A stretch of 64,000 nucleotides of DNA from a bacterium (GTDB taxonomy: Bacteria; Electryoneota; Electryoneia; Electryoneales; Electryoneaceae), in NCBI GenBank assembly GCA_963669175.1, contig OY769902.1:2944001-3008000 (forward strand), given 5' to 3'. Made by a program: the position numbers and the translations under genes. Positions 1-64,000 of this stretch are shown here, piece by piece. The stretch's first letter is position 1; the number at the start of each line of letters is the position of its first letter. Under the pieces are notes generated by a model. That model made no database searches, had not been told where the DNA came from, and was given only the letters and a program-made list of their open reading frames with translations.

Positions 1-85
1 ACTGATGCTGGAAAAAGAAGCCGTCAGGTAGTCGTATCGCTTATTTATGCACGTCAGGGTGGCCTGATCCGCAGGTGATGAAGTA

Positions 86-533
86 TCCGCTTTCGTGGTC
101 TGTATTCGGCGAAAAATGGGACTGTTACCTTTTCGAGTTCGCAGATACTGGACAGTTAATTCAGGGGGGACGAAAAGGTAACTGTACCAGATTTTTCGCC
201 TGTTTAGCTTGTGTGAACGCCACTGAGATTAGTTCCAGGTGTGAGAATGTTGGGCCGCCCAAAGTATGAATAATCATAGTGTTGAAGTGGAATGCTGGAA
301 AATGCTGGGACAGCCACCTTTTTCGCGACACGTTTCCCGGAAACAGATAACCAGCGTACAAATCAATCATGCTCAAGCAACATCAGTCTGTCCTATAGCG
401 AAAAAGAGTGGCAGTCCCCATTTTCCTATCCAATCCCGACTCACTCGTAGTCGCGTCATGGATTGTCACTTCAGCACAGTATCCATCTTGAAACGACAGC
501 GTCAGTTCCATCACGTGTGAGTCGTGCCACCCA
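86..533 (+). repeat. 448-bp direct repeat, copy A1 (REPIN-like, four internal palindromic motifs)
   Basis: Matches 3001..3448 at offset 2915. I count 7 mismatches in the first 250 bp. It contains inverted motif pairs CGAAAAATGGGACTGTTACCTTTTCG / CGAAAAGGTAACTGTACCAGATTTTTCGCC and GCTGGGACAGCCACCTTTTTCGC / GCGAAAAAGAGTGGCAGTCCCCATTTTCC. Confidence 0.95.
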
Positions 534-648
534 AGCTTATCACAATTCCAAGTGTGAATATTTGTTCTAACAGTTGCCCCGAATACCCGATCCCCACTAT
601 TTTCTTACACAGTTCCGCATCCCCGCTGGACTAAATCGGATAGAGAAG

Positions 649-2991
649 ATGACACGTACCTCGCTCACCCATTTGCGGTTGATCCTGATCGCCATCCTGT
701 GTGTTCTCTGCCTGCTCCCATCCTTGCTCCTTGCCGAGGGAAGGACGCCTTGGGACTATGGTGTCGATTGGCAGGGTGACAGTTTTATTTACAGGTATGA
801 TATCGCCAACCTGATTGATTCTTGCTATTTGTATGTACAGGATTACTACGGGCTTCGCCTTTACCGGATAGACATTGAAGGTGAACAGGCGCAACTGGAA
901 CTGCTGGATACCGAGCGTGCTTTCGGTGCTTATCCGACTCAGATGAAGTTCTATGGCGATACCTTGTTTGTGGGAACAGCGACCAGAGTTCACCTTTTTA
1001 CACGTGACGATGAAAGCCTGGCGCATATCCGTGAAGAGTTTCACTACGGTCTAAGTCCAAGGTGTATTACGGATGATTCGCTGATGGTGACTGACCGGGG
1101 AATTGTCAGCATACGTAACGATTTTGAACCGGAACTTCTTTGCCAGGGATATTTCTACCAGAACCACATCATTGTAGAAGATCATTTGTATTACGGAGTT
1201 CCATCGCCACAGGATGATTATCCATTAATCGTTTGTGATATTTCAGACCCACGTCACCCTCAGCAAGTCCAATATGTTGACACACTTCCATTTGGCTATG
1301 GATTTGAATACCATCATCCGGTTTACTTGGATAGTGTGATCGCATTTCCCAGTTGGGGATATGTCAATTTTGCCCGTTTGGATGAAAACTTGGAAGTAAT
1401 GGATACGTATGCATGGGATTTTATGGCTCAGTATCCGTATCATTATCCAGACTTTGATAATTATGGTTGGATTGGTGTGATCAGTGATACGTTGATTGGA
1501 GTATTTTCTGGATATTCGGGTTATAATCAATATCCTATACTTTCTTTGTTTGACCCGGATTTGCCTCTCGATGAAATGCACATCGCCACGATAGGATTCT
1601 ATGACAATTGGAACATCAGTGGTTATACGAGTTCTACCGCATGTACTTCGCACGATTCGTTGCTTCTAGTTAATAATATGTATTGGCCAATGACACGCCT
1701 CTATTGGATTGCCAGTCTGGATACAGCGGTTTGTCTTTTCGATACAACCAATTGGAATTACCCATATTATCATCCTACAAGTTCTTTTCCCTATCTCGAA
1801 GGCGGTATCTTAATTACAAATGAGGAATACGAAGCACTGACAATACATTCATTAACAGAAGGGTATACTCCAACACAAATAGTATCTAAGCAAAATTACA
1901 GGACGTATGTTTGTGATTATTATAGTCCCTACTTGTTGTCTTTATCACATTTACCAGGTGAAAGCGGACACAATCATTGGTATATTCAATCGCATTTTCA
2001 AAGTGACACTTTGGCAATGGTTTGCGATTTGGGGAGTTATGGAAATAGTGCTTTTCACAGCCCGCATGCTTGCTTGAAGCGCCTGAATGGTTCTTTGTAT
2101 TGCGCTATCCGGTATTATGAAGGGCTCGATATCTTTCAAATCTATCCCGATAGCGCTTCTCTGATATATACGCTTGAGTTGCCGGAAGTACTAAACTACG
2201 TCCAGAAGGGACTTGTTTGGGATGATGATGGCATCTTCCTGATGCAAAATGACAGCTTGAAATGGTTCGTGCCAGATTTGCCCGATACCTGCTATTTACG
2301 TGATAAAGAAGTCTTTCACCCTGTAAGTAGCGCCAATGCACCGGCGAACCCAATGAAGAAGAGCGAAAACTGGCTTGCCATTGGCAACCGCCTGTTCCGT
2401 TTCGAAGGAGATTCACTCCAGTTTGCTTGTGTCTTTCCCCATGGCCCCAATGATGCAGCTTCAAAGGTTTTAGAGCTCGAAGAAGACCGTGTTGTTCTAT
2501 GGACCAATGAACTCATCGGCCCAACCGTGACTGTACTGAACCTTCATGAGGATTGTTTCACCGATACTACCGCTTACATCATAGAAGGTGGCTATGAAGC
2601 TGATATTCTTGGAGACACCCTCTGGATTATTGGTGTGAACGGCCTAATGCGTTTTGAACTGACCGGATATTCGGATGCGCCGGAGGAAATCAAGGCTTCT
2701 TCCACGCTTCCCACAACCACACAGCTTGAACCGGCTTTCCCGAATCCTTTCAACCCTTCGGTTACCATTCCCTTTTCCCTGGCATCCTCTCAGCGACTCT
2801 CTATCGAGATCTTCGATATACTGGGGCGTCGCGTCACGACACTTACGGAAGGGCTGATTCCCGCCGGGCATCACCAGGTGCAATGGCAGGGAAAATCATC
2901 TTCTGGACAAATGGTCTCGGCAGGGACGTACTTTGTAAGGATGCGTTATAATGGAGGTGAATCCGTAAGGAAAGTTCTGTTGTTGAAATAA
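649..2991 (+). CDS. Secreted beta-rich protein with C-terminal T9SS-type/FlgD-like sorting domain
   Basis: ORF 574..2991. ATG at 649 gives a signal peptide (MTRTSLTHLRLILIAILCVLCLLPSLLLA). The C-terminus reads AFPNPFNP...IFDILGRRV...W.G.S..GQMVSAGTYFVRM...KVLLLK. Confidence 0.85.
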   Translation: MTRTSLTHLRLILIAILCVLCLLPSLLLAEGRTPWDYGVDWQGDSFIYRYDIANLIDSCYLYVQDYYGLRLYRIDIEGEQAQLELLDTERAFGAYPTQMKFYGDTLFVGTATRVHLFTRDDESLAHIREEFHYGLSPRCITDDSLMVTDRGIVSIRNDFEPELLCQGYFYQNHIIVEDHLYYGVPSPQDDYPLIVCDISDPRHPQQVQYVDTLPFGYGFEYHHPVYLDSVIAFPSWGYVNFARLDENLEVMDTYAWDFMAQYPYHYPDFDNYGWIGVISDTLIGVFSGYSGYNQYPILSLFDPDLPLDEMHIATIGFYDNWNISGYTSSTACTSHDSLLLVNNMYWPMTRLYWIASLDTAVCLFDTTNWNYPYYHPTSSFPYLEGGILITNEEYEALTIHSLTEGYTPTQIVSKQNYRTYVCDYYSPYLLSLSHLPGESGHNHWYIQSHFQSDTLAMVCDLGSYGNSAFHSPHACLKRLNGSLYCAIRYYEGLDIFQIYPDSASLIYTLELPEVLNYVQKGLVWDDDGIFLMQNDSLKWFVPDLPDTCYLRDKEVFHPVSSANAPANPMKKSENWLAIGNRLFRFEGDSLQFACVFPHGPNDAASKVLELEEDRVVLWTNELIGPTVTVLNLHEDCFTDTTAYIIEGGYEADILGDTLWIIGVNGLMRFELTGYSDAPEEIKASSTLPTTTQLEPAFPNPFNPSVTIPFSLASSQRLSIEIFDILGRRVTTLTEGLIPAGHHQVQWQGKSSSGQMVSAGTYFVRMRYNGGESVRKVLLLK

Positions 2992-3000
2992 GGAAATGCT

Positions 3001-3448
3001 TCCGCTTTCGTGGTCTGTATTCGGCGAAAAATGGGACTGTTACCTTTTCGAGTTCGCAGATACTGGACAGTGAATTCAGGGGTGACGAAAAGGTAACTGT
3101 ACCAGATTTTTCGCCTGTTTAGCTTGTGTGAACGCCACTGAGATTAGTTCCAGGCGTGAGAATGTAGGGTCACCCAAAGTAAGAATAATCATAGTGTTGA
3201 AGTGGAATGCTGGAAAATGCTGGGACAGCCACCTTTTTCGCGACACGTTTTCCAAGTACACTTTACATATGCATAATTCAAGCATGATTTACAATCATCG
3301 CCACTCAAGCATGCGAAAAAGAGTGGCAGTCCCCATTTTCCTGCCACATTCCCGACTCACTCATAGTCGCGTCAAGGATTGTCACTTCAGCACAGTACCC
3401 ATCACGAACGACAGCGTCAGTTCCATCACGTGTGAGTCGGGCCACCCA
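3001..3448 (+). repeat. 448-bp direct repeat, copy A2
   Basis: Second copy of 86..533, starting 10 bp after the stop codon of the enclosed gene. Confidence 0.95.
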
Positions 3449-3553
3449 GACCTCGGCTATTCAGACAAAAACTAGAAGTTCAGGAAAGAAGATAGAAGTG
3501 TATTTATATGGTTATTATAAAAATAACTGGAACCTCATTATTTCTACCTCCTC

Positions 3554-3596
3554 TTGACACTGCACTCCTGTTCACCTATCTTTTGTTTAGTAAACA
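3554..3596 (+). promoter_or_regulatory. lexA sigma70 promoter with candidate SOS operator(s)
   Basis: TTGACA (3554-3559), 17-bp spacer, TATCTT (3577-3582). TGCAC-N4-GTTCA lies in the spacer (3561-3574) and the palindrome TGTTTA-G-TAAACA at 3584-3596. Confidence 0.65.
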
Positions 3597-3686
3597 TATG
3601 ATACCCTTTGTGTGGATTCGACGTAAAGGGGGACTGGGCGTAAAGAAGGCAGGTCGCTTACGTCGCAGACAGACCTGGAGGTCAGC

Positions 3687-4412
3687 ATGGCCAAGAAATT
3701 GACAGATAGACAACGCTCTGTGTTGGTTCGGATCGGAGAAGGATTGCGCGATCATAACTATCCGCCGACGTTGCGCGAGATAGGTGAAGAGGAAGGCATT
3801 CGTTCGACCAATGGCGTACGCAGTGTGCTTGAAGCCCTGGAGAAAAAGGGGTACATCACACGCAAGCGTTACCAGAGCCGTGCGATTGAACTGACGGATC
3901 GTGGCAAGGATGAAGTCGTGCAGGTGTTGGGAACGGACAATTCTGACGAACCTTACATGGATGAGTCGGGTGCTGCTGCCAGGACGATTTCGCTGAATGC
4001 TACAGTTGATGAGGCCAGAAACGTGGTCACGATTCCTGTCCTGGGACGTGTCGCTGCAGGTTTGCCTTTGCTGGCGGAGCAGAATATTGATGAGCATGTG
4101 GCGCTGGATGCCGAATACGCTCCGCATGGCGAGACCTTTGCCTTACGGGTCAAAGGTGAATCCATGATCGAGGAGGGCATTCATAACGGTGATGTGGTTT
4201 TCTGTCGTGTGCAGGAAAACGCTGAGCCCGGTGAAATTGTAGTCGCCTTGATCGGCGATGAAGCTACGGTGAAGTACTATTACCCGGAAAAGAACCGTGT
4301 GGTTCTGAAGCCGGCGAACCAGTATTTCGGGCCGATTGTAGTCGAAGCGGATACACCTGGTTTCCGTATTCTGGGCAAGGTTGTCGGTTTATATCGCCGT
4401 TACATGAAGTAA
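3687..4412 (+). CDS. lexA: SOS repressor LexA
   Basis: N-terminal LTDRQ...YPPTLREIG...STNGV winged HTH, VAAG cleavage site, GESM catalytic Ser and ATVK catalytic Lys. GGAGG RBS upstream. Confidence 0.97.
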   Translation: MAKKLTDRQRSVLVRIGEGLRDHNYPPTLREIGEEEGIRSTNGVRSVLEALEKKGYITRKRYQSRAIELTDRGKDEVVQVLGTDNSDEPYMDESGAAARTISLNATVDEARNVVTIPVLGRVAAGLPLLAEQNIDEHVALDAEYAPHGETFALRVKGESMIEEGIHNGDVVFCRVQENAEPGEIVVALIGDEATVKYYYPEKNRVVLKPANQYFGPIVVEADTPGFRILGKVVGLYRRYMK

Positions 4413-4512
4413 CAATAGTCAGTCAACTTGGATATTGCTGGCAAAATATTGTTATTGCATATATTAGGGAATTGTTAATCCGATTTTTCCTTGTGGCTTC
4501 AGGGACGTTTAC

Positions 4513-4542
4513 TTGACAGCTTCTGTTTGGCAGGGGTATATT
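4513..4542 (+). promoter_or_regulatory. Sigma70-like promoter of the bifunctional nuclease gene
   Basis: TTGACA (4513-4518), 18-bp spacer, TATATT (4537-4542). Confidence 0.55.
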
Positions 4543-4620
4543 GTTCGCCTTGGCAACAGAAGCTTTTTTCTTTATCTACCTAGTGATACGCTGGCTTCAG
4601 ACACCGCAAAGGAGTAGAAC

Positions 4621-5172
4621 ATGATCCCCGTTGAAGTGTCAGGCATCTCCATCAGCCCACCTTATCAGGGGTATGTGGTGATTTTGAAGGAGAAAGATGG
4701 GGATCAGTGGTTACCCATTTTTATCGGGGCATCGGAAGCGCATACCATCTCGCTGCTGTTGCAGGGGCTGAAATATGTGCGTCCCTTAACCTACGATTTG
4801 TTCTACAACCTCCTCGATGCATCATCATCCACGGTCGAGAAAATTGAGGTGACCAAGCTGGAAGAGAACACGTTCTATGCGTTGGTGTATCTTAACACTC
4901 CCGATGGTATCAAGGAAATTGATGCGCGTCCCAGCGATGCTATCGCCCTGGCGCTGAAATTCGAAGCGCCCATTTTTGTTGCGCCGACTGTGTTTACTGA
5001 AGCCGGTATGCGTGGCGAAATTGCCCAGACGGAAAATGTTGATCCGGATGATCGTCTTTCCGAGCTGAACCAGAAATTACAGGAAGCGGTTGAGGCGGAA
5101 GCGTACGAAGAAGCGGCGCGTATCCGTGATGAAATCAAGGAACTGGAACAGGCAAGGAAGAAAGAGAATTAG
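4621..5172 (+). CDS. Bifunctional nuclease family (DUF151/BFN) protein with C-terminal UVR motif
   Basis: LPIFIG..EA, RPLTYDL, FYA and IDARPSDAIALAL motifs. C-terminal LQEAVEAEAYEEAARIRDEI is a UvrB/C motif. Confidence 0.93.
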   Translation: MIPVEVSGISISPPYQGYVVILKEKDGDQWLPIFIGASEAHTISLLLQGLKYVRPLTYDLFYNLLDASSSTVEKIEVTKLEENTFYALVYLNTPDGIKEIDARPSDAIALALKFEAPIFVAPTVFTEAGMRGEIAQTENVDPDDRLSELNQKLQEAVEAEAYEEAARIRDEIKELEQARKKEN

Positions 5173-5197
5173 TTTCAGTTTGTAGTCCGCGAATACT

Positions 5198-5226
5198 ACC
5201 CTGCGCCGGAAGACGCAGGGTTTTTT
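5198..5226 (+). terminator. Rho-independent terminator
   Basis: ACCCTGCG-8 nt-CGCAGGGT followed by a T tract. Confidence 0.85.
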
Positions 5227-5330
5227 AGGTGCCTCGCTATTTCGTGTGGGTACGCAACATCAGGAAATAGTTTTGATGTGTATAATCACGGCCACAATTT
5301 ATTGTGCATAGGCTTTCCATTGATGCAGGC

Positions 5331-5624
5331 CACCTCGAAGAGGTGAAATTTGAATAGCGTGGTGCGTAAGCGCCGGGAGAACGGTTGCCCATTTCTCTTC
5401 GATCCCGAAGGGATCGCACAAAATCTACGGAAGATATCTTAACCAACGCTTGCCCCGTTCTATTCAACATCTTGCTTTTCTTACAAACGCCTGATGTGAA
5501 TTGTTATTACGTTCTCCCGGAACCCTATGCTACCAGTGCGTCCCCGTCAGGGACGATTTCCCATAGCGATGTTGTGTTCCCGGCGCTTCCGCACCACGCT
5601 ATTCAAATGGCCCACCTTCGGTGG
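5331..5624. repeat. REPIN-like long inverted repeat (family D)
   Basis: 31-bp arms at 5348..5378 and 5578..5608 (1 mismatch), with small terminal and internal hairpins. A related single arm lies at 15366..15451. Confidence 0.85.
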
Positions 5625-5764
5625 ACTTGCAATGGAACCAGACCTCATTGACTGATTCCTATGTAACAACTCGATATTCTATTGTCGTGTCGCATCACTG
5701 TGTGAACCTCTTTACCCACACGAAACAGCAAAGCACCTTTTTTTATCTGTGAGTAGGAAGAAGT

Positions 5765-7027
5765 TCACGCCATGGGAATCCGAACCGTAAAGGTTGTCCC
5801 TTTCCCAGGTTCACTGTCAACTGTAATGGTACCATTTACGGCAGAGATAGATTCTCGGCACATCCATAACCCCAGTCCAGTGCCGACCGGCTTGTCCGAA
5901 GACTGGTTTTTATTTTGAGTTGTCGGTTTGGTCGAGAAGAAAGGATCAAAGATGCGGTCCTGAATTTCCGGGGGAATACCTGGACCATTATCACGAACGA
6001 CCAGTTCAGCAAACCCGTCATTGCAACGAGTGGATATTTCCATTTTCTGATCTTTCTGATTGAACATCGCATCCAGTGCATTTCTTATCAAATTCTGGAA
6101 TACTTGTGAGATATCACCGGCAACCACATGTACCAGTAATGGCGCCGGGTGAAGCGAGACTTTCTTTACCACCTTATTCTTGAATACCAGGTCAGACTTC
6201 ATGAAGGCGATTTCAGTGGCGATAAGGTGATTCAGGTCTATATCCTTCTGAGTTTCGCTTTTATCCTGACGGCTTTTTGTCAGCATGGAAGTAATGATAT
6301 CATTCAGGGTGTTATTGGAATTTTCTATCATCTTCACGGCCCGCAGGATTCTTTCCAGCAATTCTTCACTTGCCTTACAGTCCGGCGCTGCATGATCAGC
6401 ATTTTTGAATTTATCGACAGCGACATTGATCATCTGGGCGCTCATCATACTGGCAGAAAGCGGGTTTTTTAAATTGTGAACAATGCCCTGTACCAGTTGT
6501 CCGAATATGGCTTGACGCTCACTCACGATCAGGTCACGAGTGCGTTTTTCCAGCAGATCTTCCAGTTGACGGTTATAGGTATGTATAATTTCACGTGCTT
6601 TTTTCAGTTCCAGGTGAGTATGGATTCGTGCGAGGATCTCGCGTACCTGGAAAGGTTTGGAAACATAATCAACCGCCCCGAGCTCAAACCCCTTTACTTT
6701 ATCTTCGACAGCATCCTTGGCAGTAAGGAAGATAACCGGAATATCGGACGTAACCGGGTTGGCTTTTAGGCGGCGGCATACTTCATAGCCATCCATCTCC
6801 GGCATCATGATATCAAGCAGTATGAGATCAATGTGTTTGTCCTGAATGCTTTGCAGCGCATTTACACCACTGGTGGCAAAATGAATATCATAGCCCTCAT
6901 CAGACAGGATCGTCAGCATCAACTGAATGTTCTTCAAGACATCATCTACCACCATGATTGAGGGGGCGGATTCTTCTTTGTGAAGGATGATGTTTTCGTT
7001 GCCGTTCATGGTTGCGCTTTCCTGCAT
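5765..7027 (-). CDS. Hybrid response regulator-histidine kinase (REC-HisKA-HATPase)
   Basis: Receiver motifs VVDD, LLDIMMP, FLTA, KP; H-box IVHNLKNPL; NLIRNA, DNGPG, FDPFFSTK, GTGLGL. Confidence 0.95.
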   Translation of the reverse strand: MQESATMNGNENIILHKEESAPSIMVVDDVLKNIQLMLTILSDEGYDIHFATSGVNALQSIQDKHIDLILLDIMMPEMDGYEVCRRLKANPVTSDIPVIFLTAKDAVEDKVKGFELGAVDYVSKPFQVREILARIHTHLELKKAREIIHTYNRQLEDLLEKRTRDLIVSERQAIFGQLVQGIVHNLKNPLSASMMSAQMINVAVDKFKNADHAAPDCKASEELLERILRAVKMIENSNNTLNDIITSMLTKSRQDKSETQKDIDLNHLIATEIAFMKSDLVFKNKVVKKVSLHPAPLLVHVVAGDISQVFQNLIRNALDAMFNQKDQKMEISTRCNDGFAELVVRDNGPGIPPEIQDRIFDPFFSTKPTTQNKNQSSDKPVGTGLGLWMCRESISAVNGTITVDSEPGKGTTFTVRIPMA

Positions 7028-7337
7028 GTATGTTTCCAGTGGAACGATCCATCCGGATCAGGCCACAATTGAATCGCTGGTATGGATGCGAGAAGCTGTT
7101 CATCAATGTGCGATAAGAGCCTGATATCCAGATAAATGTTCGCGATTTTGTAATCGTTCCAATGTTGGAAGTGTTTGTGGCATCTGCAAGCGTGAAATCC
7201 AGTAAAAATGGCTCCACTAGTGGAAAGCATCTCATATTTCAGGAGACTAACGGTTCCGACTAAAATTCAGATACACAACGCATTCAGTTCGAATCAGTCA
7301 TCGAAGTACTTGTGATATTAAGTATTCATGTTTTGCG

Positions 7338-10300
7338 GTGTATTGCAGCCTTTCGTACATTGCACCTGTCAGTTGTGTCACGGGGAATTCAGAGCCAGGG
7401 AAAGCGCCAATGTATGTCATGGTCCAGGAACAGGCAGGCAGGGAAGGACTCTTTAATCTTTTATCAGGTTCAAGAGAGTATGATAATGTTGTGCTATTTC
7501 AGGAGTTCCCTGAAGGCATGCCCTTGTTCAATGAAGATCCGTACAAGGTTGTGTTTCTTGCCTTTGAACCACCCTACGAAGACTCGCTTGAAATCATTCG
7601 AAAACTGCTGGAGTTCAAGCCTGGCGTTGCTATTGTTCTGGTCACTACTGAAGATTGTCCTGCCAGAGTCATTGTAAAGGCGATGTCTGAAGGCGCTTGT
7701 TCAATCCTGTTCCGACCGGTTAAAGAGCAGGACGTTTCAGAGCTGGCATCCGTAATACGCAAATGGCACAAACATCATGAAACAACCAATGAGGTGCAGG
7801 GAAGACTGGAAGCTCTGATCGATACCAGCCCGAACCTGTTTATCATGATTGATAATGATAACAGGTTTTTGTACGCCAACAGCGCATTGACCGATTATTT
7901 TGACTTGCGTGTTGATCAGGTCTTCGGGATGAATTTCGATGATTTTATCGAGCAAACAGCAGATTATTTTGAATCCCCGGAATTGTACCGTCGCATTTTA
8001 CGCCAGGAAGATCTTTCCCAATTCGAACGATCTGCGACAGATGTGATTGAATTGACTCGTTCGGGTATCCAGAAGATACGTCCGAGCAGGCAAGTCCTGA
8101 CATTCATTCCCGCCCCCATTGAGTCGCGATCAGGCGAACTGCTCGGGACTGTATGGTCCTTCATCGATGTGACTGAAATCAGGAAGAGTACTGAACTGCT
8201 GCGGACAATGGTTGAGTTTTCACCTATCCCGGCTGTTGTAAGCAGGCTGGAAGATGGCGCAATTCTTTTCGCAAATGAGCCGCTTGCCAACCTGATAGGG
8301 GTTCCTGCCGATAAGATTATCGGCCAGAAAACTCCAGACTATTACACAGATGAGCGAACACGTGATCGCATCAAGAAGATCCTGCTGGAGAAAGGCAATG
8401 TTCGAAATTATGAAGTACAACTAAACAGGGCTGATGGTAAAACCTTATGGATGATCTTCAACCTGGTGAAGGCTGACCTTAATGGCGAAGAGGTCATTAT
8501 TGGTTCCCTTTTCAACATTGAAGAGAGGAAAAGAGCAGAGGACGAGCTTCGCTGGGAGAGAAACTTTGTCAATGCGGTTGTCGATACTGCGGCAGCGTTG
8601 ATTGTGGTTATGGATCAGACTGGTAATGTTATTCGCTTCAATCGAACATGTGAAATAATAAGTGGTTATTCGGCAGAGGAAGTTGTTGGGCGTGAGTTCT
8701 TTGATCTGCTTTTGCCGAAAGAAGAGGTGAAAGACGTCCGCAGGCGCTTCCTGGAAATCGTAGAGGGGCAGGTTCCGAAGTTTGGTGAAAACCACTGGAT
8801 TACGCGTGATGGTGAAGAACGGCTGATATCCTGGTCCAACACGGTTATCAGTGATACACAGGGTATGGGAACTTTTATTGTCGCTATTGGCATTGATATT
8901 ACAGAAGCGCGGATAGCAGAAGAGCGCTTGCGATTATATCACCGGATTTTCCAGGCGGCGAATGACGGCATCATGATCGCAGATGCAACCGGGAATGTAC
9001 TTGAGATTAATCCTTCCCAGCGTGAAAGAATGGGCGATATCACCAAGAAAAAAAATCTTCATGAGAAACTGGATACTGAATCTTACCTTGCTTTGCATGA
9101 TGCCATTGAGAAAGAGGGTGAGTTTCATAACGAGTTGAAGATCAAAACAGATGAAGGTTGTGAAGCGACCATAGACCTGTCCCTGTTTCCGATCCATGAC
9201 GATGAAGGTGAAGTGCAGTATTATGTCGGAATGGGGCGTGATATTACCCAACGTCGCAAGGATCAGGAAACGATTGCCATGCGGCTTCGTTATGAGATCG
9301 GGCTGGCCGGATGCTCGCAGACACTGCTGGAAACGGGTGAATTCAGACCGGTTCTGACAAGAGCAATCCAGCATCTGAAATCTCCCACACAGGTTGATCG
9401 AGTTCTCCTGCAATTGTTTGCACAGGCTGATAGCAGTCCATTGGCGCCAGATTCGCCTATCTTAATTGGTGATGTGGATACGCTGCCAGATCACGGGGCA
9501 GAAATTGTCCAATTTGAAAATCCGGAAATGGAAAACTGTGCTGCACTACTATCACAGAAGAAACCGGTTTTCAAAACCAAAGATGATTCTCCGGCAGAAT
9601 GCGCTGCTTTGTTGAGTGAGAACATCCAGTCTGTTCTTCTTCTTCCCATTTTTGTGGATGAAAAATGGGTGGGTGTTTTACGATTTGAGGATCAAAACCC
9701 GGATGCGGTATGGGGTGATGAAGAGCTTCGTATGCTTCAGACTGCAGCGCAGATGATCGGTGGCTACCTGGCTCGTAGAAAAGCTATTAACGCTCTCCAG
9801 TTCAGTGAGAAGAGGTTCAGAACCCTTGTTGAAAATATCAAGGATCTGATTTTCTCGCTGGATGCAGAGGGAAGAATATCTTATCTGTCGCCCCAATTCG
9901 AAGTTCTGACCGGCTTCAAGGTTGAAGACTATATCGGTAAAAGCAGCGGTGATATGTTACCCGATAAAATGCACAAGGAAACACACCTGGCCTGGATACA
10001 ATTGGGAGCCGGGCTTTCCGGGATTCCGGACGAGAACTTCGAGTTCAAGCTTGCCACAGCTTCAGGTGAAGAAAAGTGGTTTGTCTCGCATTCTTCTACC
10101 CTGGTGGACAAAGATGGCAAAGTGCTGGAGATTATCGGCGCGGCACATGAAATCACCACACTGAAGAAAATGATGGAAGATCTAGAGAAAGCGAACCTTC
10201 ACTTGCGTGAAACCCAGGGCCAGCTTGTCCAATCGGAAAAGATGGCTTCTTTGGGGATGCTTGTCGCCGGAATCGCCCATGAGATCAATACGCCGATCGG

Positions 10301-10982
10301 GGCGGTCAGCAGTATGCACAACACGCTTATGCTGGCGTTGGATAAACTGAAGGATGCCCTGGAAGAGGTCAGTAGTCAGGACGATAAACTGGCCAAGACT
10401 ATCCGTACCATGATGCGTGTCATCGAAGATGCCAATAATGTTATTCACAATGGCACGGAACGGGTTACTACGATTGTCCGGCGTTTACGATCCTTCGCAC
10501 GTCTTGATGAAGCGGAACTGAAAGAGTGCAACATCCATGAAGGACTGGAGGATACACTGACCCTGGTCCATCATGAGATCAAGCATAATATCACTGTGAA
10601 CCGTGAGTTCGGTGATTTGCCGGAGCTGGCCTGTTTCCCTGGACAGATGAACCAGGTTTTCCTCAATATCCTGATCAATGCCAAGCAGGCGATCAAAGGC
10701 AAGGGTGAAATCACCATCAAGACCTGGACAGAGGGGAAACGCGCTTTCATTTCCTTTACCGACACTGGCGTAGGAATTGACACAAAGAACCTGGCCAAGA
10801 TTTTCGATCCCGGCTTCACAACCAAAGGCGTGGGCGTGGGAACAGGATTGGGGCTGTCCATTTGTTACCAGATCATGCGTGACCATCATGGCATGATTAC
10901 CGTGTCAAGTGAAGTAGGAAAGGGAACCACATTCACCTTGATGCTCCCAACCAACCTGGATGAAATCCTGGAAAATACCTGA
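7338..10982 (+). CDS. Multi-PAS/GAF sensor histidine kinase with degenerate N-terminal receiver-like domain (start uncertain)
   Basis: Several PAS/PAC units ending in DVTE/DITE/DITQ, a GAF-like segment, SEKMASLG..AGIAHEINTP H-box, and N/G1/F/G2 boxes. Confidence 0.93.
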   Translation: MYCSLSYIAPVSCVTGNSEPGKAPMYVMVQEQAGREGLFNLLSGSREYDNVVLFQEFPEGMPLFNEDPYKVVFLAFEPPYEDSLEIIRKLLEFKPGVAIVLVTTEDCPARVIVKAMSEGACSILFRPVKEQDVSELASVIRKWHKHHETTNEVQGRLEALIDTSPNLFIMIDNDNRFLYANSALTDYFDLRVDQVFGMNFDDFIEQTADYFESPELYRRILRQEDLSQFERSATDVIELTRSGIQKIRPSRQVLTFIPAPIESRSGELLGTVWSFIDVTEIRKSTELLRTMVEFSPIPAVVSRLEDGAILFANEPLANLIGVPADKIIGQKTPDYYTDERTRDRIKKILLEKGNVRNYEVQLNRADGKTLWMIFNLVKADLNGEEVIIGSLFNIEERKRAEDELRWERNFVNAVVDTAAALIVVMDQTGNVIRFNRTCEIISGYSAEEVVGREFFDLLLPKEEVKDVRRRFLEIVEGQVPKFGENHWITRDGEERLISWSNTVISDTQGMGTFIVAIGIDITEARIAEERLRLYHRIFQAANDGIMIADATGNVLEINPSQRERMGDITKKKNLHEKLDTESYLALHDAIEKEGEFHNELKIKTDEGCEATIDLSLFPIHDDEGEVQYYVGMGRDITQRRKDQETIAMRLRYEIGLAGCSQTLLETGEFRPVLTRAIQHLKSPTQVDRVLLQLFAQADSSPLAPDSPILIGDVDTLPDHGAEIVQFENPEMENCAALLSQKKPVFKTKDDSPAECAALLSENIQSVLLLPIFVDEKWVGVLRFEDQNPDAVWGDEELRMLQTAAQMIGGYLARRKAINALQFSEKRFRTLVENIKDLIFSLDAEGRISYLSPQFEVLTGFKVEDYIGKSSGDMLPDKMHKETHLAWIQLGAGLSGIPDENFEFKLATASGEEKWFVSHSSTLVDKDGKVLEIIGAAHEITTLKKMMEDLEKANLHLRETQGQLVQSEKMASLGMLVAGIAHEINTPIGAVSSMHNTLMLALDKLKDALEEVSSQDDKLAKTIRTMMRVIEDANNVIHNGTERVTTIVRRLRSFARLDEAELKECNIHEGLEDTLTLVHHEIKHNITVNREFGDLPELACFPGQMNQVFLNILINAKQAIKGKGEITIKTWTEGKRAFISFTDTGVGIDTKNLAKIFDPGFTTKGVGVGTGLGLSICYQIMRDHHGMITVSSEVGKGTTFTLMLPTNLDEILENT

Positions 10983-11009
10983 TTTTGCAGGTTAGCAGGT
11001 AGTTGTATT

Positions 11010-11317
11010 GCTGTTCTGGATTGTATTCCGTCATAATGGAGATTGTCGGGAAAAGGGGACGGGATCCTTTTCCTCACGCTTATACAGAATATTTCTGAAG
11101 TATTTCTGGAAAAGGAAACTGTCCCCTTTTCCGTGTAAGTCCTGCCTGCTCTAAAGAAAAAGGTTACAGCCACCTTTTCCGGTCCATGCTCACAGCGGGA
11201 AGGCTTTGCCCCAGGGAAAGGAAATTGTCCCCTTTTTCCATCTCCTTTTTTCCAACTAAATAATTGATCTTTCGCTGATATGCTACATGACCATATGACG
11301 GATTAATCATGGGAATG
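11010..11317 (+). repeat. MITE/REPIN-like element family B, full copy B1
   Basis: Homologous to 19742..19942 and, inverted, to 50993..51520. Four AAAAGG..AC(A/T/G)G..CCTTTT-type palindromes. Confidence 0.9.
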
Positions 11318-11484
11318 GCTTTGGTAAATCCCGAAAGTCCCTGCTGAAGCAGGCTGATTACTATTCAAATCAGCAAAAACTCTTGGAACTACTATATTCA
11401 TCTGAAGGCCCCAAGTACCCTCGAATACTGCATCTCGTGTATTGCTAGAAGCCATTTTCCATATCCAATCCTTATATTGTTGAC

Positions 11485-13554
11485 TTGAAAGGGGTTGGAA
11501 ACGTGGAAACCGAAAACTCGGAATATGACTTTCGAAACCAGGGGCGTTCCCCGGCAAAGCTGAGCGGCGTCCTTCTTGCCGGGTTTGCTGTCCCTTATCT
11601 GATCAGTGGAATTCTAAACACCTTCATTGTAGCCCATTGGAATACTTACACAATTATTACCGTTGCCCTGACTTCGCTATTCTTTCTTCTTTCCGGATGC
11701 CTTGTCCCAAAATCCCCTGTGCTGGGTAGAGTTGTTGGCATCGCAGGTTTGGCGGGAGTGGTTGCCCTGTCAATCGGGCATCTGCTGATAAGTCCCGGAC
11801 TATCGCTGGCGCTGGCAATCGTTGTCGTAGGATCGATAGCTCATTTTGTCAGCGCCACAACGAAACCTGCTCCGATACAACATGACGCTGATTTTGTCTA
11901 CTTCCGTGTACGGAGTGCGATCTTGACAACAATCGGGATCGGGTTGTTTTCCGTGATGTTCCTGGCCTGTTGTTACCTGGCGTCTTTGATACCGGTATTG
12001 ATCAGTACCGCTGTGGTTTACCTGCTGATACTGCACTCGTTGATAAGGAAATCCGGCGAACGCAATGGGCGATGGTATTTTCTTGTTATCAGTCTTGTCG
12101 TTGCGTCAATAACAGGATCATTCTTCTTGTCGTTCCCCGTTGTTGCGCTGAGTATATTTCAAGTTCCATTGTTTGCTTATTTCCTGTTGGAACGAGTTCC
12201 AGCCAGGATGCAAATATCGCATTCGTGGTGGGAGCCTGTGTTTGAACGTCCGGGCAGGTTGCTGATCGGGACGTTTGCGGTTCTTTGTTTCGTTGGGGCA
12301 ATCCTGTTGAATCTTCCTGCGGCTTCGGCGCACAATGAAGAGATTCATATTCTTGATGCTGTTTTTACTGCGGTTAGCGCTGTATGCGTTACAGGCCTGA
12401 TTGTTCTGGACACTCCGCATGACTTCTCCCTGTTCGGACAGGTGATTATCCTGATCCTGATTCAGATTGGCGGCTTGGGAATTATGACGTTTTCCACTGC
12501 GGCGATTCGCGCATTGGGGAAGAGGATGGGGGTCAGGTATGAGGCTGCTGTCGCCAGCCTGATCAGCCAGCAGGATCGAAGCAAGCTGTACAGCGCGGCC
12601 AAGACGATTATACTCCTGACGTTCCTGTCCGAGTTCGTTGGAGCGCTTCTCCTGGCTATTGGTTTCCTCGTAGAAGGGGATACGGTATTACAAGCGGTTT
12701 GGCGCGGGTTATTCACCTCCGTTTCCGCTTTTTGTAACGCAGGATTCGCACTGCAATCGGATAGCCTCATCCCATACAACACCAATCCGCTGATTCTGCA
12801 AACCGTTAGCGTCCTGATTATTCTTGGGGGGCTTTCGCCAGTGGCTGTAGTGGCTATCCCGGCATTGGTATCAAGGCATCGGCACCAGGTATCCGTGCAG
12901 GCAAAACTGGCGCTTGTTGTATCCCTGATTTTACTCGTGGCCGGATTCTTCTTCTTTTTTATGGTTGAGTATGCCAACACGCTGTCCGGATTACCGCTGT
13001 TACAGAAAATCGGGAACGCCTGGTTTCAATCGGTGACACTCAGAACGGCGGGATTCAATTCAATTGACATCGCCAAAACCTATCCGGCCACGCAGTTCAT
13101 CATGATGATCTGGATGTTCATCGGTGGTAGTCCGGGCGGTACCGCGGGCGGGATAAAAACGACTACCATTGCTGTTGTCCTGCTGGCTGCAATCAACGCG
13201 GCTCGTGGACGAAGCGCGATAAACATTTTCCGTAAACGAATTCCCCTACAGACATTATATAAAGCTCTGGCCATAACCACGCTGGGGAGTCTGGGAGTGA
13301 TCGCGGGTATAATAGCAATGCAGGTTACGCAACCCATTCCGGCCCACGCGATTGTGTTTGAGGTTCTTTCTGCAACAGGAACCGTAGGCCTGACTGTTGG
13401 TGCAACATCACAGTTGGATGGAATCGGAAAGATTATCATTATTGCCTGTATGTTTGTGGGACGTGTCGGCACGCTGACATTCTTTGTCTTTCTGACCGAC
13501 CGTGTAAGCCCAAAAGTGTTGAAACGTCCGGAAGAAGAAGTGGACGTTGGGTAG
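11485..13554 (+). CDS. ktrB: TrkH/KtrB-family K+ uptake membrane subunit with long N-terminal membrane extension
   Basis: Pore-loop motifs SAVCVTGL, QIGGLG, SAFCNAGF, RTAGF, MFIGGSPGGTAGGIKTTT, SATGTVGL and MFVGRVG. Confidence 0.92.
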   Translation: MKGVGNVETENSEYDFRNQGRSPAKLSGVLLAGFAVPYLISGILNTFIVAHWNTYTIITVALTSLFFLLSGCLVPKSPVLGRVVGIAGLAGVVALSIGHLLISPGLSLALAIVVVGSIAHFVSATTKPAPIQHDADFVYFRVRSAILTTIGIGLFSVMFLACCYLASLIPVLISTAVVYLLILHSLIRKSGERNGRWYFLVISLVVASITGSFFLSFPVVALSIFQVPLFAYFLLERVPARMQISHSWWEPVFERPGRLLIGTFAVLCFVGAILLNLPAASAHNEEIHILDAVFTAVSAVCVTGLIVLDTPHDFSLFGQVIILILIQIGGLGIMTFSTAAIRALGKRMGVRYEAAVASLISQQDRSKLYSAAKTIILLTFLSEFVGALLLAIGFLVEGDTVLQAVWRGLFTSVSAFCNAGFALQSDSLIPYNTNPLILQTVSVLIILGGLSPVAVVAIPALVSRHRHQVSVQAKLALVVSLILLVAGFFFFFMVEYANTLSGLPLLQKIGNAWFQSVTLRTAGFNSIDIAKTYPATQFIMMIWMFIGGSPGGTAGGIKTTTIAVVLLAAINAARGRSAINIFRKRIPLQTLYKALAITTLGSLGVIAGIIAMQVTQPIPAHAIVFEVLSATGTVGLTVGATSQLDGIGKIIIIACMFVGRVGTLTFFVFLTDRVSPKVLKRPEEEVDVG

Positions 13555-13570
13555 AGAGTGGGGTGTTGTG

Positions 13571-14230
13571 ATGAAAAAACAGGCTATTGTCATAGGCTTG
13601 GGCAACTTCGGGATGTCGTTGGCACGTTCGCTGTCCGAGCGTGGTGTGGAAGTGCTGGCGATTGACGACCGTGAAGATCATGTTCATATCGCTGCGGGGT
13701 TTGTCGCGGAGGCGCTGTGTTTTGATGCCACAGAGGAGGAAGCGCTTGCGAAAACACTGCCCGGCAAACGTGATGTCTGTATCTGCGCGATGGGCAATGA
13801 ATCCCGGGAAGCATCGATTATCTGCACTGCACTGCTGCGTCAACTTGGCGCTTTACGTGTAATAGCACGAGCCAATGACATGGTCCATGCACGTATCCTG
13901 ACCCTGGTCGGGGCGCACCGAATTATTAACCCTGAAAAAGAGTTCGGGGAACGCTTTGCCAACCAGATTATCTACGATAATATCAAGGCGGAAATGACAC
14001 TCGGAGAAGGGATTCTGATCACAGAGGCAAAAGCGCCCAGCTCTTTCATTGGCAAAGATCTGAACCACCTCCAGTTACCTAACCGGTTTAACCTGACTGT
14101 GGTAGCGGTAAGACGTGCCAAATCCGGTGAAGTGATCCTGCCCAGTCCTAAACTTGTCATCGAAGAAGATGATTTTCTTGTTGTGGTATCCAAGGAAGGC
14201 GCTGTGCTTGAAATGATGGCAAGGAGCTGA
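13571..14230 (+). CDS. ktrA: TrkA/KtrA RCK regulatory subunit
   Basis: VIGLGNFG Rossmann motif, GAHRIINPE, and a C-terminal RCK_C domain; directly follows ktrB. Confidence 0.92.
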   Translation: MKKQAIVIGLGNFGMSLARSLSERGVEVLAIDDREDHVHIAAGFVAEALCFDATEEEALAKTLPGKRDVCICAMGNESREASIICTALLRQLGALRVIARANDMVHARILTLVGAHRIINPEKEFGERFANQIIYDNIKAEMTLGEGILITEAKAPSSFIGKDLNHLQLPNRFNLTVVAVRRAKSGEVILPSPKLVIEEDDFLVVVSKEGAVLEMMARS

Positions 14231-14232
14231 TC

Positions 14233-14922
14233 ATGCGAATTCAACAATATCTGAACCTGATTGTCGGCTCGCTGGTGCTACTGAACATTTTACTGGCATT
14301 TGGTGCGATCGGCCTGCTGGTACGTATGGAACCGGCCATCGAAAGAATTCTTGAAGAGAATGTCTATTCTACTGTCGCTGCTGAAGAAATCCTTGCGGAA
14401 ATCGCTGCGCAAGAAGGAAACGAGTTTTCCGTATCCAGCCTTGAACGAATAGATAATGCCTTGAACCGTGCGAAAGTGAATATCACCGAAGATGATGAGA
14501 TCCCGGTTCTGGACCGCATCGAAAAAAACCTGGAAGCCTATCAGAATAGTAAACCCCAGGCAAGGAGAGCTCTAATAGATGACCTGTTATTACTAATAGA
14601 AATCAACAGGAAGGCGATGCACCGTGTTGACCAGGACGCGAAAAGACTTAGTATGGCCGGCGCCTGGGCAGCGGCGTTCATCGGCTTTGTGTCTTTTGTC
14701 GTAAGTCTGCTAATTATCAGGCAACTGCGGATTCGGATCGTTTCCCCGATTGTTGAACTTTATACCGTGCTGGAAAGCAATCGACGTGGTGATCATTTTC
14801 GCCGGTGTAACTCAAAGCAGGCTTCACCTGAAATCCAGCAGATTCACTATTCCATCAACAGGTTGCTGGACGAGAGGATTGCTTTCGAGCGACCGGAGGA
14901 AATCGGAAAAGGAGTGGAATGA
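14233..14922 (+). CDS. Membrane protein with periplasmic four-helix-bundle sensor and HAMP-like tail, no output domain
   Basis: TM1, ILEENVYS...NITE..E helical domain, TM2, then IVSPI...EI..I...IN.LL; stops after the HAMP-like region. Confidence 0.7.
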   Translation: MRIQQYLNLIVGSLVLLNILLAFGAIGLLVRMEPAIERILEENVYSTVAAEEILAEIAAQEGNEFSVSSLERIDNALNRAKVNITEDDEIPVLDRIEKNLEAYQNSKPQARRALIDDLLLLIEINRKAMHRVDQDAKRLSMAGAWAAAFIGFVSFVVSLLIIRQLRIRIVSPIVELYTVLESNRRGDHFRRCNSKQASPEIQQIHYSINRLLDERIAFERPEEIGKGVE

Positions 14923-14944
14923 CAGGGCATAACTTGCCAGGGTA

Positions 14945-15307
14945 TCACCGTGGACGAAATGCGTCAATCATGTGTGTGACAACAGGTTCAGGTTCCATTA
15001 CAACCAGGCAGATATCATAACGCAGGGTTGGAAGCGGTTCGGGAAGACGGTTTAACAGGACATTCCCCAGGCGGATCAGTTGTTTTTGCTTGGATGGGGG
15101 AACACGGTCGAATCTATCCAGGCTTTCCCGATTGGAGACAGTGCGCACTTCAACAATGACCAGTTCGTCACCGTCACGCATCAACAGGTCAATCTCGCCC
15201 TGTTTGAATCGAAGGTTACGTTCCAGCAGTTTCATCTTTGCCTTCTTACGAAGGTATTTCTCTGCCAGTTTTTCGCCCTTCTGACCGATGTTTTTTCGTT
15301 CGTCCAC
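14945..15307 (-). CDS. yraN: YraN/UPF0102 family endonuclease-like protein
   Basis: G..GE.LA..YL, LERN.R...GEIDL, LVIVEVR, RYD and DAF motifs. Confidence 0.9.
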   Translation of the reverse strand: MDERKNIGQKGEKLAEKYLRKKAKMKLLERNLRFKQGEIDLLMRDGDELVIVEVRTVSNRESLDRFDRVPPSKQKQLIRLGNVLLNRLPEPLPTLRYDICLVVMEPEPVVTHMIDAFRPR

Positions 15308-15365
15308 GTTTTATATCCGTTGGATGTTAAGAACCTTGGATGATCTTCCTGAACCCGAAATGGTG

Positions 15366-15451
15366 CCACCTCTTCAGGGTGGAGGTTACAAGATTATTCC
15401 GTTTCCCGTGGCTTACGCCACGCGCTATTCATGTGTCGCCCCTTCGGGGCT
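15366..15451. repeat. REP-like hairpin cluster (family D arm)
   Basis: TTTCCCGTGGCTTACGCCACGCGCTATTC and GCCCCTTCGGGGC resemble 5578..5624. Confidence 0.7.
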
Positions 15452-15658
15452 TTTAAGATGGTTTAAATAATATTTAAATAAAATAATATTGATGGTAAGT
15501 AGTATAATAAGTGATATAATATATGGTACGATATTTGATATAATATGTGGTAATAGTAATTGTAATATAATATTATTTTTGTAATATAATGTGTAAATAT
15601 TTAATGGTATCTATTGCATAGTAATAGGGGTACTCAATAGATTATAATTCTTATAATG

Positions 15659-17119
15659 CTCGGTTTTGCTCATTTTAGCGGATCAAGCGGCTTTGTGAAT
15701 AAGGAATTTAAGGATATTGCTTTTCTTTTTTAAGAATCCGCGTGGCTGCTTGCATTCGGGAAAAATCGCCTGCATCCACAATTCAGCACGCAATGCCTGA
15801 TGCACGTCTGAGAAACTGGGTTCCAGTTTTGTGTACCACTCTGTTTGCGCAACAGCTTTCTGCTCTGGCTGCTGACTATACCAAACAACCATCAGACTGA
15901 ACAAGCCAAACAGCAGGGGCACTGTTCTTTGAATCGATTTTTTTGACCAGTTTTCTGTCGTTTCGATACGCAGATGTTTCCGTGACTCTTCAAACGTGGT
16001 TTCCAACGCCCATCGTCGTACATATGAGCTGACAACCTGGGCCGGGGTTAAGTCTGTTTTGGATGTAGATAAGACAATGTCCTTGTTTTTGCCGTCGGGA
16101 TCACGCGCCACCACCCAGCGTATCAGGACAACATCTTCCCCGGAACGGTACCAGCAGCCAACACCGGAAAGCAGCAACAGGTCTTTTGTCTTGTTCCCAT
16201 ACCAGAGGCAAGACGCTTTTTCCCAGGCAGCATCCGGCTTTTTCGCCTCTTGTCCCGGTGCGGGCAAACGGTCACCGACTTTGCGCGGACGTCCACGTTT
16301 CCCGTTCGGTGGAGGCGGCGGATCATGCAGCACCGTATCCATACGCGAATGCCCGATGATAGCAAGACGGTTCTCTTTCGCCACGAAACGGTGAAGTTCG
16401 TGGGAGTTCAACGTACCGTCGGCAAGGATAAGGAAACGGCGGTCCGGGAACCATCGAAGCAGCAGACGCGCCCCGAGAATGATCAGGTGTACAGGACTGC
16501 GGTACTTCGATTCCGGAACACGCTTTTTGGCGATCTCCGGAAACACGAATACAGGAAGCGCCCAGATCTGCGAACGATAACGGGTGCGCAAACCAATCGA
16601 AATCACCATCCATTGAAGACCGCGAGCATAAACGACTTTTGTCCCTGCTTTGCCCGAACGGACGGGATCGCGGTGAACGGATATCTGGTAAACATGCTTT
16701 CCCCAACGACGGATCAGGGTATCATCCACGATCAGAAGGATCGGATCACGTTCGGCAATCTGATCAAGTATCAAAGAGCAGAGAATCTTTGCCAGTTTCA
16801 GGGCGGACCAGTTGGCAGACGAAAGAAAATGGTGATAACAAGACCAACTCTTCGCTACCGGTCCGGGAAATACACGTAATAACTGACAGACTGTCTGACG
16901 ACCGAAATTCAATACAGCGCCGATAGCCAACAGTACAAAATTCTCATAAACAGGCTTCCGAAACACCGGACGAAAACTTGCAAGTAACTCAAAAAATGAC
17001 GATGTTATGACAGGCATGGTTATCTCCTTTACAACTGAAGAGATTTGGCGTCTTCTTGGTTGTAAAATGAACCATGCCTTTTACTTTTTGCAAGACCTGA
17101 GTAATTCAACAAAACCGAG
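15659..17119 (-). mobile_element. Intact 1461-bp insertion sequence (IS701-like DDE), 7-bp target duplication
   Basis: Terminal inverted repeats CTCGGTTTTG...CAAAACCGAG. TATAATG flanks both sides (15652-15658 and 17120-17126). Confidence 0.9.
15683..17017 (-). CDS. DDE transposase (IS701-like/IS4 superfamily)
   Basis: LIVDDT, LILADG and Y..RWALE..F.E.R catalytic motifs; N-terminal YHHFLS.A.W; fills the element. Confidence 0.9.
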   Translation of the reverse strand: MPVITSSFFELLASFRPVFRKPVYENFVLLAIGAVLNFGRQTVCQLLRVFPGPVAKSWSCYHHFLSSANWSALKLAKILCSLILDQIAERDPILLIVDDTLIRRWGKHVYQISVHRDPVRSGKAGTKVVYARGLQWMVISIGLRTRYRSQIWALPVFVFPEIAKKRVPESKYRSPVHLIILGARLLLRWFPDRRFLILADGTLNSHELHRFVAKENRLAIIGHSRMDTVLHDPPPPPNGKRGRPRKVGDRLPAPGQEAKKPDAAWEKASCLWYGNKTKDLLLLSGVGCWYRSGEDVVLIRWVVARDPDGKNKDIVLSTSKTDLTPAQVVSSYVRRWALETTFEESRKHLRIETTENWSKKSIQRTVPLLFGLFSLMVVWYSQQPEQKAVAQTEWYTKLEPSFSDVHQALRAELWMQAIFPECKQPRGFLKKKSNILKFLIHKAA

Positions 17120-17160
17120 TATAATGGTTCCCGAAAGTATTTGCTGATTCAACAATTATC

Positions 17161-17364
17161 AGCCTGCTTCAGCAGGCTCCTCTTAGCACCCGGCTTCAGC
17201 CGGGGTGTAAAGGTGATGGCAATCATTCTGAGCGCGCTTTAGCGTGCTTGCCTGTTACAAATTCTGGGGCCGGAAAGCACCCTGAAGGGCGCTCACCACT
17301 TCTTTATAACCATGAACACCCCGGCTGAAGCCGGGTGCTAAAAAGAGCAGGCTAAAGCCTGCTA
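17161..17364. repeat. REPIN-like inverted REP cluster (family E)
   Basis: Perfect 26-bp inverted repeat at 17183..17208 / 17316..17341 containing CCCGGCTTCAGCCGGG, plus an AGCCTGCTTCAGCAGGCT palindrome. A partial inverted copy lies at 11341..11396. Confidence 0.85.
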
Positions 17365-17506
17365 AAACTACCAGATAGCAGATTGAAGCAATTACAGTCC
17401 AGTAAAGCCTCCATTTGGGAGGAGTTTCACTATGACAAGTATGCGAACAACAGAAACCCTACAACCAGTTTGAAACAGCAAGAATTTTCGAGAAACCCTA
17501 AAATTT

Positions 17507-17597
17507 TTAATTTTTAATTCTTAATTCTTAATTCTTAATTCTTAATTCTTAATTCTTAATTCTTAATTCTTAATTCCTAATTCCTAATTCCTAATTC
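17507..17597. repeat. Heptamer tandem repeat (TTAATTC)9(CTAATTC)3
   Basis: Counted directly at 17514..17597, plus one degenerate unit before it. The last unit contains the pgpA stop codon. Confidence 0.95.
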
Positions 17598-18130
17598 TTG
17601 AAGATTCCTGCAAGTTTCATCAGCCCGAACAGGCTCAATCGTGCCAGGATTCCCGCCGCTGTATCATCGAGTGTCACTCCCCAGCCGCCGGGCAGGGATT
17701 CGACATGCTTTCGAATCAGGGGTAGTTTCCAGGCGTCAAAGAACCGGAACAGGGCAAAGGCAGCGAGCATGGGCAACGGTTTCCGTGGGATACCCAGCAA
17801 AGCGATAGCCTGACCGGCGAACTCGTCAATCGTTACACGTCCCGGGTCCGGTCCCCACATACGTTCGCCCCAGGCAGAAGTAGGGACGCTTATCACATGC
17901 ATCAGGAGCATGGTGAACCATTCCGCTTTACGATTCTTCGGAACAAACAGCCACCACAATAGGAGGAATAAGGCGCTGCCTGCAGTTCCCTGTCCCTTCG
18001 GTACATAGCCGGTTCCCAGCCCGGTTCCCAGTATGCAGGTCAATCGTTGCGCCCAGCATGGTGGAGGTGTGCCGACAGGTTCCCCGGTGATTCCGGATTT
18101 TGTTACACTCTTCTTATGTTGATCAGCCAT
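17591..18130 (-). CDS. pgpA: Phosphatidylglycerophosphatase A
   Basis: G.G..PKGQGT.GS, DPGRVTIDEFAGQ, F.LFRFFD.WK and GWGVTLDD..AG motifs. Confidence 0.92.
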   Translation of the reverse strand: MADQHKKSVTKSGITGEPVGTPPPCWAQRLTCILGTGLGTGYVPKGQGTAGSALFLLLWWLFVPKNRKAEWFTMLLMHVISVPTSAWGERMWGPDPGRVTIDEFAGQAIALLGIPRKPLPMLAAFALFRFFDAWKLPLIRKHVESLPGGWGVTLDDTAAGILARLSLFGLMKLAGIFKN

Positions 18131-18145
18131 GGCTAACCTTTGGTG

Positions 18146-18592
18146 TTAATCGTTCAGGTATTTTTCCGGATCGTACTTCATCATCAGGTCGGAGGCTGGC
18201 GTGTAGGGACCAAAGCCATAGCGTTCATACAGGGAGTGCGCATCGTCTGTAGCCAGCATCCAGCGTCGCACCGGTTTGAACTGTGGATAGTCAAGAATAG
18301 TTTCGACCAGCCATTTGCCGAGTCCCTGTCCACGGTATTCCTTCAACACAAACACATCCATCAGGTAGGCGATAGCGCTGAGGTCGGACAGCACCCGTGC
18401 AAATCCGATCATTCGGTCTCCCTCGAACAGGCCGAAGGAAAAGGAATGATCAATCGAACGCTGCACTCGTTCACGCTTAATTCCCTTTGCCCAGTAGCTT
18501 TGCGTGAGAAAAGCATGCACAACATCGGTGTCAATCCGGGTTCGATCATCCGAGATGGAATAGGCGTCCCGAATGGAAATATCTTCTGCCAT
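18146..18592 (-). CDS. GNAT family N-acetyltransferase
   Basis: SYWA, IGFARV, YLMDVFV...YRGQGLGK and LAT.DAH.LYE.YGF motifs. Confidence 0.92.
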   Translation of the reverse strand: MAEDISIRDAYSISDDRTRIDTDVVHAFLTQSYWAKGIKRERVQRSIDHSFSFGLFEGDRMIGFARVLSDLSAIAYLMDVFVLKEYRGQGLGKWLVETILDYPQFKPVRRWMLATDDAHSLYERYGFGPYTPASDLMMKYDPEKYLND

Positions 18593-18732
18593 GACTTCTC
18601 CAACCGTTTTTGATCTTGTACATTACAAAAGAATTGCCTTGTATTGAAAGGGGAGGCGGTGCTCTTTCCTCGACAAACAGCAAATGCGACATTACAGCGC
18701 AGGCAGTCGATGTAAACTGGATGGGGGATGGC

Positions 18733-19536
18733 ATGAAGTTGAAAGCGAAATATGGTGACTGGGCGTTGATCACTGGCGCGTCTTCCGGGATCGGGATGGC
18801 GTATGCACGTGCGCTGGCGAAACAACGTATCAACCTGATTCTGGTAGCGAGGCGACGCAACCGACTGGAGACACTTGCGCTTGGTCTGCAAAGTCGCCAC
18901 AGAATCCAGGTGGTCACTATAGTCGCGGACTTGTCCAAGGATGATTTTATTGAGAAAATCATGCGACGTGTCAGCGATAAGAATATCGGCATGTTGATTC
19001 ATTCTGCCGGCTTCGGCAACAGCCAGTTTTTCCATCAGGCCAATCTCAAGAAAGAAGCGGATATGGTGCGGGTCAATTGCCTCGCGCTGGTTCGACTGAC
19101 CCGTTACCTGGTACGTCCCATGGTGCGTCGTCGTCGTGGCGCTGTCATCTTCGTCAGCTCCATCGCGGCCGCTCAACCCATGCCGAAAATGGCGACCTAT
19201 GCGGCTACGAAAGCCTTTGTGCAGGCGTTGGGTGAAGGGTTGGCCTTTGAATTAAAACGGTCCGGTGTGGATGTGCTTACGGTGCAGCCGGGACTTACCG
19301 CGACTGAATTCCAGAAGAAATCAGGTTTGAAGAAGGTCAGCCACACGATCTATGCTCGCAGTCCCGAGCAGGTTGTGGCAACTTCAATGGCACACCTGGG
19401 GAAAAAGCAGGTCGTTGTTGACGGATGGTTGAATAAGGTTACAGTGTGGGGTGCACGCATTGGCCCACGTAACTATGTGAAACGGATTGCCTACCTGTGG
19501 GTTCGTGTCTTCGGAGAGATCCGTTTCAAAGGGTAG
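18733..19536 (+). CDS. Short-chain dehydrogenase/reductase
   Basis: TGASSGIG, SAG, SS and YAATK motifs; likely start ATG 18733. Confidence 0.93.
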   Translation: MKLKAKYGDWALITGASSGIGMAYARALAKQRINLILVARRRNRLETLALGLQSRHRIQVVTIVADLSKDDFIEKIMRRVSDKNIGMLIHSAGFGNSQFFHQANLKKEADMVRVNCLALVRLTRYLVRPMVRRRRGAVIFVSSIAAAQPMPKMATYAATKAFVQALGEGLAFELKRSGVDVLTVQPGLTATEFQKKSGLKKVSHTIYARSPEQVVATSMAHLGKKQVVVDGWLNKVTVWGARIGPRNYVKRIAYLWVRVFGEIRFKG

Positions 19537-19554
19537 GTTACAATGGAATGTATT

Positions 19555-19615
19555 CAAAGGATGAATGTATTTACAGGATGAACAGGATAAGAAGGATATT
19601 CAGGATGACAAGATA
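19555..19615 (+). repeat. Degenerate nonamer tandem repeat (approx. ACAGGATGA)
   Basis: TTACAGGATGAACAGGATAAGAAGGATATTCAGGATGACAAGAT. Confidence 0.55.
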
Positions 19616-19741
19616 AATGAATGTTGAAAACATAAATAAACGGATGGTTAAAGAAAAAGATAACAGATAAAGATAGACATGGTGTGTGATATTTGATATA
19701 AACCCTGCTTGTAAAGAAAGAATGGATAAATTACTGATATA

Positions 19742-19942
19742 GCTGTTCTCGACATTATTCCGTCACAATGGAGATTGCCGGGAAAAGGGGACGGAATCCT
19801 TTTCCTTGCGCTTATACAGAATATTTTAAAGTATTTCTGGAAAAGGAAACTGTCCCCTTTTTCCATCTCCTTTATTCCAACTATATAACTGATCTTTCAC
19901 TGATATGCTACATGACCATATGACGGATTAATAATTGGAATG
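19742..19942 (+). repeat. Family B element copy B2 with internal deletion
   Basis: Matches B1 but lacks about 106 bp between the two GGAAA(C/T)TGTCCCCTTTT motifs. Flanked by imperfect 21-bp direct repeats (19691..19711 and 19948..19968). Confidence 0.88.
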
Positions 19943-19954
19943 ACTACATTTAAC

Positions 19955-19983
19955 ATAAACCCTGCTTGCACAGCAAGCAGGGG
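19955..19983 (-). terminator. Probable terminator between the convergent SDR and giant-protein genes
   Basis: CCCTGCTTGC-ACA-GCAAGCAGGG stem; short T-rich tail on the minus strand. Confidence 0.55.
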
Positions 19984-20051
19984 CAAATTTCAGGAGTATA
20001 TTGTTAATCCTTTTTCACCTTTTTCACTTTGTGTACTTTTTTCACTTCTTC

Positions 20052-23000
20052 CTACCTCACCAGGATCATCTTCTTCCGCACATTCATCTTTCCCGAAACC
20101 TGGGCATGGATGAAGTAGACACCACTTGGCAGTCCCTGGGCATTGAAGGAGAATTTGTGATACCCTTCCGGGTAACGTCCGTCGGCCAGCTCCTGCACCC
20201 GACGTCCCAGGACATCATAGATGCGTACCGTCAGTGTTGCTGAATGCGGCAGTGATACCACAACATTTGCTGTCGCGTTGAATGGGTTCGGATAGGTTCC
20301 CGGTACACCATAAGCTGTCGGCACGCCGCTCCAGGGATCCGGCACAGGGTTGTAATACAGGACGAAGAAGCCAAGCGTATCGGATGCCCAGGTTCCGTCC
20401 GTATTGCTGTCCGGGACAAAAACTGACCAGTAATACTGCCGGTAGGATTGCAGGCTGTCCGTACTGAACAGGGTATCGGTTAAGCCATCAGCAATACACC
20501 ACGCGGTTGAGAAATCAGGCAGTGTGTCGATCCAAACTTCATATCGCACGCTGTCATAGGGGTCAGGGTCAAACGAAGGCGCCCAGGAGAACTCCAGCTC
20601 ATCCAGACGGACCGAGTCCCCATCAGCAGGCGCATACAGGTCAAACGCGACCGGTGCATCCGGAATGTCTGTGATAAAGTGCCAGATACCGGAACCTGGG
20701 GGATTTGCAACCGTCATAAGTCCGAAATCATCTACCGCATATACTTTCCAGAAGATAGTTGAATCATCCGGTAGTGATCCGGTGCTGTTGTTCAGAACAG
20801 AATCCATCCCGGTTACGAGGTATTGCGTGTTGTTCGTATAGACAACAACGCTGTCCTGCAAGTCGGATGAGGTTGCCCAGATAACCTTGTAGCGAACGTG
20901 ATCACGAATATCGGAATCGATGGATTCTGTCCATTCCAGCAGGGCAAATGGCGTACGAATCGTATCGCCATTCGCCGGTGCGAGTTGCGCGAAGGGGCCG
21001 GGAGGATCAGGTTTCAGCGCCCAGAAACTGTAGGTCTGCTTGGACCAGGTGCCGGTGGTGTTGGTGTCCTGCGCACGAACTTTCCACCAGTACATCGTAG
21101 TATCCTGCAATTCATGGATGTCGATGTAAGGCGTAGCGACTGTAATGGAATCTATATGCCCGGCAAACGCTTCATCCTGGGCCAGGTAGACCACGTACTC
21201 AACAGTGTCATTTGAATCCGGATCAACCGCTTCTTCCCAATCCAGGCGCAGCCCAAGGGTGCTGGCCAGTGAACCATTGTCCGGGCTCAACAGGTTGAAT
21301 GCGGAAGGTGGACGTTCCAGTGAAACATAAAAACGATGAGTATGATTAGCCCAGGTGCCGCGTGAGTTGGTATCCTGCGCGCGCACCTTCCACCAGTAAT
21401 TCACATGGTTCAATAACCCTGTCATGTTATAATCCGGGGAATAGGCTATGGCTGAATCGAGACCATTGCTGAAATCTTCGTTCAGCGCCCAGTAGACCAC
21501 GTAATACACCGCATCACCGGGATCAGGATCTGCTGCTGCTTCCCAAAGCAGGTTCACACCCTCGTCATGGACGACATCACCATCTTCCGGTGACAGCAGC
21601 TCGAATTGTGCCGGCGGTTCGCCGATCTGGACGTTGAACGACCAGCCTTCTTCCTGGTTGCACAGGCGCTGGCTGTTGTAACGATCCTTCGCGTAGACGC
21701 GCCAGTAGATTGTTGTCCCATCCGGCAAATCATCAAGGTTGTCATCGTTGGTAGTCTTGTTGTCAGATGAGAAACTCGATGCGTTTGAACCTGATTCGAA
21801 CGTCTGACCGGTCGTGACCTGGTTCTCTGCCGCTTCGAATATGCCGACTCGATTCTGATTATTCTGTCGCCTTCCGGAAGTTGAAACAACGGTTGAACCG
21901 GATGACGAATATGTACTAATCGCAGATCCGGAATGTTTATTGGATCGTCCGGCGCGTGGTCCTCGTTGTGAAACCTTACCGAGTTCCTGCTCAGGATCAG
22001 GTGTCGAGTTCGTCAATTCATTGTTCGGCAACTCCGAGATCAGGAAAGTAGTGTCGCCGACTTCCTGGAAAGCGTTGTTCTCGAACTGGTTGTCCGTCGC
22101 CCATTCAACGATATAGGTTACATGATCGTTAGGATCGTTGTCCGTGGTGCTGTACCAGGAAACCCGGACCGTATCATCGTGGAAAATGGAGTTGTCATCC
22201 GGCCCGGCAAGGCTGAACGGATTCGGTGCGACCGGGATGAAGGTGTACAAACGGAATATGGTGTCTGACCACCTGCCCAGACCGTCGTTGTCCTCCGCGT
22301 AAACCTTCCAGAAACGGTTAGAACGATTGGGAAGGTTAGTCAACGCGATTGTCGTGTCCTGCGTTGTCAACGTATCCAGATTCTGACTGAACGCCTGATC
22401 GGATGCGGTGATTATGCTGTATGTGATCAACGCTTCAGGGTCGGGATCAAATGCGCTGGCCCAGACCAATGTTGTATCTCCGGTCCAGCAGGTGTCGCCA
22501 TCTGCCGGGCTGAGCAGGGTGAAAGTTTCCGGCGGCTCCGGCAGATACACAGTGAAAGACCACCCGGTGTCCGGATCGGCAAAGCGTTCAAGATCATAGA
22601 TGTCATGCGCACGCACCCGCCAGAAAATCGTGGAATCATCCGGCAGTTCATCGAGGCCGTTTCCGGCAAGTACTTCGGCCAGGTCCGTAATGGTATAGCT
22701 GGTGTCAGTTATCGAATCTGCGCTGAAGAAAGCACTGAATTCCGGATCAAGCGACCAGAACACTTCGTAGACAAAATCTTCATCAGCGTTGGGATCTGTG
22801 CTCGGTGTCCAATGTACCGTAACCGTATCGCTTTCAACTCTGCTGTCTGGCATGGGATCAGCCAGGGAGAAGGCGAAGGGACCGTCAGGAATAAATATCC
22901 GGACGGCAACAGTATCCGTGTATACATCGAAGCCGTGAGTGTCAAACGCGTGCACATTGATGTAGTACAGGGAATCATCCAGCAGGCCACGAATCATCAG

Positions 23001-26000
23001 GCTGGTATCTGCCAGGATCATGGCGCTGCATGGTTCGGCGAATTGACGGTCCGTATCCCAGAGGATCTCGTACAATACACTGTCGCCCGGGTCCGGTTCT
23101 ATTGAAGAAGTCCAGGTAACCAGCAGGGAATCTGTCCAGCAGGTGTCGCCATCGGCCGGGGAAACAAGTGAGAAACCGGTTGGCGGTTCGAAGATGTAGA
23201 CATCAAACTGCCACCCATTTACCGGGTTTGAACAGGTCGTTGCGCCGCTGACCGAAGTGGCAAACACACGCCAGTAAACAGAGATGTCATCCGGTAGCTC
23301 ATCGAGGTCTCCGTTGAAGACTACATCCTGCAAGTCCGAAATGGAGAAGGAGGTGTCTGCCGTGCTTCCGGTATAGGATACAGCGAACAACGGGTCTGTA
23401 GCCCATTCAACGGTGTATGTGACGGCGCCACCGTTCAGGGGATCGGAAGATGAATTCCAACGTACTAACACTGTATCGTTATGCGTCTGGGTTCCGTTGA
23501 CCGGTTGAGCCAGTCCAAACGGCAGCGGCGCATCCGGGTTTTCTACAGTGAATATAAACGTATCCGTAGACCATGTTCCCGGTGTGTTGCTGTCCTGGGC
23601 GCGAACTTTCCAGGAGTAGGTGGTGTTACTGATCAGGTCCGAAGCAGCATAGCTGGTGTCGGTTACGATTGTTGAGTCTACTGTCATGGTGAAAGTCGGA
23701 TCAAGCGCCCACCAGACCACATAGCCCAGTGTGTCACCGGGATCAATTTCGCCCGCTGATTCCCAAACAAATGTCGTGTCTGATCCGTGGACAGTAGATT
23801 CATCAGCAGGTGACAAAAGGTTAAACGCTACAGGCGGATCATAGAGGTAAACATTGAAACGATAGCCTGCAACCGGATCGCAGCGGGTTTGATAACCATC
23901 CGGATCTTCCGCCAGCACACGCCAGTACACCGGGGCATCATCGGGAAGTTCATCCAGATTTTCCCAGAACTGCGGATCGGAAAGGTCAGCTATGGTAAAG
24001 AAGGTATCCGTTGTTGTAGCGGAATAAGCGGTACTGTACAGGGCATCGGGTGACCATTGGACAGTGTAGGTTATATCGCCGCCCTGCGGATCAACTGACG
24101 GATTCCAGCGAACTGTCACTGTGTCGTTATGAACTTCTGCATCGTTTGCCGGAGACGCCAGCGCAAACAGTGAAGGGGCATTGGTGACATTGGTATGCAT
24201 CACCCAGGTTGCATCGGACCATGTGCCCGGGGAATTGCTGTCCTGGGCGCGTACCTTCCACCAATACGAAACGCCGCTGATAATATCAAAGGTATAGGTT
24301 GTGTCTTCACCGGTATTCGATGAATCCACATCCAGTGAGAAATTGCTGTCTGACGCCAGCCAGATACGGTAGGTGACATTGTCGCCTGGGTCGGTATCGT
24401 AGGTCGACTCCCAGGTCATGGTCTGGGCGCCGCTGGTGACAGTTGCTTCGTTCAATGGCGAAAGCAGGCTGAACGGTTCCGGCATGGACGGGAAGTTGGC
24501 CAGGAAATGGAAAACCTCCGTGGACCAGGTGCCGTTGGTGTTGTTGTCCCGGGCACGAACTTTCCAGTAATAGGTTGAATCATCCAGCAGACCGGAGATG
24601 TGATAACTGGTGTCCGCAGTGATCACGGAATCAAGCCCACTGGTAAACGTATTGTCAAATGCCCACCATACAACATAATCGACCGCGTCATCCGGATCTG
24701 GTTCTGCAGCCGTTTCCCATACCAGCGTAGTATCCCCGCCGAAGTATACCGTATCGCCATTGCCCGGACTCAGGAGGGAGAAGGGGGTTGGCGGGTCGGC
24801 GAAGTAGACGGTAAATGACCAGCCGTTGAAAGGCGTCGCGTTAGTGGTTAAACCAAGACGGTCTGTAGCGGTGACACGCCAGAAGACGGTTGAATCTTCC
24901 GGGATTTCATCCAACTGGTTTTGCAGGCCATTGATGGTGTAAGAAGTGTTTCGCGTGGTACCCGTGTACGATGTGGCGAAGGTAGGATCGGTAGACCATT
25001 CCACGGTATAGGTAATCGTATCACCGGGATCAGGATCAATACTCTGGGTCCAGGATACGGTAACACTATCATCCGCGACGTTGCTGCCATTGGCCGGACT
25101 TGCCAGTGAAAACGCGCTTGGAGCGCCGGGGATATGAACATGCAGGCGATTGACCTGGCTGGACCAGCGACCCGCTGTGTTGGTGTCGTTCGCCCGGACC
25201 TTCCAGTAATAATCGTTGTCATCATTCAGATTGTTGAGTGCCATGGCGGTTACAGGACCAACAGTTGCCATTGAATCAAGGTTCTGAGTAAATGCGGCAT
25301 TAGTGGCAATCCACACAACATAATTGACAATCGCATCACCGGGATCGAGGTCGGTTGCCGCTTCCCAGGTCAGGGTCGTATCGCCGCTGTAACAGGTATC
25401 GCCGTCGTCTGGTGACAACAGGCTGAACGGTTGCGGTGGAATCCAGAAACGGGTATAGAACGACCAGCCGGAATTTGGCGTGCATAGTGTTTCATTCCCA
25501 AGCCTGTCAATCGCCTTTATGCGCCAGTAAATATTCGTTGAATCGGGCAGGTTTGGGAGTGTATAGGTCAGGTTCCCGGTTATCGCAGAGTTGACCAGTC
25601 CCGAGAAATCGTTCTGTTCGGACCATTCGACTCGGTATCGCAGCACATCGCCCGGATCAGGATCGATGGCGGCGTTCCACGATACCAGTTGCGAATTATA
25701 ATGAACCGTATCCTGGTTCGCAGGGGCGGCCAGGGTGAAAGCGCCGGGCGATTCATGGATGTATACCGGGATTCGCCAGGTTTGTGTTGACCATGTACCC
25801 GTAGTATTGGTGTCCTGCGCACGAACCTTCCACCAGTAGGTATGGTCATCAAGCATACCGTTCAAAGCATATGTGGTCAGCGCTGTGGAAGCGGAATCGA
25901 GGTTCTGGGTGAAAGCCGCATCCGTTGCCCACCAGACCCGGTAGGTAATCGCATCACCGGGATCAGAATCGGTGGCGGCCTGCCAGGTCAGGGTCGTATC

Positions 26001-29000
26001 ACCGGTCCAGCAGGTGTCCATGTCAAACGGTGATGACAGGCTGAAAGCATTGGGCGGATCGGGGATCGCGGCAACGTAAAACGACCAACCGGAGGATGGG
26101 ATGCCATCGATGCTTGTTCCGAAACGGTCCGCAGCACGCACCCGCCAGTAGATCCGGGCATCATCAGGAAGCTCATCCAGCTCGTTGACAATATTCTGCA
26201 TGTCGGTGATCGTCAGGAAAGTGTCCGTAGTCGCGCCATGGTAATAGGTTGCGAAACCGGGATTCAACGACCAATTTACCGTATAGGTAATCACATCGCC
26301 GGGATCGGCATCGGCTGACGCTGTCCAATGAACTCTGACGGTGTCGTTATAGATAATTGCTTCATCTGCGGGAAGCGCAAGATTGAAAGCTGTCGGTCCA
26401 TCCGGGATATAGACATGGAAACGATTGGTTTGCGTTGACCAGGTGCCCGTGGTATACAAATCCTGCGCCCTGACTTTCCAGTACCAGGTAGAATTGTCCG
26501 GCCGGTTATTCAGAGGATGAGTTGTTCCGGCAACTGTGGCCGAGTCGAGATCCTGCGTAAACGCAGCATTACTAGCCCACCATACGACATAATGCACAAC
26601 ATCGTTCGGGTCGGTATCCACTGCCGCCTGCCAGGCCAGGGTTGTATCGCCATCCCAACAGGTATCGTTGTTGGTGGGGGACAGTAGGCTGAAGGCATTG
26701 GGCGCTGTCGGGATATAGACATGAAAAGAACGTGTATCCGTGGACCAGCGACCGGATGAATTGCTGTCCTGCGCCCGGACTTTCCAGAAATACGTAGTAT
26801 GATCATTCAAGTTGTTCAGATCATATGTAGTTTGTCCCGCCGCGACGGAAGCGGAATCAAGGTTCTGGGTAAAGGCCGCGTTGGTTGCCCACCAGATGAC
26901 ATAGTTCTGGATAGCGTCCCCGGGATCGGGGTCGCTTGTTGCCTGCCATGTGAGTGTCGTATCGCCGGTCCAGCAGGTGTCGCCCGTATCCGGTGACAAC
27001 AGGGTAAAGGGGGCAGGCGGTTGGGTGATATAAATGTCAAATGACCAACCGGCCGCTGGGGTTGCCCAGGTCTGTTCACCATAACGATCTGTTGCCAGGA
27101 CACGCCAGTATATGGTCGTGTCATCGGGTAATTCATCCAGCTCGTTGGAAACGATATTCTGAAAATCTGTTATTTCAAGCGAGGTTTCGGTAGTCGAACC
27201 GGTGTAGAAACTTGAGAAATCCGCATGACCGGACCATTGCACATGGTAGGTGACAAGATCATCCGGGTCGGGATCAATGGACGTTGTCCATTGAACTGTA
27301 ACCGTATCATCATTGATCACAGCGCCGTCAGCCGGTGAGGACAATGAAAACGGCCCCGGCGGTTCCGGCGAATAGACTTTGAGATGATTGACCTGGTTGG
27401 CCCAGGTGCCGTTGGTATTGCCGTCCTGCGCTCGCACACTCCAGTAATAGGTCTGATCATCGAGCATGTTGAGCAGTTCATAGGTGGTATCCGGGACGTT
27501 CACCGAAGCGCTGTCCAGATTCTGGCTGAAAGTCGCGTTAGTTGCCCACCAGATTACGTAACGCTGTACCGCATCTCCCGGATCGGGGTCTGTGGTTGTG
27601 CGCCAGACAAGGGTTGTATCCCCGGTCCAGCAGGTATCCGTGTTCAGTGGCGTAACAAGATCAAAGGCCAGGGGAGCGTCAAAGAGATACACATTGAAAG
27701 ACCAGCCCGCGACCGGTGTTGCCCAGGTTTCGTTTCCGAATCGGTCTATCGCCTTTACCCGCCAATAGATGGTCGTGTCATCCGGTAGCTCGTCCAGTTC
27801 ATCCAGTCCGCCCAGCAGCAGGTCGTGCAGGTCGGAAATGACGAAAAATGTATCTGAGGTCGATCCTGAATAGAAACTGGAGAAGTTGCTGTGCTGGGAC
27901 CAGTTGATATGGTAGGTAATGGGATCGCCAGGGTCAGGATCTATCGAACGTTCCCAGGAAACCGTAACCGTATCGTTATGCACATCGCTGGTATTGGCTG
28001 GAGCATCCAACGCGAAGGCGCCGGGTGCATCCGGGATATAAACATGGAAATATCGTGTCTGGGTTGACCAGGTTCCGGTAGTGTTGCCATCCTGCGCACG
28101 GACTTTCCAGTACCATGTGGAATTGTCAGCGAGATTGACAAGGTTTAATGACGTAGTTGGAACATTTACTGAAACAGAATCGAGATTCAGTGTAAATGCT
28201 GCGTCGGTAGCGTACCAGACCACATAACGCAAAACCTGGTCACCGGGATCAGGGTCCGTTGCCGCCTGCCATGTCAGGGTTGTATCCCCGGTCCAGCAGG
28301 TGTCGCCGTTGAGGGGGCTGGTCAGGTTAAACGGATTTGGCGGATCGGGATGGTACTCCGTATAAAATGTCCAGCCAGTGTCCGGTGTCGCCCATGTCTG
28401 GAAATTATAGTTATCCTGCGCATAAACACGCCAATAATAAAGCGCATTATCGGTCAATTCATCCAGGTCATTGCTGTTGTCAGAGATGTTGTAGGTGGTA
28501 TTGCTTGTTGAGCCGGTCCAGTGGGGTGTGAAGTTTTCATTCAAAGACCACTGCACGTAGTAAGTTACGTCATCATCCGGATCGGGGTCGCTAGAGGCTG
28601 TCCAACTCACGGTAACAGTATCTTCGCCGAGTATGGCGAAATTGGCTGGCGACTGCAAATCAAACGCAGTTGGCGGTTCATTAATAAAAACACGAAAGCG
28701 ATATGTAGATGTACTCCATCGTCCTTCAGAGTTTGTATCAATTGCTTTCACTTTCCAGTAGTAGGTCTGATCATCACTGAGTTCGGCAATGTTTACTGAA
28801 GTCGCCGGCGGATCGACATCGGCTGAATCCAGTCCCACGGTAAAGGCCGCATTCCTTGCCCAATAAACACGATAGAAAAGAGAATCACCCGGGTCAGGTT
28901 CTGTCGAGGATTGCCATGTCAATGTTGTGTTGTCTTGCCAGACTGTATCCGTATCTCCCGGACTCAACAGATCGAATACAGATGGAGGTTCCGGGATATA

Positions 29001-29717
29001 CACATGTATCTGCCAGGTTTCCTGGGACCAGGTCTGGCCATGTGGCTGACCGTCTGTGGCGAGGATTTTCCAATAGTAGGTCTGATCATCAAGCATTCCT
29101 GCGCGATTATGAGTCGTATCGCCGGTAATCGGGTTGGTCACATTCTGGGTAAAGAGTGGATCTGTGGCCATGTAAACGCGATAGTTTACATTCAATCCTT
29201 CATCAGGGTCGCTGGAGGATGACCAGGTCAGAGTTGTGTCACCGGTCCAGCAAGTGTCCCCGTTGGCCGGAGCAAGCAGGTGAAAATCTGTCGGTGGAGC
29301 ATTCAGGTCGATATAAAACCACCATCCCGCCTGGGGGGTAGCCCAGGTTTCATCATTTTCATTATCAACGGCCTTTACACGCCAATACACACGGGTGGAA
29401 TCGGGAAGCTCATCCAGCTCTTCCAGGTTGAAGCCCTGTACTATCTGGTCGGCAAGATCCGTGATGGCGTAATTGCTGTTAATGGTCGTTCCACTGTAAA
29501 AGCTTGAAAAATCGGCATGAGTTGACCATTGGACATGATACAATATTTGACCGCCATCGGGATCAACCGAAGCGCCCCACCACACATAAACGGTGTCATT
29601 CTGAACTGTAGTTTCGTTTACAGGTGAAATGAGGTTAAAAGCAACTGGTGGTTGCGCATAAGCGGAAAGGCTTACTATAACCAGAAATATAAAGACTGTT
29701 GAAAGTCGCTTCATCAT
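20052..29717 (-). CDS. Giant (3221 aa) secreted protein: 28 FnIII/Ig-like repeats plus T9SS-type C-terminal domain
   Basis: Signal peptide; I count 28 units P..F.L..P...W...D.D..D...Y...W...YW.V.A.D; C-terminal YPNPFN...IYDVLGR...SGVYF...KMILVR. Confidence 0.9.
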   Translation of the reverse strand: MMKRLSTVFIFLVIVSLSAYAQPPVAFNLISPVNETTVQNDTVYVWWGASVDPDGGQILYHVQWSTHADFSSFYSGTTINSNYAITDLADQIVQGFNLEELDELPDSTRVYWRVKAVDNENDETWATPQAGWWFYIDLNAPPTDFHLLAPANGDTCWTGDTTLTWSSSSDPDEGLNVNYRVYMATDPLFTQNVTNPITGDTTHNRAGMLDDQTYYWKILATDGQPHGQTWSQETWQIHVYIPEPPSVFDLLSPGDTDTVWQDNTTLTWQSSTEPDPGDSLFYRVYWARNAAFTVGLDSADVDPPATSVNIAELSDDQTYYWKVKAIDTNSEGRWSTSTYRFRVFINEPPTAFDLQSPANFAILGEDTVTVSWTASSDPDPDDDVTYYVQWSLNENFTPHWTGSTSNTTYNISDNSNDLDELTDNALYYWRVYAQDNYNFQTWATPDTGWTFYTEYHPDPPNPFNLTSPLNGDTCWTGDTTLTWQAATDPDPGDQVLRYVVWYATDAAFTLNLDSVSVNVPTTSLNLVNLADNSTWYWKVRAQDGNTTGTWSTQTRYFHVYIPDAPGAFALDAPANTSDVHNDTVTVSWERSIDPDPGDPITYHINWSQHSNFSSFYSGSTSDTFFVISDLHDLLLGGLDELDELPDDTTIYWRVKAIDRFGNETWATPVAGWSFNVYLFDAPLAFDLVTPLNTDTCWTGDTTLVWRTTTDPDPGDAVQRYVIWWATNATFSQNLDSASVNVPDTTYELLNMLDDQTYYWSVRAQDGNTNGTWANQVNHLKVYSPEPPGPFSLSSPADGAVINDDTVTVQWTTSIDPDPDDLVTYHVQWSGHADFSSFYTGSTTETSLEITDFQNIVSNELDELPDDTTIYWRVLATDRYGEQTWATPAAGWSFDIYITQPPAPFTLLSPDTGDTCWTGDTTLTWQATSDPDPGDAIQNYVIWWATNAAFTQNLDSASVAAGQTTYDLNNLNDHTTYFWKVRAQDSNSSGRWSTDTRSFHVYIPTAPNAFSLLSPTNNDTCWDGDTTLAWQAAVDTDPNDVVHYVVWWASNAAFTQDLDSATVAGTTHPLNNRPDNSTWYWKVRAQDLYTTGTWSTQTNRFHVYIPDGPTAFNLALPADEAIIYNDTVRVHWTASADADPGDVITYTVNWSLNPGFATYYHGATTDTFLTITDMQNIVNELDELPDDARIYWRVRAADRFGTSIDGIPSSGWSFYVAAIPDPPNAFSLSSPFDMDTCWTGDTTLTWQAATDSDPGDAITYRVWWATDAAFTQNLDSASTALTTYALNGMLDDHTYWWKVRAQDTNTTGTWSTQTWRIPVYIHESPGAFTLAAPANQDTVHYNSQLVSWNAAIDPDPGDVLRYRVEWSEQNDFSGLVNSAITGNLTYTLPNLPDSTNIYWRIKAIDRLGNETLCTPNSGWSFYTRFWIPPQPFSLLSPDDGDTCYSGDTTLTWEAATDLDPGDAIVNYVVWIATNAAFTQNLDSMATVGPVTAMALNNLNDDNDYYWKVRANDTNTAGRWSSQVNRLHVHIPGAPSAFSLASPANGSNVADDSVTVSWTQSIDPDPGDTITYTVEWSTDPTFATSYTGTTRNTSYTINGLQNQLDEIPEDSTVFWRVTATDRLGLTTNATPFNGWSFTVYFADPPTPFSLLSPGNGDTVYFGGDTTLVWETAAEPDPDDAVDYVVWWAFDNTFTSGLDSVITADTSYHISGLLDDSTYYWKVRARDNNTNGTWSTEVFHFLANFPSMPEPFSLLSPLNEATVTSGAQTMTWESTYDTDPGDNVTYRIWLASDSNFSLDVDSSNTGEDTTYTFDIISGVSYWWKVRAQDSNSPGTWSDATWVMHTNVTNAPSLFALASPANDAEVHNDTVTVRWNPSVDPQGGDITYTVQWSPDALYSTAYSATTTDTFFTIADLSDPQFWENLDELPDDAPVYWRVLAEDPDGYQTRCDPVAGYRFNVYLYDPPVAFNLLSPADESTVHGSDTTFVWESAGEIDPGDTLGYVVWWALDPTFTMTVDSTIVTDTSYAASDLISNTTYSWKVRAQDSNTPGTWSTDTFIFTVENPDAPLPFGLAQPVNGTQTHNDTVLVRWNSSSDPLNGGAVTYTVEWATDPLFAVSYTGSTADTSFSISDLQDVVFNGDLDELPDDISVYWRVFATSVSGATTCSNPVNGWQFDVYIFEPPTGFSLVSPADGDTCWTDSLLVTWTSSIEPDPGDSVLYEILWDTDRQFAEPCSAMILADTSLMIRGLLDDSLYYINVHAFDTHGFDVYTDTVAVRIFIPDGPFAFSLADPMPDSRVESDTVTVHWTPSTDPNADEDFVYEVFWSLDPEFSAFFSADSITDTSYTITDLAEVLAGNGLDELPDDSTIFWRVRAHDIYDLERFADPDTGWSFTVYLPEPPETFTLLSPADGDTCWTGDTTLVWASAFDPDPEALITYSIITASDQAFSQNLDTLTTQDTTIALTNLPNRSNRFWKVYAEDNDGLGRWSDTIFRLYTFIPVAPNPFSLAGPDDNSIFHDDTVRVSWYSTTDNDPNDHVTYIVEWATDNQFENNAFQEVGDTTFLISELPNNELTNSTPDPEQELGKVSQRGPRAGRSNKHSGSAISTYSSSGSTVVSTSGRRQNNQNRVGIFEAAENQVTTGQTFESGSNASSFSSDNKTTNDDNLDDLPDGTTIYWRVYAKDRYNSQRLCNQEEGWSFNVQIGEPPAQFELLSPEDGDVVHDEGVNLLWEAAADPDPGDAVYYVVYWALNEDFSNGLDSAIAYSPDYNMTGLLNHVNYWWKVRAQDTNSRGTWANHTHRFYVSLERPPSAFNLLSPDNGSLASTLGLRLDWEEAVDPDSNDTVEYVVYLAQDEAFAGHIDSITVATPYIDIHELQDTTMYWWKVRAQDTNTTGTWSKQTYSFWALKPDPPGPFAQLAPANGDTIRTPFALLEWTESIDSDIRDHVRYKVIWATSSDLQDSVVVYTNNTQYLVTGMDSVLNNSTGSLPDDSTIFWKVYAVDDFGLMTVANPPGSGIWHFITDIPDAPVAFDLYAPADGDSVRLDELEFSWAPSFDPDPYDSVRYEVWIDTLPDFSTAWCIADGLTDTLFSTDSLQSYRQYYWSVFVPDSNTDGTWASDTLGFFVLYYNPVPDPWSGVPTAYGVPGTYPNPFNATANVVVSLPHSATLTVRIYDVLGRRVQELADGRYPEGYHKFSFNAQGLPSGVYFIHAQVSGKMNVRKKMILVR

Positions 29718-30327
29718 GGTTCAGGCTCACAAAGATCGCTTGAAAACTTGTACAGACCCAATAACAGTATCACAAGCTCAGTAACCCTCAATTGTTCGAA
29801 CAAATGCTCTAACAAACCTTCAAACTTCGCATTGCCCCATATGTTTACTTCTAAACATACTCCAAGTGTCACTCATCTATGATGAAATGTGCGTAGGAAA
29901 ACCGTCAAGAAGCGTGACGTAAAAGTACTTGGAAATAAACAACTAACATTTCCAAGGATGGGGAGAATGTCTGCGCCTGCGTGCAAGCCAATATACAAAA
30001 AGAACACTCTGAATGCACTCAATATGTGCCTTCAGAAAGAAGAATAAGAAGTTTTTTCGTATAGTCTGGTGAGCAATATCACATGGTAAAAATATCTGTG
30101 CAAAAACAGAAAATCTTTCATGATCACTTTTGATTTCAGAAGGTGGAAGAATACATTGGACAATCGATTGGGGCCTCTATTGCCGTGTAGTATTTCTCTG
30201 GCGCCAAGCTCCGCGGGAATCGTGAATTGTATATTTTACCTGTACCGATATCAGCGCGTCAGTTACTTTGTGAGTCAGATCACGCCTGGTACAGATACGT
30301 AGAAACTCCATTTCATCGAGGTCGCAT

Positions 30328-30714
30328 ATGAAGATCTTATACATCGATGATGACCAGACGATGCGAAAAATCGTCAAACACATTGTAGATGTTATTGGTG
30401 CAGAGCTTCTTGAGGCGGAAGATGGGAGGGGCGGTCTGCGTTTGCTTGAAGATATCGATGGCAAAGTGGACTTGATTCTTCTGGATTGGATAATGCCTGA
30501 AATGAATGGCATGGAGTTCTTGCAGGCTGCAAAAGCAGATGGCAGGTTTAAGGAAATTCCTGTTATCATGCTGACAGGTGTGACGCAGAAAGAAAAGATG
30601 ATAGACGCAATTCGTGCAGGAGCCAAACAGTATATTACCAAACCGTTCACCAGCGAAGAATTATTGACAAAACTGGTGCAGGCACTTGGACTGGATAGCC
30701 TGGAGATGTTGTGA
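30328..30714 (+). CDS. CheY-like single-domain response regulator
   Basis: IDDD, LLDWIMPEMNG, MLTG and YITKPF motifs. Confidence 0.93.
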   Translation: MKILYIDDDQTMRKIVKHIVDVIGAELLEAEDGRGGLRLLEDIDGKVDLILLDWIMPEMNGMEFLQAAKADGRFKEIPVIMLTGVTQKEKMIDAIRAGAKQYITKPFTSEELLTKLVQALGLDSLEML

Positions 30715-31571
30715 GAGATCAGATTATTCATGAGCTGTCTTTGAAGGCAGATTTACCGCCTCTTCCTGATATTCTTATACGACTGGACCAACTGATAAAC
30801 GATCCCAATGTGTCCATCAATGCTATTGCGGATCTGTTATCCACAGAACCGGCGCTCTCGGGCAAAGTGATCCAACTGGCCAATAGTGCATATTATGGTG
30901 GCGGGAGAATAGATGTTGAAAACCTGCGGGGCGCTGTGCTTCGTCTGGGGTTGGCTGAAATCCGTAAAATGGTATATGCGATCAAACTCGGTTCCATGTT
31001 CTGGGATCAAGGTATTGTTGATCAGCGGAAATTCTGGCGGCATAATCTTGGTGTTGCCCTGTTGACGCAGAAGCTTGCCGCACGTGGGAACGCGCAGATT
31101 GCTGACCGGGAAGCGGCCTATGTTGCCGGGTTGATGCATGATGTTGGCATTATGGTGTTTGGGTATATTATTCCTGAAGTTTACAGCGCTTTTCTTGCCA
31201 AAGCTGCCGAAATTGATAAGCCGTTGCATGTGCAGGAAAAGGAGACTTTTGGTATTGATCATTCCGAACTCGGTGCATTATATATACAAAGATGGTGGAA
31301 GATTGAACAAGCTGTTGAATTGGCAGTAGCGCAACACCATTTCCCAATCCACCGGGATGATGAATTCCGTTTGATCGGGCAACTTGTGAATGTGGCCAAT
31401 GCCATTTGCAATAATCAGGGATATGAGAACGGAATCCAGGTGTTTCCGCAGATGTTCAGTGATACGGCCTGGGAGCAGATAGGCCTGAATATTTCAGAAG
31501 CAAAAGCAATTTTCCAGGATGTAAAAGATGCAATTGCGCAATCCGAAGAGTTACTGGCGCCAATGGCATAG
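30711..31571 (+). CDS. HDOD domain protein
   Basis: LPPLP, EPALS..VI.LANS, AV.RLG, FWRH, AGLMHDVG and DHSELG motifs; overlaps the CheY-like stop codon by 4 bp. Confidence 0.92.
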   Translation: MRDQIIHELSLKADLPPLPDILIRLDQLINDPNVSINAIADLLSTEPALSGKVIQLANSAYYGGGRIDVENLRGAVLRLGLAEIRKMVYAIKLGSMFWDQGIVDQRKFWRHNLGVALLTQKLAARGNAQIADREAAYVAGLMHDVGIMVFGYIIPEVYSAFLAKAAEIDKPLHVQEKETFGIDHSELGALYIQRWWKIEQAVELAVAQHHFPIHRDDEFRLIGQLVNVANAICNNQGYENGIQVFPQMFSDTAWEQIGLNISEAKAIFQDVKDAIAQSEELLAPMA

Positions 31572-31651
31572 TTGAATAATCACTGTTGCTTAAAATCTTA
31601 TTATTGAACCATATACGTGTTTCCATGTGCATAATCTTCACAAAGCTTCAC

Positions 31652-31680
31652 TTGACTTTTCCCACTTTCCGCAGTACACT
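31652..31680 (+). promoter_or_regulatory. Sigma70-like promoter of the Rrf2 gene
   Basis: TTGACT, 17-bp spacer, TACACT. Confidence 0.55.
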
Positions 31681-31719
31681 CTACTTTGAGGACAAAGTGA
31701 CCATCAGGAGGATAATACG

Positions 31720-32145
31720 ATGTTGACGACGACTTCCGAGTATGCCATTCGAGCCTTGGGATATCTGGCAACCAAGGATCGTGATACTCGGGTTGGCTCT
31801 GATGAGATTTCTGAAGCAACGAGAGTACCGAAAAGATTCTTGCTCAAGATTCTGAATACGTTGAAAAACCAGGGGATTTTGAAAACCAGCCGAGGAATAG
31901 GCGGCGGTTTCTCGCTGGCGATGGAGCCAGGCGAGATCAAACTGATCGACATTGTTTCGATTTTTGAAGATCTGAACAGGCATAAGCATTGTCTTTCCGG
32001 TCATGACGATTGCGGCCCTTCCAATCCTTGTCCGCTGTACGAGGAATGGCATATAATCCTCAAGAAGTTGGAGGATTTCTTGAATGAGACGACTCTTCAG
32101 CATTTTAAAGAGTTCGAAGAACAGCGTGGAAAGAGCCTGATCTAG
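31720..32145 (+). CDS. Rrf2-family transcriptional regulator (three Cys, probably Fe-S binding)
   Basis: SEYAIRAL, FLLKIL..L...G, SRGIGGGF.L and C-x6-C-x5-C motifs. Confidence 0.93.
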   Translation: MLTTTSEYAIRALGYLATKDRDTRVGSDEISEATRVPKRFLLKILNTLKNQGILKTSRGIGGGFSLAMEPGEIKLIDIVSIFEDLNRHKHCLSGHDDCGPSNPCPLYEEWHIILKKLEDFLNETTLQHFKEFEEQRGKSLI

Positions 32146-32443
32146 CATCGCCGGTTTGACCTTATTGAGTTTATTTCAGCTACCGTCCTGGTAGCTTTTT
32201 TTTTACAGCCAAGTATGGCGTGTCTACCTGTATGATAGCCCCATTTTTGTCAATGGAGACAGGGGAGATTGGGATAAACTTTTTTTCGAAAATTTTTAAA
32301 TTCGCTTCCACTATTGAAATGAATCTTACTAGTTTAATAGACTTCCTCGACTTTGGGCGCAATTCTGTGTCAAGGTTACGAGATCGGTGTTCATCGTGAC
32401 AAAGCCCGTATGATTTTGCTACGGTTCACTAGACGGAGGTTCG

Positions 32444-35400
32444 ATGATGAGAAGGTGTATTTCTGCGTTTGTGCTTGCCTTTTTACTTTCCTGCTATCTT
32501 CATGCTGCGCCAGCGCCTGTTGACCAGCTTTCAGCACAGCAGGCATTACCCATGCAAGTAGAGCAGCATGTTCTTGCAGAAGATCATGTGCAGCTTGGAT
32601 TGCGACTGGTCAATGATGGCTGGTATTCAGCAGGTAGTCTGGGTGAAGAAGTAGAAATGATAGCGTTTCCATTGGCTGGCGCTACCTCGGAAATTGGTAA
32701 ACCAGCGGTGCCGGTTATGGGGCGTATGTTTCGTGTTCCCCCCAGAGCCGGGATTGTGATGGAAGTGCTTAGTGCCGAATACGAAACATATACCGATGTC
32801 GAATACGCAACCTTCATGGGGTATGAACTGGATGAGCCCTTTGCGCCCTGTGATAATCCGGTTGACGAGTGGTATCCCGGCACGATCGCCCAGGTTGGTG
32901 ATCCTGCCGTATTCCATGATTTCCGCGTATCAAACCTGGTGACCTACCCCGTACAGGTAAACACTGCACGTCGGGAAGTACGAGTTTATTCCAATATTGA
33001 AGTGGATATCCGTTATGAAGGTGTTGATGATAGAAACACAATCCCTAATTGGCCTACAGAGATCAGTGAAGCTTTCCTGCCTGCCTATCGTTTGTTGATG
33101 GACTGGGATGATGACGAATTGGATGAATATATCCTGTATCGTGGTCATGTGCAGGTGGTTATGCGTGATGACGATGTGTTGTGGGCTGCCCTAGGGGATT
33201 GGCTTGAGTGGAAACGTCAGCGAGGATGGGTGCTGGATTTCCTCACCGATGAAGATGTCCCTTCCTGGACCTCATACAATATCGACAATGAGCTGGAAGA
33301 CCGTTACGAGACTGCCAGTCCGAAGTTTGACTATGTTGCCATTATCGGTGACGAGTCCGGCTCCTTTTCGGTTCCCCCCGGTGTGGGAGGATATGGTGGA
33401 GGTGACCAGATCTATTCCGAGCTTGCAGGTGATGATATACTGGCAGATGTCGGCGTCGGACGAATCTCGGTAGAAAATGTACAGCAGTTAAACAACTATG
33501 TTGCCAAGATTTTTAACTATGAGCGCACACCTTACATGGAAGATACCGCCTGGTATCTGCGTGGAATGGTAAATCGTTCAGATGGTTGTTCCGGTGTAAG
33601 TAAGATCATGTCGCTCCGGTATTACCGTCATGCCTTGTTTGATTTGGGATACACGCAAGTTGATACATCTTTTGGCATTGGGAACTCAATTGCTATAACT
33701 CGTATCAATAATGGTGTCAGTTTCTATGGTGCGCGAGGGGTTCAGGGCACCGGCCTTCAGATCGGAAACATCAATAGCCTCAGTAATGACTACATGACCC
33801 CAGTTGTGATCGATGTGACCTGTGGAACCGGTAACTGGTGCAACGAAACCAGCATCAGTGAGGCCTATATGCGGGCAGGGACTGCGGCAGTGCCGACCGG
33901 TGGTATTTGCGGGATGTCTATGGCGACTTCTGCAACGCAACCGGATTTCAACAACTGCCTGACGGGTGGTTCCGGTTGGGCGATGCTGCAGCTTGGCATG
34001 CCTGCACTTGGTGACATGATTCTAATGGGCAAGGTCAACGGCTTTAACAACTACTACGGCAATAATACGTCTCAGCTTGAAGACTTCATGCAATGGTATA
34101 ACCTGATGGGAGATCCGACTGTGTATACCTGGGTCGGTATCCCGCAGGAATTGACGGTGGATGTGGTCGAAGAGCTTGAACTTGGCGAAAACCATATCAG
34201 CGTTGAGGTGGTCGATGAGTCTGGCCCGGTTGCTGATGCGCTGGTAACTTTCTACAAATACAGTAATGGCGAAGAGATTCAAGTTATCAATTTGACGGAT
34301 GAAGAAGGTTGTGTCACGCTTGATGCGCCCGTTCGTGAATCCGGTGAAGCGATGCTGACAGTCATCAAACGTCATTATGCCCCTGTTCAGGTTGAAATCG
34401 ACGTGAATGATCCGACCGCGCGAGTTGGGTGGGTTGAGGTCAGTTACGTTGATAATGGAGTCGGTGGCACGGATGGCGATGGTGACGGTGTTCCTGAAGC
34501 AGGGGAAACTGTCGGCCTGGAGATGACACTGAAAAACTATGGGACGAGCGCTGCTGCAAGTATTGAAGTCACGGCTGAGGAATCCGAAGAATGGATTACG
34601 GATTTGTCCGGAAGTATTGTTCTGGGCAGTCTCAATCCTGATGCCCAGTCGCAAGGTAATGGTATGATTATTGTCGAAATAGACCCGGAAGCTCAACAGG
34701 ATTTTATCCTTCACCTGGATCTTACGGTTTCGACATCCCAGGGGGATTATACGGACGGTTATTCTATCGTTGTGCAAGCGCCTTCGTATGCGTTTGTGAA
34801 CATGGATATGACCGGTGCATTCAATCCTGGAAATACACGTGAAGTTGAGATTGAAATCCGAAACATAGGTGGAGGTGATGCTGCAGCGTCGGAAGCCTGG
34901 TTGTTCAGCAACGATCCCTTTGTCAGAATAGAGCAAGGTGGTGATGATCTGGCAGCTATGGGAGTTGATCAGACAGCAACAGGAACATTTTCCATTCGGG
35001 CGCATGAGGATGCTATTCCGGGATATGTCGGCTGGTTCTACATGCAAGTCACAACCAGTGAAGGACAGGTTGACACGGTAGGAATTCCGGTTCAGATCGG
35101 AACAAAAAGCTCTACTGATCCCAATGGGCCTGATAACTATGGTTACTTCGCGTTTGATAATACAGACACGGGGTATCAGAATTTTGTGCCGTCCTATAAT
35201 TGGATTGAGATCAATCCTGAAGCCCAGAATACGGACTACCAGGGGGAATCGCTTGATCTTACCGATACCGCCGAAAACTATGATGTAGGTGTCACCATTG
35301 ACCTGCCTTTCGATGTGCAGTATTACGGTGAGGTTTTTGAAGAGATATCTGTATCTACCAATGGGTACGCTTCTTTCGGACGTAATGCAGATGTCTCGCT

Positions 35401-37492
35401 TGCACGAAACTGGACAATTCCCAGCCCGCTTGGACCGAACGATATGCTGGCCGTCTATTGGGACGAGTTGAGAACCGCTGCAGGAAGTGATATCCTCTAT
35501 TATTACGACGAGGATAATGGTCGCTTCATCATTGAATGGTACGATATGCGGCATCATTATTCGCAGTACAGTTGTACCTTTGAAGTGATTATCTACGATC
35601 AGGATGTCGTGCCAACGTGGTCTGGTGACAACGATATCCTGTTCCAGTATCATGATGTCCAGCATTCAACCGGTGGTATGCAGTACGATGTTCCCTTCTG
35701 GACAACAGGCATTGAAAACCACACCCAGGATGATGGAATCCTGATCTCCTACTGGAATCAGTATACAGCAGGATCAGCGACGATCGAGGATGAACGTGCG
35801 ATTCTGTTTACCACGAATATCCCCCTCATTGTAGGCTACATTGAAGGGACTATTACGGCGGCCGATCTGGAAACACCGATTGAGAATGCATGGATCGGTA
35901 CACCAAACCATCTTTTCGAAACCGTGACAGACGCCGATGGCCATTTCTTCATTGACAATGTCATGACCGGACCAGTCTCCTTCGATATTGAAGCAGATTG
36001 CTTTAACAGTCGGTACAACCTGGTGCTTACCGTTACAGAGAACGAAACCCTGCATGTCGATTTCCAGTTGAACCACCCGGAATTTATGGTGACACCACTC
36101 GCCGTTGGGGATACGCTGGAAGAGAATCAGGAATCGACACACTCTGTATGGGTACACAATCCCGGTAATGGTGTCATGAACTGGGAAGCGCATTTTGACT
36201 TCGAACCCGATGCTGAAGTAGCAGGTAATCCTGGCAAGGGAGCTGGTCAGGAGAAGTCAGCGCTGGATGAACTTGATGAACCATGGGACCAGGTTTACCA
36301 CTTTGATCTGGATGACAGTGAGGCCCTCTACCGGGGGATTGAGTTTGACGGAGTATTTTTCTGGTTGACCGGGTCGAACAACTATGATGTGACCGGTCCC
36401 AACCTGTTGTATAAATACACACGGGATGGTGATTACGTTGCCACCTATGATCAACCTGTTCCTGCGGCTGATCGTTCTTCCCAGGGTATGTTCGGGTTGG
36501 AATGGGATGGAGAATATATGTATGGTGCAGATAACGGTATCCTGTACCAGATGCAGTTTAATACGCAAGCGAATGAGTGGGAGGTTGTAAGTTCCTTTGA
36601 AATTCCGGCGAACCCTTCACGCTACATTGTGAAGAATCCTGAGACTGGTGAGTTCTTTATTGGTGACTACGGTATCGAGATCAGGGTTGTGCATCCTGAC
36701 AGTACCGGGACACTTCGCCAGATCGGGCAGGACTATGCACCACGTGGCGCTGCATGGTACCCGGAAGATCCGGACGGCTATAACCTGTATTTCATCGCTA
36801 TGAACAATGGTGATGATTACGGTCATATCATCAAAATGCATCCGCAAACGGGTGACACCATGAATGTCGCGCAGTTTGAGTACGATGGCGGCATTCCCAG
36901 TGGGGCGTGCATGAGTTATCTGTGGAATCCGCAGATCTGGATGTTTGCCAGTATGATGGACGCCGGTCAACAAGATTATGTACAGTTGTGGGAAGTGGAT
37001 CAATTCGACGCGTGGATTCACATTATGACCACAGAAGGGACGCTTGCGCCAGGTGATTCCCAGGAAGTCGAACTGCAACTGACACCGCAAAGCCTTCCGC
37101 CTGATGTCTATGATATTTACATACGTTTCGACCACGATGCCTGTATCGCTGAAGATAACTTTGTGCATGTGGTTCTTGAGGTGCTTGGAGGAGATGTTAA
37201 AGAAGATCCCGCAAGTGAAGCGCAACCGGTTGAGTGGGTGTTTGAGGGAGCCTATCCCAATCCGTTCAATCCTTCTACTACAGTCAGCTATTCACTGAAA
37301 CGGGCAACAGATGTACGGTTGAGCGTGTACAACCTGCTTGGTCAGGAAGTGGCGCGACTGGTGGATCAACCCATGCAGGCGGGCCAACACCGGTTGATTT
37401 TTGACGGGTCCAACCTGGCCAGCGGTATCTACTTCCTGCATCTGAACGCGGGACCGTTACAGGAGACACGCAAGATCATTCTGATGAAGTAA
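32444..37492 (+). CDS. Gingipain-like peptidase C25 multidomain protein with T9SS-type C-terminal domain
   Basis: Signal peptide; C25 propeptide (GKPAVP, FHDFRV..L..YPVQ); catalytic-domain hallmarks WK...G, IIGD, VGRIS, KI.NYE, DVTC460G and NLMGDP; Ig-like and carboxypeptidase-regulatory-like segments; YPNPFNP C-terminal domain. Confidence 0.88.
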   Translation: MMRRCISAFVLAFLLSCYLHAAPAPVDQLSAQQALPMQVEQHVLAEDHVQLGLRLVNDGWYSAGSLGEEVEMIAFPLAGATSEIGKPAVPVMGRMFRVPPRAGIVMEVLSAEYETYTDVEYATFMGYELDEPFAPCDNPVDEWYPGTIAQVGDPAVFHDFRVSNLVTYPVQVNTARREVRVYSNIEVDIRYEGVDDRNTIPNWPTEISEAFLPAYRLLMDWDDDELDEYILYRGHVQVVMRDDDVLWAALGDWLEWKRQRGWVLDFLTDEDVPSWTSYNIDNELEDRYETASPKFDYVAIIGDESGSFSVPPGVGGYGGGDQIYSELAGDDILADVGVGRISVENVQQLNNYVAKIFNYERTPYMEDTAWYLRGMVNRSDGCSGVSKIMSLRYYRHALFDLGYTQVDTSFGIGNSIAITRINNGVSFYGARGVQGTGLQIGNINSLSNDYMTPVVIDVTCGTGNWCNETSISEAYMRAGTAAVPTGGICGMSMATSATQPDFNNCLTGGSGWAMLQLGMPALGDMILMGKVNGFNNYYGNNTSQLEDFMQWYNLMGDPTVYTWVGIPQELTVDVVEELELGENHISVEVVDESGPVADALVTFYKYSNGEEIQVINLTDEEGCVTLDAPVRESGEAMLTVIKRHYAPVQVEIDVNDPTARVGWVEVSYVDNGVGGTDGDGDGVPEAGETVGLEMTLKNYGTSAAASIEVTAEESEEWITDLSGSIVLGSLNPDAQSQGNGMIIVEIDPEAQQDFILHLDLTVSTSQGDYTDGYSIVVQAPSYAFVNMDMTGAFNPGNTREVEIEIRNIGGGDAAASEAWLFSNDPFVRIEQGGDDLAAMGVDQTATGTFSIRAHEDAIPGYVGWFYMQVTTSEGQVDTVGIPVQIGTKSSTDPNGPDNYGYFAFDNTDTGYQNFVPSYNWIEINPEAQNTDYQGESLDLTDTAENYDVGVTIDLPFDVQYYGEVFEEISVSTNGYASFGRNADVSLARNWTIPSPLGPNDMLAVYWDELRTAAGSDILYYYDEDNGRFIIEWYDMRHHYSQYSCTFEVIIYDQDVVPTWSGDNDILFQYHDVQHSTGGMQYDVPFWTTGIENHTQDDGILISYWNQYTAGSATIEDERAILFTTNIPLIVGYIEGTITAADLETPIENAWIGTPNHLFETVTDADGHFFIDNVMTGPVSFDIEADCFNSRYNLVLTVTENETLHVDFQLNHPEFMVTPLAVGDTLEENQESTHSVWVHNPGNGVMNWEAHFDFEPDAEVAGNPGKGAGQEKSALDELDEPWDQVYHFDLDDSEALYRGIEFDGVFFWLTGSNNYDVTGPNLLYKYTRDGDYVATYDQPVPAADRSSQGMFGLEWDGEYMYGADNGILYQMQFNTQANEWEVVSSFEIPANPSRYIVKNPETGEFFIGDYGIEIRVVHPDSTGTLRQIGQDYAPRGAAWYPEDPDGYNLYFIAMNNGDDYGHIIKMHPQTGDTMNVAQFEYDGGIPSGACMSYLWNPQIWMFASMMDAGQQDYVQLWEVDQFDAWIHIMTTEGTLAPGDSQEVELQLTPQSLPPDVYDIYIRFDHDACIAEDNFVHVVLEVLGGDVKEDPASEAQPVEWVFEGAYPNPFNPSTTVSYSLKRATDVRLSVYNLLGQEVARLVDQPMQAGQHRLIFDGSNLASGIYFLHLNAGPLQETRKIILMK

Positions 37493-37531
37493 AGATAGCT
37501 TCAGGAGATATCCTGTATAAGATATAAACGT

Positions 37532-37566
37532 AACCGGGGACACACCACCAGGGTGTGTCCCCGGTT
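37532..37566. terminator. Strong hairpin between convergent genes
   Basis: 15-bp perfect stem AACCGGGGACACACC / GGTGTGTCCCCGGTT. Confidence 0.85.
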
Positions 37567-37570
37567 TCGT

Positions 37571-38194
37571 TCATGAAAGTTCCTCGGAAAGAGAAGAGTG
37601 TAAAACAATCGCAAGATCATGCGCAGATGAGAAGCTGGATACTTCTTCGAGCCCAATCAGAAAATCACGATGCGAACGTCCCTGCCGGTATTCGGGCTCG
37701 CGGGGCGGGTGCTGAAGGTAACGGTCGATCTTACTGAAATCCGGGGATACCAGGATGGAAGCCGTGAAGAAAACCCAATTCTTGGGACGGTACAAACTGG
37801 TGCCTGAGAACTTTCTATTTCCAACCACGAGATCACTGATGCCGTTCTGACTGACATTCTCGATTCCCGTTTTTGTCAAACCAGCCTGCAACCAGTCCAG
37901 CATATGGTTGAAATGCAGCTTGATATCACCGACACCTTCTGCCTTCGCGACTGCCGACACAACAATATTTCCTGGATCCAAAACAACAGTGCCGCCTCCG
38001 CCACGACGTCGCAATACAGGAATACCGTCCGCCTCACAGGTGTCAAGATTCAGTTCACGTTCTATTTTGCCACCACGCCCCAGCACGATTGCGGTAGTGG
38101 GGAAAGGATAGACCTTGAATTGGAAAGAGACACCTTGAGCTCCCGCTTCAAGGAGATCATCATCGTAGGAGTATTCAGCTACGTCTATCGGCAT
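37571..38194 (-). CDS. Lipoate-protein ligase family protein (catalytic domain only)
   Basis: VLRRRGGGGTV.LD.G and SDLVVGNRKFSG motifs; lies downstream of the pdh operon. Confidence 0.85.
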   Translation of the reverse strand: MPIDVAEYSYDDDLLEAGAQGVSFQFKVYPFPTTAIVLGRGGKIERELNLDTCEADGIPVLRRRGGGGTVVLDPGNIVVSAVAKAEGVGDIKLHFNHMLDWLQAGLTKTGIENVSQNGISDLVVGNRKFSGTSLYRPKNWVFFTASILVSPDFSKIDRYLQHPPREPEYRQGRSHRDFLIGLEEVSSFSSAHDLAIVLHSSLSEELS

Positions 38195-38283
38195 GGTTCA
38201 CTTGTCCGGTTGTTGGTTGTTGGGACAGGCTCTTCGTGGGAATGAATACCACGTACTCATGAAATATCCGGGCTCAATCCGCA

Positions 38284-38530
38284 GGAAAATCGGGACTGCT
38301 ACATTTTTCTGCCAGAGACATTTTCTGAACATAAGGGTAATGACGGGTGAACAGATGAATACTGGCCTTAAAGTGCAAATAATAGCAGAAAAGGTAGCTG
38401 TCCCAGGATTTTCGACTGATCTCCAAACAACATACTGGCGAAAAATCTGGTACAGCTACCTTTTCCGAAAATCTTGCTTTAAAGTCCTGATTTAACAAAG
38501 ATGAAAAGGTAGCAGTCCCATTTTTCGCCG
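38284..38530 (-). repeat. Inverted copy of the family A four-motif skeleton with unrelated spacers
   Basis: The four motifs are reverse complements of the A1 motifs in reverse order, e.g. GGCGAAAAATCTGGTACAGCTACCTTTTCC and GAAAAGGTAGCAGTCCCATTTTTCGCC. Confidence 0.8.
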
Positions 38531-38579
38531 CCACTTTATCATCACGGAAACGCAAGGAGTATCGAAAAAACTATTATCC

Positions 38580-38624
38580 TGTCATCCCGAAAAGCTGTTG
38601 TTTAGGTTGCCCGGGATCTACTCC
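38580..38624. repeat. Family C palindromic element GTCATCCCG...CGGGATCTACTCC
   Basis: Near-identical copy at 45173..45219 and an expanded copy at 50842..50942. Confidence 0.8.
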
Positions 38625-38637
38625 TCTGTGTTCCTTG

Positions 38638-40053
38638 CTACTTCTTCTTCCTGGGAAGAATATGTACCGGTTCACCTGCCGCCACTTCCGCCGCTTCCAT
38701 GATCGATTCCGACATGGTGGGGTGGGGATGGATGCTGACGATTAAATCTTCCAGAGTCGCGCCCATTTCGATAGCTACGGTGCCCTCGGCAATCAGTTCA
38801 GAAGCATGAGGACCAACGATCCCGACACCCAGAACCAGGTTCGTTTCCGGATCGGCCAGTATCTTTACAAATCCTTCCGTTCGTCCGATTGTTCGGGCAC
38901 GGCCAAGGGCTGTCAACGGGAAGCGTCCGATGTTGACCTTAATATCTTTTTCTTCCGCTTCACGTTCGGTAAGGCCCACCCAGGCAATTTCCGGATCAGT
39001 AAAGATCACTGCGGGAACCGCACGGTTGTCGAACGCTGATGGATGGTCCGCGATGACTTCTGCCGCAACCTTACCCTCACGACTGGCCTTGTGTGCCAGT
39101 GCAGGACCATAGGTGATATCACCGATTGCGAAAATATGCGGCACATTGGTACGGCACTGTTCATCGGTTGGGATGAAGCCGCGTTCGTCGAGATTGACGC
39201 CCGCTTTGTCAATCCAGAGCTTGTCCGTGTTGGGACGACGTCCCACAGCGACGAATACCTGGTTGACTTCACGGGTCAATACTTCATCACCATGTTCGAT
39301 ATCCACCTGGTAGCCGTTGTCGGATTTGCGTACATCGACCACCTTGGACTCGACCAGCACCTCTTCGAATTTCTCTTCGCAGTGCTTCACTACCACGTTG
39401 ACCAGGTCGTGATCCGCGCCCAGCAGCAGACGTGGGGCGAATTCGACCATATGAACCTTGGAACCCAGCCCGGCATACACCAAGCCCAATTCCATGCCTA
39501 TGTATCCACCACCCACTACCAGCAGGCTTTCCGGAATCTCCGGGATGTTTACGGCTGTTTCACTGTCCCACAAGGGAAGGTCATAGTCGCCGGGCAACTC
39601 GTTAATCCGCGAGCCGGTTGCGATGATGCAGTGCTTGAACTCGACATGAGTATTCGCGCCTTCCACATTCACCAGATTCGGGCTCTCGAAATGAGCGTGG
39701 CCAGTGATAATGTCCACACCGCGCTTGGTCAACAGTGTATCAATACCACCTGTAAGTGAGGTGACGACATTTCCGGTATACTCACGCAACTTGTCCAGGT
39801 CGATTTCCGGTTTCTGGAAAGTCAGACCCATTTTATGACCATGAGAAGCTTCTTCAATCACTTCTACCGCATGGATCAGGGTTTTCGATGGGATACAGCC
39901 TTCAATCAGGCAGACACCACCAAGTTTGTCTCGTTCTTCAATCAGGGTAACATTCAGCCCCAGGTCCGCTGCACGTATGGCAGCCACATAGCCCCCCGGG
40001 CCTCCGCCTATGACCAGTACATCGGTCTCCAGCGTCATTTCGCCCACTACCAT
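38638..40053 (-). CDS. lpdA: Dihydrolipoamide dehydrogenase (E3)
   Basis: GGGPGG, GGVCLIEGCIPSK redox disulfide, GGGYIG.E and HPHPT motifs. Confidence 0.97.
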   Translation of the reverse strand: MVVGEMTLETDVLVIGGGPGGYVAAIRAADLGLNVTLIEERDKLGGVCLIEGCIPSKTLIHAVEVIEEASHGHKMGLTFQKPEIDLDKLREYTGNVVTSLTGGIDTLLTKRGVDIITGHAHFESPNLVNVEGANTHVEFKHCIIATGSRINELPGDYDLPLWDSETAVNIPEIPESLLVVGGGYIGMELGLVYAGLGSKVHMVEFAPRLLLGADHDLVNVVVKHCEEKFEEVLVESKVVDVRKSDNGYQVDIEHGDEVLTREVNQVFVAVGRRPNTDKLWIDKAGVNLDERGFIPTDEQCRTNVPHIFAIGDITYGPALAHKASREGKVAAEVIADHPSAFDNRAVPAVIFTDPEIAWVGLTEREAEEKDIKVNIGRFPLTALGRARTIGRTEGFVKILADPETNLVLGVGIVGPHASELIAEGTVAIEMGATLEDLIVSIHPHPTMSESIMEAAEVAAGEPVHILPRKKK

Positions 40054-40128
40054 GGTTTTATCTCCTCATCAAGTAAGCTCGTATCTGAAGCGCGCAATGT
40101 AGCGTCGCTATAATATTCTTTCGCTATG

Positions 40129-41478
40129 TTACACACTCAGCAGCAACTTCGTCGGGTTTTCCAGCATCTTGATCAGCTCGGTGACCATGTATGCCGCCTG
40201 GGCGCCGTCCGCGATACGGTGATCGAATGCCAGTGTCAAGGGCAGCATCTTCCGAATGACGATTTCACCGTCACGCACCACCGGCTTCTCCTGCACACGT
40301 CCCATGCCCAGAATTGCCACTTCCGGGTAATTGATCGTGGGGATCAACCCGGTGCCGCCGATCGGGCCGACGTTGGTGATAGAGATGGTGCCGTGCTGGA
40401 TATCCTGCGGTTCAATGTTGCCTTCACGCGCCCTGGTTGCGAGTTCGATAATTTCCTGGGAAATCTCAACGATACTCTTGTTGTTGGTATCCTTGACTAC
40501 CGGGACCATCAGGCCGCGAGGTGTATCCGCCGCGAAGCCGATGTTATAGAACTTCTTGTAAATGATCTCTTCACGGAAGGGATCAAGACTGGCGTTGAAC
40601 TGCGGGTACTTGCGCAGCATGGCCGTAAGCGCCTTCATCATGAAAGGCAGCAGGGTCAGACGCACGCCGGAGCCGTCCTGTTCGGCGGCTTTCTTTTCCG
40701 CGATACGAAGCTTCTCCAGCTCGGTCACATCCGCTTCATCCATATGTGCTACATGCGGCACGACTACCATCGAGGTGACCATCTTCTTCGCCACCTTGCG
40801 ACGAATGCTGCGGAACTGTTCGATCTCGACCGGTCCCTGCTGCGAGAAGTCGGGCAGGTCTTCCAGCTCGAGCAGCGGAATTCCGGACTTGGGAATCTCA
40901 ACCGCTTCACGTGGCGCGGCTTTGCTTGCTTGGGAAGCTGCCGGCGCTGTATCTGACGTCGCGACGGGCGCACCGCCATCCGCAAACGCTTGCACGTCTT
41001 CCGTGGTGACACGTCCACCCGGGCCGGTACCCGGAACCTGGTTGATGTCGATCCCCATTTCGCGTGCCAGCCTGCGAGTCGCAGGAGCTGCCGGAACCGG
41101 ACGACCATCCGCATGCTCAACAGCTTTCGCCACAGGTTTCGGCGCGGGCTTGGAAACAGACGCTTCCTGCTTCTTCGGCGCTGCTTCCTGTTTCGGAGCT
41201 TCTTCTTTCTTTTCCGGTGCGGGCAAACTGGCTTCGCCGCCACTGCCATCATCAATGATGACAAACACTTCGCCCACGTTCACCATGTCACCAACCTCGC
41301 CCTTACGATCCACGATCTTCCCGGAACGTGGTGAGGGGATGGTTACGGCTGCTTTATCAGTTTCAACATCGACAAGCGGTTCATCTTCTGTAATCTCACC
41401 GCCCTTGTCCACGTACCACTTCAAAATCTCGCCTTCCTGGATGCCTTCACCCAGGTCGGGCAGTTTAAACTCAAACAC
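40129..41478 (-). CDS. pdhC: 2-oxoacid dehydrogenase E2 acyltransferase (one lipoyl domain)
   Basis: ETDKA lipoyl Lys, PATRRLA...GTGPGGRV subunit-binding domain, and DHRIADGA. Confidence 0.92.
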   Translation of the reverse strand: MFEFKLPDLGEGIQEGEILKWYVDKGGEITEDEPLVDVETDKAAVTIPSPRSGKIVDRKGEVGDMVNVGEVFVIIDDGSGGEASLPAPEKKEEAPKQEAAPKKQEASVSKPAPKPVAKAVEHADGRPVPAAPATRRLAREMGIDINQVPGTGPGGRVTTEDVQAFADGGAPVATSDTAPAASQASKAAPREAVEIPKSGIPLLELEDLPDFSQQGPVEIEQFRSIRRKVAKKMVTSMVVVPHVAHMDEADVTELEKLRIAEKKAAEQDGSGVRLTLLPFMMKALTAMLRKYPQFNASLDPFREEIIYKKFYNIGFAADTPRGLMVPVVKDTNNKSIVEISQEIIELATRAREGNIEPQDIQHGTISITNVGPIGGTGLIPTINYPEVAILGMGRVQEKPVVRDGEIVIRKMLPLTLAFDHRIADGAQAAYMVTELIKMLENPTKLLLSV

Positions 41479-41493
41479 GATACCCTCCCGTGA

Positions 41494-42474
41494 TTAAAAG
41501 TCCAGGGTTTCTTCGATTGCACGGCGAATACGACCGGCGCTTGGAATGTAAGCCTTTTCACGTCCGAACAGCGGCATCATCATGTCATACATGGTGACAC
41601 GCTTGACCGGGGCTTCCAGGTACATCAGCGCTTTATCGTTGATCTCCGCGATGATTTCCGATGCCGGACCCAGTGTCTTCTGTGCTTCCTGGACAATCAC
41701 ACAACGGCCGGTTTTGGTTACCGATTCACGAATGGTTTTACGGTCCATCGGGTGAATCGTGAGCAAGTCTACCAGTTCAATGCTGACACCGCGTTCCTTC
41801 GCGATCTGCTCCACCACCTTTTCCGTGGCATGGAACATGGCGCCCCAGGAAATCACGGTCAGATCCGTACCCTCAGTCACGATCCGCGCTTTGCCCAAAG
41901 GCATGATTTCCTCTTCTTCCGGGACTTCTTCCTTGAAGGCACGGTAGGAATGCTTCGGCTCCATGAAGACAACCGGATCAGGGTCACGCATCGCTGCGAC
42001 CAGCAACGCACGGGCATTACGCGGGGTGGAGGGAATCACCGTCTTCACGCCCGGTGTATGAGCGTAATAGGTTTCCTTGCTCTCGCTGTGATGTTCCAGG
42101 GCACGAACTCCACCGCCGTAGGGCATACGCATAACCATCGGGACAGTAAAGCGGCCGCGTGAACGGTTCCGCATGCGTGAAGCATTGGCCTCAAGCTGGG
42201 GAATGCTGAGATAGCTGAACCCTGAGAATTGCATCTCGATCACGGGTTTCAAACCACCAATCGCCATTCCAATTGCGGTTCCGATGATTCCCGATTCCGC
42301 CAGAGGAGAATCAATTACACGTTCTTCGCCGTATTTTTCAATCAGGCCGTCCGTTACACGGAACACGCCACCATTTACTCCTACATCTTCACCCATCACG
42401 ATAACGGAATTGTCTTTTTCCATCTCCTGGTGAAGGGCAAGATTGATTGCTTGTACCATCGTCATCTTAGGCAT
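41494..42474 (-). CDS. pdhB: 2-oxoacid (pyruvate) dehydrogenase E1 beta
   Basis: GEDVG..GGVFR.T, DSPLAESGI, EMQF, EHHSES and DPVVFMEPK motifs. Confidence 0.93.
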   Translation of the reverse strand: MPKMTMVQAINLALHQEMEKDNSVIVMGEDVGVNGGVFRVTDGLIEKYGEERVIDSPLAESGIIGTAIGMAIGGLKPVIEMQFSGFSYLSIPQLEANASRMRNRSRGRFTVPMVMRMPYGGGVRALEHHSESKETYYAHTPGVKTVIPSTPRNARALLVAAMRDPDPVVFMEPKHSYRAFKEEVPEEEEIMPLGKARIVTEGTDLTVISWGAMFHATEKVVEQIAKERGVSIELVDLLTIHPMDRKTIRESVTKTGRCVIVQEAQKTLGPASEIIAEINDKALMYLEAPVKRVTMYDMMMPLFGREKAYIPSAGRIRRAIEETLDF

Positions 42475-43558
42475 TTTCACTATCCTTTTTCAGGTTTTCA
42501 AGAAATTCTTCGCGTTGGGCTTTCAGATCCTCATCCGGTTCACCGAAGACATAATCAAAGGGGGCATCCGGTGTTGTGTCTTCGAATGCTTCAAATTCCC
42601 TGACCGCTTCATCGACCTGCTTCTTGACTTCTTCTTCAAGAGCCTTCTGCTTCCGATCATTCCAGAGTTTCTTGTTTTCAAGGAAATTCCGGTAGCGCAG
42701 GATGGGATCTTTCAGTTCCCACTCGGTCACTTCATCGTTTTTCCGGTAACGGGTCGGATCATCAGCCGTCGTATGTACGCCCATCCGGTACGTCAACGCT
42801 TCAATCAAGGTTGGACCTTCACCGGCCTTGGCACGATCCAGCGCTTCCTTGACCGCCTTGTACACGGCCAGGACATCGTTGCCATCAACCTGTATCCCAG
42901 GCATATCGTAAGCAATCGCGCGCTGGGCCAGGGTTTTGGCGTGAGTCTGCTTGTGGCGTGGAGTGGAAATCGCCCACATGTTGTTCTGCAGGAAGAAAAC
43001 CACCGGCGCCTGCCAGACCGAAGCGAAGTTCAGCGCTTCATGAAAATCGCCTTCAGATGTTGAACCGTCACCGAAGAACGATACTGCCGCCACATCCTTT
43101 TCACCCTTCAGCCGTGAAGCATAAGCAAGCCCGACGGCATGGGGGATCTGGGATGCAAGAACAATCGCGACGGGGAGGGTACGTGAACCTTCCGGGAGGC
43201 TGATGCCTTCTTCGAATCCGTTGTAGTACAGCATCTCACCGGAAAGCTTGGAACCACGCATCAGGCGTGCGCCCAATTCACGATAGGCGCCAACCATCCA
43301 GTCTTTATCCGTCATGGCCATGGTTGCGCCGCAAACTGCGGCTTCCTGACCCTTGTTCACCGGGAGTGTGCCCAGTCGTCCCTGGCGTTGCAGCTTGAGC
43401 ATGCGTTCATCAGCTTCACGTGCCAGGAACATCGCCTTGTACAAATCCGTCAACTGAGTCGAACTCAAGTCAGGCATCAACTTCTCGTCGACCTGACCTT
43501 TCTCGTTGAGGATCTGCATGTATTTAACATCGAATTTGTTAACCGTTTTTAATGGCAT
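42467..43558 (-). CDS. pdhA: 2-oxoacid (pyruvate) dehydrogenase E1 alpha
   Basis: LQRQGR, GQEA, GDG...NN TPP motif and YRMGVHTTADDP. Substrate (pyruvate vs branched-chain) cannot be settled from sequence alone. Confidence 0.9.
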   Translation of the reverse strand: MPLKTVNKFDVKYMQILNEKGQVDEKLMPDLSSTQLTDLYKAMFLAREADERMLKLQRQGRLGTLPVNKGQEAAVCGATMAMTDKDWMVGAYRELGARLMRGSKLSGEMLYYNGFEEGISLPEGSRTLPVAIVLASQIPHAVGLAYASRLKGEKDVAAVSFFGDGSTSEGDFHEALNFASVWQAPVVFFLQNNMWAISTPRHKQTHAKTLAQRAIAYDMPGIQVDGNDVLAVYKAVKEALDRAKAGEGPTLIEALTYRMGVHTTADDPTRYRKNDEVTEWELKDPILRYRNFLENKKLWNDRKQKALEEEVKKQVDEAVREFEAFEDTTPDAPFDYVFGEPDEDLKAQREEFLENLKKDSENA

Positions 43559-43889
43559 GTCTATATCCTCTTGGTTGCTAAAAACTGTTTTGAAGTCAGC
43601 TTTCGTAATAGCTTCAGGCGAAAAGATAGGCTCGCCTAAAACTTGGAGTCAATACCATCATTGGCCCGAAAACCCACCTCCGGTACCACACTCACGGGGT
43701 TTGTTTGAGCTAACAATATCTATGGGAAAGCTATATTATTTCCGGGGCTATGTCGATGAAGGGAATTAATGTAGCAGTTCAAAGAGAGCACTCGTACTAC
43801 ACCTCCTGGTGGAGTGCTGCTCTTTTCGGGGGGGATCTCACTAGTCGAGAACAGGAATGAGCAGAACGTGAAAAGCTACGAATAGAGTA

Positions 43890-44051
43890 TTAATCTATCG
43901 GTGTAAACATATCCTTGCCGATACCGCAGATCGGGCACACCCAACCATCCGGCAAGTCCTCAAAAGCTGTTCCGGGCTCGATACCACTATCCGGATCACC
44001 AACCTTGGGGTCGTATACGTAACCGCATACGGTACACTGGTAGTTTTTCAT
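43890..44051 (-). CDS. Rubredoxin (53 aa; not in the ORF track)
   Basis: Hand translation [53 protein letters not shown], with two CxxCG motifs. Confidence 0.96.
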
Positions 44052-44136
44052 CTTCTATCCGTTGTTTTACCTTGTTGTTGACAGAACGCTGCGGTGCAGG
44101 AGGTAAGCAGTAGCCACCTCCTGCGAATATGGATCG

Positions 44137-44832
44137 CTAAATCTTCTGGTGTTTCTGAATACGATACCATTCGTTACGACAACGGAAGAACTTCTTTGCG
44201 AAGAACTTGGTCATGGCATCCATATGATCTTCCAGGACTTCAATCATCTCATGTCGGCTTACATTGCCGAGTCGCATGTCGCGATAGGCTGTGGCATTGG
44301 TCTCATTGCCGGCGTACATGGTAATCACATAGTAGTTCACACGGTCCGACATCCGCCAGGTTTTGATTTTAAAATGGATTTTTCCAATCTGCTCGCCACC
44401 CAGTGACATGGGATCCACACCAAGCACTTTGGTCATCTTCGCACGATACTCGGTTTCATCTTCACGATCCCAGCGCTTCAGGTCGATGTAGGGGAAGTTG
44501 CCCGGATCACGTCCAAGATACCTCTCAAACCGTGTTTCGGCGAAATAGTCCAGGTGGTTCATGCTGAAGTTGATACGAGTTGTGTCGCCTTCGAAACTGG
44601 CGGTGAGCTGGTCGAAGTAGGCAACATTGACGAAATCAGGACGGTAGCGATTGTACTCGAACCAGTGGAGCGTATTATCCACAATGATATCAAGCCAGTT
44701 CTCGTTTAACTGAGACTGGGGATCATCTTTCGTGATGTTGGCATAAAACACGGAAAAGCCAACCACAAAAATGATAAACCCTGCCAGGAACTTCAGCAGT
44801 GGTTTGACGTAAGAAGAACTTGGAACAGTCAT
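44137..44832 (-). CDS. Hypothetical N-terminally membrane-anchored protein
   Basis: 231-aa ORF with one N-terminal hydrophobic helix and a GAGG RBS; no family recognised. Confidence 0.7.
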   Translation of the reverse strand: MTVPSSSYVKPLLKFLAGFIIFVVGFSVFYANITKDDPQSQLNENWLDIIVDNTLHWFEYNRYRPDFVNVAYFDQLTASFEGDTTRINFSMNHLDYFAETRFERYLGRDPGNFPYIDLKRWDREDETEYRAKMTKVLGVDPMSLGGEQIGKIHFKIKTWRMSDRVNYYVITMYAGNETNATAYRDMRLGNVSRHEMIEVLEDHMDAMTKFFAKKFFRCRNEWYRIQKHQKI

Positions 44833-45031
44833 CGTGGCCTCACCTGGCTAGTCAGCACGTCTTCGGCCTGTGCCGCGGTTGGTTTTGTCTGGAGGACTGT
44901 ACATCCACCAAAAACACCGTCACCACAAGCGCTGGTCACTATCGTCCGAAACGCAATACCCCAATTTCAACAAGCGACAGAAAATACGTGAACCTACCTC
45001 TTTATGCAATGGGGAGCCGGGAATTCCTTTT

Positions 45032-45219
45032 GGCGAAAAATCTGGTACAGTTTCCTTTTCTCCAAAACTGAATCAACTGTTCCGTATTCGAATAGAAGAA
45101 AAGGAAACAGTCCAATTTTTCGCCCATGTCTCCGCTGAAACGCCATGATTCGCCAGTAAAAATCCATCACCATGTCATCCCGGAAACGCTGTTGTTTAGC
45201 GTTGTCCGGGATCTACTCC
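45032..45219. repeat. Family A motif pair plus family C element
   Basis: GGCGAAAAATCTGGTACAGTTTCCTTTTC ... GAAAAGGAAACAGTCCAATTTTTCGCC, then TGTCATCCCG...CGGGATCTACTCC; same order as at 38438..38624. Confidence 0.78.
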
Positions 45220-45557
45220 CCTGGATACCTCGCTAGCGCCGGTTCAATGATTTCTGTCTGTTGAAAACGGTTCTCCACCTCATCGTCCAAAGAGAAATAT
45301 TCCAGTCAACAAGAAGTTTAGCTATGCGGATTTATCGTACATGTTAAATAGATCACATTATCAGTAGCAGAAAATTCACATGTAAGTAATTGATATGCAT
45401 GGTTATGGTTTGGGATATTTCGTGTTTATGGGGATGTCTCCCGGGAACTCCTGTATAAAGGTTGCGAACTTCTTACTTCACCAGTATCTTCCCGCCTCGA
45501 ACAGGGAAAAGGTTTCTCTGTTCGGTAACAAATTGGTGTAAATACCGGAGGTTTTCG

Positions 45558-47012
45558 ATGCGCGTAGTACAAGTTGTTTCTGTTGTATCCTTTTTAGTTG
45601 CACTTACCAGTAGTGTTATTGCCCAGGAGTGGACAGAGCATACATTGGGTGGCACTGAACCGAGGTACGTATATGCCGCTGATGTAGATGGCGATGGTGA
45701 CATGGATGTAGCATACGGGTCTCATACCCAACGTTCAATCAACTGGCTGGAGAATGTAGATGGCCAGGGTACTGAATGGGCAGACCACAAGCTGAATACA
45801 CAGTTTAACCTGCCGTATGTCACATCTATTGGTGTTTTTGACTATGATTCTGACGGTGATCAGGATATCTATTTCTCCCGTGACAGCACCTACAGCATCT
45901 TTGTTTACAGGAATGTTGGCGGTGAAGATTCTCTGAATTGGGAATACGCAGTCATCATGGGCTGGCCGGGCCAGTACATTCAGAACCTGACTCATTTTGA
46001 CATTGATGCCGACGGTGATCTGGATTTTGTCGCAGCAGTCAAGGGTGAAAACTATTTCCCGTGGTGGGAAAATGTGAACGGTGATGGTTCCGACTGGGAT
46101 GAATCAAACAGTATCCAGGGTGAGTTCGGTGGTGGTTATGATATCACTTTCGGCGACTACAACCTGGATGGCGCTATTGACGCTGCCGGTACCACTTATA
46201 GCCCTAGTGGCATGGCCTGGTTCTACCATGTCGGCGAATCTTCTTTCGCCGATCACCCGGTGGCAGATCTGGATAACGCTTTCGGAATCGATACCGGCGA
46301 CTTCAATGGCGATGGCCGTCCCGATCTCGTCGTCAGCACACGTGGTACGGATGGCAAAGTGCTCTGGTATGAAAACCAGCCTTCCGGTGACTATAACTAC
46401 CTGGCCTGGACAACCCATGAGGTCTTTAACCTGTCCGAGCATGCCGACTACACTTTCTTTGATGTCGTGACCCTCGACTATGACTTGGATGGCGATCCAG
46501 ATGTGGCTAGTGTGGACATCGACGGTTTCCTGCGTCTTCACGAGAACGAACTGGGCAACGGCACAAGTTGGCCCTCAGGCCATATTGCCGCCGGGTATGT
46601 CAACATGCGTGATATCCAGGTCGTGGATATGAACGGTGATGGCGCTCCTGATCTCTTGACCGCTGGCGAGTTCAACGGCATCAACTGGTACGAGAACCCC
46701 TACGAAAACACGGTTGAAGAAGACGACAACACAGAAACCGCCTTGCCGGAATCGATGCACCTGGTGTCGGTCTATCCGAACCCGTTCAACCCGACCGCCA
46801 CGGTAACCGTGAACGTCGCGCAAGCCGGCAAGCTGACCCTGACTGTCTACAACCAGCTCGGCCAGCAGGTCCAGCAGGTCGTGGACACGGTCGTCCAGCC
46901 CGGCATCCAGCAGTTCACCATCGACGGCCATAACCTGGCGACCGGTGTCTACCTGCTCCGTGCCAATATCAACGGCCAGATCAGCGAGCAGAATATTGTG
47001 CTGATGAAGTAA
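45558..47012 (+). CDS. FG-GAP/VCBS repeat protein with T9SS-type C-terminal domain
   Basis: GGAGG RBS, signal peptide, seven D.(D/N).DG..D repeats with W.EN motifs, YPNPFNP tail. Confidence 0.92.
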   Translation: MRVVQVVSVVSFLVALTSSVIAQEWTEHTLGGTEPRYVYAADVDGDGDMDVAYGSHTQRSINWLENVDGQGTEWADHKLNTQFNLPYVTSIGVFDYDSDGDQDIYFSRDSTYSIFVYRNVGGEDSLNWEYAVIMGWPGQYIQNLTHFDIDADGDLDFVAAVKGENYFPWWENVNGDGSDWDESNSIQGEFGGGYDITFGDYNLDGAIDAAGTTYSPSGMAWFYHVGESSFADHPVADLDNAFGIDTGDFNGDGRPDLVVSTRGTDGKVLWYENQPSGDYNYLAWTTHEVFNLSEHADYTFFDVVTLDYDLDGDPDVASVDIDGFLRLHENELGNGTSWPSGHIAAGYVNMRDIQVVDMNGDGAPDLLTAGEFNGINWYENPYENTVEEDDNTETALPESMHLVSVYPNPFNPTATVTVNVAQAGKLTLTVYNQLGQQVQQVVDTVVQPGIQQFTIDGHNLATGVYLLRANINGQISEQNIVLMK

Positions 47013-47110
47013 GGGGGAGGGCGAAAGGCCAGGTTTTAACTGATCTTCTGGTTAATGCGCAGAATTGATAAGGCCGCTTTTTAACTTCCATTGCAAATAT
47101 GTGGTGATTC

Positions 47111-47146
47111 AAAAACGAGGCTTCCTTTCGAGGGGGTCTCGTTTTG
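47111..47146. terminator. Rho-independent terminator
   Basis: AAAACGAGGCTTCCT-TTCG-AGGGGGTCTCGTTTT. Confidence 0.75.
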
Positions 47147-47356
47147 TATTAACGAAAGGACTTCCGTGAAAAAATCAGGAAAAGAAATGGGTATATCCAA
47201 TTAGTGATTTGTTCATGTATTAACCTCTTGCCCCATGCCTTCGAACCCCTTAGCTTACGGCAGCCTCTATCCGTACTCTGCGGCATACGGTAACCGGGGC
47301 GATAAAGCCACTTTAGCCATACAAACGTACATTCCTTCATACGGAGGTGAAGCATC

Positions 47357-48265
47357 ATGAAGAAGCGGGACTTTCTCCAGATTACCGATTTTTCCACGGC
47401 GGAGCTGTATGACCTGTTCAAGCTCGCCCATGATCTCAAGAGCGTGACCAATGTGGGCATGTGCCCGACGCCTCTCGCGGGCAAGCAGTTCGGCTGCATT
47501 TTCCACAAGGCCAGCCTGCGGACACGGATCAGTTTTGAGGTCGGCATCAATCAGCTCGGCGGCAACTCGCTGTACATCACCAACAACGAGATCGAGCTGG
47601 GCAAGCGTGAGACCATCCCGGACGCAGCGCGTGTACTGAGCCGTTTCCTGGACGGTATCGTGATCCGCACCTATTCCCACAAGGACATCGAAGAGTTGGC
47701 CGAGTGGGCGAGTGTGCCGGTGATCAACGCATTGACCGATTTTTCCCATCCCTGCCAGGTAATCGGCGACCTGATGACCATCGAGGAGCACCTGGGCACG
47801 TTCGAAGGAATTAACGTGACCTATCTCGGCGATGGCAACAACATGGCGCGTAGCTGGATCAACGCCGCACGTCGCTTGCCGATCAGCCTCCGTATCGGGA
47901 CCACCAGGGAAACCCACCCGGGAGAGTTGGTCGAGATCGCGCAGAAGGAAGGCGCTGATGTGCAGGTCGTGTATGATCCGATCGAGGCGGTACGTGATGC
48001 GGATGTGGTCTACACCGACGTGTTCGCCTCCATGGGCGAGAAGGACAAGGCTGCGGAACGTGAAGCGCTGTTGAAGCAGTTCCAGGTCAACGATGAGCTG
48101 CTGGAGCATGCCAGCCCGGACGCCATCGTGATGCATTGTCTTCCGGCCGAGCGTGGTCGTGAGATCACCGATGAGGTCATGGAAGGCCCGCAGTCGGTCG
48201 TGTTTGATGAAGCGGAAAACCGTCTGCACGCTCAGAAGGCCATTCTCGTAACCCTTTGCGGCTGA
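47357..48265 (+). CDS. argF: Ornithine carbamoyltransferase
   Basis: SLRT, HPCQ, GDGNN, YTDV..SMG, MHCLP and EAENR motifs. Confidence 0.96.
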   Translation: MKKRDFLQITDFSTAELYDLFKLAHDLKSVTNVGMCPTPLAGKQFGCIFHKASLRTRISFEVGINQLGGNSLYITNNEIELGKRETIPDAARVLSRFLDGIVIRTYSHKDIEELAEWASVPVINALTDFSHPCQVIGDLMTIEEHLGTFEGINVTYLGDGNNMARSWINAARRLPISLRIGTTRETHPGELVEIAQKEGADVQVVYDPIEAVRDADVVYTDVFASMGEKDKAAEREALLKQFQVNDELLEHASPDAIVMHCLPAERGREITDEVMEGPQSVVFDEAENRLHAQKAILVTLCG

Positions 48266-49527
48266 TGAAAGTTCGAAGCGATATACCCGAAGGGCCGGTT
48301 CCGGCCCTTCGGGCTGTTGATGTTACGATTGTGACCGAGAACGATCAGCATTACGCAGTCGTACACGATCCCTACGGATTCTCGGAAAAACAGCTCGCCT
48401 TCGCTTATGAGCTGCTGCCGTTGCTGACCATGTTTGACGGCAACCACACCTTGCAGCAAATCGCGGATCAGATCGAAGCGGTTGCCGGAGAAGCGGTTCC
48501 GGTGGAAGCCTTGGCCGAAGTGGTCAACCTGCTGGATGATTCCTTTTTCCTGCACAACGATCGATTCCGTGAACATCGCAAGGAAGTGGAAGAAGCGTTC
48601 CGTAAGGACACCGTCCGCAAGTCCAGCATGGCCGGATCCGGTTACCCCGATGATCCGAAATTACTGGGCGAGATGCTCGAGCATTTCATGGCCGCACCCC
48701 CGGCGGAGGATCATGAACCGGACGAAGTGCCTGAAGGTGCGCGGATTCGTGGCATCATGTCCCCGCATATCGACTATGAACGCGGCGGGATGACCTATGG
48801 ACGCACGTATAAGGTGCTGCGCGAGCATTTGCCGGAAGCATCCGAAGGGCCGTTACTGCTGATCGTAATTGGTGTCGGTCATGCCGGAGCGTTGTCGCCG
48901 ATTGTTGTTGCGGACAAGACCTTTCAGACACCACTGGGTGACCTGCCGGTTGATCAGGACGCGATTCGGCTTATCCGTGAATGGGTGGGAGATCGTCCGT
49001 TTAATGAATCCTTCATCCATAAAGCGGAGCATTCGGTTGAATTGCAGGCGGTCTGGCTGAAGCACCTGCTGGCGGGACGCGAAATCACCATGCTGCCCAT
49101 CCTGGCTGGGATTTTACCGTTGAACGAGAACGGTACCCCGGAAGGTGTGGAGGAGCTGGAAAAGGTGATGGATGCACTGTTCGAGATCGAACGCCGCCAC
49201 GAAGGCCCGGTGCTGTGGGTTGGGGGAGTTGATTGCTCCCATGTCGGCCCGAGATTCGGCGACCAGGAACCGGTTGATGATACCCTGACCGCAGATGTGT
49301 TGAAGCGTGATATGGCCGCCCTGGAACAGGTCAGGAATGTGGACGCGGAAGAGTGGTGGCACTCGCTGATGGATGAGGATAATCCAACACGTGTCTGCGG
49401 TCTGAACGCCATGTACCTGCTGCTGAAAGGGATGCAGGGCGCGCAGGGGTATATCATCGATTATGACCAGGCGGTATCGGAAGACCGTATGCAGATGGTA
49501 AGCTTTGCCGGTGGAGTATTTTGTTGA
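48265..49527 (+). CDS. AmmeMemoRadiSam protein B (MEMO1 family) with N-terminal extension
   Basis: AGSGYP, PHIDY.RGG, GVGH, F.TPLG, EHSVELQ, DCSHVG and VCG motifs; coupled to argF by a TGATG overlap. Confidence 0.88.
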   Translation: MKVRSDIPEGPVPALRAVDVTIVTENDQHYAVVHDPYGFSEKQLAFAYELLPLLTMFDGNHTLQQIADQIEAVAGEAVPVEALAEVVNLLDDSFFLHNDRFREHRKEVEEAFRKDTVRKSSMAGSGYPDDPKLLGEMLEHFMAAPPAEDHEPDEVPEGARIRGIMSPHIDYERGGMTYGRTYKVLREHLPEASEGPLLLIVIGVGHAGALSPIVVADKTFQTPLGDLPVDQDAIRLIREWVGDRPFNESFIHKAEHSVELQAVWLKHLLAGREITMLPILAGILPLNENGTPEGVEELEKVMDALFEIERRHEGPVLWVGGVDCSHVGPRFGDQEPVDDTLTADVLKRDMAALEQVRNVDAEEWWHSLMDEDNPTRVCGLNAMYLLLKGMQGAQGYIIDYDQAVSEDRMQMVSFAGGVFC

Positions 49528-49547
49528 AGGAATAGAGATTTTTCAGA

Positions 49548-49631
49548 ATAAGGGGACTGACTCCTTTTCCCTGTACAAAAAAGGTAATTTGCTGAACAGT
49601 TTACAGGAAAAGGTGTCTGTCCCCTTTTTCC
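49548..49631. repeat. REP-like inverted motif pair
   Basis: AAGGGGACTGACTCCTTTTCC ... GGAAAAGGTGTCTGTCCCCTTTTTCC. Confidence 0.7.
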
Positions 49632-49720
49632 ACTCTTCAGGTCGGATACTTTCATTCCTTGACTGCCCTCCACAGTCCCTCTATATTGCCCTGCAACTTG
49701 CGATTAAAGGGATCGTTTCC

Positions 49721-50806
49721 ATGTCATCCGTACAACCTGTTTTTATCTTCGGCTATGCCCATTCCGGCACAACCCTGTTGCAGAATATGTTCAAACAGCA
49801 TGGGGATGTGTTGATCGGGATGAGTGAGACGTATTTTTATGAATTTCCCTACCTGTACATGGATGACTACCCGGAACTGGATACGGATGAAGCTATCGAT
49901 GGCATGATCCGATTCTGTGCCAACCTGATGCTGAAGGGATATTGGCGTCTCTACGCCCACAAGACAGAACAACCTGCCCCTGACATCGTATCCACAGATG
50001 ATTTAAATGCGATCAAGGCAACTCTGGGGTCACATCCGACTCACGCTGAAATTTTCCATCGTACCCTGGACCAACTGGCAGTACGTGAAGGGCTGGGGTT
50101 CTGGGTGGAAAAAACACCCGGCCATACCAATCATGCCCAACGTATCCTGACGGACAATCCCGGCGCGAAAGCGATTGCGCTGGTTAGGAATCCGAAGGAT
50201 ATCCTCAGCTCGAAAAAGCTGCGTGAAAAACGGGTGCATGATAAGATTCAGAGCGGTGAGGCTACATATCAGGATAAGAATAATCGTGGGATGATCGAGT
50301 ATGATCCGTTCTGGACAAGTCTTGCATGGCGTGCTGCTGCAAGGGCGATCCTGGATGCAGAAAATGCTTACCCGGACCGTATCTTGACCATTCGCTATGA
50401 GGATATTGTTCAGGATGCAGAAGGTCAATTGAAAACAATATGTAATTTCCTTGGGCTGGAATACCGGGATACGATGCTGCAGGTAGACCGTTATAACGTA
50501 GCGACATGGGGCAAAGAGGACCGTAACCAGTCGGCGGGCGTGGTAAAGGATTCTGTGGAACGTTGGCGGACAAGCCTGTCAACCGGCGAGGCGGCGCTGG
50601 CGGATCGCCTGTTGTTCAACGAGTTGAAGCGATTCGAGTACCCGGTGGATGTACTGAACCAACGGCAGCGATTTGCCAGTGTATTCACCCTGATCGGCAG
50701 TGTTCCCAACCTGGGACGTCGTATGGTTAATAAACTTCGTTTCCAGGGCGCGAAACATGCGATGGCGACGGGGAAGAATTACCTGTCACGGCTAGTGAGG
50801 AAGTGA
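49721..50806 (+). CDS. Sulfotransferase family protein
   Basis: FIFG..HSGTTLL PAPS loop, EKTP, RNP.D..SS and RYEDIV motifs. Confidence 0.92.
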   Translation: MSSVQPVFIFGYAHSGTTLLQNMFKQHGDVLIGMSETYFYEFPYLYMDDYPELDTDEAIDGMIRFCANLMLKGYWRLYAHKTEQPAPDIVSTDDLNAIKATLGSHPTHAEIFHRTLDQLAVREGLGFWVEKTPGHTNHAQRILTDNPGAKAIALVRNPKDILSSKKLREKRVHDKIQSGEATYQDKNNRGMIEYDPFWTSLAWRAAARAILDAENAYPDRILTIRYEDIVQDAEGQLKTICNFLGLEYRDTMLQVDRYNVATWGKEDRNQSAGVVKDSVERWRTSLSTGEAALADRLLFNELKRFEYPVDVLNQRQRFASVFTLIGSVPNLGRRMVNKLRFQGAKHAMATGKNYLSRLVRK

Positions 50807-50841
50807 TCTATGTGCTACTCGCGAAAGGAATGTCCCATTCG

Positions 50842-50942
50842 GTCATCCCCAGCGAAGCAGACTGTATCAGAATAGCGGAGGTATTCATGGGGACGAAAGT
50901 GTAGTCTATTCTGAGACAATCTGGAAGGCGGGGATCTACTCC
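50842..50942. repeat. Family C element with internal hairpin expansion
   Basis: GTCATCCCC...GGGGATCTACTCC enclosing CAGACTGTATCAGAATAG / CTATTCTGAGACAATCTG. Confidence 0.7.
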
Positions 50943-50992
50943 GCAGGCCGTCTTTACCTGTGATTGTATAAGAAGGAACTGCTGATATAGCG

Positions 50993-51520
50993 ATTCCCAT
51001 TATGAATCCGTCATATGGTCATGTGCCAGCTCAGCGAAAGGTCAACTATATAGTTGAAATAAAGGATATGGAAAAAGGGGACTGCCTCCTTTCCCTAGGG
51101 TAAAGCCTTCCCGGCGTGAGCATGGACCGGGAAAGGTGGCTGTACCCTTTTTCTTGAGAGCAGGCAGGAAGTACACGGAAAAGGGGACGGGTGGATGCAA
51201 CCATGCCCTGGTCAACTATCTTACCTGCCGACGTTTGAATACAATACGCAATCTTCTTCTTGTGTACGTCCAGACCGATGTAGTATACTGCCTGCATGCC
51301 AACCTCCTCGTGTAAGTACTACGGGTAACCTCGTGTTACGCCTTTAACACAAGTTAGCCCGACATGTGTGCTGCGTCGAGGTTGGCTGCTTCTACTTATG
51401 CATTATAACAGTTTCCTTTTCCAGAAATACTTCAGGAATATTCTGCATAAGCGCGAGGAAAAGGATCCCGTCCCCTTTTCCCGGCAATCTCCATTATGAC
51501 GGAACAAAATCGAGAACTGC
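50993..51520 (-). repeat. Family B element copy B3 (inverted), interrupted by an IS110 remnant
   Basis: Reverse complement of B1; colinear once 51189..51409 is removed. Confidence 0.88.
51189..51409 (-). pseudogene. IS110-family left end plus truncated transposase (about 36 codons)
   Basis: ATG 51297 after GAGGAGG gives MQAVYYIGLDVHKKKIAYCI..., the IS110 N-terminal GxD motif. The left end begins TATAAT and the AC/GT dinucleotide occurs at both junctions. Confidence 0.8.
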
Positions 51521-51648
51521 TGATATATCAAGAATCATGTATTCGGAAACGTATGAATGATTTCTTGTATTTAAACACACAGGTCAAATAACTAATGAAT
51601 GTTCTCGCAATACTATCTCTTTAGGACCACACCAACCAGGGAGGCAGC

Positions 51649-52578
51649 ATGCAGCAGGTGTCACGCAGGCATTTTCTTTCCATCGGCGCCGGGGTGGTTG
51701 GCGCACTTTCCACGCCGTGGCCGATACGCGCTATTGCCGGTAGCAAACCGGATTTTACTGCCGCGTTTCTGACAGACATGCATGTCAATGCTCACCGTGG
51801 CGCCGCACAGGGTTTCAAAGCTTCGCTTGACAGCGCATTGGCGCTCCCGCAGAAGCCGTCCTTCCTGATTACCGGCGGCGACCTGGCCTATGATTGCCTG
51901 GAACAGACCAAAGCAGAAGCCGATGAGCAGTATGATCTGTTCTTCAAGGCGTTGGAAGGTGTGGATGTGCCGGTACATCATACACTGGGCAACCATGAAT
52001 GTCTCGGTGTCTATGAAGAAAGCGGGATGAGTCCGGACGATCCCTATTTCGGGAAACAGTATTTTCTGCAACGCTTCAACCGGGAGAAGACCTATACATC
52101 CTTCGACCACGAGAACTGGCATTTTGTACTCCTGGACAGTGTTGGTCTCGCGGATCGAAACTACCACGGTTTCGTTGACGCCGGGCAGCTTGCCTGGCTG
52201 GAAGATGACCTTGCTGCGGCGAACCGTCCGACAGTCGTTTGCATGCACATCCCGTTGCTTTCCAATATGCCGGAATGGCAAAACGGCTCCCTGAAGGAAG
52301 AGCACCCGAAAACCTGCGTGAACAACTGCAATGAGGTGCTTGCTGTGCTTGAGAAGCATCCGGTCAAGCTGGTTCTTGGCGGACACCTGCATATCAACGA
52401 ATCCTACAGATTCCGGGACATGGAACTGGCCAATATCGGCGCGGTATCAGGCGCATGGTGGCGTGGTCCGCGTAACGGTTTCGAGGAAGGCTACGCACAA
52501 CTGGAATTCCGTGGTGATGAGGTGATGTGGCGTTATATCGATTACGGTTGGACGCCGGTGCCGGAAGAAGAGGAGTAG
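51649..52578 (+). CDS. Tat-exported calcineurin-like metallophosphoesterase
   Basis: SRRHFL twin-arginine signal; DMH, GGDL, GNHE, H and GHLH motifs. Confidence 0.92.
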   Translation: MQQVSRRHFLSIGAGVVGALSTPWPIRAIAGSKPDFTAAFLTDMHVNAHRGAAQGFKASLDSALALPQKPSFLITGGDLAYDCLEQTKAEADEQYDLFFKALEGVDVPVHHTLGNHECLGVYEESGMSPDDPYFGKQYFLQRFNREKTYTSFDHENWHFVLLDSVGLADRNYHGFVDAGQLAWLEDDLAAANRPTVVCMHIPLLSNMPEWQNGSLKEEHPKTCVNNCNEVLAVLEKHPVKLVLGGHLHINESYRFRDMELANIGAVSGAWWRGPRNGFEEGYAQLEFRGDEVMWRYIDYGWTPVPEEEE

Positions 52579-52690
52579 CGGAATAAAAAGAGGTTGGGTG
52601 GCCTGTACGTTTCCAGCAGTTCTGTAAAGGAATGCATGGCCCGAATTGCAGGATGTGCATTATGATTTCCACTAAATGCTGACAACATTT

Positions 52691-52812
52691 GTGAGTCGTC
52701 GTCCTGTGATGTGGATGATGAGCAAGTCGGGATTGGTTAGAGCCTGGGTGACTTTATACTTTTCCATGATACAAGGCTTCATCACGTGTGAATCGGGTTA
52801 CCCAAGCCTATA
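52691..52812. repeat. Degenerate fragment related to the 3' part of repeat A
   Basis: TTCATCACGTGTGAATCGGGTTACCCAAGC resembles 506..536; AGTCGGGATTGG is the reverse complement of 430..441. Confidence 0.5.
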
Positions 52813-52934
52813 AACTCTCACGAGTTATTCATATCCAAAATCCTCCAATTGTGTATTCCCGAATCTGTTCATGAGGAAGTTTTTCCACTTGCGGATCGAC
52901 CCACCCGACTTTATTGTGACAATGACATGCTGGC

Positions 52935-55031
52935 ATGACAGCTCTCGCAAAGAAGGTGCAAAAGATGACTATCCCATCCATAGAAGAGATTCGCAAGAAC
53001 GGCAACGCCCTGATAAGGGAATCCTCCACCTACCTGCAACAGCACGCTCACAACCCGGTGTACTGGTATCCGTGGGGAGATGAGGCGCTGAATCGTGCGG
53101 TTGAAGAGGATAAGCCGATATTCCTGTCCATCGGATATTCTTCCTGTCACTGGTGTCATGTGATGGAGGAGAAGGTTTTTGAGCGTGATGAGATCGCGAA
53201 GTACATGAATGAGAACTATATCTGTATCAAGGTGGACCGTGAGGAACGTCCCGACCTGGATTCGGTCTACATGGCGGCAGTGCAGGCGATGACCAAGAAT
53301 GGCGGCTGGCCGTTATCTGCATTCTTGCTTCCCAACCTGAAACCTTTCTATGGTGGCACCTATTTCCCGCCAGACCAGTTTGTCAAGGTGATCGAACGGG
53401 CGTTCAACTTGTTCAAAGCGCAACGCGACAAGTTGACCGAACAGGGCGAAGCGGTTCAACGCTATATCGATGCCGTCTCCAATCTTGGCGATGGAAATGA
53501 GATTCTATCCGATGATCAGGTTCAGGCAATCGTGGACAAACTGCTTCAGCATGTCGATTATGAATGGGGTGGTTTTCGCAGTCAGATGAAATTCCCGACC
53601 CCGTTACGCTGGGCTTTCCTGTTGCATCGCTACCGCAAGCATGGCGGTGAATTGCTGGAGAAGGCGCTTCGAATCACGCTGGACCGTATCAACGAAGGTG
53701 GTATACACGACCAGTTGGGCGGCGGATTTCACAGGTACAGCGTAGACAGCGAATGGACCGTGCCGCACTTTGAGCAGATGCTTTACGACAACGCCCAGCT
53801 TGCCAGTCTGTACCTGGAAGCGGCTGCGGTTTTCAAATCAACGGAATACCGCAATGTGGCGAGAAGTACACTTGATTTCATGATCAGCGATTTTCTAAGC
53901 GAAGAGGGTGGTTTTTATGCGTCCTGGGATGCAGACAGCGAGGGCGGCGAAGGGCTGTACTACATCTGGACCCCGGACCTGATCAAAGAAGTGTGCGGTG
54001 AGGAGGAAGGGGAAGCGGTGTGTCGCCTGCTTGGTGTAACCGAGAACGGCAACTTTGGCGGCGTGAATGTGCTCACACGCAGGATCACGGAAAAGAAGCT
54101 GGCTGAGCTGGAAATGACCCGTGAAGAGGCGTTGGCGTTGCTGGACAAATGGCGCGGACCGTTGCGGGAAAGCCGTGGCAAACGCATCATGCCGAACCTG
54201 GACCAGAAAATTGTGACCTCCTGGAACGGCTTGGCGATCAGCGCTTTCAGCAAGGGGTATGAACTGCTTGGTGACTTGCAGTATATGCTCACGGCACGTC
54301 AAACGGCGGATTTCCTGTGGAAGAATCATTGGAATACGGAAACCGGGTTGCTGCGGGCCAGTACGGAAGATATGCCTTCCGTGACAGGTGTTCTCGACGA
54401 CTATGCCTTTTTTACCAACGGTCTGATCGACCTGTTCACCGCCAGTGGGGAAACGAAATACCTGGAACGTGCGCTGGAGCTGGTCGAGTACATTCGAAAA
54501 CACTTCGCCAATCCTGATGGTGGAGCGTATTTCCACACGCCTGATACAATAGCCCAGCCGATGGGACGCCGCATTGAGTACATCGACAGCGTGGAACCGT
54601 CCGGCAATGCCCTGCTGATGGTAGTCTACTTGAAGCTGGCCGCGTTGCGTGGAGAAGAAGAGTACCGTGATGAAGTACGTAGAGTGATCGCGGGCTTCAC
54701 CAACGTACTGGAGCGATCCGGACAGGAACTGGCGACCTGGCTGGACGCTATCGGCCTGTATCACGGTCCATTCCACGAGGTCGTCATTGTAGGCAAACCG
54801 GATGCGCCGGAAACGTCCGAACTGCTGAAAGCCTATCGTGAAGCAGCGCCATACAACGCTGTCCTGAGCTTTGTCCCGGGAGATGAAGCGACTGAGAAGC
54901 TTGTTGACCTGCTACCGCCTGTCAACGGCAAGACAACCATTGACGGCAAGCCAGCAACTTATGTCTGCCGGTTCGGAGCTTGTGATGAGCCGGTGTTTTC
55001 TGGGGAAGCGTTGAACAAGAAATTTGGCTGA
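52935..55031 (+). CDS. YyaL/SSP411 family thioredoxin-domain protein (DUF255)
   Basis: [63 protein letters not shown] and LDDYA motifs. Confidence 0.95.
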
Positions 55032-55226
55032 AAGCATGTGAAGAGCCCTTTCTTCATTGTTCAGTTACTATTTCGCTTCTGTGGAAGTTTTAAGAATGCC
55101 TCTGTCACTCTTGACATTATGAAAATGTATTGTCATTTTAAAACTGTTGCATAATTCATACAATTCTTTTACGTGTCCCCATGCACTTTAAAAGAAGTAT
55201 TAAGAGAACTCTGCACAGGCGTAAAG

Positions 55227-57464
55227 ATGAAGACATATGCCTTCAATTCAGGCCATACAATCTGGGAACGATCCTTTTGCCTCTTCGTATGCCTTTTCGC
55301 TTACCTGCACTCTGCACTACCTGCTGATGCACAAAACCACTGGTTACCTGAACATCCCTTCCCTGCTGCGAACGATTTTACCGGATCTTGGGTTTTCGAG
55401 AACAATGATGTCTTGTTGACCGGAGGCGCCGGGATTATCTGTTACTATACAGCATCAACTGATTCATGGGAATACCACTGGTTGAGTGACAATGAAGCTG
55501 TGGATCACCTGAAAAAGATCCAGATGCTTGATGATCAGACTGGTTATGCCATTGGATTCAGAGATTGGGATTTTGCCATTTTGTACCGAACCGATGACCG
55601 GGGCATAACTTGGACGAATGTCACGAATTGTCCACTAGATAACGTTTTAGATCTGTTTTTTACATCAGTGGATAGTGGTTTTACAACAGGCGCATATACC
55701 GTATTTCGAACCTTGGATGGTAGTGAGACCTGGACGACAGTTTTTACAGATTCTACTGTAGGCATCATTGATATATATTTTATGGATGATGAGTATGGTT
55801 GGTTGGCCAGTCTTATGCAACACACGATTTACCAAACGATTAACTATGGTGAATCGTGGACTATGCTGGAAAGGCCGATTCAGCAACTACAGCCGGAGCA
55901 TGTGCGTTTTTTCACTCGTGACAGGGGAATAATTCAAGGTCTATTTGCCAACCTGCAGACAAATGATGGTGGAGAGACATGGGACTACCTTGAATTCGAT
56001 GAAAATTATTTCATGTTAGACGAACTGGTGGTAGCCAGTGATACTTTCGTTTTTGGTGCGACTTCTTACAATTATTACCTGAGATCTTTCGATAATGGGC
56101 AAAGTTGGGAATTTATTAATGACTATTACACGAATTTTGATGATCGGCATACGCAAACGCTACATTCTAATTCAAGTGGGAAAGTAGTACTTGCCGGCGA
56201 GGGTGGCTATCGCTGTTATAGTGATGATTTCGGTACGCACTTTCAACCCGATAGCGGATTGACAAAACAGTATCTAGAAGTATTCGAAATCCAGGATACT
56301 GGTCGTCTATGGATTTCTGGTGGTTATGACGTTGTTTTGACCCGAACTTTGGATGAATCAGAGTGGGAAATATATGAAGGCCTATCGGAAAGAGAAGGGT
56401 TATGGATTTATGATATTTCATTTAGAAACGAGTATGAAGGGTGGATTTGCGCTAACACCTCTTCTCTGCTTAGGACAACAGATAGTGGCGAAAATTGGGA
56501 AAATGTAAATATCGGCTTAGAGGAGAATGATCATCCCCTGGAGGTGATTTTCAGGAATGACCAGAATTACATGGCAATCTCAACTTCAGGGTATATCGTT
56601 GAATCTACTAACGCTGGCGAATCTTGGTCAATTATCAATGAAACGGCTCCAAGTAGCGGATTTCAGAAGCCCAATGAGTACGTTGATAGCCAAAATCTTT
56701 GGATGGGACGCGATAATTTATATTTCAGCAATGATGGGGGATATTCTTGGGACCTCAAATATACATGTGAAGAAGGCTATCAAGTTTATGATATCTGCTT
56801 CCTTACTCCACAAACAGGCTATATTGTTGTAAGTCACCGGATGCATAACGGCGAGGAATGGTGTGGTTCATCCTATATTCTTAAGACAATTGATGGAGGA
56901 GATACGTGGAGATGCAACCACTATGGAGATCTTGGGAGTCCAATATATAGCATCGATTTTTATGATGAAGCTCATGGTATGGCAGTTGGCGGGGATGGAC
57001 ACAGCTATACGACAAATGATGGAGGATATTCCTGGATATATCAAAACACTGGAACCAGTAATATATTAAAGAAAGTAACCTGTCTTGATAGTGTTACCTA
57101 TTTCGCTATTGGAAATAATGGGACCATTTATAAATATGAATACGACTATGATTGTTATGTAGATACTGAAACATCTAGACAGCTACCAGATGAGTTGTCC
57201 ATTTCAGCTTATCCTAATCCCTTCAATCATAGTGTTAATATATCCTTCTACTTAAAAAATGATGCAAATTTTTATGTTAATATATATAATATAAATGGGC
57301 AGTTGATATACTCAGGTAGCTATGGACATGTGAATAAGGGGAAAAATACATATAGATGGGATGGAAGAAATAATAATGGTGATATGGTTAGTTCAGGGGT
57401 GTACATTATTTGTGCTATGACAGATGATTGCAGTATATATAGAAAAATAATGTTGATAAAATGA
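55227..57464 (+). CDS. YCF48/BNR-repeat beta-propeller protein with T9SS-type C-terminal domain
   Basis: Many T.DGG.(T/S)W repeats; YPNPFN...IYNINGQ...WDG.N..G..VSSGVY...KIMLIK tail; visibly AT-richer than its neighbours. Start uncertain (ORF from 55173). Confidence 0.9.
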   Translation: MKTYAFNSGHTIWERSFCLFVCLFAYLHSALPADAQNHWLPEHPFPAANDFTGSWVFENNDVLLTGGAGIICYYTASTDSWEYHWLSDNEAVDHLKKIQMLDDQTGYAIGFRDWDFAILYRTDDRGITWTNVTNCPLDNVLDLFFTSVDSGFTTGAYTVFRTLDGSETWTTVFTDSTVGIIDIYFMDDEYGWLASLMQHTIYQTINYGESWTMLERPIQQLQPEHVRFFTRDRGIIQGLFANLQTNDGGETWDYLEFDENYFMLDELVVASDTFVFGATSYNYYLRSFDNGQSWEFINDYYTNFDDRHTQTLHSNSSGKVVLAGEGGYRCYSDDFGTHFQPDSGLTKQYLEVFEIQDTGRLWISGGYDVVLTRTLDESEWEIYEGLSEREGLWIYDISFRNEYEGWICANTSSLLRTTDSGENWENVNIGLEENDHPLEVIFRNDQNYMAISTSGYIVESTNAGESWSIINETAPSSGFQKPNEYVDSQNLWMGRDNLYFSNDGGYSWDLKYTCEEGYQVYDICFLTPQTGYIVVSHRMHNGEEWCGSSYILKTIDGGDTWRCNHYGDLGSPIYSIDFYDEAHGMAVGGDGHSYTTNDGGYSWIYQNTGTSNILKKVTCLDSVTYFAIGNNGTIYKYEYDYDCYVDTETSRQLPDELSISAYPNPFNHSVNISFYLKNDANFYVNIYNINGQLIYSGSYGHVNKGKNTYRWDGRNNNGDMVSSGVYIICAMTDDCSIYRKIMLIK

Positions 57465-57481
57465 TTGTAGGAATAGTAAAA

Positions 57482-57736
57482 GAGGTCGTTATCGTTGGCA
57501 AACCGGATGCGCAGGAAACGTCCGAACTGCTGAAAGCCTATCGTGAAGCAGCGCCATACAACGCTGTCCTGAGCTTTGTCCCGGGAGATGAAGCGACTGA
57601 GAAGCTTACTGACCTGCTGCCGCCTGTCAAAGGCAAGACAACCATTGACGGCAAGCCAGCAGCTTATGTCTGCCGGTTCGGAGCTTGTGGTGCGCCGGTG
57701 ATGAATGGGGAAGAGTTGAGAAGTAAGTTGGGGTGA
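57482..57736 (+). pseudogene. Duplicated 3' end (84 codons plus stop) of the YyaL gene
   Basis: Direct repeat of 54777..55031, in frame, ending in TGA; the central about 95 bp is identical. Confidence 0.93.
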
Positions 57737-57743
57737 AAGAAAG

Positions 57744-57772
57744 CCGGGACTAACCCAATGGGATAGTCCCGG
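57744..57772. terminator. Hairpin between convergent genes
   Basis: CCGGGACTA..CCCA-A-TGGG..TAGTCCCGG. Confidence 0.7.
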
Positions 57773-57783
57773 TAATATTGTAT

Positions 57784-58923
57784 CTAATAATGGATCTGCA
57801 TGGTCAGCTTCACCCAGTAGTCATCTTCAACATCGCTGCCATCATCGTTGGTATAATCATAATCAATTTTGTCATAATCCAGGATCAGCACGTTCTGCTG
57901 GCCGAAATCGTAGCCGATGCCTGCCCCGATGCGGTTATAGCGTCCATTGTTGGACTCGGGATCAACATCGAAATAATCATAACTGCCAATCACGCGCCAA
58001 TGCTTGGTGGGTTTCCCTTCTACAAAAGCGGAATACCCTTCGAAAGGTAGAGACGTTTCAGGACGCCAAGCCTTTATCCAACTTCCTTTCTGGTTGCCCA
58101 AACCGTTCACATATTGAGCCGTGATGGTGCCGTACTGGTGCTGGTAGGACAGGAACCCGGAGTTGACCTGCCAGATGGGGAGGTCGTCCGTATCACCCGC
58201 AACATTGCCACGACCGTACATGATCAGGTAGCTCACCTGGAAACCGGGAATGATGCCCGGAAGCGGACGTAGTGTAATACGAGCTTCATCCACCTTGTTG
58301 GTGTTGAGTTCCTTCGCATGATAGCCGCCGCCGTTATAAAAACCTACGGCAAAGCTGCCATAACGTCCGGCGTATTTGTCAGCAACCTTCTCCTTGTATT
58401 CCTTGTCCAGTTGCGGGCCGAAATCACCGGAAAGGGTCATGCCGAAGTCAGCGGAATTGAAAATGCCGGATCGTTCCACGAACATGGGGTTGACCATACG
58501 ATACCGGTTGATATGCTCCTCGAAATCGAGCCAGACCGCGTGGACGATACCAAATTCGAGATGAGTTTTGTAAAACGGGCCTAATGTGCCAAACTTGAAA
58601 TCGGCGAAGGCATATTTCAACCTGACTTCCATGTCGCCTTCGCCGTCGCCTTCGCCATCCTGGTTGGTGTCAAAGGTGATGCGTGCGCTCAGGTAGGGAA
58701 ACAGTTCCTTCTTCACCGTGAAGTAAGCACGGTTGATAAAGAAGTTGGAGATCTCTTCGCCACCTTCCTCGCCTGAGGTGTAGGAGAGATAATACAGACC
58801 GTTCATGGTAATTCCCTGCAAGCCTTTGGGCAACAGGGGAGAGATGTCAATTCCTTCATCGGCGATGCTCACACTTGCGCATACAAGCAGGATCGACAGG
58901 CAAACAACAAACATTCGTGGCAT
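57784..58923 (-). CDS. Outer-membrane porin-like beta-barrel protein
   Basis: Signal peptide, F.I.RAY.T and RLKYAF strands, amphipathic beta pattern, terminal aromatic residue (QIHY). Confidence 0.75.
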   Translation of the reverse strand: MPRMFVVCLSILLVCASVSIADEGIDISPLLPKGLQGITMNGLYYLSYTSGEEGGEEISNFFINRAYFTVKKELFPYLSARITFDTNQDGEGDGEGDMEVRLKYAFADFKFGTLGPFYKTHLEFGIVHAVWLDFEEHINRYRMVNPMFVERSGIFNSADFGMTLSGDFGPQLDKEYKEKVADKYAGRYGSFAVGFYNGGGYHAKELNTNKVDEARITLRPLPGIIPGFQVSYLIMYGRGNVAGDTDDLPIWQVNSGFLSYQHQYGTITAQYVNGLGNQKGSWIKAWRPETSLPFEGYSAFVEGKPTKHWRVIGSYDYFDVDPESNNGRYNRIGAGIGYDFGQQNVLILDYDKIDYDYTNDDGSDVEDDYWVKLTMQIHY

Positions 58924-59017
58924 GAATGGCTCCGTGTTGTTAGGAGTCTGTTAGAAAGGCGTGAGGATTTTAATGTTTTCAAGGTAGGCATGCAAGCTGA
59001 TTCGAGGCAGCGAGGTA

Positions 59018-59051
59018 AGAAAAAGGGTTGCCATCGAAAAATGGCAACCCT
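59018..59051 (-). terminator. Rho-independent terminator of the TonB receptor operon
   Basis: AGGGTTGCCAT-6 nt-ATGGCAACCCT followed by T's on the minus strand. Confidence 0.85.
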
Positions 59052-59082
59052 GAGAATAGCTGAATCTGCAACGGACAATTGC

Positions 59083-60090
59083 TTATCCGTTAACCTTCTT
59101 CATTTTAAAATACACTTCATGCTCAACTGTTGCTCCGAAGCAGCCCAGGCCGCCGTTCACATTGAACTCGGGACGGGTAACCGACTGCGGTCCCATATTG
59201 AGTGAGCTGAACATGTAGCGGTAGAAGCTGTATGATGCTGCGATCACTTTTACACGTTGCGGGCCAACATAGTCCGTGAAAGCCCAGAAGAACGGTTGTG
59301 AGTTCTGGTAATCCGGCGCCGGCATCCAGCCTGCACGCCACATTTCTTCAGCTTCCAACTCGTCCTCACTGGGATCCCAGTCCGGATCGAGCGGTTCCAG
59401 GTCAGCCGTATCGACCAGTGTTTCCGCGAACAACAGGTAGCCGCCTTCCGGGGTGTCGTCGTAGTTCACATTTACAAACGCATCCGACCAGAAGAAGTTG
59501 AACATGGGCGCACTGCGTGTGAAAGTGGGCCAGGGAGCGTCCGGCATGTTCCAGGGATCTGCCGGGATCGAATCCATCAACGCATCCAGCTCATTATTGT
59601 CACAACGGACTGTAAAAGAGTCCGGGATCGCAGTCACAGCCCAGAGATCTACTTCACCGTCCTTGAACGCTTCAATCCGGTAGGTCCAAAGATGACGGCA
59701 GATCTCTGTGCTTGTTGTGAAATACTTGCCTGCTGTATCCGCATATTCGGTGTAATAGACAGACAGGCCACTTGAATCGACCGCGGAACCGTTCTCGTCC
59801 AGGATCGGGAAGATTACGATTTCTGCGTTATGAACCGCGTAGTCTGCCGGATCATAGTAAGAATCCAGGTCACGCGCCGTCATTTCCAGGAAGATGGTGC
59901 TTCCATCCTGAAAAGCTTTTCCACCTTCCACATAAGCGCTGAGGAACGGCTCTGCATTGTAATCGCTGTATTCTGTCGGGTTGTTGTCGGTCAGTTCACA
60001 CCCGGTAAACAGCATGAGTGCCATCAATGTGAAAAGCAGACCGGCAAACATCATTTTATGACCATGTATCGAAGTAGTTGTCGTTTTCAT
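59083..60090 (-). CDS. DUF4249-like lipoprotein
   Basis: Lipobox LFTGC and C-terminal NVNGGLGCFGA; lies immediately downstream of the TonB receptor. Confidence 0.75.
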   Translation of the reverse strand: MKTTTTSIHGHKMMFAGLLFTLMALMLFTGCELTDNNPTEYSDYNAEPFLSAYVEGGKAFQDGSTIFLEMTARDLDSYYDPADYAVHNAEIVIFPILDENGSAVDSSGLSVYYTEYADTAGKYFTTSTEICRHLWTYRIEAFKDGEVDLWAVTAIPDSFTVRCDNNELDALMDSIPADPWNMPDAPWPTFTRSAPMFNFFWSDAFVNVNYDDTPEGGYLLFAETLVDTADLEPLDPDWDPSEDELEAEEMWRAGWMPAPDYQNSQPFFWAFTDYVGPQRVKVIAASYSFYRYMFSSLNMGPQSVTRPEFNVNGGLGCFGATVEHEVYFKMKKVNG

Positions 60091-60092
60091 GG

Positions 60093-62381
60093 TTAGAACC
60101 TCACTTCGTATGAAAGCAACGGAATGATGGGAAGCAGTTTCACCTTTTCAACTTCAACCGGGTTTGTATCGTTGTCGTAACTCAGGAACCAGATTGAACG
60201 CCTGCTGTACACGTTATAGACACTCATGTTCAGCTTTGCCGGCAATTTGAAGAAATGGTGGTTGTAGGTGAATGTCACATCCAGACGGTGATCCGCCGGG
60301 AAACGGTAGTTGTTCTGTGCGCCGTACAGCATGCGACGGTTTGCATCCGGAAACATATCGTCCTTGACGCCCGGCAAGTGCTGGGTGTACATGGCCATGG
60401 CACGAGTGTAACCCTGACCGGTGTTGTAACGCCACTGGGCTGACATATCCCATTTCTCTGACAGGGCGTAGGTGCCCACCGCGATGAAGTCATGCCGACG
60501 GTCCCAGCGTGGATAGTACCAGTTGCCGAAGTTCACGTTGCTGCCCGGGAAACGACGCTTGGTCCAGGCAAGCGAATAACCAAGCCATCCGGTTAGTCGT
60601 CCTGCCTTCTTTCGCAGCATGAATTCAAAACCGTAAGCATACCCTTCACCGATAAAGGTGACATCCTTCATGGTTGTGCCACGGTCAACGGCCATATTGA
60701 ATTCATTGACATTGTGCAGGTCGTTGTAATACGACTCAAAAGTGAACTCGAGTCCCGGAACAGGGTCATGTTCAATACCCAGAACGATCTGGTCGGCATA
60801 CATCGGTTCAACGGTGCCGTCATTCGGCATCCAGATGTCCAGGAAGCTTGCCGCATCGCCGGAAGAAACAACTTCTATCCACTGGTAGTAGCGTCCCAGA
60901 GCGAGCTTGAATCGAGTCTGAGGGTTGTAGTGGTAAACAGTTGAGAAACGTGGTTCCAGCTTAACCTGTTCACCCTTTTCATGCCAGGACCAGCGCAGCC
61001 CCGGCATGACTTCCCATTGGGCGCCGATTTTCCAACTGTCCTGGATGTAATGGGAAATATTCCAGGCGTAATCATCAATGTCCATGTATACAACGTCTTC
61101 AGTCTGGTTTAGTACATCCACACTGTAGCGACGCGCTTCAATACCACTTTTAATGGTGTGGTTTACCAGGCCAAAATATTCGAAGTCCGTGCGGATAAGG
61201 TGCTCGTTAAAACGGTTCTTGAATTCCTGTACCGTTTCGCCTTCATTTTCAAAAGCGAATCCACTGGCATATCTGCTGAAAGAATACCCAAGTGTCACAT
61301 AGCTGTGATCTCCAGTTACCTGGCGCAGACGGGCCGTACTGGTTTTATTTCCCCAGTGCGTTTTTATCTCTATGGGACTGTCTGTATCACTGAACTCATA
61401 GGTCAGTTTGTCCAGTCCAAGGTAGCCACCCAGTGTCAGGGTTGTTTTCGGGGTAACGTCCAGGTTGACTTTTCCGTTGCCATCATAGAAGTAATAATTG
61501 GGCAGGTCTTCCACGCCAGATGATTCCAGCGCTTTCACAATACCGTCAAAATACGTGCGGCGTCCTGATACGGCATAAGAACCGATTCCTTTTGGCAATG
61601 GTCCTTCCAGGGCCATCTTGGTAGAAACGATACCCAGTGAAACCACGCCTTCATTCTTTTTCCGGTTTCCATCATTGGTAACAACCTCCAGCACACTACC
61701 GGCGCGGCTGCCGTATTCTGCAGGGAAGCCCCCCTTCATAAGCTGGATATGTTTGACCGCATCCCCGTTGAAGGTGCTGAACATGCCAAACAGGTGAGAT
61801 GGATTGTACACCGTGCTCTGGTCCATCTGGATCAGGGTCATGGCGCTGTTACCGCCACGTACATACAAGGCGCTGGAAATATCCGATGAAGCTTTAACAC
61901 CGGGAATGGCCTGCATGGCGCGCATGACATCCACTTCCGCGCCAAGGGCGGGGAGGGAGCGGATGGTGTTGGCGTCAACAGGTATAGTAGATACACGAGC
62001 GCTTTTCCTTATCTCGTCATCATCCGTTGCGCTCTGTGTATAGACTACTTCCTCAAGGGAAAGCCCAGCCGGCAGCAATTCAAGATTTACCGGGGTTGTT
62101 TCACTGCCATTCACCTTTACCTCGAATTCAGCGGTGTTGAAGCCCAGGTAACTGACTTTTAAGGTGTACATTCCCGACGGTAGAGCTGGAATGTGGAAGT
62201 AACCGTCAAGGTTTGTCGCTGCGCCACGTTCAGTACCAACAACAAGTACATTGGCTACCGGCAATGGCTCGCCGGATGTTTTATCCAGCACAAATCCACG
62301 AATTGCGCCGTCGGCGTGTGCTGATGTAACACAGAGGAGCAACAGCAGTACCGTCAATAAAAGAAATAGCTTGATGTTCAC
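60093..62381 (-). CDS. TonB-dependent receptor with carboxypeptidase-regulatory-like N-terminal domain
   Basis: G.V.D..SGEPL..ANV, plug motif IPGV...LYVRGG, KGGFPAEYG.R and HRLD motifs; terminal Phe. Confidence 0.92.
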   Translation of the reverse strand: MNIKLFLLLTVLLLLLCVTSAHADGAIRGFVLDKTSGEPLPVANVLVVGTERGAATNLDGYFHIPALPSGMYTLKVSYLGFNTAEFEVKVNGSETTPVNLELLPAGLSLEEVVYTQSATDDDEIRKSARVSTIPVDANTIRSLPALGAEVDVMRAMQAIPGVKASSDISSALYVRGGNSAMTLIQMDQSTVYNPSHLFGMFSTFNGDAVKHIQLMKGGFPAEYGSRAGSVLEVVTNDGNRKKNEGVVSLGIVSTKMALEGPLPKGIGSYAVSGRRTYFDGIVKALESSGVEDLPNYYFYDGNGKVNLDVTPKTTLTLGGYLGLDKLTYEFSDTDSPIEIKTHWGNKTSTARLRQVTGDHSYVTLGYSFSRYASGFAFENEGETVQEFKNRFNEHLIRTDFEYFGLVNHTIKSGIEARRYSVDVLNQTEDVVYMDIDDYAWNISHYIQDSWKIGAQWEVMPGLRWSWHEKGEQVKLEPRFSTVYHYNPQTRFKLALGRYYQWIEVVSSGDAASFLDIWMPNDGTVEPMYADQIVLGIEHDPVPGLEFTFESYYNDLHNVNEFNMAVDRGTTMKDVTFIGEGYAYGFEFMLRKKAGRLTGWLGYSLAWTKRRFPGSNVNFGNWYYPRWDRRHDFIAVGTYALSEKWDMSAQWRYNTGQGYTRAMAMYTQHLPGVKDDMFPDANRRMLYGAQNNYRFPADHRLDVTFTYNHHFFKLPAKLNMSVYNVYSRRSIWFLSYDNDTNPVEVEKVKLLPIIPLLSYEVRF

Positions 62382-62705
62382 GATGTCCCTCTAAGCGCTC
62401 TGAAATGGAAATGGTTTTTTTTTTTAATCAACCGTTGCCCCGCACCTTGGCAAAATAGAGACCTGAAAATGAAGAATGGCTCGAAATAAAACGCAAATAA
62501 TCAGATCGCCAAGATAATCAATGAGATAGTAGGTGGAAAGGTGTCTCCAATATGACTCGCAAAAAAAATGACTCTGAATAGAAGAAATGGAGAGTGTTCC
62601 TGATCACAACAATTTTTGAGTATTTGTTGCATTTCGACAACAGTTCCCCATGAGAATAATACTCCACTTTGATGTATATTGCACGAGGAGAGCATGGGGA
62701 AGCTA

Positions 62706-62760
62706 TTGACAAAGGCATAGGTTGGAGGTATATATTCGACCACTATACGAAAAAAGTCGA
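62706..62760 (+). promoter_or_regulatory. tetR promoter and operator O1
   Basis: TTGACA (62706-62711), TATATA/TATATT -10 region, then TCGAC-N15-GTCGA (62736..62760). Confidence 0.75.
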
Positions 62761-62769
62761 GGAGTCCAG

Positions 62770-63357
62770 GTGGCCAGTGATCAGGATGTTCGGGAACAAA
62801 TCGTTGCCGCAGCAAGTAGAGTATATCGGAAATGGGGCATGAAAAAGACCACCATGGAGGATATTGCTGCTGAAGCCGGTAAAGGTAAAGCGACACTATA
62901 TTACTATTTCAAGAGTAAGGAGGAAGTGTTTCAGTCGGTGTTGGAAAGGCATTTCTTTGAAATTCAGCAGACCATCAAGCAGGAGATGAATAAGGTTACC
63001 TCGGCGACGGATAAACTGAAGCGTTATGCCATTACCATGTTCGTTGAAGCCAGGAAGCAGGTAACTGTATTCGCCTTGTTGAAGCAGGAAGTACGCGAAG
63101 ACAAAAAGCTGCTCTATGAATTACGGGAAAGCTTCGATTCTTATGATATTCACATCATCAAGGAAATCATGTATTACGGTTTTGAACGCGGTGAATTTGC
63201 CCGATTAAGCGCGAAAGAGATGTCTACTATTGCCTATGCTGTATCATCCATGATTCGTGGCATTGTTCTGAATGTCCTGCTTGATCTTAATACACAGGAT
63301 GACGAAGAACGGCTTGAAACAATCTGCGAATTTGTAGCGCGTGGATTACGAGTCTGA
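62770..63357 (+). CDS. TetR/AcrR family regulator
   Basis: TTMEDIAAEAGKGKATLYYYFKSKEEV HTH; likely GTG start after GAGGAG. Confidence 0.95.
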   Translation: MASDQDVREQIVAAASRVYRKWGMKKTTMEDIAAEAGKGKATLYYYFKSKEEVFQSVLERHFFEIQQTIKQEMNKVTSATDKLKRYAITMFVEARKQVTVFALLKQEVREDKKLLYELRESFDSYDIHIIKEIMYYGFERGEFARLSAKEMSTIAYAVSSMIRGIVLNVLLDLNTQDDEERLETICEFVARGLRV

Positions 63358-63375
63358 ATTTTTTTTATTCTAATA

Positions 63376-63537
63376 TCGACCAGCGAACGATGATAGTCGA
63401 AAGGGCGAAAGAAGAATTTTTACATATGATCATGGGAAAGCAGCTTGCATAAACGTGTGCGCTGGGGAAAAAGGGATCAAATTGGTGAAAACCATTTTTT
63501 TGTGGCAAAGATTCGACCAGGGAACGAAAAAAGTCCA
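63376..63537 (+). promoter_or_regulatory. Candidate TetR operators O2 (63376..63400) and O3 (63513..63537)
   Basis: TCGACCAGCGAACGATGATAGTCGA and TCGACCAGGGAACGAAAAAAGTCCA match O1. Confidence 0.75.
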
Positions 63538-63559
63538 AGGGACGATAGAGGGTGTTAAG

Positions 63560-64000
63560 ATGAAAAGCTTACGCATTCCATTGCTGATAGTGTTTGTCAT
63601 GAGCGCGTTCAGCATGTTTAACGGCTGTACATCGAATTCAAAGGCGAAAGAAGCTGGATACGAGACTCGTGTGGAAGTCCAGCAGGTTCGTTACATCGAT
63701 GATCGTGAGCGGATTCGCTATAGCGGTACTATTGAAGAGTCCGTGACCATTCCTGCCGCATTTGCGGTCAACGGCATCGTCAGTGAAGTGTTTGTTCGTG
63801 AAGGTGAGAAAGTCCAGAAAGGTCAACTTCTGGCAACGCTTGATAATGCCACTTTCCAGAATGCTTACCTGATGGCGGAAGCTACGTATAAGCGTGCGAT
63901 TGATGCAGTAGAGAGGCTTCGTCCCATGCACGAAAACGGCAACCTGCCGGATATCAAGATGGTCGAAGCCGAAACAGGGCTTCAGCAGGCCACCGCTGCG
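63560..64000 (+). CDS. RND efflux periplasmic adaptor (membrane fusion lipoprotein), runs off the window
   Basis: Hand translation MKSLRIPLLIVFVMSAFSMFNGC...YSGTIE...AFAVNGIVSEVFVREGEKVQKGQLLATLD, a lipoyl-like MFP motif. Confidence 0.9.
   Translation, partial: MKSLRIPLLIVFVMSAFSMFNGCTSNSKAKEAGYETRVEVQQVRYIDDRERIRYSGTIEESVTIPAAFAVNGIVSEVFVREGEKVQKGQLLATLDNATFQNAYLMAEATYKRAIDAVERLRPMHENGNLPDIKMVEAETGLQQATAA

Follow-up and report, generated by a model that had tools for sequence, protein, structure and literature searches.

Clan CD peptidases and the gingipain zymogen

The closest described systems are found in gingipain RgpB, in the caspases and in the type IX secretion sortase PorU. Caspases (C14A) belong with the C25 family to clan CD. 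Their sites follow an x-E-x-D pattern; their activity depends on a His/Cys dyad, and a small residue is usually favoured at P1'. PorU is a T9SS sortase with a C25-type domain that acts on all cargo and cuts at the border of the C-terminal sorting domain (CTD), not at N-terminal borders.

RgpB of Porphyromonas gingivalis (C25; structures 1CVR and 4IEF) is itself T9SS cargo with a CTD, and is made as a zymogen. Arg126 and Arg229 of RgpB are described as autoprocessing sites in PMC4357240. Arg126 is inserted into the S1 pocket and salt-bridged to Asp163, the S1 residue that binds both the P1 Arg and this prodomain Arg (PMC4357240, in part). The same source treats the helix alpha-1 position as the S1 determinant across clan CD, with Arg87 of caspase-7 as a basic residue at alpha-1/L1 that makes an Asp-binding S1. 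For every clan CD family covered in these parts of the review, a His/Cys dyad is given.

A C25-like cargo protein with a gingipain-type prodomain

The window, the whole stretch of 64,000 nucleotides analysed here, encodes two large secreted proteins. The first, of 1682 aa, was defined by its open reading frame and translation at 32444..37492 on the forward strand. Its parts follow in the order signal peptide, gingipain-type prodomain, C25-like domain, Ig-like/CARDB region, CarboxypepD_reg, C-terminal large domain and CTD. Pfam matches comprise Peptidase_C25 (PF01364, 102.5 bits against a cut-off of 23), CARDB, CarboxypepD_reg and Por_Secre_tail. The prodomain is recognized by Propeptide_C25 (PF08126, 45.1 bits), by profile comparison with 4IEF_A (E 3.3e-26) and by Foldseek (TM 0.77), while the profile of the catalytic domain matches 4IEF_B with an E value of 2e-61. 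An AF2 model of aa 1-650 has a pLDDT of 89.8 and resembles RgpB 1CVR (Foldseek E 4.4e-27, TM 0.81, rmsd 3.1 Å); the prodomain, catalytic and Ig-like folds are common to both proteins at TM 0.77-0.84. On these profile and model comparisons, the protein is a C25 fold, consisting of the catalytic domain and an Ig-like domain, with a gingipain-type prodomain. About 20 such paralogues of about 1700 aa each are present per genome, and a search of the family returned 4658 representatives at E<=0.001.

The CTD of the C25-like protein is of T9SS type A and covers aa 1604-1679 (37253..37480, forward strand; PF18962 42.9 bits, TIGR04183 40.7 bits). The second protein, a giant of 3221 aa (20052..29717, reverse strand; open reading frame, Pfam and repeat map), carries a type-A CTD at aa 3142-3218 (20064..20294, reverse strand; PF18962 40.9 bits, TIGR04183 35.8 bits). 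Both proteins begin with a basic and then hydrophobic leader, as judged by eye. By these domain matches, both are T9SS type-A cargo.

The initial annotation had listed LD[ED] motifs in the two proteins, and all are found where it placed them. The C25-like protein contains five LD[ED] against 1.4 expected. Its ELDE site 1 (aa 128-131, 32825..32836, forward strand) lies in a prodomain loop that aligns with the inhibitory loop and the first autoprocessing site of RgpB. Pairwise alignment matches Arg126 with the first Glu of ELDE and profile alignment with the last, and the pLDDT of the model dips to 77-83 over aa 121-140 around it. This Y-ELDE-P is a third motif of the protein, missing from the earlier list.

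Site 2 (aa 225-228, 33116..33127, forward strand; ELDEY 33116..33130) is placed by profile alignments at the junction of the prodomain and the catalytic domain and is followed by Tyr229. It lies within about 1-4 residues of RgpB Arg229|Tyr230 in the alignments. The RgpB-like position proposed earlier for this motif is thus borne out, with ELDE aligned at both RgpB autoprocessing positions, Arg126 and Arg229. Of the 45 close representatives that have a residue at the junction, 44 show an ELD-type motif (ELD[EDQNRY] or ELN[DE]) and one reads ALDQ; EL[DN]x is preserved in 19 of 20 paralogues of the same genome. The pLDDT of the model dips here as at site 1, to 80 at aa 221-230, with a short helical turn at 223-226, not a free linker. 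Site 3, ALDELDE (aa 1273-1279, 36260..36280, forward strand), by sequence position ends a Gly/Lys/Gln-rich linker before the last large domain. Ten of the 15 closest same-genome paralogues (at least 40% identical) have ELD[ED] at this border. In distant family members, the loop column matching the Asp of ELDE is Glu or Asp in 54/97.

S1 pocket and catalytic residues

Like RgpB, the C25-like protein is CTD-bearing T9SS cargo with a conserved nucleophile Cys; unlike RgpB, it has acidic ELDE in place of Arg, and a Lys in the S1 pocket in place of Asp163. This Lys387 (33602..33604, forward strand) aligns with Asp163 in pairwise and profile alignments. It falls in the opening turn of helix 385-401 of the AF2 model. 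Alignment and secondary structure both make this the alpha-1 position, and the helix start matches that of caspase-7 Arg87. The acidic S1 residue for Arg/Lys specificity is absent, being replaced by Lys387 here and by Thr/Cys in most of the wider family. The alignment of Lys387 with Asp163 points to a possible acid-binding S1 pocket. Among 20 paralogues, the loop reads EL[DN][DE] in 9/10 with Lys387 and in 2/10 without it; this co-variation amounts to 3-4 independent contrasts, in the expected direction and not significant (tree-based sign test p 0.25 or more).

Thr209-Gly210-His211 of RgpB is replaced by Arg431-Gly432-Val433 (33734..33742, forward strand) in a gap-free, high-confidence profile alignment, and strand 427-432 of the model ends at these residues. 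The catalytic His of the G-H-G motif is shared by RgpB (His211), Kgp and PorU. Its column is occupied by Val433 here and mostly by Tyr, Trp or Phe in the family (60, 36 and 17 of 143 members), with His in 0/143 members and in 0/20 same-genome paralogues. A substitute conserved His was sought in a 30-sequence alignment and none was found. Arg431, two residues before Val433, adjoins the S1-forming Gly432 and is Arg in 135/143 members. Cys460 (33821..33823, forward strand) aligns with the catalytic Cys244 of RgpB in pairwise and profile alignments, and its column is Cys in 133/143. Seven of the eight members lacking Arg431 also lack Cys460, a co-loss of about two independent contrasts, in the expected direction and not significant in the tree-based analysis.

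The C25-like protein therefore lacks the His of the His/Cys dyad, which makes catalysis by it doubtful. It differs in this from the caspases, and in ELDE the residue behind the Asp is always Glu. ELDE persists at the first two sites of two paralogues that have neither Arg431 nor Cys460, and in one of them at site 3 as well; this speaks against simple self-processing. The Asp/Glu-specific C25 enzyme envisaged by the initial annotation gains from the exchange of Asp163 for Lys387 and loses by the missing His and by these stripped paralogues. A search of the literature on C25/gingipain-like proteins and T9SS found no paper on His-less C25 homologues among those listed.

The giant fibronectin type III repeat protein

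The giant protein consists of a signal peptide, about 29 FN3-like modules of types A and B, and the CTD. Pfam reports fn3 (PF00041) with 212.5 bits over seven stretches and Por_Secre_tail at aa 3142-3218. These matches, with the module model described below, indicate that it is a fibronectin type III repeat protein. LD[ED] occurs 17 times against 3.2 expected. It stands directly before LP[DE]D..YW[RK]V in ten of the 12 type-A repeats, at aa 101, 418, 638/641, 860, 1180, 1602, 1921, 2138, 2355 and 2661 (21729..29417, reverse strand); the last of the ten, LDD, is preceded by a Ser/Arg-rich stretch of about 100 aa. A loop insertion said always to end in this motif holds for these ten. In the repeat at aa 2906-3021, a comparably long insertion closes with STGS instead of LD[ED]; the repeat at aa 1324-1426 has no insertion and LPN at the place of the motif.

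One type-A module (aa 787-899, 27021..27359, reverse strand) was modelled (AF2 pLDDT 90.0, pTM 0.82), and 11 type-A modules were aligned. The model is an all-beta sandwich with an unstructured insertion between strands at module residues 64-80, over which no secondary structure is predicted. The insertion ends in E-L-D-E (aa 859-862), followed by LPDDTTIYWRV, and module residues 70-73 (V-S-N-E), just before LDE, have a pLDDT below 50. The expectation that the motifs would model as exposed loops agrees with such low-confidence, predicted exposed segments and fits less well at the junction ELDE of the C25-like protein, modelled as a helical turn with pLDDT near 80. By the repeat alignment, these ten copies arose from a single module as tandem paralogues and do not count as independent evidence. 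The Leu of LDE hardly varies, the insertion-free repeat included, and F/L-DE-LPDD is present in modules from a different family of the phylum; the motif is therefore partly intrinsic to the type-A module.

The two genes are divergent and 2.7 kb apart, with an HDOD gene between them, and are flanked by lipoate ligase, 2-oxoacid dehydrogenase and transposase genes. An operon or functional neighbourhood was rejected because of this orientation, the intervening gene and the unrelated flanks. For a system formed by the two neighbours, the gene positions give no support, and what the giant protein contributes is a single module in duplicated form.

ELDE in the secreted proteins of the lineage

Counting the motif in proteins with the sorting domain and in all others, as proposed in the initial annotation, gave a clear difference for ELDE, the strict form of LD[ED]. 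With the C25 paralogues and the giant protein excluded, 310 CTD proteins contain 123 ELDE against 7.3 expected, and 3322 non-CTD proteins contain 60 against 36.0. The ratio of observed to expected (O/E) is 17-20 in cargo and 1.7 in non-cargo. The loose LD[ED] is weakly enriched genome-wide (O/E 1.5 and 1.2, respectively), so the signal resides in ELDE. The motif is carried by 86/330 CTD cargo proteins, and its presence in two neighbours is therefore nothing special. The 158 ELDE motifs are written in 27 different 12-nt spellings, which rules out a DNA-level repeat or recombination site; by this codon diversity, ELDE is selected at the protein level.

Enrichment as a proof by itself was rejected. 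When all 4-mers present in 40 or more copies in cargo are ordered by O/E, ELDE comes only 20th; each of the 19 above it belongs to conserved CTD or FN3-module sequence, e.g., PNPF, YWRV and DPDP. As such conserved sequences equal or exceed its score, it is the variety of contexts that carries the argument. The motifs merge into 150 sites, which fall into 42 clusters by downstream sequence; the largest cluster holds 33 sites from 17 proteins, and many sites are thus paralogous. ELDE lies inside the first 120 residues in 36 proteins. It is found 23-33 residues upstream of the Peptidase_S8 Pfam start in 4/4 tested subtilases and just upstream of Peptidase_C1 in 2/3 tested proteins. The following residue is hydrophobic (L/F/Y/I) in 98/158 cases. 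Polar or small residues account for 0.56 of the positions upstream of the motif and 0.48 of those downstream, against 0.52 at random, a modest contrast. In one protein, an ELDE follows the predicted signal peptide at a distance of only about four residues, where removal of a propeptide makes little sense. A literature search for ELDE with propeptide, cleavage or secretion returned nothing relevant among the papers listed.

The trait is confined to a part of the phylogeny. The O/E of ELDE is 23.9 in 52 close homologues and 1.3 in 98 distant ones, and in several genera of the family of the window the corresponding DNA pattern reaches about 2-2.5 times the density seen in other families. The close C25-like subfamily was not found by a genome search in the two genomes of genus g2, and in both the pattern is at baseline density. 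A search for relatives in a contig collection with a single-protein query found none. On these sequence counts, ELDE is a real, protein-level, lineage-restricted trait of T9SS cargo. Of the lineage-wide processing tag suggested at the outset, the enrichment, the link to cargo and the restriction to the lineage are upheld for ELDE.

Possible functions of ELDE

ELDE is probably a lineage-specific maturation signal, since it occurs at domain borders of many secreted surface proteins and at the place of RgpB's own propeptide cut. It is a common border signal in the T9SS cargo of the lineage, lying behind flexible linkers or loops and before the ordered starts of many unrelated domains. Its most likely role, by inference, is that of a proteolytic site cleaved behind the Asp or the final Glu by an acid-specific protease that works in trans at the cell surface, much as the Arg/Lys cuts of gingipains remove their own propeptides and separate polyprotein domains. 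The C25-like protein is built like a gingipain-type zymogen, with ELDE in place of the two autoprocessing arginines of RgpB. As Lys387 replaces Asp163, its pocket most likely holds an acidic loop residue. Since the canonical His is missing, the protein is more safely regarded as a substrate and latent ELDE binder than as the cutter, and the stripped paralogues that keep ELDE count for action in trans. In the giant protein, a cut at ELDE would nick or trim a disordered loop in an FN3-like module. To this explanation as a whole, with a border signal cut in trans and the C25-like protein as substrate or latent binder, we assign an even chance.

The C25-like protein and its roughly 20 paralogues might instead be active Asp/Glu-specific endopeptidases that process themselves and mature the cargo, with Cys460 working with a non-canonical partner such as Arg431. 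The strong conservation of these two residues and their joint loss in 7/8 members would fit such a pair, although the loss represents only about two independent contrasts. Lys387 in S1, ELDE at both autoprocessing positions, the acidic loop column in 54/97 distant members and the match of E-L-D to the x-E-x-D pattern of caspases point the same way, as does the baseline pattern in the two g2 genomes, where the close subfamily was not found. Against these stand the absence of the canonical His in 143/143 members (Val433 here), with no other conserved His in the 30-sequence alignment, and the paralogues that keep ELDE without Arg431 and Cys460. No clan CD peptidase active without the His is known to us. 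All families covered in the available parts of PMC4357240 are His/Cys enzymes, and activity of the C25-like proteins seems unlikely. A bolder version takes this large His-less gingipain branch, with its Arg-Gly-aromatic motif and, in this lineage, an S1 Lys, for a caspase-like x-E-L-D|E protease acting through Cys and Arg. ELDE would then be a secretome-wide maturation code by which propeptides are taken off C25, S8 and C1 peptidases, the domains of giant adhesins are split and an N-terminal Glu is left that the glutaminyl cyclase homologue of the genome could cyclise; this we consider decidedly unlikely.

ELDE might also remain uncut, either as a docking or structural border motif, e.g., a tag for His-less C25-like pseudoprotease receptors that assemble surface cargo, or as a capping or Ca2+-binding element at domain starts. 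Loss of the catalytic His from a protease fold whose substrate pocket is retained is what typically marks a pseudoenzyme that binds, and a weak match to NCBIfam NF052323 ('T9SS-dependent M6-like inactivated metalloprotease') indicates that inactivated protease cargo is a recognised category. The helical turn at the junction, the ELDE immediately behind a signal peptide, and the conserved Leu and hydrophobic following residue, which suit packing, could be explained in this way. At least 42 sequence contexts are, however, hard to fit with a shared fold requirement, and in three families of peptidases ELDE occupies the pro/mature junction, a place that is normally cleaved. Two FN3-like repeats fold without ELDE according to the alignment, and confidence in the module model is lowest immediately ahead of it. 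An uncut role is accordingly judged improbable. A coincidence of paralogy, in which the LDE of the giant protein simply belongs to an FN3-like module that was duplicated, the motifs of the C25-like protein are a separate trait of their family and nothing links the two genes, would account for the tandem copies, for F/L-DE-LPDD in another family of the phylum, for the divergent genes with unrelated ones between and for conserved domain pieces that equal or exceed ELDE in O/E. It is very unlikely in view of ELDE in 42 contexts and 86 cargo proteins, at about 17 times expectation with both gene families removed, and of an enrichment limited to one lineage.

If ELDE is a cleavage code, it would provide a second example, of opposite charge, of the gingipain principle that one specificity matures a whole T9SS secretome. 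A simple rule would then predict the mature ends of hundreds of surface proteins in a lineage of uncultured type. The His-less C25 family, with thousands of members and His in none of the 143 examined, also bears on environmental genomics. Environmental surveys, in the parts available, count C25 'gingipain' homologues as extracellular peptidases by homology.

Candidate proteases in the genome

A PorU orthologue is encoded in the genome of the window (G000 1039270-1043157; NF033707 688.5 bits against a cut-off of 420; PDB 6ZA2, E 1.2e-63). It shares with the C25-like protein a C25-type domain in a T9SS setting; unlike that protein, PorU and this orthologue keep the G-H-G and T-C motifs. The CTD junctions of both window proteins, where PorU would cut, contain no ELDE. 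The two C14 homologues of the genome were rejected as clan CD candidates, since neither has a CTD or ELDE, and C13 and C11 peptidases gave no match in the genome. A glutaminyl cyclase homologue is present.

The same genome encodes a C25 peptidase of 1314 aa (G000 3259808-3263752) with a canonical dyad. Like the C25-like protein, it is T9SS cargo, has a prodomain of the gingipain type and carries ELDE at the junction; unlike it, it has an invariant His483 and Cys519, which by alignment make it the conventional candidate for the cutting enzyme. In its S1 pocket, an Asp or a neighbouring Lys could match Asp163, the alignment to RgpB being weak there. The junction ELDE is kept in 7/7 orthologues from the family of the window, and this peptidase is found in the genera with the strongest excess of the ELDE pattern.

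ELDE motifs in secreted proteins

The tetrapeptide ELDE has about an even chance of being a lineage-specific maturation signal of proteins with the T9SS C-terminal sorting domain (cargo), one that is cut in trans. All LD[ED] motifs that the initial annotation had reported in two nearby genes were found where it placed them. In the C25-like protein, LDE lies at aa 129, 226, 1274 and 1277 and LDD at aa 1289 (5 LD[ED] observed, 1.4 expected), and the giant protein carries 17 against 3.2 expected. An additional ELDE, at aa 128-131 of the C25-like protein, had been overlooked.

Cargo of the source genome, a single 5.45-Mb contig (G000) on which the window spans C1:2944001-3008000, was collected with an HMM iterated from the C-termini of a crude gene set of our own, which gave 330 proteins. 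The predicted excess in cargo over non-cargo proteins held strongly for the strict form, ELDE, but hardly for loose LD[ED], with observed/expected ratios (O/E) of 1.5 in cargo and 1.2 elsewhere. ELDE was observed 158 times in all cargo (8.1 expected), 123 times in the 310 proteins left after removal of the C25 paralogues and the giant protein (7.3 expected), and 60 times in 3322 non-cargo proteins of at least 100 aa (36.0 expected). The motif is present in 86/330 cargo proteins, 36 proteins having it within the first 120 residues. The 158 cargo copies use 27 different codon spellings, so selection is at the protein level. Once tandem ELDELDE had been merged, 150 sites remained; grouped by the sequence downstream, they gave 42 clusters, of which the largest comprised 33 sites in 17 proteins. 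The composition contrast across ELDE is modest. As a control, every 4-mer occurring 40 times or more in cargo was ranked by O/E. ELDE came 20th; the 19 ahead of it belong to conserved parts of the sorting domain or FN3 modules, so the case rests on variety of context and not on the ratio alone. In the crude ORF-based gene set, cargo makes up roughly a fifth of coded residues and includes ORFs of 10,354 and 11,593 aa.

A gingipain-like protein lacking the catalytic histidine

The C25-like protein (window 32444..37492, + strand; 1682 aa) matches Pfam Propeptide_C25, Peptidase_C25 (102.5 bits), CARDB, CarboxypepD_reg and Por_Secre_tail. It may be a gingipain-type zymogen whose putative acid-binding pocket would hold its own ELDE loop. 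According to PMC4357240, a structural review of clan CD, the Porphyromonas gingivalis gingipain RgpB is autoprocessed at Arg126 and Arg229; an inhibitory prodomain loop carries Arg126 into the S1 pocket, where this residue forms a salt bridge to Asp163, and the position called alpha-1 is an S1 determinant throughout the clan. A profile of 30 C25-like members matched the mature domain of RgpB with an E value of 2e-61 and its prodomain with 3.3e-26. Arg126 aligns to the first (pairwise) or last (profile) Glu of ELDE 128-131, and the Arg229/Tyr230 bond is no more than about 1-4 residues away from ELDE 225-228, whose next residue is Tyr229. Lys387 aligns with Asp163 in both alignments. An AF2 model of aa 1-650 (pLDDT 89.8, pTM 0.90) superposes on 1CVR with a TM of 0.81 and on the 4IEF prodomain with 0.77; it places Lys387 in the first turn of helix 385-401, and pLDDT dips to 77-83 and 80 at the two modelled ELDE sites, against about 95 around them. 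Among 20 paralogues of the source genome, EL[DN][DE] occupies the loop in 9/10 with Lys387 vs 2/10 without. Mapped on a tree of 46 close representatives, the co-variation comes down to only 3-4 independent contrasts, all in the expected direction but not significant.

The initial annotation suggested that this protein might itself be the acid-specific protease, which we consider unlikely. Its nucleophile Cys460, aligned to RgpB Cys244, is kept (133/143 family representatives), but unlike active C25 peptidases it lacks one of their defining features, because Val433 replaces the catalytic His; proteolysis would require catalysis without the canonical residue. Within the profile alignment, in a stretch free of gaps and aligned with high confidence, Y-T-G-H211-G of RgpB corresponds to y-R-G-y-i of the family and to Ala430-Arg431-Gly432-Val433-Gln434 of the C25-like protein (RgpB numbering follows the 1CVR chain; this residue is His221 in PMC4357240). 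The column holds Tyr in 60, Trp in 36, Phe in 17 and His in none of the 143 representatives, and no His is conserved anywhere in a 30-sequence family alignment. Kgp, PorU and the PorU orthologue of the source genome (G000 1039270-1043157; NCBIfam 688.5 bits, cut-off 420) retain it. Arg431 is kept in 135/143 representatives, and 7/8 sequences without it also lack Cys460, a co-loss of about 2 independent contrasts. Two paralogues without both residues retain ELDE at the sites of aa 128-131 and 225-228, one of them also at that of ALDELDE 1273-1279, an observation more readily explained by cutting in trans, or by a role other than proteolysis, than by self-processing alone. Both residues are lost in two of six C25-like paralogues arranged in tandem, with one unrelated cargo gene, at G000:C1:651071-681682.

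Neither the ELDE motif nor a His-less C25 branch was found described among the papers listed in literature searches on these topics. A domain of the C25-like protein that begins with G-(G)-P-D-x-(F/Y)-G-Y-x-(F/Y)-x-D (window 35100-35800, roughly aa 885-1130) has no Pfam match, recurs in many other cargo proteins and directly follows an N-terminal ELDE in 11 of them.

Lineage range

Close homologues of the C25-like protein (>40% identity) are confined to the taxonomic family of the window, where 13/15 other genomes have them, at most 31 matches in any one; in the other families of the phylum, relatives share only ~30% identity. The O/E of ELDE is 23.9 in 52 close representatives vs 1.3 in 98 distant ones. 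The junction reads ELDD in genus g11. At the DNA level, degenerate matching of E-(L/F)-D-E, a crude measure confounded by kinship, gave 32-50 hits per Mb in genera g1, g3, g6 and g9, 16-23 in other families and 20 in genus g2, in which the close C25-like subfamily was not found. Many distant members (P0055-P0152) carry R-(D/E)-x-(E/D)-(Y/F)-Q-Q-P at the pro/catalytic junction and Q-x-L-x-S-E-S-x-P in the loop. They too lack the catalytic His, so the His-less state is old and widespread in the phylum.

The repeated module of the giant protein

In the giant protein (20052..29717, - strand; 3221 aa), built of FN3-like modules and a Por_Secre_tail sorting domain, the putative signal would close a disordered loop of a module that is repeated. 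As the initial annotation had noted, LD[ED] closes an insertion in 10/12 type-A modules, directly before LP[DE]D..YW[RK]V; one module has no insertion and LPN at this place, and in another the insertion ends in STGS. A 113-aa type-A module was modelled as a beta-sandwich (pLDDT 90.0, pTM 0.82) without secondary structure at residues 64-80. The pLDDT falls below 50 at residues 70-73 (V-S-N-E), whose Glu opens the ELDE motif (aa 859), and the chain is well ordered from LPDDTTIYWRV onward. The model thus bears out the proposal that the motif stands at the end of an exposed and variable insertion.

The ten motif-bearing modules are tandem duplicates of one another. Their Leu hardly varies, and this holds even for the insertion-free repeat; part of the motif is a feature of the type-A module itself. 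Outside the giant protein, the same module is found with ELDE in 17 or more other cargo proteins encoded by the source genome. Relatives have (L/F/I)DE-LPDD in most genera of the family and FDE-LPDD in one other family; in a third, modules carry LPDD without the acidic pair, which the fold therefore does not need.

Genomic context and candidate cutting enzymes

The two genes had been suggested to form one system. They are divergent, 2.7 kb apart with an HDOD gene between, and surrounded by genes for lipoate ligase, 2-oxoacid dehydrogenase, SDR, PgpA and a DDE transposase. The arrangement therefore suggests neither an operon nor a dedicated locus. With 23 Peptidase_C25 matches and 330 cargo proteins in the genome, a C25 gene beside a giant cargo gene is expected by chance. 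The transposase ORF (DDE_5 family, 444 aa; window 15683-17017, - strand) is located upstream of the gene for the giant protein.

Outside the window, a more conventional candidate for cutting at ELDE is a single-copy C25 peptidase (G000:C1:3259808-3263752; 1314 aa), itself cargo, with invariant His483 and Cys519. Around the S1 position it aligns weakly to RgpB, with an Asp or the Lys next to it as the possible counterpart of Asp163. Its pro/catalytic junction carries ELDE in 7/7 orthologues of the window's family vs 0/6 of other families, where only an Asp is conserved. It was found in the source genome and 6/15 other family genomes, and the genera that have it are, with one exception, those with the strongest pattern excess. 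The source genome yielded no match to C13 or C11 peptidases, and its two C14 homologues were set aside as they are not cargo.

ELDE also precedes other peptidase domains: it lies 23-33 residues ahead of the first Pfam position of Peptidase_S8 in 4/4 subtilases tested and just ahead of Peptidase_C1 in 2/3 papain-like proteins. The positional evidence is sharper in the C25-like family. A glutaminyl cyclase homologue (G000:C1:1797269-1797967; PF05096, 306 bits) is also encoded; speculatively, it could cyclise the N-terminal Glu left by a cut at ELD/E.
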